Origin: an uncultured Thermoleophilia bacterium
GTDB lineage: Bacteria; Actinomycetota; Thermoleophilia; UBA2241
Assembly: GCA_963739595.1 (NCBI GenBank)
Contig: CAVUBA010000031.1
Location: forward strand, 7,375 to 71,374
DNA: 64,000 bases
Direction of reading: 5' to 3'
The first letter of the stretch is position 1. Each line of letters begins with the position of its first letter. Under the pieces are notes generated by a model. That model made no database searches. It saw only the letters and a program-made list of their open reading frames with translations, and was not told the origin of the DNA. Shown one piece after another: positions 1 through 64,000 of this stretch. The position numbers and the translations under genes were made by a program.

Positions 1-651
1 TTCCAGGTGAGGTAGTAGGTCGACGTCGGGACGGCCACGCCGCTGACGCCGTCGTCCTGCATCGTCTTCTGCGCCGGCACGTACACGAGCTGCTGGTAGT
101 AGGCGTCCGGACCGCTGAAGTAGCCGTCGAGGGCGGTGATGTCCTTGACGCCGACCTTCTTGCTGGCGAGGGCGCCGAGCATGGCCGTGCGGAGCAGGCT
201 GAACCCGTTGGCGCGGACCTTCATGCCGGTCGAGAAGACGGTCTGCTCGTCCTTGAGCGTGCCCGGCGGCTCGAGCCGTCGCGGCGCGCACGGCGATCTC
301 CTCCTGCTGGGCGCTGAGCTGGCCGAGCTTGGCGACGAGTTCGTTGCGAGACAGCGCGGTGGGGTCGAGCATGATCGCCGAGACCTGCTTGCCCAGGTTC
401 ACCGAGTCGTCGATGGCGGTGGAGACACCCGTGAAGTAGGTCTCGTAGGTGCCCACCTTGCGGCTGTGCTGGCAGCTGCGCGCCCACCACGCCAGGCCGA
501 AGACGACGATGAAGAGGATGAGCGCCAGGATGATGAGGCGCTGGATGCGGGTGCGGCGGCGGTTGGAGGGTCGGCGACGGGATGAGTGAGCGGAAGGCGG
601 GCCGCCGGTACCTGCCGGCGCGCGGCTCGTCTCGTCGTCGAAGAAATCCAC
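1..651 (-). pseudogene. Hypothetical membrane-anchored protein, C-terminal part cut by the window edge; reading frame changes near 276
   Basis: GTG at 651, Arg-rich N-terminus, then one hydrophobic helix (RLIILALILFIIVVFGLAWW). The GC3-biased coding signal runs to position 1, but only after skipping one base near 276. Absent from the ORF track because no stop lies inside the window. Confidence 0.45.
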
Positions 652-677
652 CCTGCGGACCCCCGTTACTAGGTGGA

Positions 678-764
678 TGGTGGGCGAGGGGGGACTTGAA
701 CCCCCACGAGCGTAAGCTCACTAGACCCTGAACCTAGCGCGTCTGCCAATTCCGCCACTCGCCC
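678..764 (-). tRNA. tRNA-Leu (anticodon CAG), CCA encoded
   Basis: Reverse strand reads GGGCGAG-TG-GCGGAATTGGCAGACGCGC-TAGGT-TCAGGGT-CTAGT-long variable arm-GGGGGTTCAAGTCCCCC-CTCGCCC-A-CCA. This is a cloverleaf with a class II variable arm and is very close to the E. coli tRNA-Leu(CAG) layout. Confidence 0.9.
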
Positions 765-834
765 ACCGGCTCTAACAGGGTTCGGATTGTACCATACCGA
801 ATACCGAGCAAACCTCAGGACGAAGCGAGCCCTC

Positions 835-2541
835 ATGTCCGTCGCAGCACCGAACACCGCACCCTATTTCGCAGACTGGCGCGACCGCTACGAGCTGGTC
901 GGCAAGATCGGCAGCGGCGCGTTCGCGGACGTGTACGAGGCCTACGACGTCACGCTCGACGAGCCCGTCGCGCTCAAGATCGTGCCCGACGGCCGCGCGC
1001 TCAGCGCGCGCATCGTCCGCGAGGTCGAGGCCGCGGCGGCGCTCGACCACCCCAACATCGTCGCGCTCTACGACTGGTTCGCCGACAGCGAGGGCAGCAT
1101 CCTGGTCTGGGAGCTCGTGCGTGGCCAGTCGCTGGACCAGCTCGGTCACGAGCTCGGCGACGGGGACGTGGTCGCCATCGGCGTCGAGATGCTCGACGCG
1201 CTCGCGTACGCGCACAGCCAGGGCATCATCCACCGCGACGTGAAGCCGCAGAACGTCATGCTGGGCGACGACGGCCACGTCAAGGTCATGGACTTCGGCA
1301 TCGCCCACCTCATGGACTCGGACACGCTCACCGGGGACGGCGACGTGATCGGCACGATCGCGTACATGTCGCCGGAGCAGGCGGCCGGACGCCGAGTGCA
1401 GCCGCCCACCGACGTCTACTCGGCCGGCATGGTGCTCTACGAGCTGCTCGCCGGGGCGCACCCGCTGCGCGGGGACACCCCGGCGGAGACGCTCTCCAAC
1501 GTCGCCGGGGCGCGGCTGCCGTCGCTGGCCACGCTCCGGCCGGACCTGCCCGCCGATCTGATCACGCTCGTCGACGCGGCCTGCGCGCCGCGTCCGGCCG
1601 AACGCCCGACGCCGGCCTACCTCAGCGAGGCCTTCGACGACCTGCTGCGCAGCGGCCGCCTGCAGGCGCGGCGCCTCCAGAAGGCGCGCCGCCTCGTCCG
1701 GCCGCTGGGCCGCGCCGCCGAGGTCGCCGAGCGCGCCGGCGGCGCGGCGCTCGCCGCAGTCACCAGCGCCGTCGTGCTCGGCGCGCTGCCGGCCTATCCG
1801 CAGAGCTGGACGCTGCCGCTGGTCGCCGTGAGCGCGGCCGTCTGGGCGGTCGTCCCCGAGGCGGGGCTCGCGTTCCTGCTCGGCTCGCTCGCGTTCCCGC
1901 TCTTCAACGTCTCGCTCAGCGCCGGCGCCGCGTATCTGGCCTTCGCCGTCGCCGTCTTCCTGATCGCGCGCGCGAGGCCGATCACGGCGCTGTGGCCGGC
2001 GTTCGCGCTCGTGCTCACGCCGGCCTACCTGACGCTGCTGGCGCCGGCGGCCGCGGCGCTGCTGGGGCGCATCCGCGGCCCGCTCACCGCCGCCTGGGCC
2101 GGCGCCGGGACCGTGCTCTTCCTGCTGCTCACGCGCGCGCAGCGCGGCCCGTTCACGCTGGAGCAGCCGCGCTGGCCCGTCGGCCGGGACGTCGCCGCCG
2201 CCGGCGACCCGTTCACCGCCGCCGGCCGCCTGCTCGCGCACGCGCTGGCGGCGCCGACGCTTCTGCAGGCCGCCGTCTGGGCGGGCCTGGCGGCGGCCCT
2301 GGGCTACGCCCTGACGCGCCGCCGCCTCGAGCACCGTCTCTGGATCTGGTCGCTCTCGTTCGCCGCCGTGTTCGCGGTGTACCGCATCGTGCCGGTGGTC
2401 GTGTGGCACTATCCCGCGAGCCTGTGGCCGCTCGTGTGGAGTGTGGCCGTGCCCGCTGCCGTGATACTCTTGCCGCTGGTCCTGACCACCGGAGAAGCAC
2501 CGGAGGAAAGCGACGATGGGGATCTTCAGGAAGGCGAATAA
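835..2541 (+). CDS. Ser/Thr protein kinase with polytopic membrane C-terminal domain
   Basis: Hanks kinase motifs (GSGAFADVY, VALK, HRDVKPQNVML, DFGIA, SPEQ) followed by about 300 aa of repeated hydrophobic helices. ATG 835 is preferred over the ORF-track start at 787. The 3' end overlaps the fhaA-like start. Confidence 0.85.
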   Translation: MSVAAPNTAPYFADWRDRYELVGKIGSGAFADVYEAYDVTLDEPVALKIVPDGRALSARIVREVEAAAALDHPNIVALYDWFADSEGSILVWELVRGQSLDQLGHELGDGDVVAIGVEMLDALAYAHSQGIIHRDVKPQNVMLGDDGHVKVMDFGIAHLMDSDTLTGDGDVIGTIAYMSPEQAAGRRVQPPTDVYSAGMVLYELLAGAHPLRGDTPAETLSNVAGARLPSLATLRPDLPADLITLVDAACAPRPAERPTPAYLSEAFDDLLRSGRLQARRLQKARRLVRPLGRAAEVAERAGGAALAAVTSAVVLGALPAYPQSWTLPLVAVSAAVWAVVPEAGLAFLLGSLAFPLFNVSLSAGAAYLAFAVAVFLIARARPITALWPAFALVLTPAYLTLLAPAAAALLGRIRGPLTAAWAGAGTVLFLLLTRAQRGPFTLEQPRWPVGRDVAAAGDPFTAAGRLLAHALAAPTLLQAAVWAGLAAALGYALTRRRLEHRLWIWSLSFAAVFAVYRIVPVVVWHYPASLWPLVWSVAVPAAVILLPLVLTTGEAPEESDDGDLQEGE

Positions 2542-3324
2542 CAAACTCGAAGGCCTGGTCGAGGGCGGCTTCGGGCGCGCGTTCAAGTCGAGCGTGCAGC
2601 CGGTCGAGCTCGCGCACAAGCTGGCGAAGGAGATGGGCGACCACAAGACGGTCGGCGTCTCCAACGTCTACGTGCCCAACGAGTTCGACGTCTACCTCGG
2701 CAAGGACGACTTCGATCACCTGGTCTCGTTCGAGGACTCGCTCAAGACCGAACTGTCCAACTACGTCACGGCGTTCGCGCGCCGCGAGGGCTGGACCCTC
2801 GTCGCGCCGCCGCGCATCGAGCTGCACTGCGACGAGGACCTGCGCCTCGGCGAGTTCGGCATCGCGACGCGCACCATGGGTGCGCCGGTCGAGATGCCCG
2901 GCGACGACGCGTTCGGAGCTCCGGCCGCGCTCGTGCCGCCCGCTGCGGCCGTCGCGCCCGGCCCCGTCATCGACCAGACCGTGCTCTATCAGGAGCGGCC
3001 GTGCCCGCCGCTGCCGCGGCCGCCGCTGCCCCGCGCGCCTCGTCTGCGCGCGGCGTCCTGCGCGGCCGCCAGGGCGACTACCAGCTCACGGAGGCGGTCA
3101 CGGTGATCGGCCGCAGCCGGCGCTGCGGCATCGTCCTCACCGACCCCAACGTCTCGCGGCAACACGCCGAGATCCGCAAGCAGGACGACGGCTTCATGCT
3201 GCTGGACCTCGGCTCCACCAACGGCACGCGCGTCAATCGCCGCGACGTCAAGCAGGTCGTGCTGCAGCACGGAGACCGCATCGAGCTCGGCACCACCGAG
3301 CTTCTGTTCGAGAGGCAGCCCTGA
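2516..3324 (+). CDS. fhaA: FhaA-like protein; the DUF3662-type N-domain (2516 to about 2995) and the FHA domain (3001-3324) lie in different frames, so this is either one gene with a 1-nt frame error or two adjacent genes
   Basis: The N-terminus MGIFRKANNKLEGLVEGGFGRAFKSSVQPVELAHKL is typical of the FhaA N-domain. The C-terminal piece has FHA motifs (VIGRS...NVSRQHAEI...LLDLGSTNGTRVN). Synteny with fhaB-pstP-rodA-pbpA-pknB supports the call. Confidence 0.75.
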
Positions 3325-3387
3325 CCGGGAGGCCCGGGTGACCACGGCGCCGGCGAGCCGTAGCGGCGCGCGGCGCGGGAGAGTCGC

Positions 3388-3937
3388 ATGATCGACATCG
3401 TCCTGCTCGTCCTCAAGATCGGCATCCTCGTCCTGCTCTACCTGTTCATCTGGCAGGTCGTGAAGACCGCCGTGCGGAGCGTGCGCGGCGGCGGCGCGGC
3501 CGCTCCGTCCGCCGCCCCCGACGTGGTCCTGCCGGCCGGTGACAGACTCGCGCCGACCTTCACGCCGGCCGAGCGCGAGCAGCGCCGCGAGGATCGCGAC
3601 GTCGAGCGCACCATGGACGGCCAGAAGATGGACTTCTCGGCGCACATCAACCCGCGCCTCGTCGTCGAAGAGAGCACCGATCATCCCGCCCGGCGTCATC
3701 TTCCCGCTCGAGGGCTGGATCACCGTGGGCCGCGCCGCCACCAGCGACATCGTGCTCGACGAGCAGTTCGTCTCGACCACCCACGCGCGCCTGGTCCCGC
3801 GCGGCCAGTTCTACTTCGTCGAGGACCTCGGCAGCACCAACGGCACCTTCCTCAACGAGAAGCAAGTGACGGACGCGCAGCTGAGGATGGACAGCCGGCT
3901 GCGCATCGGCGAGACCACGTTCCGCTACGAGGAGTGA
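3388..3937 (+). pseudogene. fhaB: FhaB/FipA-like protein (N-terminal TM helix plus C-terminal FHA domain); frame disrupted near 3673
   Basis: MIDIVLLVLKIGILVLLYLFIW TM helix in frame 1 and an FHA domain (ITVGRAATSDIVLDEQFVSTTHARL...VEDLGSTNGTFLN) in frame 2. The two join cleanly if one base (the a at 3673) is removed. Confidence 0.75.
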
Positions 3938-3944
3938 ACGCCGG

Positions 3945-5162
3945 GTGACGCTCGTCGCCAGACACGGCGCCCTCACGGACATCGGGCTCCACCGCAAGAC
4001 CAACGAGGACTCCTTCGTCGTCCAGCCGCCGCTGTACGCCGTCTGCGACGGCATGGGCGGCGCCAACGCCGGCGAGGTCGCCAGCGGGCTCGCCGCCGAG
4101 ACGCTCGCCGCCGAGGTGGCCAAGGGGACGCCGCTGCATGCGGCCGCCGAGGCCGCCAACGCCGCCGTCTTCGAGCGCGCCCACGACAACGTCGAGCAGG
4201 CCGGGATGGGCACGACGCTCACGGCCTTCGTGCTCGAGGGCGGTACCGCCCGCTTCGCCCACATCGGCGACAGCCGCGCCTACCTGCTGCGCGACGGCGA
4301 GCTGCGGCAGGTCAGCGACGACCACTCGCTCGTCGGTGAGATGATGCGTGACGGCCGCCTGACCGAAGAAGAGGCGGCCGTCCACCCGCATCGCAGCATC
4401 CTGAGCCGCGCCCTCGGCACCGAGCCGCAGGCGCGCATCGACGAGTTCACCGAGGACCTGCTGCCGGGCGACGTGCTGCTGCTGTGCAGCGACGGCCTCA
4501 GCGGCCCGGTCGGCGCCGACGCCATCCGCGTCGCGCTCACGCGCAGCGACCCGCAGCAGGCCGCCGAGCGTCTGATCCTGGAAGCTCGGCGGCAGGGCGG
4601 CCCCGACAACATCACCGCCGTGGTGGTGCGCGTCGACGAGGGTCCGCACGGCGCCGAAGAAGACGAGACCACGCTGGTCCGGCCGGCCGATCCCGAGGCC
4701 GACGAGGCGACCGGCGAGCTGCCGTTCGTCGTGGCCTCCGGCGAGCCTGACGACGCCGAGCCCGAGATCGACGCCGCGGACGCACTCGCCCGGCTCCGCG
4801 CAGAGCAGGACGGTGAGGGCGGCCCGCCGGACCCGGTGGCCCTGGCGGCACGCCGGCGCAAGCGCTCCGTGCGCCGCCTCAGCGTCGTCGCCGGCCTGCT
4901 GGTCGTGCTCGTCGTCGCCCTCGCGGCCGGCGCCTTCTTCCTCAGCACCGTGTTCTTCGTCGGCGTCGACGGCGGCACGCTGGCCATCTACAGCGGCGTG
5001 CCGGGCAAGATCGGCCCCGTCCCGCTCCACGCCGTGTACCGGCGCAGCGTCGTCCACTACGACGCACTCTCTCCGGCCGCGCGCTCACTCGTCGACGAGC
5101 AACAGCTGCGCGACCGTGAGTCCGCGCTGTCACTCTCCAGGATGCTGGGGATGTGGCCGTGA
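3945..5162 (+). CDS. pstP: PP2C-family Ser/Thr phosphatase with C-terminal TM anchor
   Basis: PP2C motifs (TDIGLHRKTNEDSF, CDGMGG, GMGTT, SDGL) plus a hydrophobic helix near the C-terminus. Position is conserved between fhaB and rodA. Confidence 0.9.
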   Translation: MTLVARHGALTDIGLHRKTNEDSFVVQPPLYAVCDGMGGANAGEVASGLAAETLAAEVAKGTPLHAAAEAANAAVFERAHDNVEQAGMGTTLTAFVLEGGTARFAHIGDSRAYLLRDGELRQVSDDHSLVGEMMRDGRLTEEEAAVHPHRSILSRALGTEPQARIDEFTEDLLPGDVLLLCSDGLSGPVGADAIRVALTRSDPQQAAERLILEARRQGGPDNITAVVVRVDEGPHGAEEDETTLVRPADPEADEATGELPFVVASGEPDDAEPEIDAADALARLRAEQDGEGGPPDPVALAARRRKRSVRRLSVVAGLLVVLVVALAAGAFFLSTVFFVGVDGGTLAIYSGVPGKIGPVPLHAVYRRSVVHYDALSPAARSLVDEQQLRDRESALSLSRMLGMWP

Positions 5163-6481
5163 GCCGGCGCAACCTGGAACTGGTGTTCCTCATCCTCGCC
5201 GGCGCGGTGAGCACGATGGCCTACGTGTCGGTGTACGCGGGCCGCTTCCGCGAGATCAACCGCGCCTCGATCATCTACGGGCTGATCTTCGTCGGCATCT
5301 TCGTGCTGCTGCACCTGCTCGAGCGCATCTTCCTGCCGCAGGCCGACCCGTTCCTGCTGCCCATCACCGCGTTGCTGGCCGCCATCGGCCTCACCGAGAT
5401 CTTCCGCATCAAGCCCGCGCTGGCGCTCCTGCAGGGGCAGTGGCTGCTGGCCGGCGCGGCGCTCTTCATCCTCACGGTGCTCATCGTGCGCGACCACATG
5501 AAGCTCGACCGCTACCGGTACCTCATCGGCGCCGTCGGGCTCGCGCTGCTCGTCGTCACCATCGTGATCGGGACGACGGTCAACGGCGCCAAGCTCTGGA
5601 TCCACGCGTTCGGCTTCAGCATCCAGCCGTCGGAGTTCGCCAAGCTCGCGATCGTGATCTTCCTGGCCGGCTACCTGGACGACAAGAAGGTCATGCTCTC
5701 CGTGCCGCAGCGGCACGTGCTCGGCGTGCCCGTGCCGGCGTTCAAGTACTTCGGGCCTCTGCTCGTGATGTGGGTGCTGTCGCTCGCCATGCTGGTCTTC
5801 ATGAAGGACTTCGGCATGGCGCTGCTCTTCATGTCGATCTTCGTCGCGCTCATGTACATGGCCACGGCGCGGGCCGTCTACGTGGCCGCCGGCGTGGGGC
5901 TCTTCGCCGTCGCCGGCGCCATCGCCGTCTACGTCGTCCCGCACGTTCAGGACCGCTTCGCGGTCTGGCTCGATCCGTGGCCGTACGCGTCGACCACCGG
6001 CTACCAGTTGCTCCAGTCGCTGTTCACCATCGCCGACGGCGGCATCGTCGGCGCCGGCTTCGGGCGCGGCTACCTGCTCTACGCCAACCACCAGCCGGTG
6101 GTCCCCGACCTGCAGACCGACTTCATCTTCACGGCCATCGCCAATGAGATGGGGCTGCTCGGCGCCGTAGGTGTCGTCCTCGTCTACCTTCTCTTCGTGT
6201 GGCGCGGCTTCCGCATCGCGGTGTACGCGCCGGACGGCTTCTCCAAGCTCCTGGCGGCGGGTCTGGCGACGGCGTTCGCCGTCCAGTCCTTCATCATCAT
6301 CGGCGGCGTCACTCGGCTGATCCCGCTCACCGGCGTCACGCTCCCCTTCGTGAGCTACGGCGGCAGCTCCATCACGGCGAACCTGATCCTCGTCGCGCTC
6401 CTGCTCATGGTGTCCAACCGGACGAACATCATCCGGGGCGGGTCAGACCTCGAGCGCCGGCATCTGGCGGAGAAGGGCTAG
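5153..6481 (+). CDS. rodA: SEDS-family peptidoglycan polymerase (FtsW/RodA)
   Basis: Polytopic protein with SEDS motifs (QPSEFAKL, TDFIF, LPFVSYGGSS), sitting upstream of the pbpA-like gene. Confidence 0.9.
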   Translation: MAVSRRNLELVFLILAGAVSTMAYVSVYAGRFREINRASIIYGLIFVGIFVLLHLLERIFLPQADPFLLPITALLAAIGLTEIFRIKPALALLQGQWLLAGAALFILTVLIVRDHMKLDRYRYLIGAVGLALLVVTIVIGTTVNGAKLWIHAFGFSIQPSEFAKLAIVIFLAGYLDDKKVMLSVPQRHVLGVPVPAFKYFGPLLVMWVLSLAMLVFMKDFGMALLFMSIFVALMYMATARAVYVAAGVGLFAVAGAIAVYVVPHVQDRFAVWLDPWPYASTTGYQLLQSLFTIADGGIVGAGFGRGYLLYANHQPVVPDLQTDFIFTAIANEMGLLGAVGVVLVYLLFVWRGFRIAVYAPDGFSKLLAAGLATAFAVQSFIIIGGVTRLIPLTGVTLPFVSYGGSSITANLILVALLLMVSNRTNIIRGGSDLERRHLAEKG

Positions 6482-6485
6482 GCCG

Positions 6486-7925
6486 ATGAACAAAGCCATG
6501 TCCAGGGTGTTCATCGTCGCGGTCGTGCTCTTCGTCGCGCTGGTCGTCAACCTCACGTGGATCATGGTCGTGCGCGCGCAGTGGTTCCAGGACCGCCCCG
6601 AGAACAAGCGCAGCATCGCCAAGGAGATGAAGATCAAGCGCGGCGACATCGTCGCCTACGACGGATCGGTGATCGCCGGCACGGAGCGCCGCTCCGGCTA
6701 CTACTACCGCGACTACCCCAGCGGGACGTTCGCCCCGCAGCTCATCGGCTACGACTCCCTGCAGTACGGGCGCAGCGGCATCGAGTCGCAGCTCAACGAC
6801 CAGCTCACCGGCCAGGCGAGCGATCTCGGCGTGCAGAACTGGGTGGACAAGCTGCTCGGGCGCCGGCCCACGGGCGCGAACGTCAAGCTCACCCTCGTGC
6901 CGGCGGTGCAGAAGGTCGCCCAGCAGCAGCTTCAGGGCAAGAGGGGCGCGATCGTCGTGCTCGACCCGAAGACGGGCGCGCTCATCGCTTCGGCGTCGGC
7001 GCCGACGTACGATCCGGGCCATCTCGATGATCGCTGGGCGACGCTCAGCAAGGACCCCACGGCGCCGCTGCTCAACCGGCCGACCCAGGGCCTCTACGTG
7101 CCCGGCTCGGCGTTCAAGGTCGTCACCGCCTCGGCGGGGCTCGACGACGGCACGGTCACGCCCGAGACGCAGTTCGTCGACACGGGCACCTACGTGGTCT
7201 TCGGCGGCAAGGTCACCAACTACGGCGGGGAGGTCTACGGCCCCAACAACTTCACCTTCGCGCTCACCGCTTCGATCAACACGACCTTCGCCAAGGTCGG
7301 CAACACGCTCGGGCGCAAACGGCTCATCACGGGCGCGCAGCAGTACGGCTTCTACAAGACGCCGCCGCTGCCGCTGCCGGCCGGCGAGGTCGTGCCCAGC
7401 GGCCGGTACGGCAAGAACGGCCTGCTCTCGCCGGACGCGTTCATGGACCCGCTCGACGTCGCCTGGGCGGCCTGCGGGCAGGAGAAGCTGCTCGCCACGC
7501 CGCTGCAGATGGCGCTCGTGGCCGGCGGCGTGGCCAACGGCGGCCGCGTCATGAAGCCCTACTACACGCAGGAGATCGTCACGCCGGACGGCCAGGTCGT
7601 GAGCAAGGCGCAGCCGGAGCAGTGGCTCGTGGCGACCAAGGCGCTGACCGCGAGCCAGCTGAACACGATGATGCAGAACGTCGTCAACGCGGGCACGGGG
7701 ACGCAGGCCGCGCTGGAAGGCATCCAGGTGGCCGGCAAGACCGGCACGGCGGAGAAGGGCGACGGCACCAACCTCGCCTGGTTCATCGGGTTCGCACCGG
7801 CGAACGACCCGCAGGTGGCTTTCGCCATCGTCATCGAGGACACGCAGTCGACCGGCGGCGAGGCGGCTGCGCCGATCGCCGCCGCGATCATCAAGACGGC
7901 GCTGGCGCAGCCCGCCCTGCCCTGA
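6486..7925 (+). CDS. pbpA: Class B penicillin-binding protein (transpeptidase)
   Basis: N-terminal TM helix and transpeptidase motifs SAFK, SIN and KTGTA. Confidence 0.9.
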   Translation: MNKAMSRVFIVAVVLFVALVVNLTWIMVVRAQWFQDRPENKRSIAKEMKIKRGDIVAYDGSVIAGTERRSGYYYRDYPSGTFAPQLIGYDSLQYGRSGIESQLNDQLTGQASDLGVQNWVDKLLGRRPTGANVKLTLVPAVQKVAQQQLQGKRGAIVVLDPKTGALIASASAPTYDPGHLDDRWATLSKDPTAPLLNRPTQGLYVPGSAFKVVTASAGLDDGTVTPETQFVDTGTYVVFGGKVTNYGGEVYGPNNFTFALTASINTTFAKVGNTLGRKRLITGAQQYGFYKTPPLPLPAGEVVPSGRYGKNGLLSPDAFMDPLDVAWAACGQEKLLATPLQMALVAGGVANGGRVMKPYYTQEIVTPDGQVVSKAQPEQWLVATKALTASQLNTMMQNVVNAGTGTQAALEGIQVAGKTGTAEKGDGTNLAWFIGFAPANDPQVAFAIVIEDTQSTGGEAAAPIAAAIIKTALAQPALP

Positions 7926-7986
7926 TGGGCAGGGACGGTGCGCCCGTGGTCGTAAGCATGAAGCAGAAGGAGAGAGGCAGGCGGAT

Positions 7987-9865
7987 GTGAGCGACGTGTT
8001 CCAGCCAGAACAGGTTGTCGGCGGCCGGTACCGCGTGGTGCGCAAGCTCGGCGGCGGCGGCATGGCCGACGTGTACCTGTGCGAGGACCTCACCCTCGGC
8101 CGCAACGTCGCCATCAAGGTGCTGCTCCAGCGCTATCTCAACGACCCCACCTTCGTGGAGCGCTTCCGCCGCGAGGCCAAGGCGGCCGCGGGGCTCAACC
8201 AGCAGAACCTGGTGAGCATCTACGACTGGGGAGAGGTCGACGGCACGTACTACATCGCCATGGAGTACGTGGAGGGCGAGACGCTCAAGGACCTCATCCG
8301 TCGTCGCGGCCGGCTGAGCGGCAACGAGTCGGTGGCGGTCACGCTGCAACTCCTCGCCGCGGTCGACTTCGCCCATCGCAGCGGCATCGTGCACCGCGAC
8401 ATCAAGCCGCAGAACATCATGATCGACCCCCACGGGACCGCCAAGGTCATGGACTTCGGCATCGCGCGCGCCGGCGACTCCGGGATGACGGAGGCCGGCT
8501 CGATCCTCGGGACCGCCCAGTACCTCGCTCCCGAGCAGGCCAAGGGCTACCCGGTCGACGAGCGCTCCGACCTGTACTCGGTCGGCGTCTGCCTCTACGA
8601 GATGCTCACCGGCACCGTGCCGTTCAAGGGCGACAGCGCCGTCACTGTGGCGCTCAAGCACGTCAACGAGGTGCCGGTGGAGCCGTCCGTGCTGGTGCCG
8701 GGCATGCCGTACGCCCTCAACCAGATCGTGCTCAAGGCGATGGCCAAGGACCCGGCCGACCGCTACCAGTCGGCGGCCGAGTTCGCGCGCGACCTGCGCG
8801 CCGCCAAGGAAGGCGGCCCCATACAGGCGGCCGCCTTCGACGCCGGCGGCGAGCGGACGCGCGTGATGGCCGCGGCCGGCCTGGACGCGGCCGGCACCAC
8901 CTCCGTGCTCGACCAGCCGATGCCGCCGCGGCGCAAGAAGTCGAAGTGGCCGCTCGTGCTCGTGATCATCCTCCTGCTGATCATCGCCGCCGTGGCCGCC
9001 GCACTGTGGTGGACGATGAGCGGCAGCCAGTCCGCCGTGCCCAGCGTGGTCGGCCTGAGCAAGGCCGCAGCCGTCAAGGCTCTGGAGAATGGCGGCTTCA
9101 AGGCCGGCGTGCAGGAGGAGTTCTCCGACCGCGTCGCCTCCGGCTTCGTGAGCCGTCAGGCGCCCACCGGCGGCACCAAGATGCGCGAGGGCGCCACCGT
9201 CGACATCTGGGTGAGCAAGGGGAGCCAGAAGGCCCCTCCGCTGCCCGACTTCAGGGGCTGGACGGCGACGGCCGTGGACGACTGGCTGACCAGGAACGAC
9301 CTGGTGGGCGATCCGCAGACCGGCAAGTCGACGACGGTCGCCTCGGGCCAGGTGTACAAGCAGGATCCGGCGGCGGGCACTGAGGTCAACCGCGGCGACA
9401 CCGTCACCTACTGGGTGAGCAGCGGCAAGCCGCAGGCGACGGTGCCCGACCTGAGCAACCTTTCGCAAGCGGACGCCGAGACGGCGATCGCGGGCGCCGG
9501 GCTCAAGCTCGGGACCGTCACGCCAGACCACGAGCACGACGGTCCCGGCAGGGCTGGTGATCAGCCAGGACCCGACCGCGGGCACGAAGGTCGACAAGGG
9601 CTCGACGGTGAGCTTCGTCGTCTCGACCGGCTCGCCGTCGCCGAGCCCCTCGCCGTCGTCCACGGCGGCCGGCGTCGCCGTGCCCAACGTCTACGGCATG
9701 CAGTCCACGGCCGCGGCGTCGCAGCTCAGCGCGGCCGGGCTCACCGTGGCGTTCCGCCAGAAGAACAACACCGGCCAGGAACCCGGCACGGTGGTCAAGA
9801 TCAAGCCCGACGCCGGCACGGTCGTCCCGGCGGGATCGACGGTGCTGCTCGTCATCGCGTCGTAG
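7987..9865 (+). pseudogene. pknB: PASTA-domain Ser/Thr kinase PknB; frame disrupted near 9525
   Basis: Kinase motifs (HRDIKPQNIMI, DFGIA, APEQ), a TM helix and PASTA repeats. The last PASTA repeats (LVISQDPTAGTKVDKGSTVSFVVS ... VVKIKPDAGTVVPAGSTVLLVIAS) continue in the +1 frame (ORF 9557-9865). Confidence 0.85.
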
Positions 9866-9866
9866 C

Positions 9867-10859
9867 TTACGAAACGTAGACGAACACGTAGACCAGGTAG
9901 GCGAAGTACACAGAGCCGGCGCCGCCGAGCGACCACCAGGTCAGCGTGTGCCTCACTCTCAGCGTCACGTAGAACACCGTCCCGCTGAACAGCGCCAGCA
10001 CGCCAGCCACCAGCGCCGGGGTGGTGAGCTGCCAGGTCGCGAAGATGAGCCCGACCGACACGGGGAAGGTGCTCTGGAACACCATCGCGCCCGTGATGTT
10101 GCCCAGCGCCAGCGTGTCCTTGCGTGAGCGGATCCAGAGCACGGAGTTGAACTTCTCGGGCAGTTCGGTGGCGATCGGCGTGATGAGCAGCGACATGATC
10201 AGCGGCGCGGCACCCAGGGTCTCGCTGAGCACCTGCACCTCCTTCACGAAGATCTCGGCGCCGAGGATGATGCCCAGGGTGGCGACGCCGATCTGCAGGA
10301 AGATCCGGTACGTGTGGGGCATCTCCGGGTCGCGGTGGAAGTACAGCGGCTTGGTGTCCTCGCCGAGGTCGCCCTCCGCGTGGAGCGTCTCCCACACGTA
10401 GTAGCAGTAGAAGATCATCAGGCCGGCGGCGAGGCCGTAGTGCAGCGCGCGCACGTGGATGACCCCGGCGAGCATGGCCAGGGCGTAGGCGATGAGGAAG
10501 TGGCTGAGGTCGCGGCGCATCACGCCCTCGTTGATGGTGACCGCCAGCGGGCGCCGGCCGCGCCAGTGGAAGATCACGACGGCGGCGGCCGTGACCACCA
10601 TGGCGAGGCTGGCCAGCATGAAGGGCGCGCCCAGGATCGCGCCGATCCCGACCTGCTCGGCCGCGGCGCCGCCCGTGAAGACGATGGCGATGATCGGCAC
10701 CAGCGTCTCCGGCAGCGCCGTGCCTACGGCGGCGAGGATGCTGCCTACGGCCCCTTCGCCGAGCTCGTACCGGCGGCCGAACCACTCCACGCCGTTGGTG
10801 AAGAGTTCGGCGGACGCGAGGATGATCGCGAGCGCGAGGATGAGGAGCGCGACGGACAT
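9867..10859 (-). CDS. Sodium/calcium exchanger (CaCA) family membrane protein
   Basis: Two internal repeats carrying alpha-repeat-like motifs (GSILAAVGTALPE and LLITPIATELPEKF); polytopic. Confidence 0.75.
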   Translation of the reverse strand: MSVALLILALAIILASAELFTNGVEWFGRRYELGEGAVGSILAAVGTALPETLVPIIAIVFTGGAAAEQVGIGAILGAPFMLASLAMVVTAAAVVIFHWRGRRPLAVTINEGVMRRDLSHFLIAYALAMLAGVIHVRALHYGLAAGLMIFYCYYVWETLHAEGDLGEDTKPLYFHRDPEMPHTYRIFLQIGVATLGIILGAEIFVKEVQVLSETLGAAPLIMSLLITPIATELPEKFNSVLWIRSRKDTLALGNITGAMVFQSTFPVSVGLIFATWQLTTPALVAGVLALFSGTVFYVTLRVRHTLTWWSLGGAGSVYFAYLVYVFVYVS

Positions 10860-10951
10860 ACGGCGGCAAGGATAGCAGAAGGGGCGGGCCGCCCTTCGGC
10901 GGCCCGCCCCTTCGTCAGAACATGGCGCTCTGTGCGTTCAGGCGACGGGTC

Positions 10952-12400
10952 TCAGACCCAGCCTTTCGCCTGGAACAGCGGCACCAGGAAGTAGATGAGG
11001 AAGCCGACGGAGGCGATCCACAGCATCCAGCTGATCTCCCTGGCTTTGCCCTGCGTGATGCGGATGAGCGTGTAGGAGAGGAAGCCCGCGCCGATGCCGT
11101 TCGTGATGCTGTACGTGAGCGGCATGATCGTCATCGTGAGCACGGCGGGGAGGCCGAAGGCGATGTCGCCGAAGTTGATCGCGGCGATGGCCTTCTTCAC
11201 GAGGCCCTTGCCCTCTTCGTCCTCGGCCATCGCCTCGCCGGCGGTCAGTGTGGCCATCATCAGATAGCCGACGATGATCAGCGCCGGAGCAGTGGCGTTG
11301 GCCGGCACGATGCCGGCGATCGGCGAGAAGAACATCGCCAGCAGGAACAGCACGCCGACCACGATCCCGACCATCCCGGTGCGCCCGCCCTGGGCGACGC
11401 CGGCGCCGGACTCGATGTAGGTGGTCGCAGACGAGGCCGAGGCCGCGCCGCCGGCCACGGCCGCGAGAGAGTCGATGAGCAGCAGGCGGTTGAGCTTCTT
11501 GAGGTGGCCCTTGTCGTCCAGGTAGCCGGCCTGCTCGCCGACGCCGACCAGCGTGCCCATGGTGTCGAAGAAGTCCGACAGCATGAGGCTGAAGATCCAG
11601 AGGATCGCGGCGGTGACGCCGAGCTTGCTGAAGGCGCCGAAGTTGAACTGGCCGAGGAGGCTGAAGTCGGGAGTCGCCACGATCTTGCTGGGGATCACGG
11701 CGATGCCCTGGGCGAACGACGTCTTGTCGTAGGCGTAGTTGAGGATCGTCGCGAAGATGGTCGAGAAGATGATCCCGAGGATGATGGCCCCGCGCCAGCC
11801 GCGCGTGAGCATGATGATGGTGATCGTGAGGCCGAAGATGGTGACGAGGACCGGCACGCCGACGAAGTTGCCGAGCGTGACGGGCGTGCCGCTGCCGGGC
11901 ACGACGATGCCGCCGTCGACGAGGCCGATGAACAGGATGAAGAAGCCGATGCCGACGACGATCGCCTTCTTCAGCTCCAGCGGGATGGCCTTGAAGATGG
12001 CCTCGCGGAAGCCGGTGAGGACGAGGATGGTGATGGCGACGCCTTCGAGGAAGATGAGGCCCATCGCCTGCGGGAAGGTCAGGCCCTGCCCCAGGACCAG
12101 ACTGAAGGCCACGACTGCGTTGAGCCCCATGCCGGGAGCGATGGCGTAGGCGCGGTTGGTCACCGCGCCCATGAGGATGGTCATCACGCCTGCGACGAGG
12201 CAGGTGGACGTGAGCACGGCTGCGAAGGGCAGGCCCTTGCCGCCGAGCCCGAGGATGCTCGGGTTCACGAAGATGATGTAGGACATGACGATGAACGTCG
12301 TGAGCCCTGCGAGCATGTCGCGCTTCAGGGTGGTGTTCCACTGCTTGAACTTGAAGAACCGCTCCAGCGCGCCGCCCGAGCCGGTTTCTACCACTTCCAT
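10952..12400 (-). CDS. NCS2/AzgA-family nucleobase (adenine/guanine/hypoxanthine) permease
   Basis: FKFKQWNTTLKRDMLAGLTTFIVMSYIIFVNPSIL is an N-terminus typical of the family; polytopic. ATG 12400 sits behind an AAGGAGGA Shine-Dalgarno sequence. Confidence 0.85.
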   Translation of the reverse strand: MEVVETGSGGALERFFKFKQWNTTLKRDMLAGLTTFIVMSYIIFVNPSILGLGGKGLPFAAVLTSTCLVAGVMTILMGAVTNRAYAIAPGMGLNAVVAFSLVLGQGLTFPQAMGLIFLEGVAITILVLTGFREAIFKAIPLELKKAIVVGIGFFILFIGLVDGGIVVPGSGTPVTLGNFVGVPVLVTIFGLTITIIMLTRGWRGAIILGIIFSTIFATILNYAYDKTSFAQGIAVIPSKIVATPDFSLLGQFNFGAFSKLGVTAAILWIFSLMLSDFFDTMGTLVGVGEQAGYLDDKGHLKKLNRLLLIDSLAAVAGGAASASSATTYIESGAGVAQGGRTGMVGIVVGVLFLLAMFFSPIAGIVPANATAPALIIVGYLMMATLTAGEAMAEDEEGKGLVKKAIAAINFGDIAFGLPAVLTMTIMPLTYSITNGIGAGFLSYTLIRITQGKAREISWMLWIASVGFLIYFLVPLFQAKGWV

Positions 12401-12582
12401 TGAGACCTCGTCCTCCTTGTTTCGGGGTCTTGGCGGGGGGATTGACCGCGAGAGCATATCCTACGCGGCCTCTACGAACGCCATCGTTGACAGCGCTTCG
12501 AACGCCGCGCCGTGATTGACGGTCGCGCGGCGGCGTGAGTATCCTCGCCGGGCACCGTCAGGAAAGGATGGGCGCCCCCCTC

Positions 12583-13845
12583 ATGGACGAGATCCCCGGA
12601 TCACTCGCGCTGTCAGAGCTCGACGGCATGAAAGTCTTCGACGCCGCAGGTGTGGAGGTCGGCGAGCTCGGCGACGTGGTCGCCAGCACGGCGCTGGACC
12701 CGCCGGTGATCACCGCCTTCTTCATCGACCGCGACGAAGGCCAGCTCGCCGCGTCGTGGGCCCAGATCGGCGAGATCGACGTGGACGGCGAGCGCCTGCT
12801 GCTCGGCGTGCCGTTCGAGGCGGTCAAGGCTGCCTCGCTGCGCCCGGACGAGCTCTCGCTGGTCGACGCCCTGCTCGACAACCAGGTGCTGGACATGCGC
12901 CGGCGCACGTTCGTCCGCGTCCAGGACGTGGTGCTCGAGCCGGCGGAGGACCACCTTGTGGTCAGCGGCGTCGACGCCAGTTCGGCCGCGCTCGCGCGGC
13001 GCTTCGGCCTCGGCTTCCTCTCGCGCCGCCTGCCGAAGAAGAGCGGCGACTTCGTGCCCTGGAGCGACGTCAACCTCATCGCGCTGCGGCTCTCGCGGCT
13101 CAACTTCGTGGAGGCGTTCGCGGAGCTTGCGGAGCTGCACCCGGCCGACATCGCCGACATCATCGGCCAGGTCGGTCCGCGCGAGCGGGCGGCGGTGCTC
13201 GCCACGCTGAACGCCGGCCTGGCGGCCGACACGCTGCAGGAGATGGACGAGGAGTTGCGCACGGCGGCCCTGCAGGAGATGCCGGTCGAGCGCGCCGCCA
13301 AGGTGCTCGAGCGCATCGAGGCCGACGAAGCGGCGGACATCCTGAGCGAGTTGCCCGATCCGCTGGCCCAGGAACTGCTGGCGCTCCTGCCCGACAAGCG
13401 TGAGCAGGACCTGCGCCGGCTGGCCAGCCACCGCGAGCACACGGCCGGCTCTCTCATGACCACCGACTTCGTCATGCTGCCGCGCAAGGCCACGGCGGGC
13501 AAGGCGCTCGACTGGATCCGGCGGGAGCGCCCGGAGCAGCACATGATGACGTACCTCTACGTCGTCGACTCCGAGGAGCGGCTGGTCGGGGTGGTCAGCC
13601 TGCGCGACCTCGTGCTCGCCGCGCCCGACGACCAGATGAGCGCCTTCATGGAGGACGACCTCGTGCAGGTCACGGCCGACATGGACGAGGAAGAGGTCGG
13701 CCGCGTGATGACCAAGTACGATCTCCTGGCCCTCCCGGTCGTGGACGACGAGCGCCGGCTGCTCGGCATCGTGACGCTGGACGACGCGCTCGAGGCGGTG
13801 GTCCCGGAGGACTGGAAGCAGCGCCTCCCGCGGCTGTACCGCTAG
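12583..13845 (+). CDS. Soluble MgtE-N-domain plus CBS-pair protein (no channel domain)
   Basis: MgtE_N-like region (HPADIADIIGQVGPRERAAVL...ADEAADILSELP) followed by tandem CBS motifs. The protein ends without TM helices. The start is ambiguous (12535 GTG, 12568 ATG, 12583 ATG). Confidence 0.75.
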   Translation: MDEIPGSLALSELDGMKVFDAAGVEVGELGDVVASTALDPPVITAFFIDRDEGQLAASWAQIGEIDVDGERLLLGVPFEAVKAASLRPDELSLVDALLDNQVLDMRRRTFVRVQDVVLEPAEDHLVVSGVDASSAALARRFGLGFLSRRLPKKSGDFVPWSDVNLIALRLSRLNFVEAFAELAELHPADIADIIGQVGPRERAAVLATLNAGLAADTLQEMDEELRTAALQEMPVERAAKVLERIEADEAADILSELPDPLAQELLALLPDKREQDLRRLASHREHTAGSLMTTDFVMLPRKATAGKALDWIRRERPEQHMMTYLYVVDSEERLVGVVSLRDLVLAAPDDQMSAFMEDDLVQVTADMDEEEVGRVMTKYDLLALPVVDDERRLLGIVTLDDALEAVVPEDWKQRLPRLYR

Positions 13846-13899
13846 GCCTCCGGCGTCCGTGCCGCGGGGCCGGCCGCGGCCGCCCGCGGGCCGCCCGGC

Positions 13900-14499
13900 T
13901 CAGACGGGCTGGGTGCCGGCCGGCGCCTTCACGTGCTCCCACGCCACGCTGCGCCGCGGCGCCTCGATGAGCGCGGCGAGGTCGAGGCGAAAGCGCGCCA
14001 CCTCGCCCTTCTCCTGCACCCGCTTGAAGCCGCCGCCCTCGAGCACGTCCGGATTGAACAGATTGAGCTCCCGGAAGTAGCCGCGGAAGGCGTCGTCGCC
14101 GCGCGTGTGGCGCAGGCCGAAGGCCTCGAGCGCCGCGACCTTGCGGTGCTTGAGCGCGGCCTCGATCTCCTGGAGCAGGAAGCGGAAGCCGTGCAGGAAC
14201 TCCTCGTCGTAGAAGTAGGAGCAGGTGAGGAGGTAGGCGTCGGGGGAGGGAGGACCTGCCGGCAGGCAGCGTCCGCGAGGGGTGAGGCGGGAGTGGGCGA
14301 CGTGCATCCAGCCGATCACCGCGTCGCCGTCGACCAGGGCCCGTCCGAAGAAGCCGGCCTCGGCCTCCGCCTCGCGCTGCCACTCGCCGCGAAGGCCCGG
14401 GTCGGCGCCGGCGCCGGGCCGGGTCAGCCACCAGACGCAGGTGGCGCAGCAGGAGGCCAGCAGGTCGCTGCTGGCCGTGGTCAGGTCGATGGCCCTCAC
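13900..14499 (-). CDS. Hypothetical protein, possibly GNAT-like acetyltransferase
   Basis: The GTG start overlaps the upstream stop (GTGA coupling). Coding-type composition is present. The functional guess rests only on weak resemblance and is tentative. Confidence 0.45.
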   Translation of the reverse strand: MRAIDLTTASSDLLASCCATCVWWLTRPGAGADPGLRGEWQREAEAEAGFFGRALVDGDAVIGWMHVAHSRLTPRGRCLPAGPPSPDAYLLTCSYFYDEEFLHGFRFLLQEIEAALKHRKVAALEAFGLRHTRGDDAFRGYFRELNLFNPDVLEGGGFKRVQEKGEVARFRLDLAALIEAPRRSVAWEHVKAPAGTQPV

Positions 14500-14834
14500 G
14501 CGGAGGGGTCGGCGACGTCGTCGATGTGCACCTCGACGCGGGTGATGGGGTTGCCGGTCGTGCGCGTGAGGTACGTGGCGCCAGCGCGAGCCACGGCTTC
14601 GCCGACTGCGGCGAGGTCCGAGCCGGACTCGGCGATGAGGTGGATCTCGAGGACCTGGCCCTCGTCGTCGCCGTCCAGGCGTACCGGTCCGTGCCTCTCC
14701 AGGTGGACCCTCTCGCCGAGACTCTGCAACGGGTTCCGGTAGAGGTCGCAGACCCCCGGCAGCTCCTTCACGGCGTCCCAGACGGCGCTCGTGATGACGT
14801 CCGGCGAGATGCTTGGTCCTTGTCCCTGCTGCAC
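14496..14834 (-). CDS. Asp23/Gls24-family envelope stress protein
   Basis: SISPDVITSAVWDAVKELPGV ... ITRVEVHIDDV is the typical family pattern. GGGAGG lies 8 nt upstream of GTG 14834. Confidence 0.7.
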   Translation of the reverse strand: MQQGQGPSISPDVITSAVWDAVKELPGVCDLYRNPLQSLGERVHLERHGPVRLDGDDEGQVLEIHLIAESGSDLAAVGEAVARAGATYLTRTTGNPITRVEVHIDDVADPSA

Positions 14835-14984
14835 GCTGCGGCCCTCCCTTCGCTGGTGCCGGGAGTATACCGCCGCGAAGCGGGCCCGGTGAGCAGGGGC
14901 GCGTGTTTGCCACTGTGCGGAACGCTCCCCTATACTCCCACGGCGGGGGGCAATGTGACTTCCGCGCGCCACAAAGCTGCCACG

Positions 14985-16433
14985 ATGCCTGAAACCGACC
15001 GCGACATCACGATCTACCGGGCCGACTGGGTCCTCCCGGTGACCGCGCCCGTCCTGCCCGACGGGGGCGTAGCCGTGTCCGGCGGGCGCATCCTGGCCGT
15101 AGGCCCCGCGCCGCGCCTCGTGGCGGACTATCCAGGCGCGGGGTTCTCCGATCTGGGCCGGGCGATCATCATGCCCGGCTTCGTCAACTGCCACAGCCAC
15201 GTCGAGTACACGTCGTTCCGCGGCATCCTCGACGACGCGGAGTTCGGCGACTGGATCATCAGCCTCATCGACGTCAAGGCGTCGCTCACGCCGGCGGAGT
15301 ACCTGCTGAGCGCCCGGCTGGGCGCCATCGAGGCCGTCTCCTCCGGCATCACGACGATCGCGGACACCAGCTACGGCGCCGCGACGCTGGAGGCGGCCGG
15401 AGCCGCCGGCCTGCGCGGCCGCCTCTACCTCGAGGTCTTCGGCGTCGACGACTCGCGCTTCGACGAGACGATGGCGGACGTGGTGCGCCGGCTCGACGAC
15501 GCACAGGCCGCGGCGCCCGAGCAGTTCGACATCGGGCTCGCGCCGCACGCGCCCTACACGGTGTCCAGCCGCCTGTACCAGGCGGTCTGCGACCTGGCGC
15601 GGGAGCGCGGCCTCAAGGTCATGAGCCACGTCGCCGAGAGCCAGGACGAGCTCACCTACATCCGCTCCGGCTCGGGCAAGTTCGCGCACGACTACCGCGA
15701 GAAGATGGGCTGGGAGCGCATGCTGGTCCAGCCCTACGGCGTGACGCCCATCAAGTACCTGCAGCAGTGGAACGTGTTCGACCGCGACTTCCTCGCCGTG
15801 CACTGCGTCAACGTCACGCGCGACGACATCCGCATCCTGCGCAACAAGGGCGTCGCCGTCGCGCACTGCCCCAAGAGCAACGCCAAGCTCGGCTGTGGCG
15901 TCGCGCCGCTCGCCGACCTCATGCACGAGGGCGTCCGCGTCGGTATCGGCACCGACAGCCCCGCGTCGAGCAACATCATGGACATGTTCGACGAGATGCG
16001 GACCATGCTCTTCCTGCACCGCGCCGTGGAACGCGACGTGAGCGTGCTCGACGCGCAGAAGTGCGTGCGCATCGCCACGCTGGGCGGGGCCGAGGCGCTG
16101 GGCATGGAGGCCGAGGTCGGCAGCCTGGAACCGGGCAAGTGCGCCGACCTCATCGCCGTCGACGTCTCGCGCTCGCACTTCGCGCCGATCGCCGACCCGT
16201 ACTCGGCGCTCGTCTACGGCGCCAACCAGGATGACATCACACTCACCGTCGTCGGCGGTCGCGAGCTGTATCGCGACCGCGCCCACGTCGGCGTGGACGC
16301 GGATGCGATCCGCGCCACCGCCGTCGCCGTCCGCGAAAAGCTGCAGGACCGCGTCCGTACCGGCGCGGTCGAAGTCGGCGGCGCCGACTCCGGCTGGTGG
16401 CAGACGCCCGTTCATCGAGAGGAGACCGTCTAA
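14985..16433 (+). CDS. Amidohydrolase-superfamily deaminase (MtaD/SsnA/chlorohydrolase-like)
   Basis: FVNCHSHVEY metal-binding HxH motif, and downstream HVAES, HC and GTDS motifs typical of nucleoside/nucleobase deaminases. Confidence 0.75.
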   Translation: MPETDRDITIYRADWVLPVTAPVLPDGGVAVSGGRILAVGPAPRLVADYPGAGFSDLGRAIIMPGFVNCHSHVEYTSFRGILDDAEFGDWIISLIDVKASLTPAEYLLSARLGAIEAVSSGITTIADTSYGAATLEAAGAAGLRGRLYLEVFGVDDSRFDETMADVVRRLDDAQAAAPEQFDIGLAPHAPYTVSSRLYQAVCDLARERGLKVMSHVAESQDELTYIRSGSGKFAHDYREKMGWERMLVQPYGVTPIKYLQQWNVFDRDFLAVHCVNVTRDDIRILRNKGVAVAHCPKSNAKLGCGVAPLADLMHEGVRVGIGTDSPASSNIMDMFDEMRTMLFLHRAVERDVSVLDAQKCVRIATLGGAEALGMEAEVGSLEPGKCADLIAVDVSRSHFAPIADPYSALVYGANQDDITLTVVGGRELYRDRAHVGVDADAIRATAVAVREKLQDRVRTGAVEVGGADSGWWQTPVHREETV

Positions 16434-17094
16434 GTGCTGCTCGATCGCCGCAGGGTCAAGTTCTGGCAGAAGATCGTTTTCGGGTTCATGGCGTTCCTCA
16501 TGGCCGCCTTCCTCGTCGTCGGGTACTCGGGCGTGCTCAACGGCTGCACCTGGTTCAACAGCGCCCAGCAGGACGTGACCCAGCAGCTCGACCAGCAGGT
16601 CACGAAGTACCAGACCGCCACCACGACGAATCCGACCGACGTGGCCGCCTGGACGAGCCTCGCCGAGGCGTACCTGTCGCGGTCGTCGACGCAGGCGCAG
16701 GGCTCCGCGGCGCTGACGTCGGACCTCACGCAACGCGGCCGCGGCCTACGTCAAGGCCGACAAGCTGCTCGCCAAGCAGAAGGGCGCCGCCATCAAGAAG
16801 CAGCGGCTGGACGTGCTCACCAGCCTCGCCGGCGTCTACAGCCAGATCCGCGACTCCCAGGCTGCGGCGAAGGTCTACGGCGACATCACGGCCCTCACGC
16901 CGAAGAGCGCCGAGGCGTTCTTCAATCTGGGCGCGGCCGCGAGCACCGCCGGCGACACCACCACGGCGATGCTGGCCTTCACCCGCTTCCTCGAGCTCGA
17001 CCCCACGTCGCCGGATGCCGCGGCGGTCAAGGACTGGATCGCCAAGAACACGCCGCAGACGACTCCGACTCCCACTCCATCGCCGACCAAGTAA
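16434..17094 (+). pseudogene. Membrane-anchored TPR-repeat protein; frame disrupted near 16733
   Basis: N-terminal TM helix (IVFGFMAFLMAAFLVVGY). The TPR-like C-terminus (AEAFFNLGAAASTAGDTTTAMLAFTRFLELDP) continues in the +1 frame (ORF 16813-17094). Confidence 0.6.
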
Positions 17095-17103
17095 GGAAAC
17101 GGT

Positions 17104-17454
17104 ATGAGCGACATGTTCAGCGTCTCCAGTGAGCGCCCGGGCGACGACCTCGGTCTGGTCGTCCTCACCGGAGAGGTCGACATCTTCACCGCGCCGCAGT
17201 TCAAGGAGTGCCTCCTCGAACTGCTCGATTCCGGCGTGAAGCGGCTGGTCGTCGACCTCAGCGGGGTGACCTTCATCGACTCCACCGCGCTCGGCGTGCT
17301 CATCGGCGGCGTCCGCCGCGTGCACGGCGCCGGCGGGTCGATGACGATCGTCGTCACCACGCGGCCGGTGGAGCGGGTGCTGAGCGTCACCGGCCTCGAC
17401 CGCGTGTTCTCGATGTACGCCACGCGTGACGAGGCGATCGCGGCGCTCGCCTGA
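17104..17454 (+). CDS. STAS-domain anti-sigma-factor antagonist
   Basis: VVDLSGVTFIDSTALGVLIGG is the SpoIIAA-type motif; 116 aa. Confidence 0.8.
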   Translation: MSDMFSVSSERPGDDLGLVVLTGEVDIFTAPQFKECLLELLDSGVKRLVVDLSGVTFIDSTALGVLIGGVRRVHGAGGSMTIVVTTRPVERVLSVTGLDRVFSMYATRDEAIAALA

Positions 17455-17551
17455 CCGGCCATCCATCAACGTCATCTCGACGGCCAGGTTTGCGGGGTGG
17501 TATTAACTCCCGCAGTCCTGGTCGTTCCTCTCACGTCCCCATGAGGTAGCA

Positions 17552-19867
17552 GTGAAGCTCATCGTCACAGAGAAGGACTCGGCGGCCAAGAAGATCGCCG
17601 AGATCCTCGGCGGCAAGGTCTCCGTCAAGGAGCACGGCCGCGGTCGCCAGAAGGTCAAGTCGTACCACTTCACCTACGAAGGCGACGACGCGGTGGCCGT
17701 CGGACTGCGCGGTCACGTCATGGAGACCGTGTTCCCCAACACGTACAAGCGCTGGAGCCTCAAGTACCTCGGCGACATGATCGAGCGGCCGGACCTCGCC
17801 TGGATCGTCGACGGCGGCGCCGCGGGGACGCTGGCGGCGTTGCGCGCCGTCGCGAAGGGCGCCACCGAGCTCGTGATCGCCACCGACTACGACCGCGAGG
17901 GTGAGCTCATCGGCCACGAGGCCATCCAGATCCTGCGCGGCGACGCCCTCAAGTACAACCCGGGCGACAAGCCCGAGAAGAAGAAGCGCAAGGCCGCCGC
18001 CAAGGACGGCGCCGAGGCGCGCGCCAAGGCGGCGCCGGCGCCCGACCCGACGCCCGGCGACCCGCACGTCAAGGCCATGGTGCCGGCGGCCGTCGCCGAC
18101 CGGCACATCCGCGTCCGCTACTCGGCGCTCACGCCGGAAGAGGTCCAGGCGGCGTTCGCGAAGCCCTCGACCGTCGACTTCAACCTGGCGGAGGCGGCGC
18201 ACTCCCGCCAGGACATCGACCTCATCTGGGGCGCGGTGCTCACGCGCTTCATGTCGCTCGCGTCGTACCGGTACGGCTCCGACTACCTGTCGGTCGGACG
18301 CGTCCAGTCGCCCACCCTGCGGCTCGTGGTCGACCGGGAGCTGGAGCGGCGCGCCTTCGTCCCGGTCCCGTACTGGGAGATCAAGGCGACGCTCGAGCGC
18401 GACGGTGAGCCGTTCGAGGTGGCGCACGCCAAGGGGCGCTTCGACACGGAGCAGGCCATGCAGACGGCTCTCGAGGGCTCCCGCGCGGAGACGGCCGAGG
18501 TCACCGGCTACGAGGCCAAGCCGCGCCAGGACAAGCCGCCGGCGCCGTTCAACACGACGGCGCTCATGAGCGCGTCGTCCGGCGCCGGCATGACGCCGGC
18601 GCGCGCCATGCGCGCCGCCGAGTCGCTCTACCTCGACGGCCTCATCAGCTACCCGCGCACCGACAACACGGTCTACCCGCCGTCGCTCGACCTGCGCGGC
18701 AGCCTGCAGGAGCTCGCGCACTGGCAGCCGGTGGCGGCCACGGCGGCGCGGCTCGCCGGGCAGGACAAGCTCACGCCCAGCCGCGGCAAGAAGCGCACCA
18801 CCGACCACCCGCCGATCTACCCGGTCGGCGTGCCCAAGAAGGAGCTGAGCGGCGACCAGGCCAAGGTCTACGACCTCGTCGCGCGCCGGTTCCTCGCCAC
18901 CCTGCTGCCGGCGGCCGTCATCGAGAGCCAGCGGATGGACCTTCGCCTCGGCACGGAGCCCTACGTGGCGCACGGCAGCCGCGTGGCCTCGCTCGGGTAC
19001 CTCGAGGTCTACGAGAAGTACGCCGCCAAGCGCGACCGGCAGCTGCCGCCGCTCGAGCCGGGCGCCACGCTCAAGGTGCTCGACCTGCGCTCGGAGGCCA
19101 AGGAGACGCAGCCGCCCGGCCGCTACGGACAGGGCAAGCTCATCGAGAAGATGGAGGAGCTCGGGCTGGGCACCAAGGCCACGCGCGCCGACATCATCCA
19201 GCACCTCTACGACCGCAACTACGTGCGCGACAACCCCGTCGAGCCCACCGAGCTCGGCGTGGCCCTCATCGCCGCGTTCGACGCGGCCATGGAGCAGGCG
19301 CCGGTCGACATCACCTCCAGCGCGATGACGGCGACCCTCGAGCGGCAGATGGACCGCATCAGCGAGGGCGAGCTGCGCCGCGACGAGGTCGTCCGCGAGA
19401 GCCAGGACATGCTCGAGGAGGCGTGGAAGCGCCTCGACGGCCACATCGACGACATCCGCGACCGCATCAAGAGCGGCGTGCGCGAGGACCTCACGCTCGG
19501 CGTCTGCAAGAACTGCGGCGGCCAGCTGCGCGTGCTGCGCGGCAAGACCGGCAAGCGCTTCGCCGCCTGCGTCGGCAAGGAGGGCGAGGAGCCCCAGCAG
19601 CCCACCGTCGAGGGCGAGCGCCCGCGGCGCGGCTGCGGCCAGACGTTCCCGCTGCCGCAGCGCGGCACCATCGTGCCCACCGGCAAGATGTGCGCCGAGT
19701 GCGGCTGGCCGGAGATCAAGGTGGTCGGCGGCGGCGGGCGCGGGCGTCCGTGGGTGCTCTGCATCGACATCGACTGCCCGAGCAAAGAGAAGTACCGGGC
19801 AAGAAGAAAGCCGGATGACCGACGTGGCAGGGTCATCGAGCGGGGCGCCGACGGCACCGCTCATTGA
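17552..19867 (+). CDS. topA: Type IA DNA topoisomerase
   Basis: Toprim motif (LVIATDYDREGELIGHE), active-site region (LISYPRTDN) and C-terminal Cys-rich Zn-ribbon repeats. The topA-tmk-holB synteny matches other Actinomycetota. Confidence 0.85.
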   Translation: MKLIVTEKDSAAKKIAEILGGKVSVKEHGRGRQKVKSYHFTYEGDDAVAVGLRGHVMETVFPNTYKRWSLKYLGDMIERPDLAWIVDGGAAGTLAALRAVAKGATELVIATDYDREGELIGHEAIQILRGDALKYNPGDKPEKKKRKAAAKDGAEARAKAAPAPDPTPGDPHVKAMVPAAVADRHIRVRYSALTPEEVQAAFAKPSTVDFNLAEAAHSRQDIDLIWGAVLTRFMSLASYRYGSDYLSVGRVQSPTLRLVVDRELERRAFVPVPYWEIKATLERDGEPFEVAHAKGRFDTEQAMQTALEGSRAETAEVTGYEAKPRQDKPPAPFNTTALMSASSGAGMTPARAMRAAESLYLDGLISYPRTDNTVYPPSLDLRGSLQELAHWQPVAATAARLAGQDKLTPSRGKKRTTDHPPIYPVGVPKKELSGDQAKVYDLVARRFLATLLPAAVIESQRMDLRLGTEPYVAHGSRVASLGYLEVYEKYAAKRDRQLPPLEPGATLKVLDLRSEAKETQPPGRYGQGKLIEKMEELGLGTKATRADIIQHLYDRNYVRDNPVEPTELGVALIAAFDAAMEQAPVDITSSAMTATLERQMDRISEGELRRDEVVRESQDMLEEAWKRLDGHIDDIRDRIKSGVREDLTLGVCKNCGGQLRVLRGKTGKRFAACVGKEGEEPQQPTVEGERPRRGCGQTFPLPQRGTIVPTGKMCAECGWPEIKVVGGGGRGRPWVLCIDIDCPSKEKYRARRKPDDRRGRVIERGADGTAH

Positions 19868-19889
19868 GCGCGGCGCACGGGGGAGAGGC

Positions 19890-20564
19890 ATGCGCGAGCG
19901 CGGAGGCGTCCTCATCAGCCTCGAGGGCTGCGACGGGTGCGGCAAGAGCACCCAGGCGGCACTGCTCTGCGAGCGCCTGGCCGCCTGCGGCCTGCCGGTA
20001 GGGCCGGCGACCGCGCCGGGCTCGGTCATCCGCGAGCCCGGGGCCACGCCGGCCGGCGAGGCCATCCGCAGCGTCCTGCTCCACGGCCCGTCGTCGCTGG
20101 CGCCGTGGACCGAGACGCTGCTCTATGCGGCCGCGCGCGCCGAGCTCGTCGAGACGGTGCTGCTGCCCGAGCTCGAGGCCGGCCGCGTGCTCGTCCTCGA
20201 CCGCTTCGTCGACTCCTCGCTCGCCTACCAGGGCTTCGCCCGCAAGCTCGGCGTCGACGAGGTGCTCGCCGTCAACGAGCCGGCGCTGCACGGCGTGCTG
20301 CCCGACGTCACGCTGGTGCTCGACGTCGATCCCGTCGTGGGGCTGGCGCGGTCCGGCGCCGGCGACGGCAGCGCCGACCGCATCGAGGCGGAGGGCCTCG
20401 AGTTCCAGCAGCGCGTGGCGGCCGGCTTCGCCGCGCTCGCGCGCCGCTTCCCCGAGCGCGTCCGCCTCATCGACGGCTTCCGCGACGTCGAGCTCGTCGC
20501 CGCCGACGTGGAGGCCGCCGCGCTGGAGGCCGTCGCCGACGCCGGCCTGCGGCTCGGCGACTGA
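19890..20564 (+). CDS. tmk: dTMP (thymidylate) kinase
   Basis: P-loop LEGCDGCGKST and DRFVDSSLAYQG motif. ATG 19890 sits behind a GGGGGAGAGG ribosome-binding site. Confidence 0.85.
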   Translation: MRERGGVLISLEGCDGCGKSTQAALLCERLAACGLPVGPATAPGSVIREPGATPAGEAIRSVLLHGPSSLAPWTETLLYAAARAELVETVLLPELEAGRVLVLDRFVDSSLAYQGFARKLGVDEVLAVNEPALHGVLPDVTLVLDVDPVVGLARSGAGDGSADRIEAEGLEFQQRVAAGFAALARRFPERVRLIDGFRDVELVAADVEAAALEAVADAGLRLGD

Positions 20565-20575
20565 GGGGCACGCCC

Positions 20576-21709
20576 GTGTTCGCCGGCATCCCGGGCCAGG
20601 CACAGGCCAAAGCCTTCTTCGAACGCGCCGTCCGCGACGGCTCGCTGAGCCACGCGTACCTGCTCGCCGGGCCCGAGGGCCTCGCCAAGACCGAGTTCGC
20701 GCGCGACCTGGGCGCCGCGCTGGTGTCGTCCTGCGGCGCCTGCGGCGCCTGCCCGGAGTGCGAGCGCGCCCGCAACGGCCTGCACCCCGACCTCCACGTG
20801 CTCGAGCGCGAGGGTGACCTGATCCGCTTCGAGCAGATCAAGCCGGTCATCGACGAGCTCAGCCTCAAGCCGTTCGTGGCGGCCCGGCGGATCTGGATCA
20901 TCCCCGAGGTCGAGTACCTGCACCCCGCGGCCGCCAACAAGCTGCTCAAGAGCATCGAGGAGCCCCCGTCCTACGTCGTGTTCCTCCTCGTCACCGACAG
21001 GCTCGAGCGAGTCCTGCCGACCATCGTGTCTCGCTGCCAGGTGGTGGAGTTCCGGCCGGTGAGCGACTCCGAGGTCGGCGCCTACCTCGTGGACCGCTAC
21101 GGTCTCGACGCCGCGGCCGGCGACGCCCTGGCGCACCTGTCGTTCGGGTCGGTGGAGCGCGCCGTCCGTCTCGTCGAGGACGCGGCCGGCCCGCGCCTGC
21201 GCGAGCAGTACCTCAAGTACGCCGCGCAGGTCTTCTCCGCCGCGCGGCCGCCCGACGGCCCCGAGCCGGCCACCGCGTTCATCAACCTGCTCCTCGCGCA
21301 GCAGGCGCGGATCGTGGAGGAGGTCCAGGAGGAGCTCGCCCGGAAGACCGCGGAGCTGGAGCAGCAGTTCCAGGACAAGAAGGACCTCAAGTGGTACCTG
21401 GACAAGGCCGAGGGGCGCGCGAAGCGTGAAGAGGCGCGCCGCCGCCGGGTCGCCGCCCAGGATGCGCTCGACCTCCTGGTCTCGTGGGTGCGCGACCTCT
21501 GGGTGGTCGCTTCCGGGGCATCCGATGTACTCTGGAACAGCGACCACCGCGACGCGCTCGTCGAGGCGGTCGTGGCCACGCCGGAGCATTACGCCCGTCT
21601 CCTTGGCGTCGCCGCCAGGACTCGCAAAGACCTGTATCTCAATATCGACCAGAAGCTCGCGTTGCAGGCGATGTTCGCGCGCTTCGAGGAGGTCTCCACC
21701 AGTGCCTAG
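20576..21709 (+). CDS. holB: DNA polymerase III delta-prime subunit
   Basis: HAYLLAGPEGLAKT, a Zn-module CGACGACPEC, and SRCQVVEFRP (sensor motif). Confidence 0.85.
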   Translation: MFAGIPGQAQAKAFFERAVRDGSLSHAYLLAGPEGLAKTEFARDLGAALVSSCGACGACPECERARNGLHPDLHVLEREGDLIRFEQIKPVIDELSLKPFVAARRIWIIPEVEYLHPAAANKLLKSIEEPPSYVVFLLVTDRLERVLPTIVSRCQVVEFRPVSDSEVGAYLVDRYGLDAAAGDALAHLSFGSVERAVRLVEDAAGPRLREQYLKYAAQVFSAARPPDGPEPATAFINLLLAQQARIVEEVQEELARKTAELEQQFQDKKDLKWYLDKAEGRAKREEARRRRVAAQDALDLLVSWVRDLWVVASGASDVLWNSDHRDALVEAVVATPEHYARLLGVAARTRKDLYLNIDQKLALQAMFARFEEVSTSA

Positions 21710-22529
21710 GATCTGCAGCGTCGTGTTCCGCGGCGGCGGCAGGGTCTACCAGTTCAGCGCCGGCGAGCTGGAGCTTGCTCCCGGCGACGGCGTCGTGGTC
21801 GACACCACGCGCGGCGCGGACTTCGGACGGGTCGTCAAGGGCCCCGATGAGGTCGGCGCGGACGCGGCCCCTCGCGGCCTCCGCAGGGTGCTGCGCAAGG
21901 CGTCGGCCGCCGACCTGGAGGCGATCGCCTCCCACCGCGACACAGAGTCCGACGCCAAGACCCAGTGCCGCCGGCTCGCCGGCGACCTCAAGCTCGACCT
22001 CAAGGTCGTCGAGGCGCGCCAGACGTTCGACGGCCCCAAGCTCATCATCACCTTCTTCGCGGAGGAGCGCACCGACGTCCGCGAACTGCAGAACAGGCTC
22101 GGCGACCGGCTCGGCCGCCGCGTCGAGCTCAAGCAGGTGAGCGCCCGGGACGAGTCGCGCATCGTCGGCGGCTACGGCCCTTGCGGCCGCAGCCTCTGCT
22201 GCGCGACCTTCGCCGGCGACCAGGAGCCCGTCTCCATCCGCATGGCCAAGGACCAGAACCTGCCGCTCAACCCCACCAAGATCAGCGGGTGCTGCGGGCG
22301 CCTGATGTGCTGCCTCAAGTACGAGCATCAGGTGTACGTCTCGTTCCGCAAGCGGGCGCCCAAGCGCGGTGCGATAGTCAAGACCCCCGCCGGGGAAGGA
22401 AAGGTCACGGATCTGCTGGCCCCGGTCGACAGCGTCACCGTCGACCTCGGAGAGGGACGGTCGGAGACCTTCAAGCTCGACGAGCTCGGGTCGGCCGCCG
22501 CCGCATCGGGAAGGAACGACAATGGCTGA
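21702..22529 (+). CDS. PSP1 domain protein (YaaT/RicT-like)
   Basis: PSP1 C-terminal domain with a Cys-rich segment (GPCGRSLCCATF...GCCGRLMCCLKYE). GTG 21702 follows GAGGAGG. Confidence 0.8.
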   Translation: MPRICSVVFRGGGRVYQFSAGELELAPGDGVVVDTTRGADFGRVVKGPDEVGADAAPRGLRRVLRKASAADLEAIASHRDTESDAKTQCRRLAGDLKLDLKVVEARQTFDGPKLIITFFAEERTDVRELQNRLGDRLGRRVELKQVSARDESRIVGGYGPCGRSLCCATFAGDQEPVSIRMAKDQNLPLNPTKISGCCGRLMCCLKYEHQVYVSFRKRAPKRGAIVKTPAGEGKVTDLLAPVDSVTVDLGEGRSETFKLDELGSAAAASGRNDNG

Positions 22530-22755
22530 GACTCACGTCGTGCTCAACGTACCGACCGTGTCGTGCAACCACTGCAAGATGGCGATCGAGAACGCCGTCG
22601 GCGCCATCGACGGCGTCGGCGTGGTCGCGGTCGACGTCGCCGAGAAGACCGTCACCATCGACTTCGACACCGACGCCGTCAGCCTCGAATCCATCGAGGA
22701 GACGGTCGCCGACGAGGGCTACGAGGTCGCCGGCCGGCACGTGTTCGGCGCCTGA
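22522..22755 (+). CDS. Heavy-metal-associated (HMA) domain metallochaperone
   Basis: 77 aa with a CNHC (CxxC) motif in a betaalphabetabetaalphabeta-type HMA context (VSCNHCKMAIENAV). Confidence 0.75.
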   Translation: MAETHVVLNVPTVSCNHCKMAIENAVGAIDGVGVVAVDVAEKTVTIDFDTDAVSLESIEETVADEGYEVAGRHVFGA

Positions 22756-22810
22756 CGGCGCCGTTTGGCAAGACGCGGCGGGCTGGTAGCATATCGCCTC
22801 GCACGCTCGT

Positions 22811-22886
22811 GGGCCGTTAGCTTAGTTGGTAGAGCAGGGGACTCTTAATCCCAAGGTCGAAGGTTCGAATCCTTCACGGCCCACCA
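22811..22886 (+). tRNA. tRNA-Lys (anticodon CTT), CCA encoded
   Basis: GGGCCGT-TA-GCTTAGTTGGTAGAGC-A-GGGGA-CTCTTAA-TCCCA-AGGTC-GAAGGTTCGAATCCTTC-ACGGCCC-A-CCA. Confidence 0.92.
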
Positions 22887-23140
22887 GATCCCACCCTTCC
22901 TCCCGGACCCCCAGCCGAGCCCGCATGTCCTGGTCGGGCAACGGCGGCGCAGGACCCTGTTTGCCGGCGGGAAGAACACCTGCAAGGATGTACGCCCGCC
23001 CGCGCTGAGCTGGCTCGGGCGGGCTCAAACGATGGACGTCACGCGGACGCTGCCAGTTGCCCGCCGGTTCAACGCTCTGCTATCGTTCGTTGGATACGGG
23101 CGCCAGCCCGTGACGTCCACCTGACGGGAGGTCGAAGAGG

Positions 23141-23932
23141 GTGAACGCTCGCCTCAGGCCGAGGGTCGGCCGGCTCCTCAGCGACGCCCGCTTGTCCTTC
23201 GCCCCGACTGGGCGGGTGGACGTCTTCCGCCAGGCCATGATCATGCTCGCGTGCTACCTCGCCTACGACTTCTCCCGTGCGCTCGCGCAGGGCCGCGAGG
23301 CCGTAGCGCTCGCCAACGGCGTGTTCTTCATGAACCTCGAGAAGGCCCTCCACATCTGGTGGGAGCCGTGGATCCAGGCCCGCGTGAGCGCCGTCGACCC
23401 GCTCATGACGCTGCTCGTCTGGACCTACCAGTACGCGCATCTGCCGATCATCATCGGCGCCATGGTCTGGGTGTTCACGCAGCGGCGCGAGTGGTGGACG
23501 CTGTACCGCAACTGGTTCCTCGCCATGAACTTCATCGCCGTGCTTGTCTTCGCGCTGCTGCCGACGGCACCGCCGCGCATGATCTTCACTTCCGGCATCG
23601 CCGACATCAACTTCCTGCACGGCGTCCGCCAGCACATCTTCGAGAACGGCGTGCTCGCCAACCCGTTCGCGGCCATGCCCAGCCTGCACTTCGGCTACGC
23701 GCTGTTCATCGGCCTCATGCTCTTCACGCTGACGCACGGCCGCTGGACGCGCTACCTCGGCTTCGTCTACGCGTTCGTGGTGCTCGTGGCGATCGTCGCC
23801 ACCGGCAACCACTTCATCATCGACGCGGTGGCAGGAGCGCTCGTCGTCCTGGCCGCCTGGGTGTTCGCCGTGAACGTGCAGCCGAGCGCGGTGCCGCAGT
23901 CGGCCGTGACGGTGCGCGAGCGCGACGGCTGA
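23141..23932 (+). CDS. PAP2-superfamily membrane phosphatase/phosphotransferase
   Basis: Polytopic protein with PAP2-like motifs (LLPTAPPR, SLHFGYAL, ATGNHFIIDAVAGA). Confidence 0.7.
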   Translation: MNARLRPRVGRLLSDARLSFAPTGRVDVFRQAMIMLACYLAYDFSRALAQGREAVALANGVFFMNLEKALHIWWEPWIQARVSAVDPLMTLLVWTYQYAHLPIIIGAMVWVFTQRREWWTLYRNWFLAMNFIAVLVFALLPTAPPRMIFTSGIADINFLHGVRQHIFENGVLANPFAAMPSLHFGYALFIGLMLFTLTHGRWTRYLGFVYAFVVLVAIVATGNHFIIDAVAGALVVLAAWVFAVNVQPSAVPQSAVTVRERDG

Positions 23933-23933
23933 C

Positions 23934-24717
23934 GTGACGAACATCAAGACGCGCTACACCGCCGGTGCTCGCCGGGGGTTCTTCCACCTCGGGGCGTTCC
24001 TCGCGCGCCACGGGTTCACCGCCGACCTCATGACCATCATCGGCCTGCTGCTGCAGGTGGCCGGTCGTGCCGCTCATCATCACCGGCCACTTCATCTGGG
24101 CGCTCGTGATCGGCATCATCGCGTCGCTCTGCGACGGGATGGACGGGGCTGTGGCGCGCGCCGGCGCCGGACCCACCAAGGCCGGCGCGTTCCTCGACTC
24201 CACCCTGGACCGCGTCTCGGAGCTCATGGTTGCGGCCGCCCTCGTCGTCTACTTCGTGCGCGAAGGCCCCGAGTGGGGCCCCGTCGTGGCCGTGCTCGTG
24301 TTCATGGGGGCCGCGCAGATGGTCTCGTACATCCGCGCCCGTGCCGAGGCGCTCGGCGTGGACTGCAAGGTCGGCTTCATGTCCCGGCCGGAGCGCCTGG
24401 TCGGCCTCGGCATCGGCTTCCTCTTCTCGTGGTGGCAGCCCGGCGGCACGAGCTTCCTCGTGTGGTGGCTGTACTTCATGACCGTACTCACCGTCATCAC
24501 CGTGGTGCACCGCGAGCTGCACGTGCTGCGCAAGCTGCGCCTCGCGGAGGAGCCGCCGCCGGGGCGCTCGAAGAGCCTCCGCCGGCGCCCGCCGGCGACC
24601 TCGGCGATCTGGGCGACGAGCTGTGGCCCGAGCCCTCCGGGCGCGGCGGCCGCAGGTACTGAGCGCCCGTGGGCGCGCGGGCGTCGCGGGGGGCCGGAGC
24701 CGCCCGCCGCCGCGTGA
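23934..24717 (+). pseudogene. CDP-alcohol phosphatidyltransferase (phosphatidylinositol-phosphate synthase-like); frame disrupted near 24065
   Basis: The N-terminal TM segment is in frame 0. The signature DGMDGAVAR...G..LDS..DR lies in the +1 frame (ORF 24067-24717). Removing one base of ggtc at 24063-24066 joins them. Confidence 0.8.
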
Positions 24718-24829
24718 TATACTCTCGCGCGTTATCTTGAGCCGGTCGGGCCTCCTTCGTGCGCCCGGACGCCGCTCCGATCGACGCGGCCGCCCGGGGG
24801 CGGCCGCAGCCAGTGGAGGTTAACCGATC

Positions 24830-25933
24830 TTGGGCAATCCAGTACGCGTTGCGATCATCGGCGTCGGCAACTGCGCTTCGTCGTTCGTGCAGGGCGTGGA
24901 GTTCTACAAGAACGCCAAGAAGAGCGACTTCGTTCCCGGTCTCATGCACCCGGTGCTGGGTGGCTATCACATCCGCGACATCGAGTTCGTGGCCGCCATC
25001 GATGTGGACAAGAACAAGGTGGGCAAGGACCTCAGCGAGGCCATCTTCACCAAGCCCAACAACACGGTGAAGTTCGCCGACGTCCCCAACAAGGGCGTCA
25101 CGGTCGCGCGGGGCATGACCCACGACGGCCTGGGCAAGTACCTCTCGCAGATCATCGAGAAGGCGCCCGGCCCGACCGCCGACATCGTCGGCATCCTCAA
25201 GGAGACGCAGACCGACGTCGTGGTCAGCTACCTGCCCGTGGGCAGCGAAGAGGCCACCAAGTGGTACGCCGAGCAGATCCTCACCGCCGGCTGCGCCATG
25301 GTGAACTGCATCCCCGTGTTCATCGCGCGCGAGCCGTACTGGCAGAAGCGCTTCGTCGAGGCCGGCGTGCCGATCATCGGCGACGACATCAAGAGCCAGG
25401 TCGGCGCCACCATCGTGCACCGCGTGCTCACGCGCCTCATGCGCGAGCGCGGCGTCAAGCTCGAGCGCACCAGCCAGCTCAACGTGGGCGGCAACACCGA
25501 CTTCCTCAACATGCTCGAGCGCGAGCGCCTGGAGTCCAAGAAGATCAGCAAGACCAACGCCGTCACCAGCCAGCTCGACTACGACATGGGCGCCGACAAC
25601 GTGCACATCGGCCCCAGCGACTACGTGAAGTGGCTCGACGACCGCAAGTGGGCGTACATCCGCATGGAGGGTCGCACCTTCGGCGACGTGCCGCTCAACA
25701 TCGAGCTCAAGCTCGAGGTCGTCGACTCGCCGAACAGCGCCGGCATCGTCATCGACGCGGTGCGCTGCGCCAAGATCGGCCTCGACCGCGGCCTCGCCGG
25801 CTCGCTCGAGGGCCCCAGCAGCTACTTCATGAAGTCGCCGCCGGTGCAGCATCCGGACGACGAGTGCCGCCGCATGACCGAGGAGTTCATCAGCGGCGAC
25901 GGCCCGGGCGCCAGCGCCGTCTGCCAGGGCTGA
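24830..25933 (+). CDS. ino1: myo-Inositol-1-phosphate synthase
   Basis: [24 protein letters not shown]-terminus, then the family-typical motifs GDDIKSQ and [11 protein letters not shown] start behind GGAGG. Confidence 0.9.
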
Positions 25934-25956
25934 CACTCGACTGAGCGATCCCCGAA

Positions 25957-25989
25957 GGGGCGGCGAGGGCGCGAGGCCCTCGCCGCCCC
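25957..25989 (+). terminator. GC-rich stem-loop downstream of ino1
   Basis: Perfect 14-bp inverted repeat GGGGCGGCGAGGGC / GCCCTCGCCGCCCC with a 5-nt loop; no clear U-tract. Confidence 0.5.
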
Positions 25990-26022
25990 TGCGCGCGTAC
26001 GGCGTGGCCCGTGTGGGGTAGC

Positions 26023-27928
26023 ATGGAGCGCATGGCGCTCAAGCTCGGCATCCTCACGCCGTTCCTCTGGTCCACGCAGTCGGCCGTCAACGACCAGGTG
26101 CGCGCGCTCGCTGACCGCCTGACGGCCGCGGGGCATCGCGTGACCGTCATCGCCCCGACCGCCGACCGCCTCGCGGTCGACGAGGCACAGCGCCGGGTGC
26201 AGGCGGTCCTCACCGGGGAGCGGGAGACGGTGTTCCTGCCCGACGAGCCGTACCCGCGCTTCTTCTTCGCCGGCGCGACATACGCGGTCAAGGAGAGCGG
26301 CTCCCTGAAGCTCATCGCCGCGCCGGCGGACCTCATCGCCAACATCGACGTCCTGCTCGGCGCCGAGGACTTCGACCTCCTGCACCTCAACGAGCCGTTC
26401 GTGCCCGGCCTCGGCTGGTCGGCGCTGCGCTACGCCGGCTGCCCGCTGGTCGCGACGTTCCACGCCAATCCCGAGAAGATGCGGCCGTTCTGGTCCACGC
26501 GGCCGCAGCTCCGGCGCCTGTTCGACTCGCTCGACGCGGCGATCGCCTCGTCGGCTGCCGTGCGCGACGTCGCCGCGGTCTCGTTCCCGGGCGCGTACCG
26601 GGTCATCCCGCCGGGCGTGGACCACGACGTCTTCCACCCGGCGGACGCGCGCGCCGAAGGTCCTCTGCGCGTGGTCTTCAGCGCCGGCGTGGAGCGGCGC
26701 AAGGGGTCTGGGCGTGCTGCTCCGCGCCCTGCGGCTGCTCGGGGACCGCCATGCCGACGTCGTCGTCGACGTCTGCGGCGGCGATCTGCAGGAGCGGCGC
26801 TACGCGCGCCTCGTGCCGCCGGCGTGGCAGGGCCGCGTCCGCTTCCACGGGCGGCTGCCGCAGCACGAGGTGGCCGCCCTGCTGCGCGCCGCCGACGTGT
26901 ACTGCGCCCCGTCGCTCGGCCCCGAGACGGCCGGCGTCGCGCTGCTCGAGGCCATGGCCTCCGGCGCCGTCGTCGTCGCCTCGCAGATCCCCGGCTACGA
27001 CGAGGTCGTGCAGAACGAGGGCACCGGGCTGCTCGTCCCGCCGCGCGACGTGCCGGCGCTCGCGGCGGCGCTCTCACGCCTCCTCGACGACGGCGAGCTG
27101 CGGCACCGGCTCGCCACGCACGCCCTGCGCGTCTCCCGCCGCTACGACTGGGAGCGCGTGACCGGCGAGATCGTGGACGTGTACGACGAAGTGGCGCGCC
27201 GGCGGCGGCACCCGCTGCCGCGCCGCCGCCGCCAGCAGCGCGAGCTCTTCGCCGACTTCCACATCCACACGCACCACAGCAAGGACTGCGTGATGCCGGT
27301 GGCCGACATCCTCGAGCGTGCCCGTGAGGTCGGCCTGGACGTCGTCGCCATCACCGACCACGACAGCGCCGCCGGTGGTCTGGAGGCGCGCGAGCTCGCC
27401 GATCGCTACGGCGTGCGCGTCATCGTCGGCGAGGAGGTCAAGAGCAGCGAGGGCGAGATCATCGGTCTGTTCCTGGAGCGCACGATCCCCGGCGGGATGT
27501 CCTTCGCGGAGACGATCGCCGCGATCAGGGAGCAGGGCGGGGTCACGTACGTGCCGCACCCGTTCGACAGACTGCACACCATCCCCGGCCCGGCGGTGCT
27601 GCGGGAGAACGTCGCCGACATCGACGTCGTGGAGGTCTTCAACTCGCGCCTTGCCTTCCCCGGCTTCAACGAGCTGGCGGAGCGCTTCGCGCAGCGGTAC
27701 CGGCTGCCCGCCGCCGGCGGCAGCGACTCCCACGTCCTGCCGGGCATCGGGACCGCCCTGTGCGGCATGGACGACTTCACCGGGCCGGACGACTTCGTCG
27801 CGGCCCTCGCCGAGAGCCGCATCGTCCGCCGCCCGCGCAGCTTGATCTACCTGCAGTCGCTCAAGCTGCTGCAGACGACCATGGGCGGGGCGGCCAAGGA
27901 CGACGGGCAGGTGGATTCTCCTGCATAG
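26023..27928 (+). pseudogene. GT4-family glycosyltransferase (PimA-like) fused to a C-terminal PHP phosphoesterase domain; frame disrupted near 26707
   Basis: The GT-B N-half lies in frame 1. The C-half (GLGVLLRAL... EAMASG...VVAS) and the PHP domain (FADFHIHTHHSKDC...AITDHDS...GGSDSH) lie in the +1 frame. Removing the t at 26707 restores ERRKGLGVLL. Confidence 0.75.
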
Positions 27929-28029
27929 CGCGCGGATAATCTGGGCTGTCCCGCAATTGTCGGGGAGGCGCGAGGAGTTCAGCGCGGTGACGCGAACACT
28001 CTAGCCAGCACCCCTGAGAGAGGTACCGC

Positions 28030-28632
28030 GTGGCACAACCCAACGAGATCTATGACAAGTACCTGACCCGGGCCATCAGCGAGATCAACGAGCTGACCGG
28101 CGAGATCCTCAGGTGCTCCAGGTGCAGCCACGCGCGCACGATGCCGGTGATCGGCTCGGGCCACCCGATGGCCGACATCTTCCTGCTCAAGTACCAGGCG
28201 CGGCCGTCCGAGCTCCACGAAGGCGTCGCGTTCTTCGGCCGCGCCGGCACGGCCCTCATGAAGAGCTGCCAGCGGCTCAAGATCGACCCGCTGCAGCTCT
28301 ACGGCACCAACGTCATCAAGTGCGGCGAGGTCCGCGAGGCGCATCCCGAGGCCAAGTGCCTCGACCACCTGCGTCGCGAGCTGGCCATCGTGAATCCCAA
28401 GCTCATCGTCGCCATGGGCGAGGAGACGGTCGCCGCGCTCAACACCGCCAAGGTCCCGCTGGCCCGCGAGCTGGCGTACACGCCGGGCGAGATGGTGGAC
28501 TTCACGCCGGGCACCGAGGTGCTCGTCACGCCGGACATCGACGTCTCCCTCGACGAGCAGCGGCTCAAGGCCGGCTTCTGGCGCGCGTTCCGCCGGCTCG
28601 GGGAGTGGTACGACAACATCCCGCCGTACTGA
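28030..28632 (+). CDS. Uracil-DNA glycosylase superfamily protein (family 4/5-like)
   Basis: CSRCS motif, GSGHPMADIFLL, and FFGRAG...VIKC pattern. Confidence 0.7.
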   Translation: MAQPNEIYDKYLTRAISEINELTGEILRCSRCSHARTMPVIGSGHPMADIFLLKYQARPSELHEGVAFFGRAGTALMKSCQRLKIDPLQLYGTNVIKCGEVREAHPEAKCLDHLRRELAIVNPKLIVAMGEETVAALNTAKVPLARELAYTPGEMVDFTPGTEVLVTPDIDVSLDEQRLKAGFWRAFRRLGEWYDNIPPY

Positions 28633-28784
28633 CCGACGGAGGCGCCGCAGGTGCCGCAAGTGCTGTTGAGCGGCGAGCGGCCGCAGGGCTACGCGCGAGA
28701 CGGACTGAGGCGCGTGCGCCGGACGGCGACCTCAGGCGCGCCCGACCGGACGGCCCGCCATCCGGACGGACCCCGGACCGCTCC

Positions 28785-29501
28785 GTGAGACGCTTCCTGC
28801 TGCCTGCCGTCGCCGTCGCCGTCCTGCTCGGCTGGGGCTGGGGCAGCCGCCTCCTGCCTGCCATCCCGGTGCGCGCGGACATCATGGTGTCGGCGGCCAT
28901 CGTGCTCACCGCCGTGGCCGCGCTCGTCTGGGCGATGCTGCCGCTGAGCGCGCTGGGGCGGCGGCTCCCGCTGGTCTCCCTCGCCGCCCTTCCGTGTGCC
29001 GTGCTGCTCGTCTGGGTCGGCTGGGTGCCGGCGGCGAACGTCGCCAAGGTCGTCTTCGCCGCCGCGCTGGGCATCTGGATCGCCGACGAGCTGGAGCGGC
29101 TCAGCTGGATCGTCATCGTGGCGGCGGTCTCGGCGGCCGTGGACATCGTCAGCGTGGCTGCCGGGCCCACCAAGGCCATCCTCGGCAAAGGTCCCGTGGT
29201 GGTCGGGTACTTCACGGTCGCGGTGACGTGGGCCGGCTACAGCTACGCCGAGGCATACACGGGGCTCGGCGTCAGCGACGTCCTGTTCTTCTCGCTCTAC
29301 CTCGGCGCGGCGCGGCGGTTCCGCCTGCGCATCGGGTGGAGCGCGGTGGCGATGGTGGCGTCGTTCCTGGCGACCATCGCCGCGGCGATGTGGTGGACGG
29401 CGCTGCCGGCGCTCCCGCTGCTGTCGGTCGCGTTCCTCGCCGTGAACGCCGACCTGCTGGTGCGCGGCGTGCGCCGCGGACAGGGCGCGCCGCCGGCGTG
29501 A
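28785..29501 (+). CDS. Polytopic membrane protein, possible presenilin/SPP-like intramembrane protease
   Basis: Multiple TM helices. Ordered motifs AVD (TM), GLGVSD (TM) and PAL (TM) have spacing reminiscent of YD / GxGD / PAL. The GTG 28785 start is tentative. Confidence 0.5.
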   Translation: MRRFLLPAVAVAVLLGWGWGSRLLPAIPVRADIMVSAAIVLTAVAALVWAMLPLSALGRRLPLVSLAALPCAVLLVWVGWVPAANVAKVVFAAALGIWIADELERLSWIVIVAAVSAAVDIVSVAAGPTKAILGKGPVVVGYFTVAVTWAGYSYAEAYTGLGVSDVLFFSLYLGAARRFRLRIGWSAVAMVASFLATIAAAMWWTALPALPLLSVAFLAVNADLLVRGVRRGQGAPPA

Positions 29502-29502
29502 G

Positions 29503-30893
29503 TCAGCCGGCGCGCCGGAACAGCGCGACCGTCTCGATGTGGTGCGTGTGCGGGAACATGTCGACCGGCGCCACGACGTCGAGGCGGTACCCGAGCTCCG
29601 CGAGCTCCGCGGCGTTGCCGGCGAGCGTCGTCGGGTTGCACGAGACGTAGACGAAGCGGTCGCCGCCGAGGGCGGCCGCGCGCTGCAGCGCCTTGCGCGC
29701 CAGACCCGCGCGTGGCGGGTCGACGACGACCACGGCGGGCCGGTCCGCGTCGTCCGCACGCGCGGCGTCGAGCACGGGGTGCGGCGGGAAGCGCAGCAGC
29801 GGGCGCACGTCGGCCGCGTAGAACGAGGCGTTCTCCACGCCGTTGAGCTCGGCGTTGACCCGCGGCGGCGTCGATCGCCTCCTCCTGGATCTCGATCGCG
29901 TGGACCTCACGTGAGCCGCGTGCGAGCGGAAGGCTCAGCGAGCCGATGCCGCAGTAGAGGTCGACGGACGGCCGCGCCGGCTCCGGCGCGGCGAAGCGCA
30001 GCGCCGTGGCGTAGAGGACCTCGCACATGGCGCTGTTGGTCTGCAGGAAGGCCGTGGCGGGCACGCGCAGGTCGATGCCGGCGAAGCGCTCGCGCAGGTA
30101 CGGCGGGCCGGCCAGCATGTGCGGGCCGTCGCCGACGGCGGCGTCGGCGCGCGACTCGTTCACCGTGAGCGCGAACGACGTGCAGCCGCTCTCGGCGGTG
30201 ACGCGCGCCGCGAGCTCCGCCTCTTCGGGGAAGCGGGCGGCGACGAACAGGTTGAGCAGCAGGTCGCCGCTGGCGAGCCCCTCGCGCACGACCAGGTGAC
30301 GCAGCAGGCCCCCGTCGCCTTCGCGCGAGTACGGCTCGAGGCCGAGGTCCCGGCACGCCTTCGCGACGGCCAGCCTGGCGCGGTTCATGCGCTCGGACGC
30401 GAGCTCGCAGTCGACGATGTCGACGATCTCCTTGCCAGGAGCCGCGCTTGTGCAGGCCCAGCACCAGCCGGCCGCTCTCATCGGCGCCGAACGAGAACTC
30501 CATCTTGTTGCGGTAGCGCCACGGATCGTCCATGCCGCGGATCGGCTCCAGCTGGTAGTCCTCAAGATGAGCGAGCCGCTGCAGTGAGTCGACCACCTGC
30601 TGCTGCTTGAACTCGAGTTGCGCTTCGTAGGCGAGGGTCTGCCACTCGCAGCCGCCGCACTCCTGCGAGTGGCGGCAGCGCGGGGCGACGCGGCGCGGGG
30701 AGGGGGAGAGGGTCTCGAGCGCCCGCGCCTCCGCGTAGGAGCGCTTGCGTTTGGTGATCCGCGCGCGGACGCGGTCGCCGGGCACGGCGCCGCGCACGAA
30801 GATGACGAACTCATCCAGCCGCGCCACGCCCTGCCCGCCGTAGGCGAGCGTGGTGATGTCGAGGTCGACGGTGTCTCCGGGGCGCGGTGGCAT
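29503..30893 (-). pseudogene. TRAM-domain RNA (uracil-5-)-methyltransferase (RlmD/TrmA family); frame disrupted near 30434 and 29863
   Basis: TRAM domain (GQGVARLDEFVIFVRGAVPGDRV), Fe-S Cys cluster (CRHSQECGGCEWQ), SAM motifs (DLYCGIGSLSL, VVVDPPRAGL) and C-terminal HIETVALF are spread over three frames. Confidence 0.8.
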
Positions 30894-31105
30894 GGTCAGC
30901 CAGTGTACCCGGTCGCCGGGGGCCTCGCGAGCCGCGCGGGGAGCGTCCGCGCGGCCGTCGCCGCGACGGGCGACGCCACCGTCCACCGTCGCGGCGATCG
31001 TCCACCCGGTCGAGGGCCGCGGGGGGTGTTGGGCCCGGCGGCCGCTGGTAGAGTCGGCCGTGGACCGTCCGGCCTGGCGCCGGGCCCTCGAAAAGGAGTC
31101 ACACC

Positions 31106-32605
31106 GTGAGCGACCTCGATCTGGAGCGGTACCGCCGGCGCGCCGAGGAGTTCGTCGGCGCGCTCGACCTCGAGTACTACGAGCACTTCTCCGGGCGCAA
31201 GCCCCGGTGCGACACCGCCGCCGTGTACGACCGCTACCCGGAGCTCTTCACCAAGGAGGCCATCGACGGCCTCGAGGAGCTGTACGCCGTCGCGGTCGAC
31301 GACGAGAAGCTGCGCCTCGCCTACCTGCTCGCCTTCACCGTCGACGGCTTCATGGGCGAGCAGACCAAGCACCTCGGCGACGAGATCGCCAACACCGAGG
31401 GCGAGACCATGATCACCGTCGACGGCGAGACCTTCGGGCTGCGCCAGGCGGGCGTGGTCCAGGCCAACGAGCCCGACCGGGCGCGCCGGGCGCGCATCCA
31501 GGCGGCGCGCCTCGCCGCCACCGCCGAGCACCTCAACCCGCTGCTCGACACGCTCTGGCGGCGCTGCCACGACCTCGCGCTGGAGCTCGGCTACCCCGAC
31601 TACAAGGAGCTCTACGGCACGGTGCGCGGCCTCGACTACGACCACCTCCGCGCCGAGCTCGAGGGGTTCCTCGCCGACACCGACGGCCTCTACGAGCGGG
31701 TCATGGACCGCCTCGTCCGCGAGCGCCTCGGCGTCACGCTCGCGGAGCTCGACTTCGCCGACCTCCCCGCGTTGTGGCGCGCCGAAGGCTTCGACGGCGT
31801 CTTCAGGGGCGACGCCCTCATCCCGTCCCTGCGTCGCACGCTGGCCGGCATGGGCATCGACCTCGACGCCCAGCCCAACGTGCACCTCGACACCGAGGTC
31901 CGCGAGCTCAAGTCGCCGCGCGCCTTCTGCTCCCCCGTGCGCGTCCCGGACGAGATCTACCTCGTGGTCCTGCCTTCCGGCGGCCAGGACGACTACGGCA
32001 TGCTCCTGCACGAGGCCGGGCACACGGAGCACTTCGCCCACGTGCGCCCGGACCTGGCGTTCGAGTACCGGCACCTCGGCGACAACGCGGTCACCGAGGG
32101 CTTCGCCTTCACGTTCGACCACCTGCTGCTCAACCGCCGCTGGCTCGAGGAGATCCTGGACTTCGAGGACAGCGACGACTACGTGCGCTTCGCCGCCGTC
32201 AACGACCTGTACTTCATGCGGCGCTACGCGGCCAAGCTGGCCTACGAGACCACGCTGCACGCGCAGACGGGCTCGCTCGAGGCCATGCCCGCCGAGTACA
32301 GCCGCCGGCTCAGTTCGGCCACCAAGGTCAAGGTGCCGGAGGAGAACTACCTCGCCGACGTCGACGACGGCTTCTACTGCGCCAGCTACCTGCGCGCCTG
32401 GATGCTCGAGGGCGCGCTGCGTCTCATGCTGCAGGAGAACTTCGGCATGGACTGGTACGCGTCGCGCGACGCCGGGGACTGGCTGCGCGGGCTCTGGGGC
32501 GAGGGCCAGCACCTCACCGCCGAGCGGCTGTTGCTGCGGCACGGCGGCGGCCGGCTCAACACCGACCCGCTGCGGCACCTGTTCGAGCAGGTGCTGGGGC
32601 GCTGA
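31106..32605 (+). CDS. M3-like zinc metallopeptidase (oligoendopeptidase F-like)
   Basis: HEXXH (LLHEAGHTEHF) in a protein of about 500 aa with an M3-type layout. Confidence 0.6.
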   Translation: MSDLDLERYRRRAEEFVGALDLEYYEHFSGRKPRCDTAAVYDRYPELFTKEAIDGLEELYAVAVDDEKLRLAYLLAFTVDGFMGEQTKHLGDEIANTEGETMITVDGETFGLRQAGVVQANEPDRARRARIQAARLAATAEHLNPLLDTLWRRCHDLALELGYPDYKELYGTVRGLDYDHLRAELEGFLADTDGLYERVMDRLVRERLGVTLAELDFADLPALWRAEGFDGVFRGDALIPSLRRTLAGMGIDLDAQPNVHLDTEVRELKSPRAFCSPVRVPDEIYLVVLPSGGQDDYGMLLHEAGHTEHFAHVRPDLAFEYRHLGDNAVTEGFAFTFDHLLLNRRWLEEILDFEDSDDYVRFAAVNDLYFMRRYAAKLAYETTLHAQTGSLEAMPAEYSRRLSSATKVKVPEENYLADVDDGFYCASYLRAWMLEGALRLMLQENFGMDWYASRDAGDWLRGLWGEGQHLTAERLLLRHGGGRLNTDPLRHLFEQVLGR

Positions 32606-32611
32606 CGGCCG

Positions 32612-33001
32612 CTAGGCGGGAAGGAACGTCACCAGCACCCGCCGGCGCCGCGGCCCGTCGAACTCCGCGAAGTAGATGCCCTGCCAGGTGCCGAGCTGCA
32701 GGGCTCCGGACACGACGGGCACGGTGACGCTGCTGCCCATGAGGCTCGCCTTGGTGTGCGCGTCGGAGTTGCCCTCCGCGTGCGTGAACGGCAGGTCGCG
32801 GGGCACGAGGCGCTCGAGCGCCATCTCGAGGTCGGCGCGCACGGACGGGTCGGCGTCTTCGTTGATGGTCACGCCGGCCGTCGTGTGCGGCACGTAGACC
32901 ACCACGGCGCCGTCGCCGGCGTCACGGACGAGGCCGGCGACGTCGCGGCTGATGTCGACGAAGCTCACCCGCTGCCGGGTCTGCACCTCGAGCGTCCACA
33001 T
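32612..33001 (-). CDS. YjbQ/UPF0047 family protein (secondary thiamine-phosphate synthase-like)
   Basis: VPHTTAGVTINE...DAHTKASLMGSS...LGTWQGIYF is the family signature. Confidence 0.85.
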   Translation of the reverse strand: MWTLEVQTRQRVSFVDISRDVAGLVRDAGDGAVVVYVPHTTAGVTINEDADPSVRADLEMALERLVPRDLPFTHAEGNSDAHTKASLMGSSVTVPVVSGALQLGTWQGIYFAEFDGPRRRRVLVTFLPA

Positions 33002-33010
33002 GGGGTCCTC

Positions 33011-33664
33011 CTAGAAGAGTCCGAAGCGCTTGCGCGGGGCCGGGGCGCGGCGGCGAACGGGCACTGCGCGCCCGCTTCGGAGCGCCTGCACCACGTCCGC
33101 GGTCGAGGCGATCGAGTCGGGCAGCTCCGTGTAGCACACCATGAGATCGGCGGGGTCGTGGGCGTCGCTGCCGCCGGTGCGCGTCACGCCCAGGCCCATG
33201 GCGATCTGCTCGGCGATCTGCACGTAGCGGTCGCCGAGCCAGGAGCCGTTGTAGACCTCCACGGCGTCGACGACGCCGGCGACCATGTTCTCGATGCCCG
33301 GGTAGTAGGCAGAGCCGCTGCGTCCGCCGCCGGCGCCCGGGTGCACCCACACCACGGCGGCGTCCTCGGGGACGCTGTCCGCCCGCGGGGCGTCCTGGAC
33401 GGCGCGAAGCGTCTCCAGGTAGTCGAGGTCGGGCGAGAAGATGACGAAGTCACCGAACAGCGTGCTGATCTCGATGCCGTCGATGAGCAGCACGCCTTCG
33501 GCCGCCAGCGCCGGTCCCAGGCGCAGGTTGTCCGAGATATCGCCGTGGTTGGTGAGGGCCACCGCCTCGACGGCGTTGTCGACGCACCATGCGATGTAGT
33601 CACGATACGAGATGCGGGAGCAGTCCGAGGCCGGATAGGTGTGCGTGTGCAGGTCGACGTTCAT
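33011..33664 (-). CDS. PHP-domain metal-dependent phosphoesterase
   Basis: VDLHTHT N-terminal motif, LTNHGD and GGSDAH motifs. Confidence 0.75.
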   Translation of the reverse strand: MNVDLHTHTYPASDCSRISYRDYIAWCVDNAVEAVALTNHGDISDNLRLGPALAAEGVLLIDGIEISTLFGDFVIFSPDLDYLETLRAVQDAPRADSVPEDAAVVWVHPGAGGGRSGSAYYPGIENMVAGVVDAVEVYNGSWLGDRYVQIAEQIAMGLGVTRTGGSDAHDPADLMVCYTELPDSIASTADVVQALRSGRAVPVRRRAPAPRKRFGLF

Positions 33665-33692
33665 CGGCCCCGATTATAGACTTCGTGGAAGT

Positions 33693-34553
33693 ATGCAGGG
33701 CACACTTGATACGTTCGGCGTGGTCGAGATCCTGCAGATCCTCGGCAGGATGCGGCGCTCCGGCACCCTTCACATCGAGTGTCCGCAGCGGCTCATCGAC
33801 GTCCACTTCGCCCAGGGGCGCATCGCCGAGACCCGCGATTCCACGCGCGTCGCCGCAGACACCGTCATCGGCAGCCAGTTGCTCAAGCGGTCGCTCGTCA
33901 ACGAGCAGCAGCTGTCGGCTGCCCTCGCCGAGCAGGAGGTGCGGCCTCGGCCCGTCGGGACCATCCTCGTGGAGCACGGCGCCGTCGCCGAAGGCGCCCT
34001 GCGCGAGGTGCTGTCCCGCCAGATCGCCAACACGCTCGTCGCCGCCAAGCTGGAGGCCACGGGGTCCTTCGTGTTCGTCGTCGACGCGGAGCCGCAGCCG
34101 AGGGACTTCATCACCGTCGACACGCAGTCCGTGCTCCTCGACATCAGCGCCCTCGGCGGCGAGTACTGCCTCGCCGTGGAGATGCTCGGCCAGCCGTCCA
34201 CCGTCCTGGTGCACAACGGCGACTACAACACGCTGCCGCGCAGCCCCCTGCTCATGGGGCGCGACGAGTTCGCCGTGCTGCTGCAGGTGGACGGCGCGAA
34301 GACGGTCAAGGAGATCACGCAGTCGAGCCACCTGGAGGAGATCACCGTGGTGAGCATCCTCGGCAAGCTCGCCGACGCCGGGGTGCTGCTCGTCAAGGCG
34401 GAGCGGCAGTCGCGCGCCGAAGACTCCCAGGAGCTGCAGGCGCACCGAGACAGCGTGTGGGCGGAGGTCAGCCAGTTGCTCGACGACATGGTGGACGGGC
34501 CGGACGCAGGCGCCGCCGGTCCGGCCGCGGAGGCGGACCCGCTGGACCTGTGA
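33693..34553 (+). CDS. DUF4388 (PatA-N-like) domain protein
   Basis: MQGTLDTFGVVEILQILGRMRRSGTLHI is typical of the DUF4388 N-terminus. Confidence 0.65.
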   Translation: MQGTLDTFGVVEILQILGRMRRSGTLHIECPQRLIDVHFAQGRIAETRDSTRVAADTVIGSQLLKRSLVNEQQLSAALAEQEVRPRPVGTILVEHGAVAEGALREVLSRQIANTLVAAKLEATGSFVFVVDAEPQPRDFITVDTQSVLLDISALGGEYCLAVEMLGQPSTVLVHNGDYNTLPRSPLLMGRDEFAVLLQVDGAKTVKEITQSSHLEEITVVSILGKLADAGVLLVKAERQSRAEDSQELQAHRDSVWAEVSQLLDDMVDGPDAGAAGPAAEADPLDL

Positions 34554-34578
34554 CGGCCGGTCCCCCGCTGTAGACGTG

Positions 34579-34616
34579 CCAGGGGGCGGGCGGCCTTGCG
34601 GCCGCCCGCCCCCTGG
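34579..34616. terminator. Bidirectional stem-loop between convergent genes
   Basis: Perfect 17-bp inverted repeat CCAGGGGGCGGGCGGCC / GGCCGCCCGCCCCCTGG with a 4-nt loop. Confidence 0.65.
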
Positions 34617-34667
34617 GTGTTCATCGGCCGGCGCCGCTCCCGGCGGCCGGCCCGTCCGCGATCCGCC

Positions 34668-36047
34668 TCAGGCGGTGACGTCGCGGACGAGGTCCTCGAA
34701 CGCGTCGACGAAGAGGTCGACGTCGGCGTCGGTGTGGGTGATGGAGAGCGTCCACTCCTCTTCGCGGCCGGGGGCGATGATGAGGCCGCGGTTGATGTTG
34801 TACAGCCACGCCAGGGCGACGAGGTCGGCGTCCTGCTCCTTGATGAACGACTCGTAGTCGGTGATCTTGCCGAGGGCGAAGTTGACGCAGCCCTTGGAGG
34901 AGATGCCGACGGTGTAGCCGGGGAAGTCGTACTTGGCGCAGACGGCGTCGCACTTGGCGATGATCCGGTCGTTGAGGTCGTTGAGGTGCGCGTAGGCGTC
35001 GTCGGTCATGACCTGCTCCCAGCTCGCGCGCGCCGCGGCCATGCTGAGCGGGTTGCCCGAGTAGGTGCCGACCTGGAAGACGGTGCCGTCGTTGACCTTC
35101 TCCATGATGTCCGCGCGGCCGCCGATGGCGCCGCAGGGGGTGCCGCCGGCGAGGGCCTTGCCGAGGCAGATCATGTCGGGGACGATGCCCCAGCGCTCGA
35201 CGGCGCCGCCGCGCGCGGTGCAGATGCCCGTCTTGACCTCGTCGAAGATCAGCACGATGCCGTGCTTCGTGGTGATGTCGCGCACGGCCTGCAGGAACTC
35301 CAGGTCGGGCAGCACGACGCCGAGGTTCATCATGGCGGGTTCCATGATGAGCGCGGCCGGCGGATTGCCCTCGGCGACCATGCGCTCGATGCGCCTGGTC
35401 ATGTTCTCGATGTCGTTGAACGGCACCGGGATGGTGAGGTCCATGGAGCTCTGCGGGATGCCGGCGCCGTAGGAGATCGACTTGTAGTCGTCACGCGGGC
35501 CGATCGCGCCGAAGTCCTTGACGCCGATCGACACCATCACGTAGTCGTGATGGCCGTGATAGGAGCCGAACATCTTGACGATGGGCTCACGGCCGGTGAA
35601 GCCGCGGGCGACGCGGAGGGCGTCCATGGTGGCCTCGGAGCCCGAGTTCACGAAGCGCCACTGCGGGAGCTTGAAGGCGCCGGCGAGGTGCTCGGCCATG
35701 ATGATGGCGTCCTCGGTCGGCAGGCCGAACTGCGTGCCCAGCGGTGCGCGCTTCTGGATGGCCTCGACGATGAGCGGATGGGCGTGGCCCTGGACCATGC
35801 AGCCGTAGCCGTTGTGGAAGTCGACGATCTCCCTGCCCTCGACGCTCCAGATGTGCGGACCCTTGCCGTGCGTGAAGTAGATCGGATACGGGTCACGGGC
35901 GTGATACGTGGAGGCGACGCCCATCGGCATGTGCTTGACGGCGCGCTCGTAGAGCTCGAACGACTTCGGTGTGTCGTTCTCGAGCTTCTTCTCTTCCTTC
36001 TCCATGAGTTCCGCGATGAGCTTGCGGTTCGGTACGCACTCTGCCAT
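34668..36047 (-). CDS. Class III PLP-dependent aminotransferase (glutamate-1-semialdehyde aminomutase-like)
   Basis: NSGSEA, DEVKTG and CLGKALAGG (PLP lysine) motifs. ATG 36047 sits behind AAGGAGC. Confidence 0.8.
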   Translation of the reverse strand: MAECVPNRKLIAELMEKEEKKLENDTPKSFELYERAVKHMPMGVASTYHARDPYPIYFTHGKGPHIWSVEGREIVDFHNGYGCMVQGHAHPLIVEAIQKRAPLGTQFGLPTEDAIIMAEHLAGAFKLPQWRFVNSGSEATMDALRVARGFTGREPIVKMFGSYHGHHDYVMVSIGVKDFGAIGPRDDYKSISYGAGIPQSSMDLTIPVPFNDIENMTRRIERMVAEGNPPAALIMEPAMMNLGVVLPDLEFLQAVRDITTKHGIVLIFDEVKTGICTARGGAVERWGIVPDMICLGKALAGGTPCGAIGGRADIMEKVNDGTVFQVGTYSGNPLSMAAARASWEQVMTDDAYAHLNDLNDRIIAKCDAVCAKYDFPGYTVGISSKGCVNFALGKITDYESFIKEQDADLVALAWLYNINRGLIIAPGREEEWTLSITHTDADVDLFVDAFEDLVRDVTA

Positions 36048-36465
36048 CTGGGTTGCTCCTTCACAGTTGAGCCGCCCTGGCCTGCGGCCGGGGCGGCGAT
36101 ACCGATTGCTGACGGCGCCGCCGCGAGGATCGGCGGGGAGGCGCGGGATGTGGCTCGGTCAGAGCGTGGGCGCGGTCACCTTGGTCTGCGTATCACCCCG
36201 CAATGCTCGTCCCCCCTGAGAGATACGGGAGCCGGTGCTCCCGGGGGCCCATGCCGGGCCGAATGGAGTGCCGGGGCGAGCGGACGCTCGCGCGGAACAG
36301 TATACGGGCTTCCTTGCGGGAAGTGTAGGGTTCGGCAATGAATTGGCCGTTTCGGAAGCCGAATCGGCAACATCGCAGTTCGCGGACGTCCGGGACGGCG
36401 TCCGTCCGGGCGGCCGAGGCGGGCCGCGGCCGGCGCTGCGCCTGGTCCGGCACCCACCAGAAGAT

Positions 36466-36501
36466 GCGAAGGGCGGCCCCCTCGCGGGGGCCGCCCTTCG
36501 C
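36466..36501 (-). terminator. Stem-loop downstream of the multihaem cytochrome gene
   Basis: Perfect 16-bp inverted repeat GCGAAGGGCGGCCCCC / GGGGGCCGCCCTTCGC with a 4-nt loop. A second, smaller hairpin lies at about 36511-36530. Confidence 0.65.
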
Positions 36502-36546
36502 GGCATCAATGCCGAGCCGTAAGGCTCGTCTCAGATGGTCTTGGTC

Positions 36547-38957
36547 TTACTTCACCTTCACTGTCAGCGTCGGGCTGATGCCCTGCAGCATGTTGTGAGC
36601 GAGGTATGCAGGCATCACGACGCGCAGCTTGTAGGTGCCCTTCTTCGTCATCTTGACCTTGTAGTTCGACAGCGAGCCGTCGGCGCGGAGCACCACCCTC
36701 TTCCAGCTGTTCCAGACGTTCTTCTGGTTGCGCTGGATCGTGATGGTGGCGTGCCCGAACGCGATGGCGTCTGCCGGGGCGACGGTGCTGGTGAACGACA
36801 CCGTGGCGCCCTTCTTGACCGACTTCTTGCTGACCTTGAACGTAACGGACCAAGGTGCGGGAGCCGGCTGTGCTTCCACGGACCGGGCCTCGAACAGCGC
36901 CGTGTTCACGATCTGGCGCGAGTAGTCCCAGTTGTGGAGGCCGAAGCTGCCTTCGCTCTCGACGTAGCCGACGTTGGTGAACGCCTTGAGGAAGGATGTT
37001 TCAGCGGTGGTGCGGTCGGCCGCAGCCTTGGCCACGAGGGCCTGCTGGGCGGCGGACTCGTTCGCATAGCCGAGACGCTGGGCAGCCATGTTGAGCTCGT
37101 TGTGGATCTCGGCGATCTTGCGCCTCGGTCCACGACTGACGCTGATCGATGGTGTCCTGCAGCCACAGGGCCTTGTCGCCACCGACCATGTTGCCGACGG
37201 CGGTGCCGTTGGCGTTCTGGACGACCGTGGCGGTGACCGCAAGCGGGCTCGCGGTCGGGTTCGCGGTCGCGAACGTCGTGGACACCGGCACCGGATTCGC
37301 CTTGATGCTGTTGTTGTTGTTGTGGCAGGTGCTGCAGGCCGAGAACGGCATGCCGTCCTGCGTGATGGTGACGGTAGTGGTCGCGACCGCAGTGGCCGAA
37401 CCAGCCGGCGTCGGCGTCGCGGTCGGCGCCGTCGTCGTCGTCGCCATCGGGATCGGCAGTGCATCGACTGCGTCCTGAGGCGTGATGATGGTGAAGGTGT
37501 GGTTACCACCCAGCTGCACGCTGCCGCGGCTGACGCTCGTCGGCGGCATGTGGCACTGGATGCACTTGCCCTTGTGGACGCTCGGGAACGCAGCCACGTC
37601 GATGGCGCCGTAGCCGTCCATCATCTCCTTCATCGGGTGATGGACTTCGGCGCCCGGTGAAGCGGTGGTACCGGCCGGGATCTCGCCGTTGTGGCACTCG
37701 ACGCACAGGTTGCTGCCGTTGGCGACGCTGCCGTTGGCCGGGTCGACGTTGACCTGGTCATCGAACTCGCCGTTCCACGCGCCCTTGGCACTGCCGCTCT
37801 CGTGCGGGGTGTGGCAGCCAACGCAGGTGACGCCGTACTTGACGTCGGCGCTGGTGAAGGGCGTGCCGTCCGGGTTCTCCGGCGTATCGAACTTGCCGGC
37901 CTCCTTCATGATGCGGAAGTCGGCCGAGTGGCACTCGAGGCAGCTCTGCTTGTCGCTCTCGGACGATGAACTGCCAGAAGGCCTGGCTCGTCAGCACGGT
38001 CAGAGCGTTGGCGTGACCCTCGTTGGCCCACTCAGGATACTGAGAGGCGCTGCCGTCGTGGCCAGTCTGCTGCCAGAGGGAGTTGATGACCGACTGTGCG
38101 CCGACAGCGTTCGCGACGGTCGTGTCGGGGAGCTGCCAGTAGGTCTGCAGCTTGCCGAGACCACCGACGGTCGCCGTCGGAGTAGGTGTCCAGCCGGACG
38201 TCGGGATGTTGAGGGTCGTGCTGAGCGATGCGGCCGGATTCCAGCCGGTAGCCGGCGGTGACGCAGGCGCCCCGAGCATCGGGTAGCCGATCGCCATCTG
38301 CGGCTGGATCTGGGTCGTCGCACTCGGGTTCGGCGTGACGGGCGTACCCGGCAGCGGCGTGGTCACCGTGAGATACGGGACCGGCGCCACATCGATCGTG
38401 TCGACCGTGTAGGAGTACCGCGAATGGCAGGCGCCGCAGATGTCCGCATTGGCCATCTCGCCGTACGGGGCGTCTGTGCGCGGTGTCGTTCGGGTCCGCG
38501 CCGTAGATCGCGAGACCGCCTGTCGCATTCGCGCCGTAGTGGCACGAGGAGCAGCCGATGTAGGGCTCGGAGAAGGGCGCGTTACCGGTGGTCTGCTCGA
38601 TCGCCGCAGCTGTCGACGGAGAAGCAGCCCAGCTGACGGCGCCCTTGGTCGACGTCGCCGTCGGCACCGGAGTCACCTTGCGAGGGTCGTAGTTCGAGGT
38701 GTGGCAGCCGGCGCAGACCGAGCCGTAGGGGAGAGACTGGGCAGCCGAAGGACCTTCGGAGTCCTCGCGCATGCTTCGTCTCCGGCCCAGTCGTGGTACG
38801 ACGGCGGGGATGCCGACCTGGTGCCGTTGTGGCATGTCTGGCAAGCCGGAGTCGTCGTGTAGTCGCCGCGATAGCCGTTGAAGGCCATGGCGGGGACCGC
38901 CACCATCAAGAGGAAGGCGGCCACAACGAGCGCAACGATCGTCACGCGTTTGAACAT
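36547..38957 (-). pseudogene. Secreted multihaem c-type cytochrome (nine CXXCH motifs) with C-terminal Ig-like domain; at least five frame disruptions (about 38783, 38767, 38475, 37962, 37120)
   Basis: Signal peptide MFKRVTIVALVVAAFLLMVAVPAMA behind GGAGG. Haem motifs are CQTCH, CAGCH, CSSCH, CGACH, CLECH, CVGCH, CVECH, CIQCH and CSTCH. The pieces lie in ORFs 38673-39347, 38032-38844, 37758-38528, 37001-37909 and 36547-37509, and join into continuous sense sequence (e.g. DWA-ETKHA-EDSEG). Confidence 0.8.
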
Positions 38958-39128
38958 GGTCACCTCCTTGGATGTATGGACGGGATAGTCAGGTCTGTCC
39001 GCTCTCACTGGATCACCTCCCCTCACGAAGCGGATCATGGGTCGAAAACGCCTCGCGAAGCCCGGGCGACGGGAGGCGATGTTCGTGCGTAGCGGCGGGG
39101 TGGGGAGGGAAGGAGACGCGCGCGAACG

Positions 39129-39148
39129 CATGTGACGAATTGCACATG
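39129..39148. promoter_or_regulatory. CRP/FNR-type palindrome upstream of the cytochrome gene
   Basis: CATGTGACGAATTGCACATG has perfect 6-bp arms. The core TGTGA-N6-GCACA has one mismatch to TGTGA-N6-TCACA. It lies about 170-190 nt upstream of ATG 38957. Confidence 0.4.
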
Positions 39149-39262
39149 TCGGTCCGTGTGATGTCGGTGCTCCAGTTCCCCATGATAGCCCGCAGACCGG
39201 CGCACCCTGGGGGGTATGCCGGTCTACCCGTGGAGGTATACAGGATTTGGTGGGTGTTAGCA

Positions 39263-39278
39263 AACATTGAGCAATGTT
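39263..39278. promoter_or_regulatory. Second palindrome in the cytochrome upstream region
   Basis: AACATTG-AG-CAATGTT has perfect 7-bp arms and sits in a locally AT-richer intergenic region. Confidence 0.3.
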
Positions 39279-39429
39279 GCGCAAGCCGCGCCAAAAGCGC
39301 ACAGCGGCGCGGCGGCCCACCACGGATTCTCGAGATTCCCCCCTCACGGTCTGATAGGCCTACCCACTGGAGCGCGAGACTTGACCGTTGTGCGCGTGCC
39401 CTGGAGAGGCGTCGAGCGCGTGAGGCCGG

Positions 39430-40611
39430 TCAGCCGGCCGGGGGTGCGTCGTCCGGGGCGCCGGCGCCGGGCCCCGCAGGGGCCTGCCCGCCGGCGCTCA
39501 CAGCGCCGGTGACGGCCGCGCACCAGCCCTCGAACTGCAGGCGCGGCCGGAAGAACAGCCACGTCTCCTTGATCAGCGGGATCAGCGGGATGGCGATGAG
39601 CATGCCGGTGATGCCGTGGATCTCTCCGCCGGCGAGGATCGCGAAGATCACCACGAGCGGGTGGACGCGGAACCGGCTGCCCATGATCACGGGTACGAGG
39701 ATGTGGCCCTCGACCTCCTGGATGACGACGAAGGTGATGATCACCCAGAGCGCCGACAGGGGGGAGTCGAACACGGCGACCACGCTCGGCGGCACGGCGG
39801 CCAGCACCGGGCCGAGGTACGGGATCGCCTCCATGAGTCCGGCCCAGACGCCGAAGAACAGCGCGTAGCGGCCACCCGACGGGAACGCGCCCACCAGGCT
39901 GAGGATCCACATCGCCACGCCGACGCTGGCGCCCATGACCGTCGACAGGAGCACCTGCGCCTTGACGTAGTCGACCACAGCCGTGCGCGCGTGCCTCACG
40001 TACTCGCGCCCGTCGTCCTCGCTGCCGGTGGGGAAGTGGCGGGCGACGAACGCCCCGATGCGCCGCCCGTCCAGGAGCATGTAGATCGACAGCACGATGA
40101 TGATGATGAAGTAGGTGATCTGGCGCACGACCGTCACGCCCACGTCGACCACGTTGCCGGTGAACTGGGGGATCCGGTCGGCGACGGCCGTCATCGTCTT
40201 GCGGATCTGGGAGGCGACGTCCAGGCCGAGGCCGGCGCGGTCGCTCAGCCGCTGCAGGCGCGCGATCGTCTCGCCGGCCTGGTCGCCCATGCCCGGCAGC
40301 GCGGAGGTCAGGCTGCGCAACTGGTGCACGACCGGTGGCCAGACGAGCGCCGCGACGAGCACCAGGAGTGCGACGAACCCGAGGTAGACGAGAAACACCC
40401 CGGCGTAGCGCGGCAGGTGCACGCGCTCGAGACCCTGGACCAGCGGGTTGAGGATCAGCGCGACCAGCGCCGCGACCAGGAAGATGAAGATCACCTGGCC
40501 GATCGCGCCGAGCACGAACCAGCCGATGATGAGCAGCGCGGGGAGGACGGCGAGCTGCACCCAGCGCGGGATGTAGATGCGTCCTGAAACGTGCTCCGGG
40601 CGGCTTGCCAC
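39430..40611 (-). CDS. AI-2E family (PerM/UPF0118) transporter
   Basis: Polytopic protein with family-typical segments (YFIIIIVLSIYMLLDG, AIPYLGP, FAILAGGEIHGITGMLIAIP). GTG 40611 behind GGAGG is preferred to the ORF-track start at 40734, which would overlap the dnaK promoter. Confidence 0.75.
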   Translation of the reverse strand: MASRPEHVSGRIYIPRWVQLAVLPALLIIGWFVLGAIGQVIFIFLVAALVALILNPLVQGLERVHLPRYAGVFLVYLGFVALLVLVAALVWPPVVHQLRSLTSALPGMGDQAGETIARLQRLSDRAGLGLDVASQIRKTMTAVADRIPQFTGNVVDVGVTVVRQITYFIIIIVLSIYMLLDGRRIGAFVARHFPTGSEDDGREYVRHARTAVVDYVKAQVLLSTVMGASVGVAMWILSLVGAFPSGGRYALFFGVWAGLMEAIPYLGPVLAAVPPSVVAVFDSPLSALWVIITFVVIQEVEGHILVPVIMGSRFRVHPLVVIFAILAGGEIHGITGMLIAIPLIPLIKETWLFFRPRLQFEGWCAAVTGAVSAGGQAPAGPGAGAPDDAPPAG

Positions 40612-40727
40612 CAGGACTCTCACCTCCGCCGTCTGGTTCGGCGCCGCGGTGGCGAAGCCTGCCCGCGGCGCCGCCGGCCGGTCTCGCAGGGCGGCCAGGT
40701 TTGCCCGCGGCGGGGCGGGGTACAAAG

Positions 40728-40756
40728 TTGACAACGAGTGACTCAGATTTTATGCT
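40728..40756 (+). promoter_or_regulatory. Putative dnaK operon promoter with embedded imperfect inverted repeat
   Basis: TTGACA-17 nt-TATGCT lies 36 nt upstream of the dnaK ATG. The spacer contains GAGTGACTC. The wider GTTGACA-N7-ACTCAGA resembles the HspR operator (CTTGAGT-N7-ACTCAAG) at 9 of 14 positions. Confidence 0.5.
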
Positions 40757-40791
40757 CCATCCAGAGTAATCCCCCCAAGGAGGAACGTTCC

Positions 40792-42693
40792 ATGGCCAAA
40801 GTCATCGGCATCGACCTCGGCACGACCAACAGCGCGATGGCCGTGCTCGAAGGCGGCGAGCCGACCGTCATCCCGAACAGCGAGGGCGGTCGCACCACGC
40901 CGTCGGTGGTCGCGTTCTCGAAGAGCGGCGAGCGCCTGGTAGGCAGCGTCGCCCGTCGTCAGGCGGTCACGAATCCCGAGAACACCGTGTTCTCCATCAA
41001 GCGCTTCATGGGCCGCAAGTTCGGCGACGTCTCCGAAGAGATGACGATGGTGCCGTACCACGTGGTCAAGGCCTCCAACGGCGACGCCTCCGTGGACATC
41101 GGCGGCAAGACCTACTCGCCGCCCGAGATCTCCGCGATGATCCTGCAGAAGCTCAAGCGGGACGCTGAGGAGTACCTGGGAGAGAAGGTCAACGAGGCGG
41201 TCATCACCGTCCCCGCGTACTTCAACGACTCGCAGCGCCAGGCCACCAAGGACGCCGGCAAGATCGCCGGGCTCGAGGTCAAGCGCATCATCAACGAGCC
41301 CACCGCGGCCGCGCTCGCGTACGGCCTCGACAAGGAGCACGACCAGACGATCCTCGTGTTCGACCTGGGCGGCGGCACGTTCGACGTCTCCATCCTCGAT
41401 CTCGGGGAGGGCGTGTTCGAGGTGCGCTCCACCAACGGCGACACGCACCTCGGCGGCGACAACTTCGACAAGGCCGTCGTGGACTGGATGGTCGCGGAGT
41501 TCAAGCAGAGCCAGGGCATCGACCTGAGCGTCGACAAGATGGCGCTGCAGCGACTGTACGAGGCGGCGGAGAAGGCCAAGATCGAGCTCTCCACGACGAT
41601 GAGCTCGGCCGTGAACCTGCCGTTCATCACGGCCGACGAGAACGGGCCCAAGCACCTCGACCTCACCCTGACGCGGGCGAAGTTCGACGAGCTCACGCAC
41701 GACCTGGTCGAGCGCGTGGTGGCGCCGGTGAACGCCGCCATCAAGGACGCCGGCCTCAGCAAGGGCGAGATCAACGACGTGATCCTCGTCGGCGGCATGA
41801 CCCGCGTGCCGGCCGTGCAGGAGAGGGTCAAGGAGCTCATCGGCAAGGACCCGCACAAGGGCGTCAACCCTGACGAGGTCGTCGCCGTCGGCGCGGCCAT
41901 CCAGGGCGGCGTGCTCGCCGGCGAGGTCAAGGACGTGCTGCTCCTCGACGTCACGCCGCTGAGCCTCGGCATCGAGACCAAGGGCGGCGTGTTCACCCGG
42001 CTGATCGACCGCAACACCACGATCCCGACCAAGAAGAGCGAGATCTTCAGCACCGCCGACGACAACCAGACGAGCGTCGAGATCCACGTGCTCCAGGGTG
42101 AGCGCGACATGGCCGCCTACAACAAGACGCTGGGCAAGTTCCAGCTCGTGGGCATCCCGACGGCGCCGCGCGGCATCCCGCAGATCGAGGTCACGTTCGA
42201 CATCGACGCCAACGGCATCGTGCACGTGAGCGCCAAGGACCTCGGCACCGGCAACGAGCAGAAGATCACGATCACCGCCTCCAGCGGCCTCAGCGAGAAG
42301 GACATCGAGCAGATGATGAAGGACGCCGACGCGCACGCCGACGAGGACAAGAGGGCGCGCGAGATGGCCGACGTCAAGAACAACGCCGAGAACCTGCTCT
42401 ACAGCACCGAGAAGTCGCTGCGCGACATGGGCGACCGGGTCGAGGCGTCGACCAAGGCCGACATCGAGGCCGCGGGAGCCGAGCTCAGGACGGCGCTGGA
42501 CGGCGACGACATGGAGGCCATCCAGGCCAAGACCGAGACGCTCATGCAGGCCTCGCACAAGCTGGCCGAGGCCGTGTACCAGCAGGCGCAGCAGGAGCAG
42601 GCGGCAAGCTCCGACGGCTCCGGCTCGGCGCAGGAAGACGAGAACGTCGAAGAGGCCGACTACGAGGTCATCGACGAAGACGAGAGCAAGTAG
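40792..42693 (+). CDS. dnaK: Hsp70 chaperone DnaK
   Basis: [14 protein letters not shown]..., [19 protein letters not shown]; full length. Confidence 0.97.
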
Positions 42694-42715
42694 GACCAAG
42701 GAGGAGGTGTCGACC

Positions 42716-43172
42716 ATGGCGATCATCAGATGGGACCCGTTCCGCGAGATGACCCAGGTCCAGAACCAGTTCAACCGGCTGGTCGACCAGGTCTGGAACG
42801 ACCGTCAGGAGAGCTGGCTGCCGGCGGTCGACGTCTTCGACAAGAAGGACGCCGTCATCCTCAAGGCCGAGCTCGCCGGCATGGACCCCGACGACATCGA
42901 GATCGAGGTCGAGGACAACGTGCTCACCATCAAGGGCGAGCGCAAGTTCGAGGAGAAGGTCGAGGACGAGCGGTACTACCGCGTCGAGCGCCGTTTCGGC
43001 AGCTTCCAGCGCAGCCTCGCCCTCCCGCAGGGCGTCAAGGCCGACGAGATCCAGGCCGGCTACGAGGACGGCATCCTCACGGTCACCGTACCGAAGGCCG
43101 AGGCAGGAGAAGCCGCAGCGCATCGAGGTCAAGGCCAAGAAGACGGTCGAGGCCGCGAGAGCCGAGGTCTGA
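42716..43172 (+). pseudogene. Hsp20/alpha-crystallin small heat-shock protein; frame disrupted near 43106
   Basis: ACD motifs (PAVDVFDKKDAVILKAELAGMDPDDIEIEV...GILTVTVPK). The C-terminal tail EKPQRIEVKAKK...AEV-stop continues in the +1 frame. Confidence 0.8.
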
Positions 43173-43284
43173 CACAGATGACGCCGCGCGGACCGGCGGG
43201 CGGGGCGCAGCGCCTCGCCCGCCGGGACCCCGGTGTGACGGAGCGGCCCCGGCCGCGCAGCGCACGACGAGACAGAGAACGGAC

Positions 43285-43884
43285 ATGACGGACAGGAAGC
43301 ACACGACACAGGACCAGAAGCGCGCGAAGGCCGCGAAGGCCGCGAAGGCCGCCGAGGCGCTGGCTGCAGAGCCCGCCCCCGCGGCGAGCGAGGCCACCGA
43401 GGCGCAGATCGCCGAGGCCGCCGCCCAGGCGATCGCCGACGAGCTCGCCGTCGTCACGCGCGAGCGCGACGACTACCTCGACCACCTCCGCCGTCTCAAG
43501 GCCGAGTGCGACAACTACCGCAAGCGCGTGCAGCGCGACAACGAAGAGCTGCGTCTGCGCGCCGCCGAGACGGTCGTCGAGTCCTTGCTGCCGGTCATGG
43601 ACAACATGAGCCGCGCGCTCGAGGCCGGGGACAAGCACGAGGAGGGCCAGCTGCTGGCCGGCCTCGGCCTGGTCGCCGACCAGCTGCGCGGCACGCTGGC
43701 CGGTCACGGCCTCGAGGAGATCGAGGTCGAGCCGGGCACCACGTTCGACCCCGAGTACCACGAGGCGATCGTGGCCCAGCCGTCCGAGGAGTATCCCGAG
43801 GGCACGGTGACCCAGGTCCTGGAGCGCGGCTACCTCCTGCACGGCAAGCTGCTGCGGCCGGCCAAGGTCATCGTGGCCAGTTAG
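43285..43884 (+). CDS. grpE: Nucleotide exchange factor GrpE
   Basis: DYLDHLRRLKAECDNYRKR...FDPEYHEA...GYLLHGKLLRPAKV. Confidence 0.9.
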   Translation: MTDRKHTTQDQKRAKAAKAAKAAEALAAEPAPAASEATEAQIAEAAAQAIADELAVVTRERDDYLDHLRRLKAECDNYRKRVQRDNEELRLRAAETVVESLLPVMDNMSRALEAGDKHEEGQLLAGLGLVADQLRGTLAGHGLEEIEVEPGTTFDPEYHEAIVAQPSEEYPEGTVTQVLERGYLLHGKLLRPAKVIVAS

Positions 43885-43893
43885 CGGGCGGAG

Positions 43894-45024
43894 ATGACGG
43901 ACTACTATCAGACGCTCGGTGTCTCCAAGAACGCCTCGCAGGACGAGATCAAGAAGGCGTTCCGCAAGCTGGCGCGCGAGCACCACCCGGACAAGAACCC
44001 GGGCAACAAGGTCGCCGAGGAGAAGTTCAAGGAGGTCAGCTCGGCGTACGAGACGCTCTCCGATCCGGAGAAGCGCAAGCAGTACGACGAGCTCAGCCGG
44101 CTCGGCGCCTTCGGCCCCGGGCCGGGCGGCGGCTTCCGTCCCGGCGCCGGCGGCTCCCAGGGCTTCGACCCCAGCATGTTCGGCCAGGGCAACGTCCAGT
44201 TCGACGTGGGCGACCTCGGCGACATCCTCGGCAACCTGTTCGGTGGCGCGGCGGGCGGCGCCGGCCGCGGCCGCCGCAGGGCGGCCGAGCGGGGCGCCGA
44301 CCTCCAGGCCAACGTCACCGTGTCCTTCGACGACGCGCTGAGCGGCGTGACCGTGCGCGTGCCGGTCGACAAGGCCGACACGTGCGAGACCTGTCACGGC
44401 AGCGGCGCGAGGCCGGGCACGTCGCCCAAGGTCTGCCCGGAGTGCCAGGGGCGCGGCATGGTGGCGCGCAACCAGGGGCCGTTCGCCATGTCGGAGCCGT
44501 GCCCACGGTGTCACGGGCAGGGCACGATCATCGAGGACCCGTGCCCGACGTGTCGCGGCACGGGCGTCGAGCACAAGACCCGCCGGTACAACGTCAAGGT
44601 CCCGGCGGGCGTCAAGGACGGCAGCAAGATCCGCATCAAGGGCAAGGGTGAGGCCGGCTTCCGCGGCGGCCCGGCCGGCGACCTCTTCGTGCGCGTGCGC
44701 GTCGAGACCGACGAGCTCTTCGACCGGCACGGCGACAACCTCCTCGTCGAGGTGCCGGTCACGGTGTCGGAGGCGGCGCTCGGCGCCACCGTCAGGGTCC
44801 CCACGCCGGGCGGCGGCCGGGTGTCGCTCAAGGTCCCGGCGGGCAGCCAGGACGGCCGCAAGCTGCGGCTGCGCGGCAAGGGCATGCCCAAGCTCAAGGG
44901 CGGCCACGGCGACCTCCTCGTCGAGCTCCGGGTGCAGATCCCCGGCAAGCTGACCAAGGACCAGAAGCAGCTGTTCGAGAAGCTCGCGGCGACGTTCCCG
45001 GACCCGCGTTCGACGGCTGAGTAA
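43894..45024 (+). CDS. dnaJ: Hsp40 co-chaperone DnaJ
   Basis: J-domain (DYYQTLGV...HHPDKN), G/F region and four CxxCxGxG Zn-finger repeats. Confidence 0.95.
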
Positions 45025-45055
45025 GTGCGCGGAGACCGACGGCGGAGACCTGGTC

Positions 45056-45470
45056 ATGAGACAGGAACACGACAGCGACAGACCGCTCTTCATGATCTCC
45101 GTGGCCGCGGAGCTCGCGGGGATGCACCCGCAGACGCTGCGCCTGTACGAGCGGCGCGGGCTGGTGCGCCCGCAGCGCACGGCCAAGAACACGCGCCGCT
45201 ACTCGGAGCGCGACGTCGAACGGCTGCAGCGCATCCAGGAGCTCACCGAGCTCGGGACTCAATCTTGCCGGCGTGGAGCGCGTGCTCGCGATGGAGGCGC
45301 AGCTGGATGCCCTGCACCGCCAGATGATGGCGCTCCAGACGCAGCTGGCGGAGGCCGCCGAGGCCATGCGGCGCGAGGTGGAGCGTGTCGAGCGCTCGCA
45401 CCGGATGGACCTGGTGCCGGTGAGCCGCGCCCAGGTCGTCCACATCGGCCGCCGCCGGCGCCACGCCTGA
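45056..45470 (+). pseudogene. hspR: MerR-family heat-shock repressor HspR; frame disrupted near 45257
   Basis: HTH ([44 protein letters not shown]). Continuation [16 protein letters not shown]... lies in the +1 frame (ORF 45273-45470). Position after dnaJ is typical. Confidence 0.8.
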
Positions 45471-45553
45471 CGCCGCGGATCGGGGTCCGACCCTGCGGGT
45501 CCCGCCCGCGCCACCCTTCCACAGAAGTCAGCGACTACCCAAGGAAACCACAC

Positions 45554-47974
<2,421 letters not shown>

Positions 47975-47997
47975 CCGCGTGCGGCTATAGTCGCGGC

Positions 47998-48261
47998 ATG
48001 GGCAAGGCCAGCAACGCAGTCCTCGGCGGCGTCGTCGGCGCCGCCGTCGGTGTGGTCCTCGCGCCCCGGCTCGGAGAGTCGCGGCGCGAGGCGCTCGGGC
48101 GGCTCCGCCTCGCCGCTCGTTCCGGCCGGGGCTCGGTCCGCGCCTTTTCCGGGACGCCCTGCGCGGCGGAGGGCCGCGCCGCGGTGCACGATCAGGGCGA
48201 CGCGCCACGCGCCGCCGGTGCGGCCTCGGCCGCTTCTGCAGGAGGAGATCACGATGGATGA
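47998..48261 (+). CDS. YtxH-like small protein
   Basis: GKASNAVLGGVVGAAVGVVLAP is a YtxH-type N-terminus. The C-terminal half is low complexity, so its extent is uncertain. Confidence 0.45.
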   Translation: MGKASNAVLGGVVGAAVGVVLAPRLGESRREALGRLRLAARSGRGSVRAFSGTPCAAEGRAAVHDQGDAPRAAGAASAASAGGDHDG

Positions 48262-48565
48262 CCCCCGGGCCGGGACCGAGGCCATGCGTGACAGCAGCGG
48301 GTTCAAGGAGCTCGAGGTCGTGGCGTACATCGGCGAGTTCAAGATCGTCGGCATCGCCCACTTCGGCGTCGGCCAGCGCGCCAGCTCCCGGCGCCCCTCG
48401 GACTACATCCGCGCGTTCAGCGACAGCCGGCTCACGCTCTCGAAGGTGCGCATCTACGGCAAGGGCAACCAGGACCTGTTCGAGACGGCACCCTTCATCA
48501 TCCTGAACCTGGACAAGGTCGACTTTCTCTACGCGCGCGACGACCCCGACGCGGTGGCGGAGTGA
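48254..48565 (+). CDS. Hypothetical protein
   Basis: ATG 48254 preceded by AGGAGGAG. 103 aa with non-repetitive composition. Confidence 0.55.
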   Translation: MDDPRAGTEAMRDSSGFKELEVVAYIGEFKIVGIAHFGVGQRASSRRPSDYIRAFSDSRLTLSKVRIYGKGNQDLFETAPFIILNLDKVDFLYARDDPDAVAE

Positions 48566-48584
48566 CCACGGCGGGCACCGTTCG

Positions 48585-49274
48585 ATGACGTACGAGGTCG
48601 AGCTCCTCATCCCGACGGCGCGCTTCGTCTTCAGCGTCGAGGGCGACGCCGTCGAGGTGCTGCCCGAACACCGCTCGCCGCAGGCGTTCGCGGAGTACCG
48701 CGAGCTGCGCGCGCGGCGGCCGGTGGTGGGCATGACGACGTTCCCCAACACCGTGCTGCTGCGCGGGCCGAAGACGATCCTCGTCGACCCGGGCCTGCCG
48801 CTGCAGAACGACCCCGCGCTGCGCGCGCTCGAGGCGCGGGGGCTCTCGGCCGCCGACGTGGACCTGGTCGTGCTCACGCACGCCCATCTGGACCACGCCG
48901 GCGGCTGCGCGTCCGTCCCCGCGCCCGTGGCCGTCCACGAGCTGGAGACGACGTCGGCGTACTGGCCGCTGGTCGGGGGACTCCTCGAGCTGCTGCCGCT
49001 CGATCTGCTCACCGGGGAGGCCGGCGAGCTGGCGCCCGGCCTCGAGTGGGCGCTCACCCCCGGTCACTGCGACGGGCACATCAGCCTGGCCGTCGAGACC
49101 GCCGGCGGGCGGGTCGTGCTGTGCGGCGACACCATCGGGCCCGGCAGGGACGAGTTCGACGCCATGGCGCCCGGCGGGCCGGCGGCCGACGTGGTGCTCG
49201 CCTCGTGGCGGCGCATCCGCGCCTGGGACCCGGCGCTCATCATCGCCGGGCACCTGCCGCCGTTCGCTCCGTGA
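48585..49274 (+). CDS. MBL-fold metallo-hydrolase
   Basis: THAHLDHAGG (HxHxDH) motif. Confidence 0.8.
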   Translation: MTYEVELLIPTARFVFSVEGDAVEVLPEHRSPQAFAEYRELRARRPVVGMTTFPNTVLLRGPKTILVDPGLPLQNDPALRALEARGLSAADVDLVVLTHAHLDHAGGCASVPAPVAVHELETTSAYWPLVGGLLELLPLDLLTGEAGELAPGLEWALTPGHCDGHISLAVETAGGRVVLCGDTIGPGRDEFDAMAPGGPAADVVLASWRRIRAWDPALIIAGHLPPFAP

Positions 49275-49355
49275 GGCCGGCCGCGCGGCGCAGCGTGCCG
49301 CGGCCGGCCTGTGCTACACTCAGGCCCCTTGTGACCACGCCCGGGAGACTCCTGC

Positions 49356-49691
49356 GTGCCTATCTACGAATACCGGTGTGACCAGTGCGGAGACTCGTTC
49401 GAGGTCATGCAGAAGATGAGTGACGACCCGATCGTCGAGTGCGAGAAGTGCGGCGGTGCGCTGCACAAGGTGCTGCACCCGGTCGCGATCCACTTCAAGG
49501 GCTCGGGCTTCTACACCACCGACTACGGCAAGGGCTCCGGCAGGCGCACAGCCGGCCGGGAGTCCGGTTCTGACGAGTCTTCGCCGAGCTCCACCGAGAG
49601 CTCCTCGGGCGACGGCGACTCCGTCAAGAGCGTGAAGAAGAAGCCGGCCTCCGGCGACGGCAAGGCCAAGGAGACGCAGAAGGCGACCTGA
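49356..49691 (+). CDS. FmdB-family zinc-ribbon protein
   Basis: MPIYEYRCDQCG...CEKCGG with a Ser/Gly/Lys-rich tail. Confidence 0.85.
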   Translation: MPIYEYRCDQCGDSFEVMQKMSDDPIVECEKCGGALHKVLHPVAIHFKGSGFYTTDYGKGSGRRTAGRESGSDESSPSSTESSSGDGDSVKSVKKKPASGDGKAKETQKAT

Positions 49692-49702
49692 CTCGCCGGG
49701 GG

Positions 49703-51019
49703 GTGAGCTGCGTGGAGCGACCGACCGACGAGGCCCTGCGCAAGGCGCAGACGACCCTGCGCGGGCTTGTGAGTGACGGCCCGTCGCGGCTCCCGTCTCT
49801 CAATCTGATCGCCGATTCCATCCGGCTCGAGCTCGAGAAGTCCGGCCAGGTCGCCCTCCTCTACGTCAGCCTGGCCCGCTACGGCCGCCTCGAGCCGGTG
49901 TTCGGCTGGCGCATCGTCGCCGAGATCCTCGACGCGGTGGCCGCCAACCTGGAGGGCATGGTCGGCAGCACCCTCCGCCGCCTCGACGTGGTCAGCGACT
50001 TCACGCTCACCGACGACGCCTTCATCGTGCTGCTGTCACCGCCGCGTTCCGCGGCCGTGATCGCGGACGAGGATCTCGCGGCCGTGACGCGGCGCGTCTA
50101 CGAGCGTCTCCAGTCGCTGCTGCTCAACGACCTGGCCCCCGGTGTGTACGACCGTATGCATCCGTCGGTCGGGTCGGCCGTGCTCGCCGTCGACGACGCC
50201 CTCACCTTCGAACAGAACCTGCAGCACGGCCTCGCGCTGGCGATGCAGGCGGCTGAAGAGCAGGCGGCGATCTACGACCGGGACATGGAGACGACCCTGG
50301 CCGACTGCGTGTCCAGGGGCGACCTCGAGCCGCTGTTCGAGCCCGTCGTCGACCCCGCGGCCAGGGAGGTCATCGGCTACCGCAGCAGCGTGCGCGGGCC
50401 GTTCTACTCGCCGCTGCGGCTGCCGGACGTGCTGCTCGACGTGGCCCGTCGCTCGCAGGTCCTCGCCTCCTACGGCGTGGTCGCGCGCGAGGCCACGGTC
50501 TCGGCGGCGGTGGGGCTCAAGTCCGACGACCTGCTGTTTCTCGGCTGCGCCGCCGGCGAGCTCCCCAACGCCGCCGTCGTGGCCGTGAGCGAGTTCTACT
50601 CCCTCAACAAGGCGCTCGTCCCGCAGCACGTGGTGTTCGAGATCGACGCCGAGGACCTCATGAGCAACACCGCGTCCACGCTGCGCACACTCGCAGACGT
50701 GCGCGACCTCGGCTTCCAGCTGTGCATCTCCGGCCTCGGGGCGCAGTTCACCACGCTCGAGCTCATCGCCGAGGCCGGCCCCGAGTTCCTGTGCCTCGAT
50801 CCCATGCTGGTCGCCGGCCTCGCCGGCGACCTCACGTCCATCGAGGTCGTGCAGCTGCTCGTGCGTTTCGCCGGCCGTACCGGCGCGCAGCTCATCGCCA
50901 CCGGCGTGCGCGCGCAGGAGGAGCAGCAGCTGCTGGCTCGTAACGGGGTCGAGCTCTTCTGCGGCGAGGCCTTCGCGCGCGCCGATACGCGCCTGCCGCA
51001 GGTGACGTTCCCGAAGTGA
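49703..51019 (+). CDS. Signalling protein with GGDEF-like and EAL-like domains, both apparently degenerate
   Basis: EAL-fold C-half (FEPVVD...IGY-RSS-VRG where EAL is expected, ...FEID...ISGLG...LCLD). No GG(D/E)EF motif in the N-half. Confidence 0.65.
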   Translation: MSCVERPTDEALRKAQTTLRGLVSDGPSRLPSLNLIADSIRLELEKSGQVALLYVSLARYGRLEPVFGWRIVAEILDAVAANLEGMVGSTLRRLDVVSDFTLTDDAFIVLLSPPRSAAVIADEDLAAVTRRVYERLQSLLLNDLAPGVYDRMHPSVGSAVLAVDDALTFEQNLQHGLALAMQAAEEQAAIYDRDMETTLADCVSRGDLEPLFEPVVDPAAREVIGYRSSVRGPFYSPLRLPDVLLDVARRSQVLASYGVVAREATVSAAVGLKSDDLLFLGCAAGELPNAAVVAVSEFYSLNKALVPQHVVFEIDAEDLMSNTASTLRTLADVRDLGFQLCISGLGAQFTTLELIAEAGPEFLCLDPMLVAGLAGDLTSIEVVQLLVRFAGRTGAQLIATGVRAQEEQQLLARNGVELFCGEAFARADTRLPQVTFPK

Positions 51020-51063
51020 GCGGGCCGCGCGCCGCTTCGCCGGCGCGGCCCCTCTCGGTGCGC

Positions 51064-51966
51064 TCAGGCGGTCAGGCTCGCGGGGAGCTCCCGCTCGCCG
51101 GCCACGCCCGTGAAGATGGTCACGCGGTTGCGGCCGCGCCGCTTGCTCTCGTAGAGCGCGGCGTCCGCCGCCTCGATGAGCTCGGCCTCGTCGGCCGCGC
51201 CGGCGGGGTAGGTGGCGATGCCGGCGGAGATGGTCGTACACACCTGGTCGCCGCCGCGGACTTCGACGGTGACCGTCTCGACGGCGCGACGCAGCCGCTC
51301 GGCCAGCTCGTAGCCCTGCGACTCGTCGCCACGGATGAGCACGGCGAACTCCTCACCGCCGTAGCGGGCGGCGACGTCCGCGTCCCTGACCAGCGTCGCC
51401 ACCGCGGCGCCGAGGCGCCGGAGCAGATCGTTGCCGGCCTCGTGGCCGTGCCGGTCGTTGAACTGCTTGAAGTGGTCGAGGTCGAGCATGAGCAGCGCGA
51501 GCTCGCCCCCGTAGCGGTCGATCTTGGTCACCTCGTTGTGCAGGTAGTCGACGAAGGTGCCGTAGTTGTAGAGCCCCGTGAGGCGGTCGGTGAGCGTGGT
51601 CGCGGCGAGCTCGCGTTGTGCGTCGCGGTGCCGGCGCTGGACGCGCCCGAGAAAGAGGCCGGTGACGAGGAAGAGGGCCGTGCCGAGCAGAGCCTGCCGC
51701 ACGAGCTCGGGCGTGGCCGGAGCGAAGAAGCTGTAGTAGAGGACGAAGAAGTTGCCCAGCCACACGGTGACGGCGAGGCTGCCGAGCTCGAAGAAGAACA
51801 CGGCGGCCAATACGAGCGGGAAGAGGAAGAGCGGCCAGAGGTAGCCGGGTCCGGTCACGGTGACCAGGGCCGAGACTCCCGCGAGCGACGCGAGCAGGGC
51901 GCCGCCACGGCGCAGGCTATGGCGCCTGCCGTCGCTGTCGTTCGGGACGTGCGTCGCTAGGGTCAC
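51064..51966 (-). CDS. Membrane-anchored diguanylate cyclase (GGDEF)
   Basis: Four or five TM helices, then a GGDEF domain with an intact GGEEF and an RDAD (RxxD I-site) five residues upstream. GTG 51966 chosen as start. Confidence 0.8.
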   Translation of the reverse strand: MTLATHVPNDSDGRRHSLRRGGALLASLAGVSALVTVTGPGYLWPLFLFPLVLAAVFFFELGSLAVTVWLGNFFVLYYSFFAPATPELVRQALLGTALFLVTGLFLGRVQRRHRDAQRELAATTLTDRLTGLYNYGTFVDYLHNEVTKIDRYGGELALLMLDLDHFKQFNDRHGHEAGNDLLRRLGAAVATLVRDADVAARYGGEEFAVLIRGDESQGYELAERLRRAVETVTVEVRGGDQVCTTISAGIATYPAGAADEAELIEAADAALYESKRRGRNRVTIFTGVAGERELPASLTA

Positions 51967-52160
51967 GCGGCTCCTTCTCAGCCTTGCCTCGGCACTCCTA
52001 CGACGGGCGCTTCTGCAATCCTGCCGGGCGGAAGCTCGCCGCCCGTTGTCGCCACAGGCTACAGGCGCGGGACGCGGGGCGCGAGAGCCGTGGGCGAACG
52101 TCAACGGGGCCGGCCGGGTGCCGCCGGCATCGTCCACCGGCGTTCGGCTAGAATCGTCCT

Positions 52161-52935
52161 GTGGCCCTGCAGATCCTCCTCACCAACGACGACGGTATCG
52201 ACGCCCCCGGCATCGCCGTGCTGCGCCGCGCCCTCGACGGTCTCGGCGAGGTCACCACGATCGCGCCGGACCGCAACACGAGCGCGGTGGCTCGCGGCAT
52301 CACCGTTCGCCGTCCTCTCGCCCTGCGGCCGCGCCCCTTCGGCGACGGCTATCACGGCTTCGCCGTCGACGGGACGCCGTCGGATTGCGTGCGTATCGCC
52401 CTGCTCGGCCTGCGCTGCCCCCTGCCCGACCTCGTCGTCTCCGGAGTCAATGCGGGCGGCAACATGGGGGCCGACGTCACCTACTCGGGCACCGTCGGCG
52501 CCGCTTTCGAGGCCGCCCTTCGCGGGCGCCCGGCGGCCGCCTTCTCCGTCGAGTCGCTCGAGCCCGGCTGGCTCGACGAGGCCGTGCCGATCCTGCGCGC
52601 GATGGTCGGCCACGTCATCGAGCGCGGCCTGCCGCGCCACAGCATCCTCAACGTCAACCTCCCGGACCGGCCGCTCGCGGAGATCACCGGCATCCGTCCC
52701 GCCCGGCTCGGCGGCGCCAGCGCCTACGACTACGTCACGCTCGCCGGGGACGACGGCGCCGCGCCCGCGGAGCACTACCTGCCCTGCGACCATCCGGCCT
52801 CCGGCGAGGGGGCGGAGACGGACTTCGACGTCGTCGCCTCCGGCGCGGTGGCGGTCACGCCCCTGCGCTACGACCTGCTGGACCCGGACCTGCTGGCGGA
52901 CCTGGCCGGCTGGGACCTCGACCTGGAGCGGCTCC

Positions 52936-52943
<8 letters not shown>
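52161..52943 (+). CDS. surE: 5'/3'-nucleotidase SurE
   Basis: ILLTNDDGIDAPGI...SGVNAGGNMG. Confidence 0.9.
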
Positions 52944-55830
<2,887 letters not shown>

Positions 55831-55939
55831 CGCTGGCCTGACCTGCGTTCGGCGTTCTCGCAGTCGGGCTCAAAACGGTCGTGAACCTACCCGAAACGGC
55901 AACCGACAGGCAAGCGTTTCAGGCTGCTCGCTTCATATC

Positions 55940-55957
55940 GGTTAATATTTGGTTAAT
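55940..55957. repeat. Tandem GGTTAAT direct repeat (11-nt spacing) in an AT-rich island
   Basis: cGGTTAATatttGGTTAATcatt sits inside the only markedly AT-rich stretch (about 55925-55985) of the ligA-mtbB intergenic region. Confidence 0.4.
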
Positions 55958-56574
55958 CATTGCTCAATACATGAATCCTAGTCTCCGTCTTGCGATGCTT
56001 CCCGTCTCCGAGAAGCCCGCTGCCAGCGCCAAGTGGCTGGTACCTCCTATCTTCTTGGTTCGCCCCGGCCCCGGGCGGACCACGGCCTGAGGGCCGACGG
56101 GCGCCGCCCCCAAAAGCGGCTCTGCTCGTCGGCCCTCGGCCACCTTAATGGCGCGGATCCCAGACGATCGCACCAGGGTCCGCGCCTGCCCCGTAACCGG
56201 GCAGCAACCCTTCCTTCGCGCGGGTTCGCGCTGCTTCACGCCGGTCGCAACATTCTCTGGGGATGCTGTGAGTGGCTCCTTTCGCTGGCAAGCGAAGACC
56301 CCCCCACCACGAGGGTTTGCCCCAAAGCCCTTGTTCGAGGCCCCGTTCCCCGCGGGGCCTCGTCCCTTTGATGGCCCCGGGCGACCGGTTCCGCCGGCGT
56401 CCGCAGCGGTTCCCTCACCTTTGGCCCGCGCCGCCGTGAACTTTGCCGAAGTATCCGCCGCTGACAGGCGCGGCGCGGGCCTGTAGCCTCGGGTCGCCGC
56501 CTGGGGAAGCCGCGAGAGTCGCGGCCGGTGCTCCGGCGGCGGCACGCACACCACGAGGGCCGACGGAGGGGGCG

Positions 56575-57958
56575 ATGGAAGGTATCCCGACGCGTATGGG
56601 CGACGGGTCGCTGGTGCGGATGACCCGGGCGCAGATCGAGGCCGACATCCACGCCGGCAGTCGAGGCGGGCGCCAGGCGGGCCAAGGTCGAGCCGCTGGG
56701 CGACGACGAGATCGCGCACCTCGCCGACATCTTCGCGAGCCGCGCCCGGTTCAGCGCGGTCGACATCGGCGACGAGGTCATCCTCACGTCCGACGGCGTC
56801 GGCAGCCAGGACGCCGGCTCGCGCATCACCGACCTGCAGAACTACGAGCAGACGATCTGCACCGACACGGTCGAGCTGTATCACCACGACTACTCGTTCA
56901 AGCCGATCAAGCCGGTCCTGCCGTTCGAGCAGGAGATCATGCGCCAGACGCAGCTGCTGCTCACCATCCCGGTCGCCTACGGCGCGATGCCGGACCTCGG
57001 GCGCTACACCGTGCCCGACGGCCCGGTCCCCAACTGGTCGCAACTGCTGCCGCTGGGCCGCATCGACGAAGCCCGTGCGGCCCAGGAAGAGGCCGTGGAG
57101 GCCGCGGTCGAGGACATCGTCTACGTCGCCGAAGGCATGTACGAGGCCGGCGCCGACGGCATCAACCTGGACACGGCGGGGGCGGCCGGCGACGCCGACT
57201 TCCTGGCCGCCCTCAAGGCCATCGAGCGCATCCGCGCGAGGCATCCGGACTGGAGCATCCAGATCGGCATGGCGAGCGAGTTCGTGCTCGGCATGCACGG
57301 AGGACTCGAGTACGACGGCGTCCGCCTGGCCGGCCTGTGGCCGGCCGCCCAGATGCGACTGGCGGCCAAGGCCGGCGTCTCCATCTTCGGGCCGGCCATC
57401 AACGTCAACACGGGCAAGACGGTGGCCTGGAACGTGGCGCGCACCTGCACCATCGTCAAACCGTGCACGGACGCCGCCACGATCCCCATCCACCTCAACG
57501 GGGGGATGGGCGTGGGCGGCGTCCCCATGCACGCGCTGCCGCCGGTCGACGCCGTCTCGCGCGCCTCGCGCGCGTGCGTCGACGTCCTGCGGCTCGACGG
57601 CTTGTAGATCGGCGCCGGCGACAACCACAGCCAGGGGATCGGCCATGGTGTCGCGTCGGGGATGGGCGGATTGCGGACCGCCGGAGATCTGGTGGCCCGC
57701 GTGCAGATGACCCGACGGATGCGGCTTCCCGAGGCGAAGGCCTACGTGGCGGACAAGCTGGGCGTGAGCCCGGCCGACCTGAGCGACCCCGTGACGATGT
57801 CGGACGTCCGCCGCGAGCGCGGACTCGGGACGATCCCCACGGAGGACACGGCGACGGTCAACGACGCGCTGGCGATCGAGGCCAAGGTCAACATCGCCCG
57901 CGTGCTCGACGTGCCGGTGCGCTCGGTCGAGCGGTTCCGGGCGCTCACGGGCGGCTGA
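56575..57958 (+). CDS. mtbB: Dimethylamine methyltransferase MtbB homolog, copy 1; in-frame TAG at 57605-57607 at the pyrrolysine position; also one frame disruption near 56659
   Basis: Family-wide motifs: RMGDG, YGAMPDLGRY..PDGP, ADGINLDTAGAAGDAD, GMASEFVLGMHG, GKTVAWNVAR, GMGVGGVP, PPVDAVSRAS. Then LDGL-TAG-IGAGD, followed in the same frame (ORF 57662-57958) by LRTAGDLVARVQMTRRMRLPEAKAYVADKLGV. Typed CDS because the TAG is interpreted as recoding. Confidence 0.8.
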
Positions 57959-58012
57959 GCCGGGCGGCCGAGCGACCCCCTCGCGAGACCTGCCGCCGCG
58001 CTCAGCGCCCGG

Positions 58013-59173
58013 TCAGGGCGCGACCAGCGGCACGGTGCCGAGCTGTCCGCCGTCGGCGTAGTAGACCGCGGTCCCGAGAGGGGCGCCCTGGGCCGGCGGT
58101 CCCGCCAGGCTCTGGGGCAGCCCTTCGAGGACGACGCTCACGTCCGCCGCGAGTCGACACATGGCGCTAAGCCCCGATGCCGCGACGGCGTCTACCTGGC
58201 CGCCCGTGTCGATGGGAATCTGGGCCACGACGGCGCCGGCCTCGACGATCGCGCGCTTGCCGTAGAGCGCGTCGGCCCACTTGTAGAGCTTGAGCGCGTC
58301 CTTGAACTCCTGGGTTCTCGTGGGCTCATGCATGGTGACCACGATGAAGCTCCTGTTGTGGTACTTGCCTGACGCAACGAGGACACGTCCGGCCCCCGCC
58401 GTGGAGCCCGTCTTGATGCCGTTCACCCAGTCGAACGTCTCATTGAAGATGTTGTGCGAGTGAAGGTGCGCGATGTGGTTGGGCGGCCACTTGACCGTCG
58501 CGTAGACACGCCAGGCGAGATCGCGGAAGCGCGCGTTGCGCATCGCCACCCGGCCCAGCTCCGCGAGGTCGCGCGCGCTCGTGTAGTGCCCCGGCGTGAC
58601 CTGGCCCGACGAGTTGACGTAGTGAGTGTTCGCGAGGCCGAGCTGGGCGGCTCTTGCGTTCATGAGGACGGCGAACCTGGGCTCGCTGCCGGAGACGCGC
58701 GTCGCCAGCGTCACGGCGCAATCGGTGGCGCTCTTCACCATGAGGCCGAGCAGCAGGTTGTGTACGGTGATGCGGTCTCCGGCATGGAGGCCGAGTACTG
58801 CGCCACGCACGTGCATGGCCGCGCGGGGGACGGTCACGTACTGATCGAGGTTCTTGAGGTGCTCGAGGACCAGCATGGCCGTCATGACCTTGGTGCACGA
58901 GGCCGGGAGCAGGTGACGGTCGGGCGCCTTCGCGTAGAGGATGTAGCCAGTGGAGCGGTCCATGACCACGGACGACCAGGCCTGGACCGTAGGGCCAGCC
59001 GGGGCGGTCGTGGCCGCTTTCGCCCCGGATCCCCGGTCGCGGACGACCGCCAGTGCGACGGCAAGCGCCACGATCAGGAGCAGCGTCGCGAGCGCCAGCA
59101 CGACGCGCCTGCGGGCGCGCCCGGACGATGAGCGCGTGCGCTTCGAGTCCTCCATGCAAGTAGCATACCCCAC
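58013..59173 (-). CDS. D-alanyl-D-alanine carboxypeptidase (peptidase S11)
   Basis: N-terminal TM/signal segment, an SxxK active site (ASCTKVMT) and an SGN-type motif (NSSG). The start could be ATG 59155. Confidence 0.8.
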   Translation of the reverse strand: MGYATCMEDSKRTRSSSGRARRRVVLALATLLLIVALAVALAVVRDRGSGAKAATTAPAGPTVQAWSSVVMDRSTGYILYAKAPDRHLLPASCTKVMTAMLVLEHLKNLDQYVTVPRAAMHVRGAVLGLHAGDRITVHNLLLGLMVKSATDCAVTLATRVSGSEPRFAVLMNARAAQLGLANTHYVNSSGQVTPGHYTSARDLAELGRVAMRNARFRDLAWRVYATVKWPPNHIAHLHSHNIFNETFDWVNGIKTGSTAGAGRVLVASGKYHNRSFIVVTMHEPTRTQEFKDALKLYKWADALYGKRAIVEAGAVVAQIPIDTGGQVDAVAASGLSAMCRLAADVSVVLEGLPQSLAGPPAQGAPLGTAVYYADGGQLGTVPLVAP

Positions 59174-59227
59174 GGAGCGGTTCCCGCGGCGCGCGGGACT
59201 GGGTACACTTGCCGCGCACTCTCGCGG

Positions 59228-59303
59228 GCCGGCGTAGCTCAGTTGGCAGAGCAGCCGCCTTGTAAGCGGCAGGTCGACGGTTCGAACCCGCCCGCCGGCT
59301 CCA
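59228..59303 (+). tRNA. tRNA-Thr (anticodon TGT), CCA encoded
   Basis: GCCGGCG-TA-GCTCAGTTGGCAGAGC-A-GCCGC-CTTGTAA-GCGGC-AGGTC-GACGGTTCGAACCCGCC-CGCCGGC-T-CCA (one mismatch in the T stem). Confidence 0.88.
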
Positions 59304-59571
59304 GCGCGGGAGCGCCGCCTGGGGGTCGTCGGGAGGCGGGGTCGGTCGGCCGCGACCGGTCCGCAGCCGGCCCCGGTCTTTGAGCCCTTGAGAGGCTCTG
59401 CGGGCAGGCCGTCCGGCCGGTGGCGCCTCCCGAGCGCGCCGCTGTAGACTGGCGCGCGGAGGCCCGCCGGACAGCGGTCGAATCGCTTCGCTCACAACGT
59501 GGAAGCTCGCGGGCCTCGCACGCTCCCACGGCGCAGGCGGTCGATCCGGATGAAGCACGGAGGTGATGCTG

Positions 59572-60962
59572 TTGGAGCCCAGGATCCCCACTCGCATGGG
59601 TGATGGGTCGCTCGTCGAGATGACCCGCTCCGAGATCAAGGCCGATCTCGAAGAAGGCACCCGGATCGCGGCCAAGAAGGCCAAGGTCGACGTCCTCACG
59701 CAGGACGAGCTCGACCACCTGCTCGACATCTACGCATCGGCCGCGCGCTTCACCGCGGTCGACATCGGCGAAGAGGTCGTGCTCAGCAACGACGGCACCG
59801 GGACCAAGCACATCGGCAACCGCGTGCAGGACCTGCAGAGCTACGAGACGCTGCTCGGCGTCGACATCCCCGAGCTGTGGCAGGCCGACTACTCCTACAA
59901 GGCCGTCAAGACCAACGTGGCCCACGAGGGCCAGAGCATGAAGATCGCGCAGGCGCTGCTCACCAACCCGGTGCAGTACGGCGCCATGCCCGACCTGGGC
60001 CGCTACTCGAAGCCTGACGGCCCCATCCCCAACTGGTCCGAGCTGCTGCCGATGGGCAAGATCGACGAGGCGCGCGACGCCCAGGTCGAGGCCTGCGCGA
60101 TGCTGGTCGAGGACATCAACTTCGTCGCCGACGCCATGGTCGAGGCCGGCGCCGACGGCATCGACATGGACACGACGGGGGCGGCGGGCGACGCCGACTT
60201 CCTCGCCGCCCTCACCGCCTGCCGCATGCTGCGCGAGAAGTACCCGTGGCTGGGCATCGAGATCGGCATGGCGAGCGAGTTCGTCCTCGGCATGCACGGC
60301 CAGCTCGAGTTCGACGGCGAGCGCCTCGCCGGCATGTGGCCCAAGAAGCAGCTCGAGATGGTCACCGCGGCCGGCGCCAGCATCTACGGCCCGGCCGTCA
60401 ACATCAACACCGGCAAGTCGACCGCCTGGAACATCGCCCGGGCGATCACCTTCATCAAGCCGGCCGCCGAGGTCGCCACGATCCCGGTCCACGTCAACGT
60501 GGGCATGGGCGTCGGCGGCGTCCCGACGTGCCTGTTCCCGCCCGCCGACGCGACGATCGCGGGCCAGCAAGGCCTTCGTCGAGATCCTCAAGATCGACGG
60601 CTACTAGGTGGGCACGGGCGACCCTCTCGGCATGGAGGGAGCCCACACGCAGGCGTCCGGCATGGGCGGTATGCGGGCGGCGGGAGATCTCGTCGCTCGG
60701 ATGCAGATGACCAGGCGTATGCGTCTCAAGGAAGCCAAGCAGTACGTGGCCGGCAAGCTCGGCTGCACCACGCGCGACCTTTCCGATCCGGTCGCCATGG
60801 AGACCATCCGGCAGGACCACGGCCTCGGCCTTGCTCAGCATGACCTCCTCCACGCATCCGGCGCTGCCGGGCATGATGGAGGCCAAGTTCAACATCAGCA
60901 AGCTGCTCGACATCCCGATCAACTCGGTCGAGCGGTTCAAGGAGCGCACCTCGGGCTACTGA
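59572..60962 (+). CDS. mtbB: Dimethylamine methyltransferase MtbB homolog, copy 2; in-frame TAG at 60605-60607 at the pyrrolysine position; also frame disruptions near 60556 and 60830
   Basis: Same motif series as copy 1 (roughly two-thirds identical by eye). KIDGY-TAG-VGTGDPLGM closely matches archaeal VDGI-Pyl-IGVGDPLGM. Continuation MRAAGDLVARMQMTRRMRLKEAKQYVAGKLG and the tail MMEAKFNISKLLDIPINSVERF read through to TGA 60960-60962. TTG 59572 lies 8 nt after GGAGG (the ORF track starts at 59563). Confidence 0.8.
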
Positions 60963-61040
60963 CGCAGCTGAGCGGCGCGGGGAGGGGCGGGAGGACCGCC
61001 CCCGCACGCGCCGCCGGGTCGCAGTTCGAGCGTCGCCTTC

Positions 61041-61078
61041 AGAGGGCGGCGGGCCCACGGCCCGCCGCCCTCTTCTTC
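61041..61078 (+). terminator. Intrinsic terminator after mtbB copy 2
   Basis: Perfect 15-bp stem AGAGGGCGGCGGGCC / GGCCCGCCGCCCTCT with a 3-nt loop, followed by TCTTC. Confidence 0.7.
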
Positions 61079-61203
61079 GCCTCGCGCCACGCATCGGTCT
61101 GCGTTCAGCGTACACAAAGGCGCGGTTCTGTTGGCGGCGGCGCACTTTCTTAGGCTCACCACGCAGCTCTCGGCGCGTAGAGCCTGCATAGTGATGCGCG
61201 TGC

Positions 61204-61233
61204 TTGTCACGCGCCACACGCTCGAACTAGAAT
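61204..61233 (+). promoter_or_regulatory. Putative promoter of the ABC transporter operon
   Basis: TTGTCA-18 nt-TAGAAT, 35 nt upstream of ATG 61268. Confidence 0.4.
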
Positions 61234-61267
61234 GCACCACTCGTTCGTGGCACTCGAAAGGAGAACC

Positions 61268-62281
61268 ATGCTCCGCTCGTTCAGACTGGCCTTCGCGCTG
61301 GCGGTCGTGCTTCTGCTCGCCGTCGCCGGCGTCGCCGCCGGTTGCGGCAGCAGCAGCTCGAGCTCGACCAGCAGCGCGAGCCCCACCGCCGCCACCTCCA
61401 AGGCCTACAAGATCGGCATCACCCAGATCGTCACCCATCCGGCGCTCGACGCCGCCGTGCAGGGGTTCAAGGATGCCCTGGCGGAGAAGGGCTACACCAA
61501 CGTCTCCTACGACATGCAGAACGCCCAGGGCGACATGGCGACCGCCGCCAGCATCGCGCAGAAGTTCGCCGGCGAGAAGCTCGACCTGATCCTCGGCGTC
61601 GCGACCCCGACGACGCAGGCCGTGGTGAAGGCCGTCACGACGACGCCGATCGTGTTCACCGCCGTCACCGACCCCGTCGGCGCCGGCCTCGTGACCGATC
61701 CCAAGGCTCCGACCGCCAACGTGACCGGCGTCAGCGACCTGCAGCCGGTCAAGCCGATCCTCGAGCTGGCGAAGCAGCTCAACCCCAACGCTCAGAGCGT
61801 GGGCATCGTCTACAACGCCGGCGAGTCCAACTCCGTCTTCATCGTGAAGCAGGTCGAGGCTACGGCCGGCCCACTCGGCCTCCGCATCATCAAGGCTCCT
61901 GCCAGCACGTCGGCCGAGGTGCAGGCGGCGGCCCAGTCGCTGGTCGGCCGCGTCGATGCGATCACCGTGATCGGCGACAACACCGCCGTCTCGGCGCTCG
62001 AGGCGATCGTCAAGGTCTGCGACCAGAACAAGATCCCGCTGATCGTCGGCGACACCGACAGCGTCAAGCGCGGCGCCGCCGCGGGCTACGGCTTCGACTA
62101 CAAGGACCTGGGCAAGCAGGCCGGCTACCAGGCCGCCCAGATCCTCAGCGGCACGCCGATCAAGGACATCCCGGTCGAGTACGCCAAGAACCTGCAGCTC
62201 TCGATCAACGAGAAGGCCGCGGCGGCTCAGGGCGTCACCATCCCGGCCGACCTGGCGAGCCAGGCCGTCAACAAGTTCTGA
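61268..62281 (+). CDS. ABC transporter substrate-binding lipoprotein (ABC_sub_bind family; the 'putative tryptophan/tyrosine transport system' type)
   Basis: Signal peptide with lipobox VAAGC, a Ser-rich linker and a periplasmic-binding fold. AAAGGAG ribosome-binding site. Confidence 0.75.
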   Translation: MLRSFRLAFALAVVLLLAVAGVAAGCGSSSSSSTSSASPTAATSKAYKIGITQIVTHPALDAAVQGFKDALAEKGYTNVSYDMQNAQGDMATAASIAQKFAGEKLDLILGVATPTTQAVVKAVTTTPIVFTAVTDPVGAGLVTDPKAPTANVTGVSDLQPVKPILELAKQLNPNAQSVGIVYNAGESNSVFIVKQVEATAGPLGLRIIKAPASTSAEVQAAAQSLVGRVDAITVIGDNTAVSALEAIVKVCDQNKIPLIVGDTDSVKRGAAAGYGFDYKDLGKQAGYQAAQILSGTPIKDIPVEYAKNLQLSINEKAAAAQGVTIPADLASQAVNKF

Positions 62282-62376
62282 TCTTCACCGGCTCGCGTCG
62301 GTCGCGAGCGCGATAGACTGGAGGGGGCCGGAGCCGCGGGAGCGGCTCCGGCCCCCGACCTCGGAAGGACCCGCTC

Positions 62377-63279
62377 GTGCTCGTCACCATCCAGAGCGCT
62401 GTGCTCCAGGGGCTCATCTACAGCTTCATGGTGCTCGGCGTGTTCATCACTTTCAGGGTGCTCGACTTCCCCGACCTCACGGTCGACGGGAGCCTGCCGC
62501 TGGGGGCGGCGGTCACGGGCGCCCTCATCGTCGGCGGCCATTCGCCGCTGCTGGCCACCGGCGCCGGCGTGGCCGCGGGCCTCGGCGCCGGCGTCGTCAC
62601 CGGGTTCCTGCACATCCTCCTCAAGTCCGGCGAGAGCGACTCCGCCAACTACGGTCCCAAGCTGCTCGCCGGGATCCTCACGATGACCGCTCTCTACACG
62701 GTCAACCTGCGGATCATGGGCCGCAGCAACATCCCGCTGCTCGGGGTACAGGTCATCTTCGACAAGGTCGGGGCTCTCTTCGACCTGACGATGATCGGCT
62801 GGAACATCGTGATCGCGGTGGGCGTGCTCACCGTGGTCGTCAAGTACATCCTGGACTGGCTCCTGCACACCGAGTTCGGCCTCACGCTGCAGGCGACCGG
62901 CGACAACGAGCAGATGATCCGCTCGCTGGGGACCAACACCAATGTCACGCGCATCGTCGGGCTCGCCGTCGCCAACGGTCTCGTCGCGCTTACAGGCTCT
63001 CTCGTCGCCCAGCAGCAGGGGTTCGCCGACGTCGGCATGGGCATCGGCACGATCGTCGCCGGCCTCGCCGGCGTGATCATGGGCGAGGTCATCTTCGGCG
63101 TGCGCAGCGTCAGCTGGGTCCTGTTCAGCGTGATCGGCGGCTCGATCGTCTACCGCTTCCTGATCGCCATCAGCCTCCGACTCGGCATCGCGCCGACCGA
63201 CCTCAAGCTGCTCACCGCGGTGCTGGTCGTGGTGGCGCTCTCGATCCCCACCGTGCGGAAGAAGGTCGTGCGGCTGTGA
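62377..63279 (+). CDS. ABC transporter permease (partner of the ABC_sub_bind system)
   Basis: Polytopic 300-aa protein. The stop overlaps the next start (GTGA). Confidence 0.75.
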   Translation: MLVTIQSAVLQGLIYSFMVLGVFITFRVLDFPDLTVDGSLPLGAAVTGALIVGGHSPLLATGAGVAAGLGAGVVTGFLHILLKSGESDSANYGPKLLAGILTMTALYTVNLRIMGRSNIPLLGVQVIFDKVGALFDLTMIGWNIVIAVGVLTVVVKYILDWLLHTEFGLTLQATGDNEQMIRSLGTNTNVTRIVGLAVANGLVALTGSLVAQQQGFADVGMGIGTIVAGLAGVIMGEVIFGVRSVSWVLFSVIGGSIVYRFLIAISLRLGIAPTDLKLLTAVLVVVALSIPTVRKKVVRL

Positions 63280-64000
63280 GCGCTCCCGCCGAACTCAAGC
63301 TCAGCGGCCTCCGCAAGGTCTTCTTCGCGGGCACCGCCAACGAGGTCGCGGCTCTCCGCGGCATCGACCTCGACGTGCCGGCCGGGCAGTTCGTGACGAT
63401 CATCGGCTCCAACGGCTCCGGCAAGTCGACCCTGCTCAACGCCGTCGCCGGCACGTTCCCGCTCACGGATGGCAAGGTCCTGCTCGGCGACCGCGACGTG
63501 ACCAGGCAGGCGGAGCACGTGCGCAGCCGCTCGATCGGCCGGGTCTTCCAGGACCCGCGCGCCGGCACCGCGCCGTCCATGACCATCGAGGAGAACCTCG
63601 CCATGTCGCTGCTCCGCTCGCGGCGCAGCGGCCTGCGCATCGGCGTCACGAACAAGCGGCGCGAGGCGATGCGCGGGCAGCTCTCGCGCCTCGGCATGGG
63701 GCTCGAGGGGCGGCTCAAGGCTGGGGTGAACAAGCTGTCGGGCGGCCAGCGGCAGGCGATGTCCCTGCTCATGGCTACGATCGCCGAGCCCAGCCTCCTG
63801 CTGCTGGACGAGCACACCGCGGCGCTCGACCCCAAGGTCGCGGCGACGATCATGGACCTCACCGGCGAGATCGTCGCCGAGCGCAAGCTCACCACGCTCA
63901 TGGTCACCCACAACATGGAGCTGGCGCTGCGCTACGGCGACCGGCTGATCATGATGCATGCCGGCCAGGTCGTCCTCGACCTCGCCAGCGAGCAGAAGCA
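63276..64000 (+). CDS. ABC transporter ATP-binding protein, 3'-truncated by the window edge
   Basis: Walker A GSNGSGKST, signature LSGGQRQ and Walker B LLLLDE. Not in the ORF track because no stop lies in the window. Confidence 0.85.
   Translation, partial: MSAPAELKLSGLRKVFFAGTANEVAALRGIDLDVPAGQFVTIIGSNGSGKSTLLNAVAGTFPLTDGKVLLGDRDVTRQAEHVRSRSIGRVFQDPRAGTAPSMTIEENLAMSLLRSRRSGLRIGVTNKRREAMRGQLSRLGMGLEGRLKAGVNKLSGGQRQAMSLLMATIAEPSLLLLDEHTAALDPKVAATIMDLTGEIVAERKLTTLMVTHNMELALRYGDRLIMMHAGQVVLDLASEQK

Follow-up and report, generated by a model that had tools for sequence, protein, structure and literature searches.

Single-base frameshifts in a Thermoleophilia metagenome bin as likely assembly artefacts bearing the probable signature of merged strain alleles

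The stretch of DNA analysed here, referred to below as the window, spans 64,000 bases (positions 7375-71374 of contig C31 in the assembly under study, G000) and raises an immediate question: why do so many of its conserved genes change reading frame? The preliminary description listed 21 such disruptions, ascribed nearly all of them to one extra base and took them for uncorrected long-read indels rather than biology. The assembly comprises 2,312,797 bases in 39 contigs, the smallest of 11,099 bases, and is 66.56% complete and 0.61% contaminated. It is a long-contig metagenome bin and, judging from this composition (39 contigs, all above 11 kb, at 67% completeness), was most likely built from long reads. 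For five genomes of the same genus, 41-62 kb of the window can be aligned, and at positions 44800-49300 their identity to it is 95% for G016, 91% for G018, 90% for both G013 and G011, and 83% for G012. Counts given below for individual sites refer to alignments rather than to independent genomes, some loci overlapping or possibly representing the same genome. For one protein of the window the closest records among the matches listed were MAGs of Thermoleophilia and Actinomycetes.

All 21 disruptions are present in the sequence, within about 5 bases of where they had been placed, and the orthologous loci of relatives with 82-95% identity lack them. Nineteen are firm, which means that the window is one base longer or shorter than the aligned relatives, and two are likely. 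An independent hidden Markov model of frameshifts recovered 19 of the 21 sites to within approximately 35 bases; three of these events did not pass its flank filter. The gene names FhaA, FhaB, PknB-type kinase, PIP synthase, HspR and LigA are backed by Pfam and NCBIfam, which also identified the other broken genes as those of a TPR protein, a glycosyltransferase-PHP protein, a uracil methyltransferase, a multihaem cytochrome, Hsp20, a HAD hydrolase and two MtbB proteins. Pieces of these genes mostly score under NCBIfam cut-offs, as is expected of fragments. One extra base accounts for 19 of the sites; the exceptions are 55633, already described as a loss, and 2998, which turned out to be a lost C at 2996-2997.

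The first four sites were compared with G016, G018, G013 and G012, the last of which frequently nets 0 there because of its own insertion close by. They comprise a +1 at 279..281 on the minus strand, in gene 3-651 that has no Pfam or NCBIfam match, at a GC(G/A) synonymous pair; the -1 at 2996..2997 in the FhaA-like gene 2516-3324, seen against the relatives; a +1 at 3676..3678 in the FhaB/FipA-like gene, where A and C are both present as alleles among relatives; and a +1 at 9523..9524 in the PknB-type PASTA kinase, the latter three on the plus strand. Further plus-strand insertions of one base lie at 16730..16733 in the TPR protein gene 16434-17094, at 24065..24066 in the gene of the PIP-synthase-like CDP-alcohol phosphatidyltransferase (T and C are both alleles among relatives) and at 26703..26707 in the glycosyltransferase-PHP gene 26023-27928. 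The earlier list was incomplete and lacked three events, all on the plus strand: a -1 at 19801 in the final codons of topA, a +2 (modulo 3) at 24561..24563 in the tail of the same phosphatidyltransferase gene, and an indel near 53597 considered below. On the minus strand, the TRAM/uracil-5-methyltransferase gene carries one extra base at 29862..29864, where C and G are both alleles among relatives, and a second one at 30434. The multihaem cytochrome gene, also on the minus strand, has +1 shifts at 37120..37122, 37962..37965 and 38470..38477; at the last of them G016 and G011 net 0, apparently owing to their own insertions a few bases off. The two likely cases, 38767 and 38783, are minus-strand +1 events of the variable multihaem cytochrome gene, each being +1 modulo 3 in 3 of 5 alignments. 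Additional calls of the model at 38168, 38272 and 58221 are candidate events, while those at 23932 and 42693 proved to be gene junctions. Of 24 sequencing runs found by a search, 20 contain part of 36500-46000, each with at most 0.39 of its words; they are not used as evidence.

The remaining sites are on the plus strand. In the Hsp20 gene one base is added at 43102..43106 (net +1 at 43104 in 19/19 alignments), where relatives have G/C alleles (GAG/CAG), and hspR is extended at 45257 in 24/24 alignments, with G/A alleles (GGG/GGA) among relatives. The disruption placed at 53353 breaks not ligA but the HAD hydrolase upstream of this gene, where an extra T at 53351 was found in 27 of 28 alignments and is not explained by the alleles of relatives. 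Downstream, an indel at 53597..53632 joins the HAD tail to ligA and thereby creates a false fusion read-through. The ligA gene itself is broken only at 55632..55633, before the BRCT domain and at a third codon position, where 21 of 22 alignments net -1, as had been proposed, and the column contains G, T or C among relatives. The first mtbB gene (dimethylamine methyltransferase) has a +1 at 56658..56659; the second has one at 60556, on the 5' side of its TAG codon, and another at 60830..60833, on the 3' side, where relatives carry T/G alleles (CTT/CTG). A scan of 55800-56620 against Rfam by E-value gave no score near the gathering threshold.

The mtbB genes offer an internal control, since they are genuinely recoded. 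Their in-frame TAG is conserved in 45/45 and 47/47 alignments, paralogues included, and the assembly contains the pyrrolysine set (PylB, C, D, PylS and tRNA-Pyl, on contig C14) as well as tRNA-Sec. One might therefore assume that the extra bases are real and are read through by general four-base decoding or pervasive +1 frameshifting, the more so as the strong +1 bias suits a four-base step. Such a mechanism would have to serve about a thousand private insertions, rpoB included. However, true recoding is conserved, as the TAG of mtbB demonstrates, whereas the shift sites are confined to one assembly, change from one genome to another even at 95% identity, and recur in no relative. They share no common motif and use all three codon boundaries, -1 events occur too, and short-contig relatives are without any +1. 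Of all the explanations considered, translational read-through is the hardest to credit.

The indel rate proved to be genome-wide. It was estimated with a codon-pair Viterbi model with frameshift states, trained on the assembly itself, and gene-junction look-alikes were dropped from the final counts. After this filter 853 +1 and 165 -1 calls remained over 2,028,801 coding bases, i.e. 0.42 and 0.08 per coding kb; before it, calls were made on all 39 contigs, at 0.15-0.79 per kb. At least one shift is present in 647 of 1,904 gene models, approximately one third. The essential genes rpoB and ligA are broken, as is pylS. The rpoB gene is split by a frame change (contig C34, position 8374), its net difference of +19 from G018 being composed of an 18-base in-frame difference and one additional base, and it is also split in G016, G013, G011 and G061, each time at other places. 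Counted in segments of 5 kb, insertions are overdispersed (variance/mean 1.77), and their density does not correlate with divergence from G016 (rho 0.06, p 0.5).

Could these be traces of real, recent decay of the whole genome, by pseudogenisation or in a mutator lineage? Natural bacterial decay is deletion-biased, and a decaying genome is expected to combine this bias with nonsense changes while sparing essential genes. The 143 private indels include 101 of +1 and 11 of -1, one private stop was found at 71 gene ends tested, and essential genes are among those broken. GC content is constant at 70-72% on all contigs. The ratio dN/dS is indeed higher for broken than for intact genes (0.244 vs 0.183 against G016, 0.201 vs 0.164 against G018), but the same gene sets give 0.18-0.20 vs 0.16-0.18 in pairs that do not involve this assembly, so that the gap reflects an effect of gene class rather than anything specific to it. 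With dN/dS of about 0.2, like that of relatives, there is no signal of decay in this genome, and this explanation is very improbable.

Comparison with other genomes was made on samples of 18-126 kb each rather than on whole genomes. Thirteen JGI contigs (L065-L077, the best 13 of 80 JGI loci) gave 0 calls in 104,169 coding bases, and four fragmented MAGs gave 0 +1 and one -1 in 139,524 coding bases; together, these short-contig relatives amount to 244 kb of coding sequence without a single +1. The long-contig relatives G002, G003, G006 and G007 also have 0 +1 (117,342 coding bases), and others have their own +1 shifts elsewhere, at 0.03-1.41 per kb with the maximum in G012. More complete genomes have a lower +1 rate (Spearman -0.80, n=15, with kin not independent and completeness rounded). 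From 80 named loci 30 were chosen as actinobacterial; they may overlap with other genomes compared and are not counted as independent. Eleven of them, named in the 'contig_N' manner, contain 41 +1 in 192,696 coding bases, while the remaining 19 contain 2 in 215,577. Nanopore reads, Flye assembly and one Medaka polish are the stated basis of the catalogue whose isolate prefix those 11 loci share (PMC12313526). On this comparison of sequences, the frameshifts are almost certainly an artefact of assembly, not features of the organism.

What kind of artefact this may be is indicated by the nature of the extra base. For the allele test, five contigs of the assembly were set against five relatives, and only isolated insertions covered by at least 3 relatives, with anchors that matched and a local identity of 80% or more, were kept. 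In 46 of the 79 insertions retained (6 of 11 inside the window) the two adjacent letters are both found among the relatives as alleles of one column. Random insertions simulated with the same code yielded both-allele pairs in 10-12% of cases. Insertions that belong to the relatives themselves behave in the same way: the pairs were found in 40/59 for G016, 21/42 for G018, 59/125 for G013, 83/155 for G011 and 11/23 for G017, i.e. in 47-68% vs 8-11% for random insertions. The flanking column is polymorphic at 59 of 79 sites vs 41.5% expected, and where it is polymorphic the extra letter equals the other allele in 46/59 vs 36% (p=8e-11). Merged columns occupy third, first and second codon positions in 23, 13 and 10 cases, which tracks the distribution of biallelic columns (56/24/20%). 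A first version of the test, confined to the window, had given both-allele pairs in 118/291 vs 12-20%. The -1 counts obtained for relatives in the allele test were considered unreliable and are left out.

Several other regularities were followed less successfully. A possible bias against codon boundary 1|2, weak in the window (76/291 vs 31-37%) and 19-33% vs 37-44% in the allele test, is not relied on here. A shortage of homopolymer duplications, 84/375 vs 42-53% at first, became 23% vs 27-32%, or 20-36% vs 25-32%, in the allele test and was dropped as unstable. The apparent excess of transversions in merged pairs (C/G in 155/260 vs 47% of biallelic columns) was rejected because the simulated null reaches 61%.

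If a DNA-methylation motif misled the basecaller systematically, single extra bases could result, and AGCA was indeed found near 13 of 79 sites vs 4.3 expected (p=4e-4, uncorrected for 136 words). None of 14 named motifs, however, explains the set: observed and expected numbers are 3 and 3.5 for GANTC, 7 and 4.9 for GATC, 4 and 4.1 for AGCT, and 7 and 4.4 for CCWGG, the biggest excess being 15 vs 9 for GGNCC. Enriched words of 4 to 6 letters each account for at most 22 of the 79 sites, and methylation does not predict the matching of alleles. Methylation as the source is largely refuted by the motif counts and is very unlikely to account for the indels.

A more serious competitor is the version closest to the preliminary description, in which plain consensus errors at low depth of long reads, with no mixture of strains, make most of the indels. 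It agrees with their private nature, with the higher rate at low completeness and with the ability of long-read assemblers to emit indels backed by no read (10.1101/2025.04.22.649783). In addition, for 33 of the 79 insertions, the one at 53351 for example, the second allele is absent among the 3-5 relatives available for each. Nevertheless, the simulated 10-12% of both-allele pairs is far from the 58% observed, and there is no excess of insertions at contig ends. The inserted base stands in a run of 1, 2 or 3 in 61, 12 and 6 cases, respectively, and never in a run of 4 or longer, so that most extra bases lie outside homopolymers, whereas residual errors of nanopore sequencing are described as homopolymer indels (PMC9262707). 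Plain errors as the main source are accordingly unlikely, if less so than decay or methylation. The artefactual part of the preliminary reading thus stands, and "uncorrected long-read indels" is too general a term for insertions that mostly avoid runs, prevail over losses about 9:1 and show tandem alleles.

From these three properties, with 46 of 79 insertions in the tandem form, it follows that merging of alleles from mixed strains is very probably the main source of the indels. The sample probably held at least two strains at similar abundance, which would have been collapsed into a single contig set. Where the strains differed as X or Y, the consensus step presumably wrote XY, giving a +1 frameshift, and less frequently it would have dropped the differing column, giving -1. 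By the estimate (0.58-0.12)/0.88, insertions of tandem alleles would make up at least about half of all; the others may come from the same process with unsampled alleles or from ordinary errors at low depth. A toy likelihood model favours XY in 2 of the 6 settings of its parameters, only near 50:50 and with substitutions modelled as far rarer than deletions.

The importance of this observation is technical, not biological. Calls of pseudogenes, split genes and fusions in this assembly are untrustworthy, the HAD-LigA fusion being one false product, and if the shifts are assembly errors the genes are best treated as intact. The completeness of 67% is probably an underestimate. Frameshifts of this kind recur in several long-contig relatives. 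The tandem-allele signature can be used as a diagnostic, and with its help a part of the strain variation in the sample becomes readable from the assembly alone.

The general class to which this phenomenon belongs, indels from merged haplotypes, is already in print. Its single-base tandem-allele form in bacterial metagenome bins was not found in the mostly open-access literature searched, and the available parts of 10.1101/2021.06.10.447952 and PMC5889714 contain nothing on mechanism. Residual homopolymer slips of nanopore reads (PMC9262707) resemble our case in that private frameshifts fragment gene calls, but here most insertions are outside runs and outnumber losses as given above. Consensus errors at methylation motifs likewise produce single extra bases outside homopolymers, with the difference that no motif is found here. 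Closer are long-read metagenomes, for which haplotyping errors and read-unsupported indels (10.1101/2025.04.22.649783) and collapse of strains by Flye with indel-driven loss of markers (PMC8302730) have been reported: two subpopulations enter one contig, and frames and marker genes are broken. The portions of these two reports that are available deal with variable regions of several bases or treat unsupported indels as a general matter, whereas single-base tandem alleles are observed here. The nearest likeness is provided by FALCON assemblies, where merging of haplotypes brought indels at nucleotides that differ between them (PMC5632298). That case concerns a diploid bird genome and is mentioned there as data not shown, while ours is a bacterial metagenome bin in which the tandem XY form was measured from sequences of relatives, not from reads.

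The single open frame that spans the tail of a HAD hydrolase and LigA (window 53354-55636, plus strand) is most likely, judging from the sequence comparison, a further indel artefact of the assembly, because a stop precedes ligA in 23 of the 25 loci of relatives; the other two reach the contig end. Private changes were registered elsewhere as well. In the alignment of four loci (L021-L024) of the same-genus genome G012 private insertions are very frequent, with 253 of them per 38,641 clean coding columns, though despite this rate the rpoB frame of this genome is unbroken. In the window's own assembly a private in-frame stop is present at position 34124 of contig C34 (minus strand), where three relatives have CGA.

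Downstream of ligA the window carries two copies of mtbB, encoding dimethylamine methyltransferase (Pfam Dimeth_Pyl), both on the plus strand: at 56575-57958 with an in-frame TAG at 57605, and at 59563-60962 with TAG at 60605. Both TAG codons are kept in every alignment examined and both genes are accompanied by Rfam PYLIS_2 matches. The intergenic region 5' of the first copy (56200-56370) is strongly conserved across five relatives and is possibly a regulatory RNA or promoter element; an Rfam search of this region gave no family close to its gathering score. Between the copies, a segment of approximately 1.2 kb (57960-59230), unaligned at this place by G016, G018 and G012, contains an ORF (58013-59173, minus strand), ends at tRNA-Thr (59228-59300) and may be a small insertion. 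Elsewhere in the window, a large multihaem cytochrome gene (36500-38850, minus strand; Cytochrome_C7, paired CXXCH, MtrC/MtrF-like matches) varies among relatives far more than its neighbours do.

PylB, PylC, PylD, a split PylS and tRNA-Pyl are encoded together with a corrinoid protein on contig C14 of the same assembly (29022-36647), and PylS was matched in 49 of 54 genomes of the genus. TAG still terminates about 20% of genes in this assembly (294/1,445). Since ARAGORN called tRNA-Sec on contig C37 (c[59926,60023]), the organism may use both selenocysteine and pyrrolysine. Literature searches for pyrrolysine in Thermoleophilia gave a single match, apparently unrelated, and this is possibly a pyrrolysine lineage so far unreported, a candidate of greater interest than the frameshifts.

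What the first reader, a model, noticed from the sequence alone, without database searches (positions are those of the whole stretch)
36547..38957. Secreted nonahaem c-type cytochrome in an actinobacterial-type genome
After frame repair the gene encodes a protein of about 800 aa. It has a Sec signal peptide, nine CXXCH haem-binding motifs and a typical first-haem context (CQTCH...W.ETKHA). It also has a Thr/Pro/Ala-rich linker and a C-terminal beta-rich Ig-like domain. Large extracytoplasmic multihaem cytochromes are hallmarks of extracellular electron transfer or of respiratory N/S/metal oxidoreductase systems. They are uncommon in Gram-positive high-GC lineages. No cytochrome c maturation genes or partner reductases are adjacent.
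Basis: partly seen in the sequence, partly recalled or inferred. Interest (0 to 1): 0.65.

Follow-up and report, generated by a model that had tools for sequence, protein, structure and literature searches.

The report
OcwA-like nine-haem secreted cytochrome gene
This gene encodes a secreted nine-haem electron-carrying protein, a distant relative of the cell-surface iron reductase OcwA; it sits at a fixed genomic spot in uncultured soil and sediment Thermoleophilia, close relatives are heavily transcribed in nature, and its frame breaks are almost certainly sequencing-consensus errors rather than decay.

Summary
On the minus strand, 38957..36547, a Shine-Dalgarno site and ATG open a gene that reads as an 804-aa protein once seven inserted bases are skipped. 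It has a Sec signal peptide and nine CXXCH motifs; the six-frame translation of the whole 64-kb window has only 11.

The seven frame breaks are all insertions. None is present in an intact 93%-identical metagenome contig or in any public DNA or RNA contig that spans a site. dN/dS against the intact orthologue is 0.29. Four conserved genes elsewhere in the window carry the same kind of +1 insertion. The breaks are therefore almost certainly long-read consensus errors.

The protein belongs with OcwA, the nonahaem surface reductase of Thermincola potens: profile E = 3.5e-32 and Foldseek E = 2e-13 against 6I5B. It keeps the C-terminal helix bundle and one of OcwA's two His-His pockets. It adds an insert, a beta-hairpin module and an Ig-like C-terminal domain.

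The gene lies in conserved synteny next to the dnaK operon in more than 20 Thermoleophilia MAG species. It evolves far faster than its flanks. In four metatranscriptomes it is far better covered than its neighbours.

The most likely role is an extracytoplasmic terminal reductase. I rate it a new variant of a known kind, of moderate interest.

The parts
36547..38957 (-). Whole coding sequence of the nonahaem cytochrome, stop included. It reads as 804 aa after skipping seven inserted stretches.
   Evidence: It is 90-92% aa identical to the intact 807-aa P0001.
38962..38971 (-). Shine-Dalgarno sequence AAGGAGGTGA, 5 nt before the ATG.
   Evidence: Read directly from the sequence.
38883..38957 (-). 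Sec-type signal peptide, 25 aa, with the predicted cut after A-M-A.
   Evidence: Sequence features. A20, P22 and A25 are invariant in 78 homologues. AF2 models residues 4-18 as a helix.
38829..38843 (-). Haem motif 1, CQTCH.
   Evidence: Aligned to OcwA CKTCH.
38766..38819 (-). Cluster of four frame-breaking insertions: AG at 38819-38818, and one base each near 38800, 38781 and 38766. It lies inside the W-x-x-T-K-H distal-ligand segment.
   Evidence: DNA alignment to L029. RNA contigs of X12 and X13 lack all four. The patch is locally hyperdivergent.
38701..38715 (-). Haem motif 2, CAGCH.
38539..38553 (-). Haem motif 3, CSSCH.
38474..38474 (-). Single-base insertion (frame break 5).
   Evidence: Absent from X2, X3, X4, X12, X13, X19 and X20 contigs.
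38424..38438 (-). Haem motif 4, CGACH.
38058..38423 (-). Pro/Thr-rich insert of about 120 aa between haems 4 and 5, much longer than in OcwA. It ends in the invariant WQQxGHDGSAxQYPEW segment.
   Evidence: AF2 confidence here is only moderate, with 10-residue block means of 59-83. No Pfam match.
37964..37964 (-). Single-base insertion (frame break 6).
   Evidence: Absent from X1, X3, X4, X19 and X20 contigs.
37538..37942 (-). Best-conserved core, holding haem motifs 5-8: CLECH at 37942, CVGCH at 37825, CVECH at 37705 and CIQCH-MPPT at 37564.
   Evidence: This is the main HMMER match to OcwA and the main Pfam match.
37607..37651 (-). AEVHHPMKEMMDGYG segment. Its His-His pair aligns with OcwA HH380/381, the distal pocket of OcwA's five-coordinate haem 5.
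   Evidence: HMMER alignment, paper PMC6703420 and conservation of 96% and 83%.
37178..37462 (-). Thr/Pro/Ala-rich module predicted as two long beta-hairpins around haem motif 9 (CSTCH at 37336-37322).
   Evidence: AF2 strands 507-518, 529-539, 561-569 and 577-586, with 10-residue block means of 72-93.
37120..37120 (-). Single-base insertion (frame break 7).
   Evidence: Every spanning contig of X1, X12, X13 and X19 lacks one base here.
36886..37168 (-). C-terminal long-helix bundle of NrfA/OcwA type, with the invariant GSxGxHNxxY.
   Evidence: AF2 helices 602-632, 655-673 and 681-696, pLDDT above 90. Aligned to the OcwA and MccA C-terminal helices. Weak Cytochrom_C552 match.
36550..36855 (-). 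C-terminal Ig-like beta-sandwich domain, present in all 78 aligned homologues and absent from OcwA.

Best explanation
What it is. The locus encodes a functional OcwA-family nonahaem c-type cytochrome of an uncultured Thermoleophilia bacterium. The seven frame breaks are consensus errors of an insertion-prone, probably long-read metagenome, assembly. This part is supported by evidence.

How it works. These steps are inferred:
1. The apoprotein is exported by Sec.
2. Nine haems are attached outside the membrane by the cell's cytochrome c maturation system, which is not in this window.
3. The closely packed haems form an electron wire. Most are probably bis-His, since nine conserved non-motif His are available. 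At least one may be an open or reactive haem below the conserved His-His pair.
4. The protein takes electrons from a membrane quinol-oxidising partner encoded elsewhere. It passes them at or beyond the cell envelope to insoluble or macromolecular acceptors such as Fe(III) minerals or humic quinones. As in OcwA, there may be side activity on small N-oxides.
5. The Ig-like C-terminal domain and the beta-rich additions most likely hold or orient the protein in the envelope.

The gene is transcribed on its own and at a high level. Its sequence turns over and recombines much faster than the flanking housekeeping genes, as expected of an exposed surface protein.
For: Identity:
- Nine CXXCH motifs and a signal peptide.
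- Pfam multihaem families above their gathering scores.
- OcwA (6I5B) is the best solved relative by sequence: phmmer 1.1e-12 and family profile 3.5e-32.
- OcwA is also the best relative by fold: Foldseek E 2.2e-13, TM 0.63 normalised to OcwA, whole chain aligned. The model has mean pLDDT 82.
- The OcwA HH380/381 equivalent, CHMPxT and the helix-bundle GSxGxHN are all conserved.

Intactness:
- All seven breaks are insertions relative to L029, which encodes the intact P0001.
- Where public contigs span the sites, every one lacks the inserted bases.
- dN/dS is 0.29 and the repaired frame has no stop.
- The same +1-insertion signature occurs in conserved genes of the window at about 26707, 29865-29870, 30434 and 45254-45257 (hspR).
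- Syntenic long-read 'MFD' MAG loci are riddled with frame breaks throughout. Most short-read MAG loci (L007, L009, L011, L014, L025, L026) have none; L003 has two and L019 one.

Biology:
- The position between a class-III aminotransferase and the AI-2E permease/dnaK operon is conserved in more than 20 Thermoleophilia MAG species, all with about nine motifs.
- Cytochrome identity to these loci is 33-62%, against roughly 80-99% for most flanking genes.
- Metatranscriptome contig depth over the gene is tens to thousands, against about 0-14 for most neighbours. It drops at both gene ends.
- OcwA is documented as a surface terminal reductase with Fe-oxide, electrode, nitrite and hydroxylamine activity (PMC6703420).
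Against: - There is no functional, localisation or haem-content evidence for this protein. The role is transferred from a homologue that is only about 20% identical.
- One of OcwA's two His-His pockets (HH281/282, at haem 2) is not conserved; Ser/Ala align there.
- No partner cytochrome, quinol dehydrogenase or maturation gene is nearby. In Thermincola, OcwA works with several other multihaem cytochromes.
- There is no LPXTG, lipobox or S-layer-homology signal, so surface retention is unproven.
- The reads of the source assembly could not be examined. The frame breaks are judged artefacts from relatives of about 91-99% identity, not from the same DNA.
- Seven of the roughly thirteen frame breaks I noticed in the window fall in this 2.4-kb gene. 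That enrichment is only partly explained: the 5' cluster lies in a hyperdivergent patch.
- Contig depth is a poor measure of expression, and it pools several alleles.
Confidence: 0.6

Rival explanations
1. The protein is a catalytic extracytoplasmic reductase or detoxifier for small nitrogen or sulfur oxyanions (nitrite, hydroxylamine, NO, sulfite, tetrathionate). In that case it belongs functionally with NrfA, ONR, OTR and MccA rather than with electron-transfer outlets to solids.
For: - It has the same superfamily fold, with the C-terminal helix bundle. NrfA and octahaem nitrite reductase structures are the next cytochrome Foldseek hits, at E about 1e-3.
- The family profile also hits NrfA at 1.6e-5, and P0001 weakly hits MccA.
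- The conserved His-His pair could mark an open catalytic haem, and OcwA itself reduces nitrite and hydroxylamine.
- A stand-alone gene with no conduit partners suits a soluble enzyme.
Against: - There is no CXXCK catalytic motif.
- OcwA is far closer than any NrfA, ONR or MccA by both sequence and fold.
- OcwA's nitrite turnover is very slow, about 1 per minute.
- An Ig-like domain and rapid, recombining sequence turnover are more typical of exposed surface proteins than of periplasmic enzymes.
Confidence: 0.22
2. The gene really is a decayed pseudogene in this particular strain: the seven insertions exist in the DNA.
For: - Seven frame-breaking indels lie in 2.4 kb, while about 3.3 kb of adjacent coding sequence has none.
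- No public contig identical to the window across the break sites was found, so absence in the same strain is not directly shown.
Against: - All seven are insertions and none is a deletion.
- There are no premature stops in the repaired frame, and dN/dS is 0.29.
- Identical +1-insertion lesions occur in hspR and three other conserved genes of the same window, and apparently in both mtbB copies. This points to a technical process.
- Long-read MAGs of relatives show the same genome-wide noise.
- Every spanning DNA or RNA contig of relatives lacks the insertions.
Confidence: 0.08
3. The cytochrome works in the opposite direction or between cells. It takes electrons up from Fe(II), reduced humics, cathodic minerals or a syntrophic partner.
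For: Multihaem wires are reversible in principle. Related actinobacteria (Coriobacteriaceae EMTCatB1) were proposed to take electrons from a cathode through multihaem cytochromes (PMC7943316). The runs that hold the gene come from sediments, wetlands and soils.
Against: No known Fe(II)-oxidation module such as Cyc2 or MtoAB is nearby. The nearest characterised homologue is a reductase. Nothing in the sequence indicates direction.
Confidence: 0.08
4. It is an MtrC/OmcA-type outer-surface decahaem cytochrome.
For: Pfam Mtrc-MtrF_II-IV_dom scores 1.5e-11, above its gathering score, and is precomputed on most homologues.
Against: - Only part of the Pfam model is matched (83-168 of 176, over a CXXCH-rich stretch).
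- The protein has nine haems, not ten.
- No MtrC, MtrF or OmcA structure appears among the 50 best Foldseek matches, whereas OcwA aligns over its whole chain.
- No MtrAB-type porin-cytochrome genes are nearby.
Confidence: 0.02

Closest known systems
OcwA (TherJR_2595), outer cell-wall nonahaem cytochrome of Thermincola potens JR, PDB 6I5B (Costa et al. 2019, PMC6703420)
   Same: - Nine CXXCH motifs in the same order. Motifs 1, 2, 4, 5, 6, 7 and 8 align residue by residue; motif 3 did not align to its counterpart and motif 9 lies outside the HMMER alignment.
- The W-x-E-T-x-H segment after haem 1.
- QYPEW...GHAxAL, the VHHPxKEM His-His pocket (OcwA HH380/381) and CHMPxT.
- The NrfA-like C-terminal helix bundle with GSxGxHN.
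- Best hit by sequence profile (3.5e-32) and by fold (E 2e-13, TM 0.63 normalised to OcwA).
- Sec-exported protein of a bacterium outside the classical diderm metal reducers.
   Different: - Only about 20% identical, and in a different phylum (Actinomycetota, class Thermoleophilia, against Bacillota).
- About 280 residues longer: an insert of roughly 120 aa between haems 4 and 5, a double beta-hairpin module around haem 9 and an extra Ig-like C-terminal domain.
- OcwA's first His-His pocket (HH281/282, haem 2) is replaced by Ser/Ala, with an invariant His four to five residues upstream.
- Nine conserved non-motif His could make all the haems six-coordinate.
- It is encoded alone in a housekeeping neighbourhood, not beside other multihaem cytochromes.
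- Mesophilic soil, sediment and wetland habitats.
PDB 6QVM 'multiheme cytochrome cf'. From memory this is OmhA, the surface multihaem cytochrome of Carboxydothermus ferrireducens; I did not check that here.
   Same: It is the second-best solved relative (phmmer 1.1e-10, profile 3e-16). It shares the haem 5-8 core CLECHS...GITCVxCHxPH...LCxECH...HHPxKE...CxxCHMP.
   Different: The match is limited to about 140 residues. The architecture of that 681-residue chain is otherwise different, and it is not among the 50 best fold matches.
NrfA pentahaem nitrite reductase and its octahaem relatives (ONR, MccA)
   Same: Shared superfamily fold and C-terminal long helices. Matches are weak but consistent: profile 1.6e-5 to NrfA, Foldseek about 1e-3, and P0001 to MccA at 0.016 over the helix.
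   Different: There is no CXXCK catalytic haem and the protein has nine haems. The similarity is far weaker than to OcwA. It also has an added Ig-like domain.
Multihaem cytochromes already reported in Actinomycetota: OcwA homologues in Anaerosomatales (Coriobacteriia; PMC9686372) and 'outer surface MHCs' counted in lake Thermoleophilia MAGs (bioRxiv 10.1101/2022.03.26.485925)
   Same: They show that OcwA-type and other multihaem cytochromes occur in this phylum, and that Thermoleophilia MAGs carry candidate electron-transfer cytochromes.
   Different: Those reports are gene counts or BLAST mentions. In the searchable literature I found none that describes this family's architecture, fixed synteny, hypervariability or high transcription.

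Membership tests
c-type multihaem cytochrome (general) | Several CXXCH haem-attachment motifs in an exported protein. | tested here: met
   Nine CXXCH and a Sec signal peptide. Three Pfam multihaem models score above their gathering scores. All nine motifs are invariant in 78 homologues.
c-type multihaem cytochrome (general) | Covalent haem actually attached, with a maturation system present. | not testable with these tools
   I recognised no ResB, ResC or CcdA-like gene in the window, mostly by eye. The rest of the genome is not available. This needs haem staining or mass spectrometry.
OcwA family (nonahaem, NrfA-superfamily surface cytochrome) | Significant sequence similarity to OcwA along the whole chain. 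| tested here: met
   phmmer 1.1e-12 with six collinear stretches. Family profile 3.5e-32, 114.9 bits.
OcwA family (nonahaem, NrfA-superfamily surface cytochrome) | Nine haem motifs in the OcwA order. | tested here: met
   Nine motifs are present. Motifs 1, 2, 4, 5, 6, 7 and 8 align to OcwA's. Motif 3 did not align to its counterpart. Motif 9 is present in the corresponding position before the helix bundle but lies outside the HMMER alignment.
OcwA family (nonahaem, NrfA-superfamily surface cytochrome) | Globular haem domain plus C-terminal three-helix bundle. | tested here: met
   The AF2 model (pLDDT 82, pTM 0.75) has helices 602-632, 655-673 and 681-696. Foldseek's top hit is 6I5B, E 2.2e-13, TM 0.63 normalised to OcwA, about 717 aligned columns. 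This rests on a predicted model without haems.
OcwA family (nonahaem, NrfA-superfamily surface cytochrome) | His-His motif over five-coordinate haem 5 (HH380/381). | tested here: met
   It aligns to VHHP (P0001 H444/H445), conserved in 75 and 65 of 78 homologues. The coordination state itself was not tested.
OcwA family (nonahaem, NrfA-superfamily surface cytochrome) | His-His motif over five-coordinate haem 2 (HH281/282). | tested here: not met
   The aligned residues are Ser/Ala (GHDGSAxQYPEW against KHAKNSHHLQYPEW). An invariant His lies four to five residues upstream.
OcwA family (nonahaem, NrfA-superfamily surface cytochrome) | His-Met coordination of haem 9. | not testable with these tools
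   Invariant or near-invariant Met475 and Met541 are candidates. No coordinates with haem are available.
OcwA family (nonahaem, NrfA-superfamily surface cytochrome) | Cell-surface location and reduction of Fe(III) oxides or electrodes. | not testable with these tools
   Only a signal peptide and an Ig-like domain are seen. This needs an experiment.
NrfA cytochrome c nitrite reductase | CXXCK catalytic haem motif and pentahaem core. | tested here: not met
   There is no C..CK in the gene. NCBIfam NrfB scores 16 bits against a cutoff of 184. Pfam Cytochrom_C552 scores E 0.018, below threshold.
MtrC/OmcA/MtrF decahaem outer-surface cytochromes | Ten haems in a staggered cross with two beta-barrel domains, and an MtrAB partner. 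| tested here: not met
   The protein has nine motifs. Only a partial PF22113 match is seen. No MtrC-type structure is among the 50 best fold hits, and no partner genes are nearby.
Pseudogene | Frame-disrupting lesions that exist in the organism's DNA, together with relaxed selection. | tested here: inconclusive
   The lesions are present in the window. They are absent from every spanning relative contig. dN/dS is 0.29, and the same lesion type occurs in conserved genes. The source reads are not available.

The most novel reading that the evidence does not exclude
Abundant, uncultured wetland, soil and sediment Thermoleophilia may use this single, very highly expressed OcwA-like cytochrome as their main respiratory outlet to Fe(III) minerals or humic substances. 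The same window carries pyrrolysine-type dimethylamine methyltransferase genes, so methylated-amine oxidation could be coupled to extracellular electron transfer. The protein would be exposed enough to be under diversifying selection and allele exchange by recombination, which would also explain why consensus assemblers fail at this locus. That would make an unrecognised actinobacterial class a significant player in extracellular electron transfer, with an envelope solution different from Thermincola's multi-cytochrome relay.
Probability: 0.18. Interest if true: 0.65.

Novelty: new variant of a known kind. Interest (0 to 1): 0.4.

Why it matters
If the inferred role is right, a lineage of Thermoleophilia that is common in soils, sediments and thawing wetlands carries, at a fixed chromosomal site, a strongly transcribed nine-haem reductase. 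That would add an actinobacterial class to the organisms that move electrons to iron minerals or humic matter, processes that compete with methanogenesis.

The family is also a natural experiment on the OcwA scaffold. One of the two putative active-site pockets is kept and the other is lost, and three modules are added.

There is a practical point too. The case shows how long-read metagenome consensus errors can pile up in a fast-evolving gene and mimic a pseudogene.

Tried and rejected
- Homopolymer-type errors as the cause of the frame breaks. The inserted bases are not in homopolymer runs.
- A cytochrome-specific break pattern across long-read MAGs. I rejected this as the main explanation because those MAGs have breaks all over their flanks. 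Only about a twofold excess in the cytochrome remains, by my rough tally.
- Finding the source reads. The best run holds only 35% of the words, and its near-identical contigs stop short of the 5' cluster.
- A haem-biosynthesis link through the neighbouring aminotransferase. It is HemL-like but scores below both NCBIfam cut-offs (352 against 398, 348 against 527), so I do not claim it.
- Promoter and terminator consensus scans of 36000-39500 found nothing.
- Rfam found no RNA element in the two ~0.5-kb spacers beside the gene.
- Pfam on the haem 4-5 insert alone found nothing.
- The tRNA between the two mtbB copies as tRNA-Pyl. It is tRNA-Thr(TGT).
- Literature searches for this family in Thermoleophilia or RBG-16-64-13 found only passing mentions.
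- I could not get model coordinates, so distal haem ligands could not be assigned geometrically.
Full report
**Observation**

The six-frame ORF list shows no single ORF across 36547-38957. It shows a chain of overlapping minus-strand ORFs that together carry cytochrome-like sequence. Three-frame translation lets a continuous protein be read by hopping between frames.

- The gene starts at the ATG at 38957, behind AAGGAGGTGA.
- It ends at the TAA at 36549-36547.
- The stitched product is 804 aa with nine CXXCH motifs.
- The whole window, in all six frames, holds only 11 CXXCH. Nine are here and two are in the DnaJ zinc finger. The cluster cannot be chance.
- The N-terminus, MFKRVTIVALVVAAFLLMVAVPAMA|FNGY, has the three regions of a Sec signal peptide and is conserved in homologues.
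- Pfam gives Cytochrome_C7 (1.4e-14), MtrC/MtrF domains II/IV (1.5e-11) and Paired_CXXCH_1 (1.2e-10), all above their gathering scores. It also gives a weak Cytochrom_C552 match on the C-terminal helices.

**Are the frame breaks real?**

An intact 807-aa homologue, P0001, is 90% identical. Its contig, L029, has the same gene order and aligns to the window at 93% nucleotide identity over 7.35 kb.

That alignment places seven frame-breaking differences in the coding sequence. All are insertions in the window: AG at 38819, and one base each at about 38800, 38781, 38766, 38474, 37964 and 37120. There are also three in-frame indels. The four flanking coding sequences, about 3.3 kb in all, have none (the protein-to-DNA alignment agrees).

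After the inserted bases are removed, the repaired frame has no stop. dN/dS against L029 is 0.29, with dS 0.15. That lies within the range of the neighbouring genes, 0.05-0.37.

Public contigs were laid on the gene.
- DNA contigs of runs X1-X4 lack the base at 37965 and at 38474.
- Metatranscriptome contigs of X12 and X13 lack all four 5' insertions and 38474. Those of X19 and X20 lack the base at 37957-37965 and at 38474.
- Every contig that spans 37120-37122 lacks one base.
- No spanning contig shares any of the insertions.

The window carries the same lesion type elsewhere. Single-base insertions relative to all syntenic relatives occur at about 26707, 29865-29870, 30434 and 45254-45257, the last in hspR. 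Both mtbB-like genes also appear to be frame-broken.

The syntenic loci from long-read 'MFD' MAGs carry from three to twenty well-supported frame breaks each, spread over housekeeping genes. Most short-read MAG loci have none; L003 has two and L019 one.

My conclusion is that these are consensus errors of an insertion-prone assembly. I put this at about 0.9 and a true pseudogene at about 0.08.

One point is not fully explained. About half of the frame breaks I noticed in the window fall in this one gene. The 5' cluster lies in a locally hyperdivergent patch, with 8-10 mismatches per 48 nt against a gene mean of 3.3. Several alleles of 85-99% identity co-occur in single samples. Mis-polishing over mixed alleles is therefore my working explanation, but it is untested.

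**What the protein is**

Against all PDB sequences, P0001 hits 6I5B at 1.1e-12 in six collinear stretches. It then hits 6QVM at 1.1e-10 and, weakly, MccA. Foldseek labels 6I5B as OcwA.

A profile of 78 homologues raises the OcwA match to 3.5e-32 and brings in NrfA at about 1e-5.

An AlphaFold2 model built on that alignment has mean pLDDT 82 and pTM 0.75. Its best Foldseek match in the PDB is OcwA, at E 2.2e-13 and TM 0.63 normalised to OcwA, with the whole chain aligned. NrfA and octahaem nitrite reductases follow at about 1e-3, and Ig-type domains match the C-terminus.

The OcwA paper describes nine haems and a C-terminal three-helix bundle. Haems 1, 3, 4, 6, 7 and 8 are bis-His. Haem 9 is His-Met. 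Haems 2 and 5 are five-coordinate, below the His-His motifs HH281/282 and HH380/381 (PMC6703420).

In the alignments, HH380/381 corresponds to the conserved VHHP of this family (96% and 83%). HH281/282 aligns to Ser/Ala, with an invariant His a few residues upstream.

The family conserves nine non-motif His (61, 166, 305, 320, 390, 444, 466, 491 and 679 in P0001) and Met475 and Met541.

Relative to OcwA it adds three modules:
- a Pro/Thr-rich insert of about 120 aa between haems 4 and 5, modelled with only moderate confidence;
- an Ig-like C-terminal domain, present in all 78 homologues.

It is not NrfA, because it has no CXXCK. It is not MtrC-like, because it has nine haems, no MtrC structure appears among the fold hits and no MtrAB genes are nearby.

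**Context and distribution**

A scan of one genome per species found 28 loci. Nearly all are labelled Thermoleophilia MAGs from soils, sediments and lakes.

The neighbourhood is conserved. On one side lie YjbQ, PHP_C, PatA_N and a class-III aminotransferase. On the other lie an AI-2E permease in some loci, then dnaK, hsp20, dnaJ, hspR and clpB.

Nine motifs are found in almost every locus, and L019 and L021 have tandem duplicates. Two contigs labelled 'Deltaproteobacteria MAG248' have Thermoleophilia-like flanks, with DnaK 95% identical to the window's, so they are probably mis-binned.

The cytochrome is by far the fastest-evolving gene of the neighbourhood. Its identity to these loci is 33-62%, against roughly 80-99% for most flanking genes.

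The locus is also mosaic. The window's aminotransferase is 98% identical to L012's but 88% to L029's. The cytochrome is 92% identical to L029's but 62% to L012's. This implies recombination between the two genes.

An exhaustive search of 1.84 billion cluster representatives finds only 263 related clusters, 73 of them at E of 1e-30 or better. Few are full length, so the family is compact.

No other multihaem gene lies in the window or in the 10-kb flanks of relatives. I recognised no cytochrome c maturation gene in the window, though most ORFs were judged by eye.

**Expression**

Four metatranscriptomes from two studies (X12 and X13 labelled ice metagenome, X19 and X20 soil) hold many contigs of at least 90% identity to the gene. 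At the 85% threshold X12 has 44 contigs at 99% identity or better.

Contig depth over the gene is tens to thousands. It is about 0-14 over most neighbours and falls at both gene ends, which fits a separate, strongly expressed transcript. In the two soil runs the gene's depth exceeds that of the start of dnaK.

Contig depth is only a rough measure and pools several alleles.

**Mechanism**

- Supported by evidence: an exported, nine-motif, OcwA-fold protein that is under purifying selection and is transcribed.
- Inferred: haem loading by a system II-type machinery encoded elsewhere; electron input from a membrane quinol oxidase; output to extracellular or envelope-level acceptors as in OcwA; envelope retention or orientation by the Ig-like domain; possible small-molecule reactivity at the haem under the His-His pair.
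- Main rival: a dedicated N- or S-oxyanion reductase.

**Novelty**

OcwA-type and other multihaem cytochromes have been noted in Actinomycetota. Examples are Anaerosomatales (PMC9686372), a cathodic Coriobacteriaceae strain (PMC7943316) and counts of 'outer surface MHCs' in lake Thermoleophilia MAGs.

I found no description of this family's architecture, fixed synteny, hypervariability or expression.

I class it as a new variant of a known kind, of moderate interest.

Noticed in passing
window 56590-57958 and 59563-61000 (+); Rfam hits at 57605-57704 and 60605-60704: There are two MtbB-like (dimethylamine methyltransferase) genes. The first has an in-frame TAG at 57605-57607 (...LRLDGL*IGAGDNH...). 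Each copy carries an Rfam PYLIS_2 pyrrolysine-insertion element above its gathering score (42 and 68 bits), and in the first copy the element begins at the TAG. No pylTSBCD genes are in the window, and the tRNA at 59228 is Thr(TGT). Pyl-encoding mtbB and mttB genes expressed by Actinobacteriota MAGs of Stordalen Mire have been reported (PMC10805028), so this is probably known.
   Followed up: partly
window ~26707, ~29865-29870, ~30434, ~45254-45257; also ~56650 and ~60590: Conserved genes carry single-base insertions relative to all syntenic relatives. They are a glycosyltransferase/PHP gene, an RNA methyltransferase-like gene (twice) and hspR. Both mtbB copies also appear frame-broken. The signature is the same as in the cytochrome. 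The window comes from an insertion-prone assembly, so any 'pseudogene' call in it is suspect.
   Followed up: partly
L001, L004, L006, L008, L012, L013, L016, L022, L023, L024 (long-read 'MFD' MAG contigs): These public MAG contigs carry 3-20 frame breaks per roughly 22 kb, each supported by at least three other loci and spread across housekeeping genes. Most short-read MAG contigs of the same lineage carry none.
   Followed up: partly
window 34668-38957 compared with L012 and L029: The ancestry is mosaic. The aminotransferase is 98% aa identical to L012's and 88% to L029's. The adjacent cytochrome is 92% identical to L029's and 62% to L012's. A recombination break point therefore lies in or near the 0.5-kb spacer at 36048-36546.
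   Followed up: partly
L019 3351-6555 and L021 10040-13123: Two relatives carry tandem duplicates of the nonahaem cytochrome gene.
   Followed up: no
L009 and L027 (contigs labelled 'Deltaproteobacteria bacterium MAG248'); L028 ('Rubrivivax'): The MAG248 contigs that carry the cytochrome and dnaK have Thermoleophilia-like flanks: DnaK is 95% and the aminotransferase 88% identical to the window's. The taxonomic label is probably a binning error.
   Followed up: no
window 34668-36047 (-): The gene directly downstream of the cytochrome is a HemL-like class-III aminotransferase. Its best NCBIfam models are glutamate-1-semialdehyde aminomutase, but it scores below both cut-offs. After the cytochrome it is the best-covered gene of the neighbourhood in metatranscriptome X12. 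A link to haem supply is only a lead.
   Followed up: partly
window 36547-38957 compared with its neighbours: Third-position GC of the longest single-frame piece of the cytochrome (37001-37909) is about 0.84, against 0.93-0.97 for the neighbouring genes. The cause is unexplained. It may reflect allele exchange or the Thr/Asn-rich composition.
   Followed up: no
window 787-9879 (+): The start of the window looks like the conserved actinobacterial cluster of Ser/Thr kinase, FHA protein, PP2C phosphatase, FtsW/RodA, PBP and PASTA kinase. TopA, Tmk and an inositol-phosphate synthase region lie further on. All were recognised by eye from translations only.
   Followed up: no
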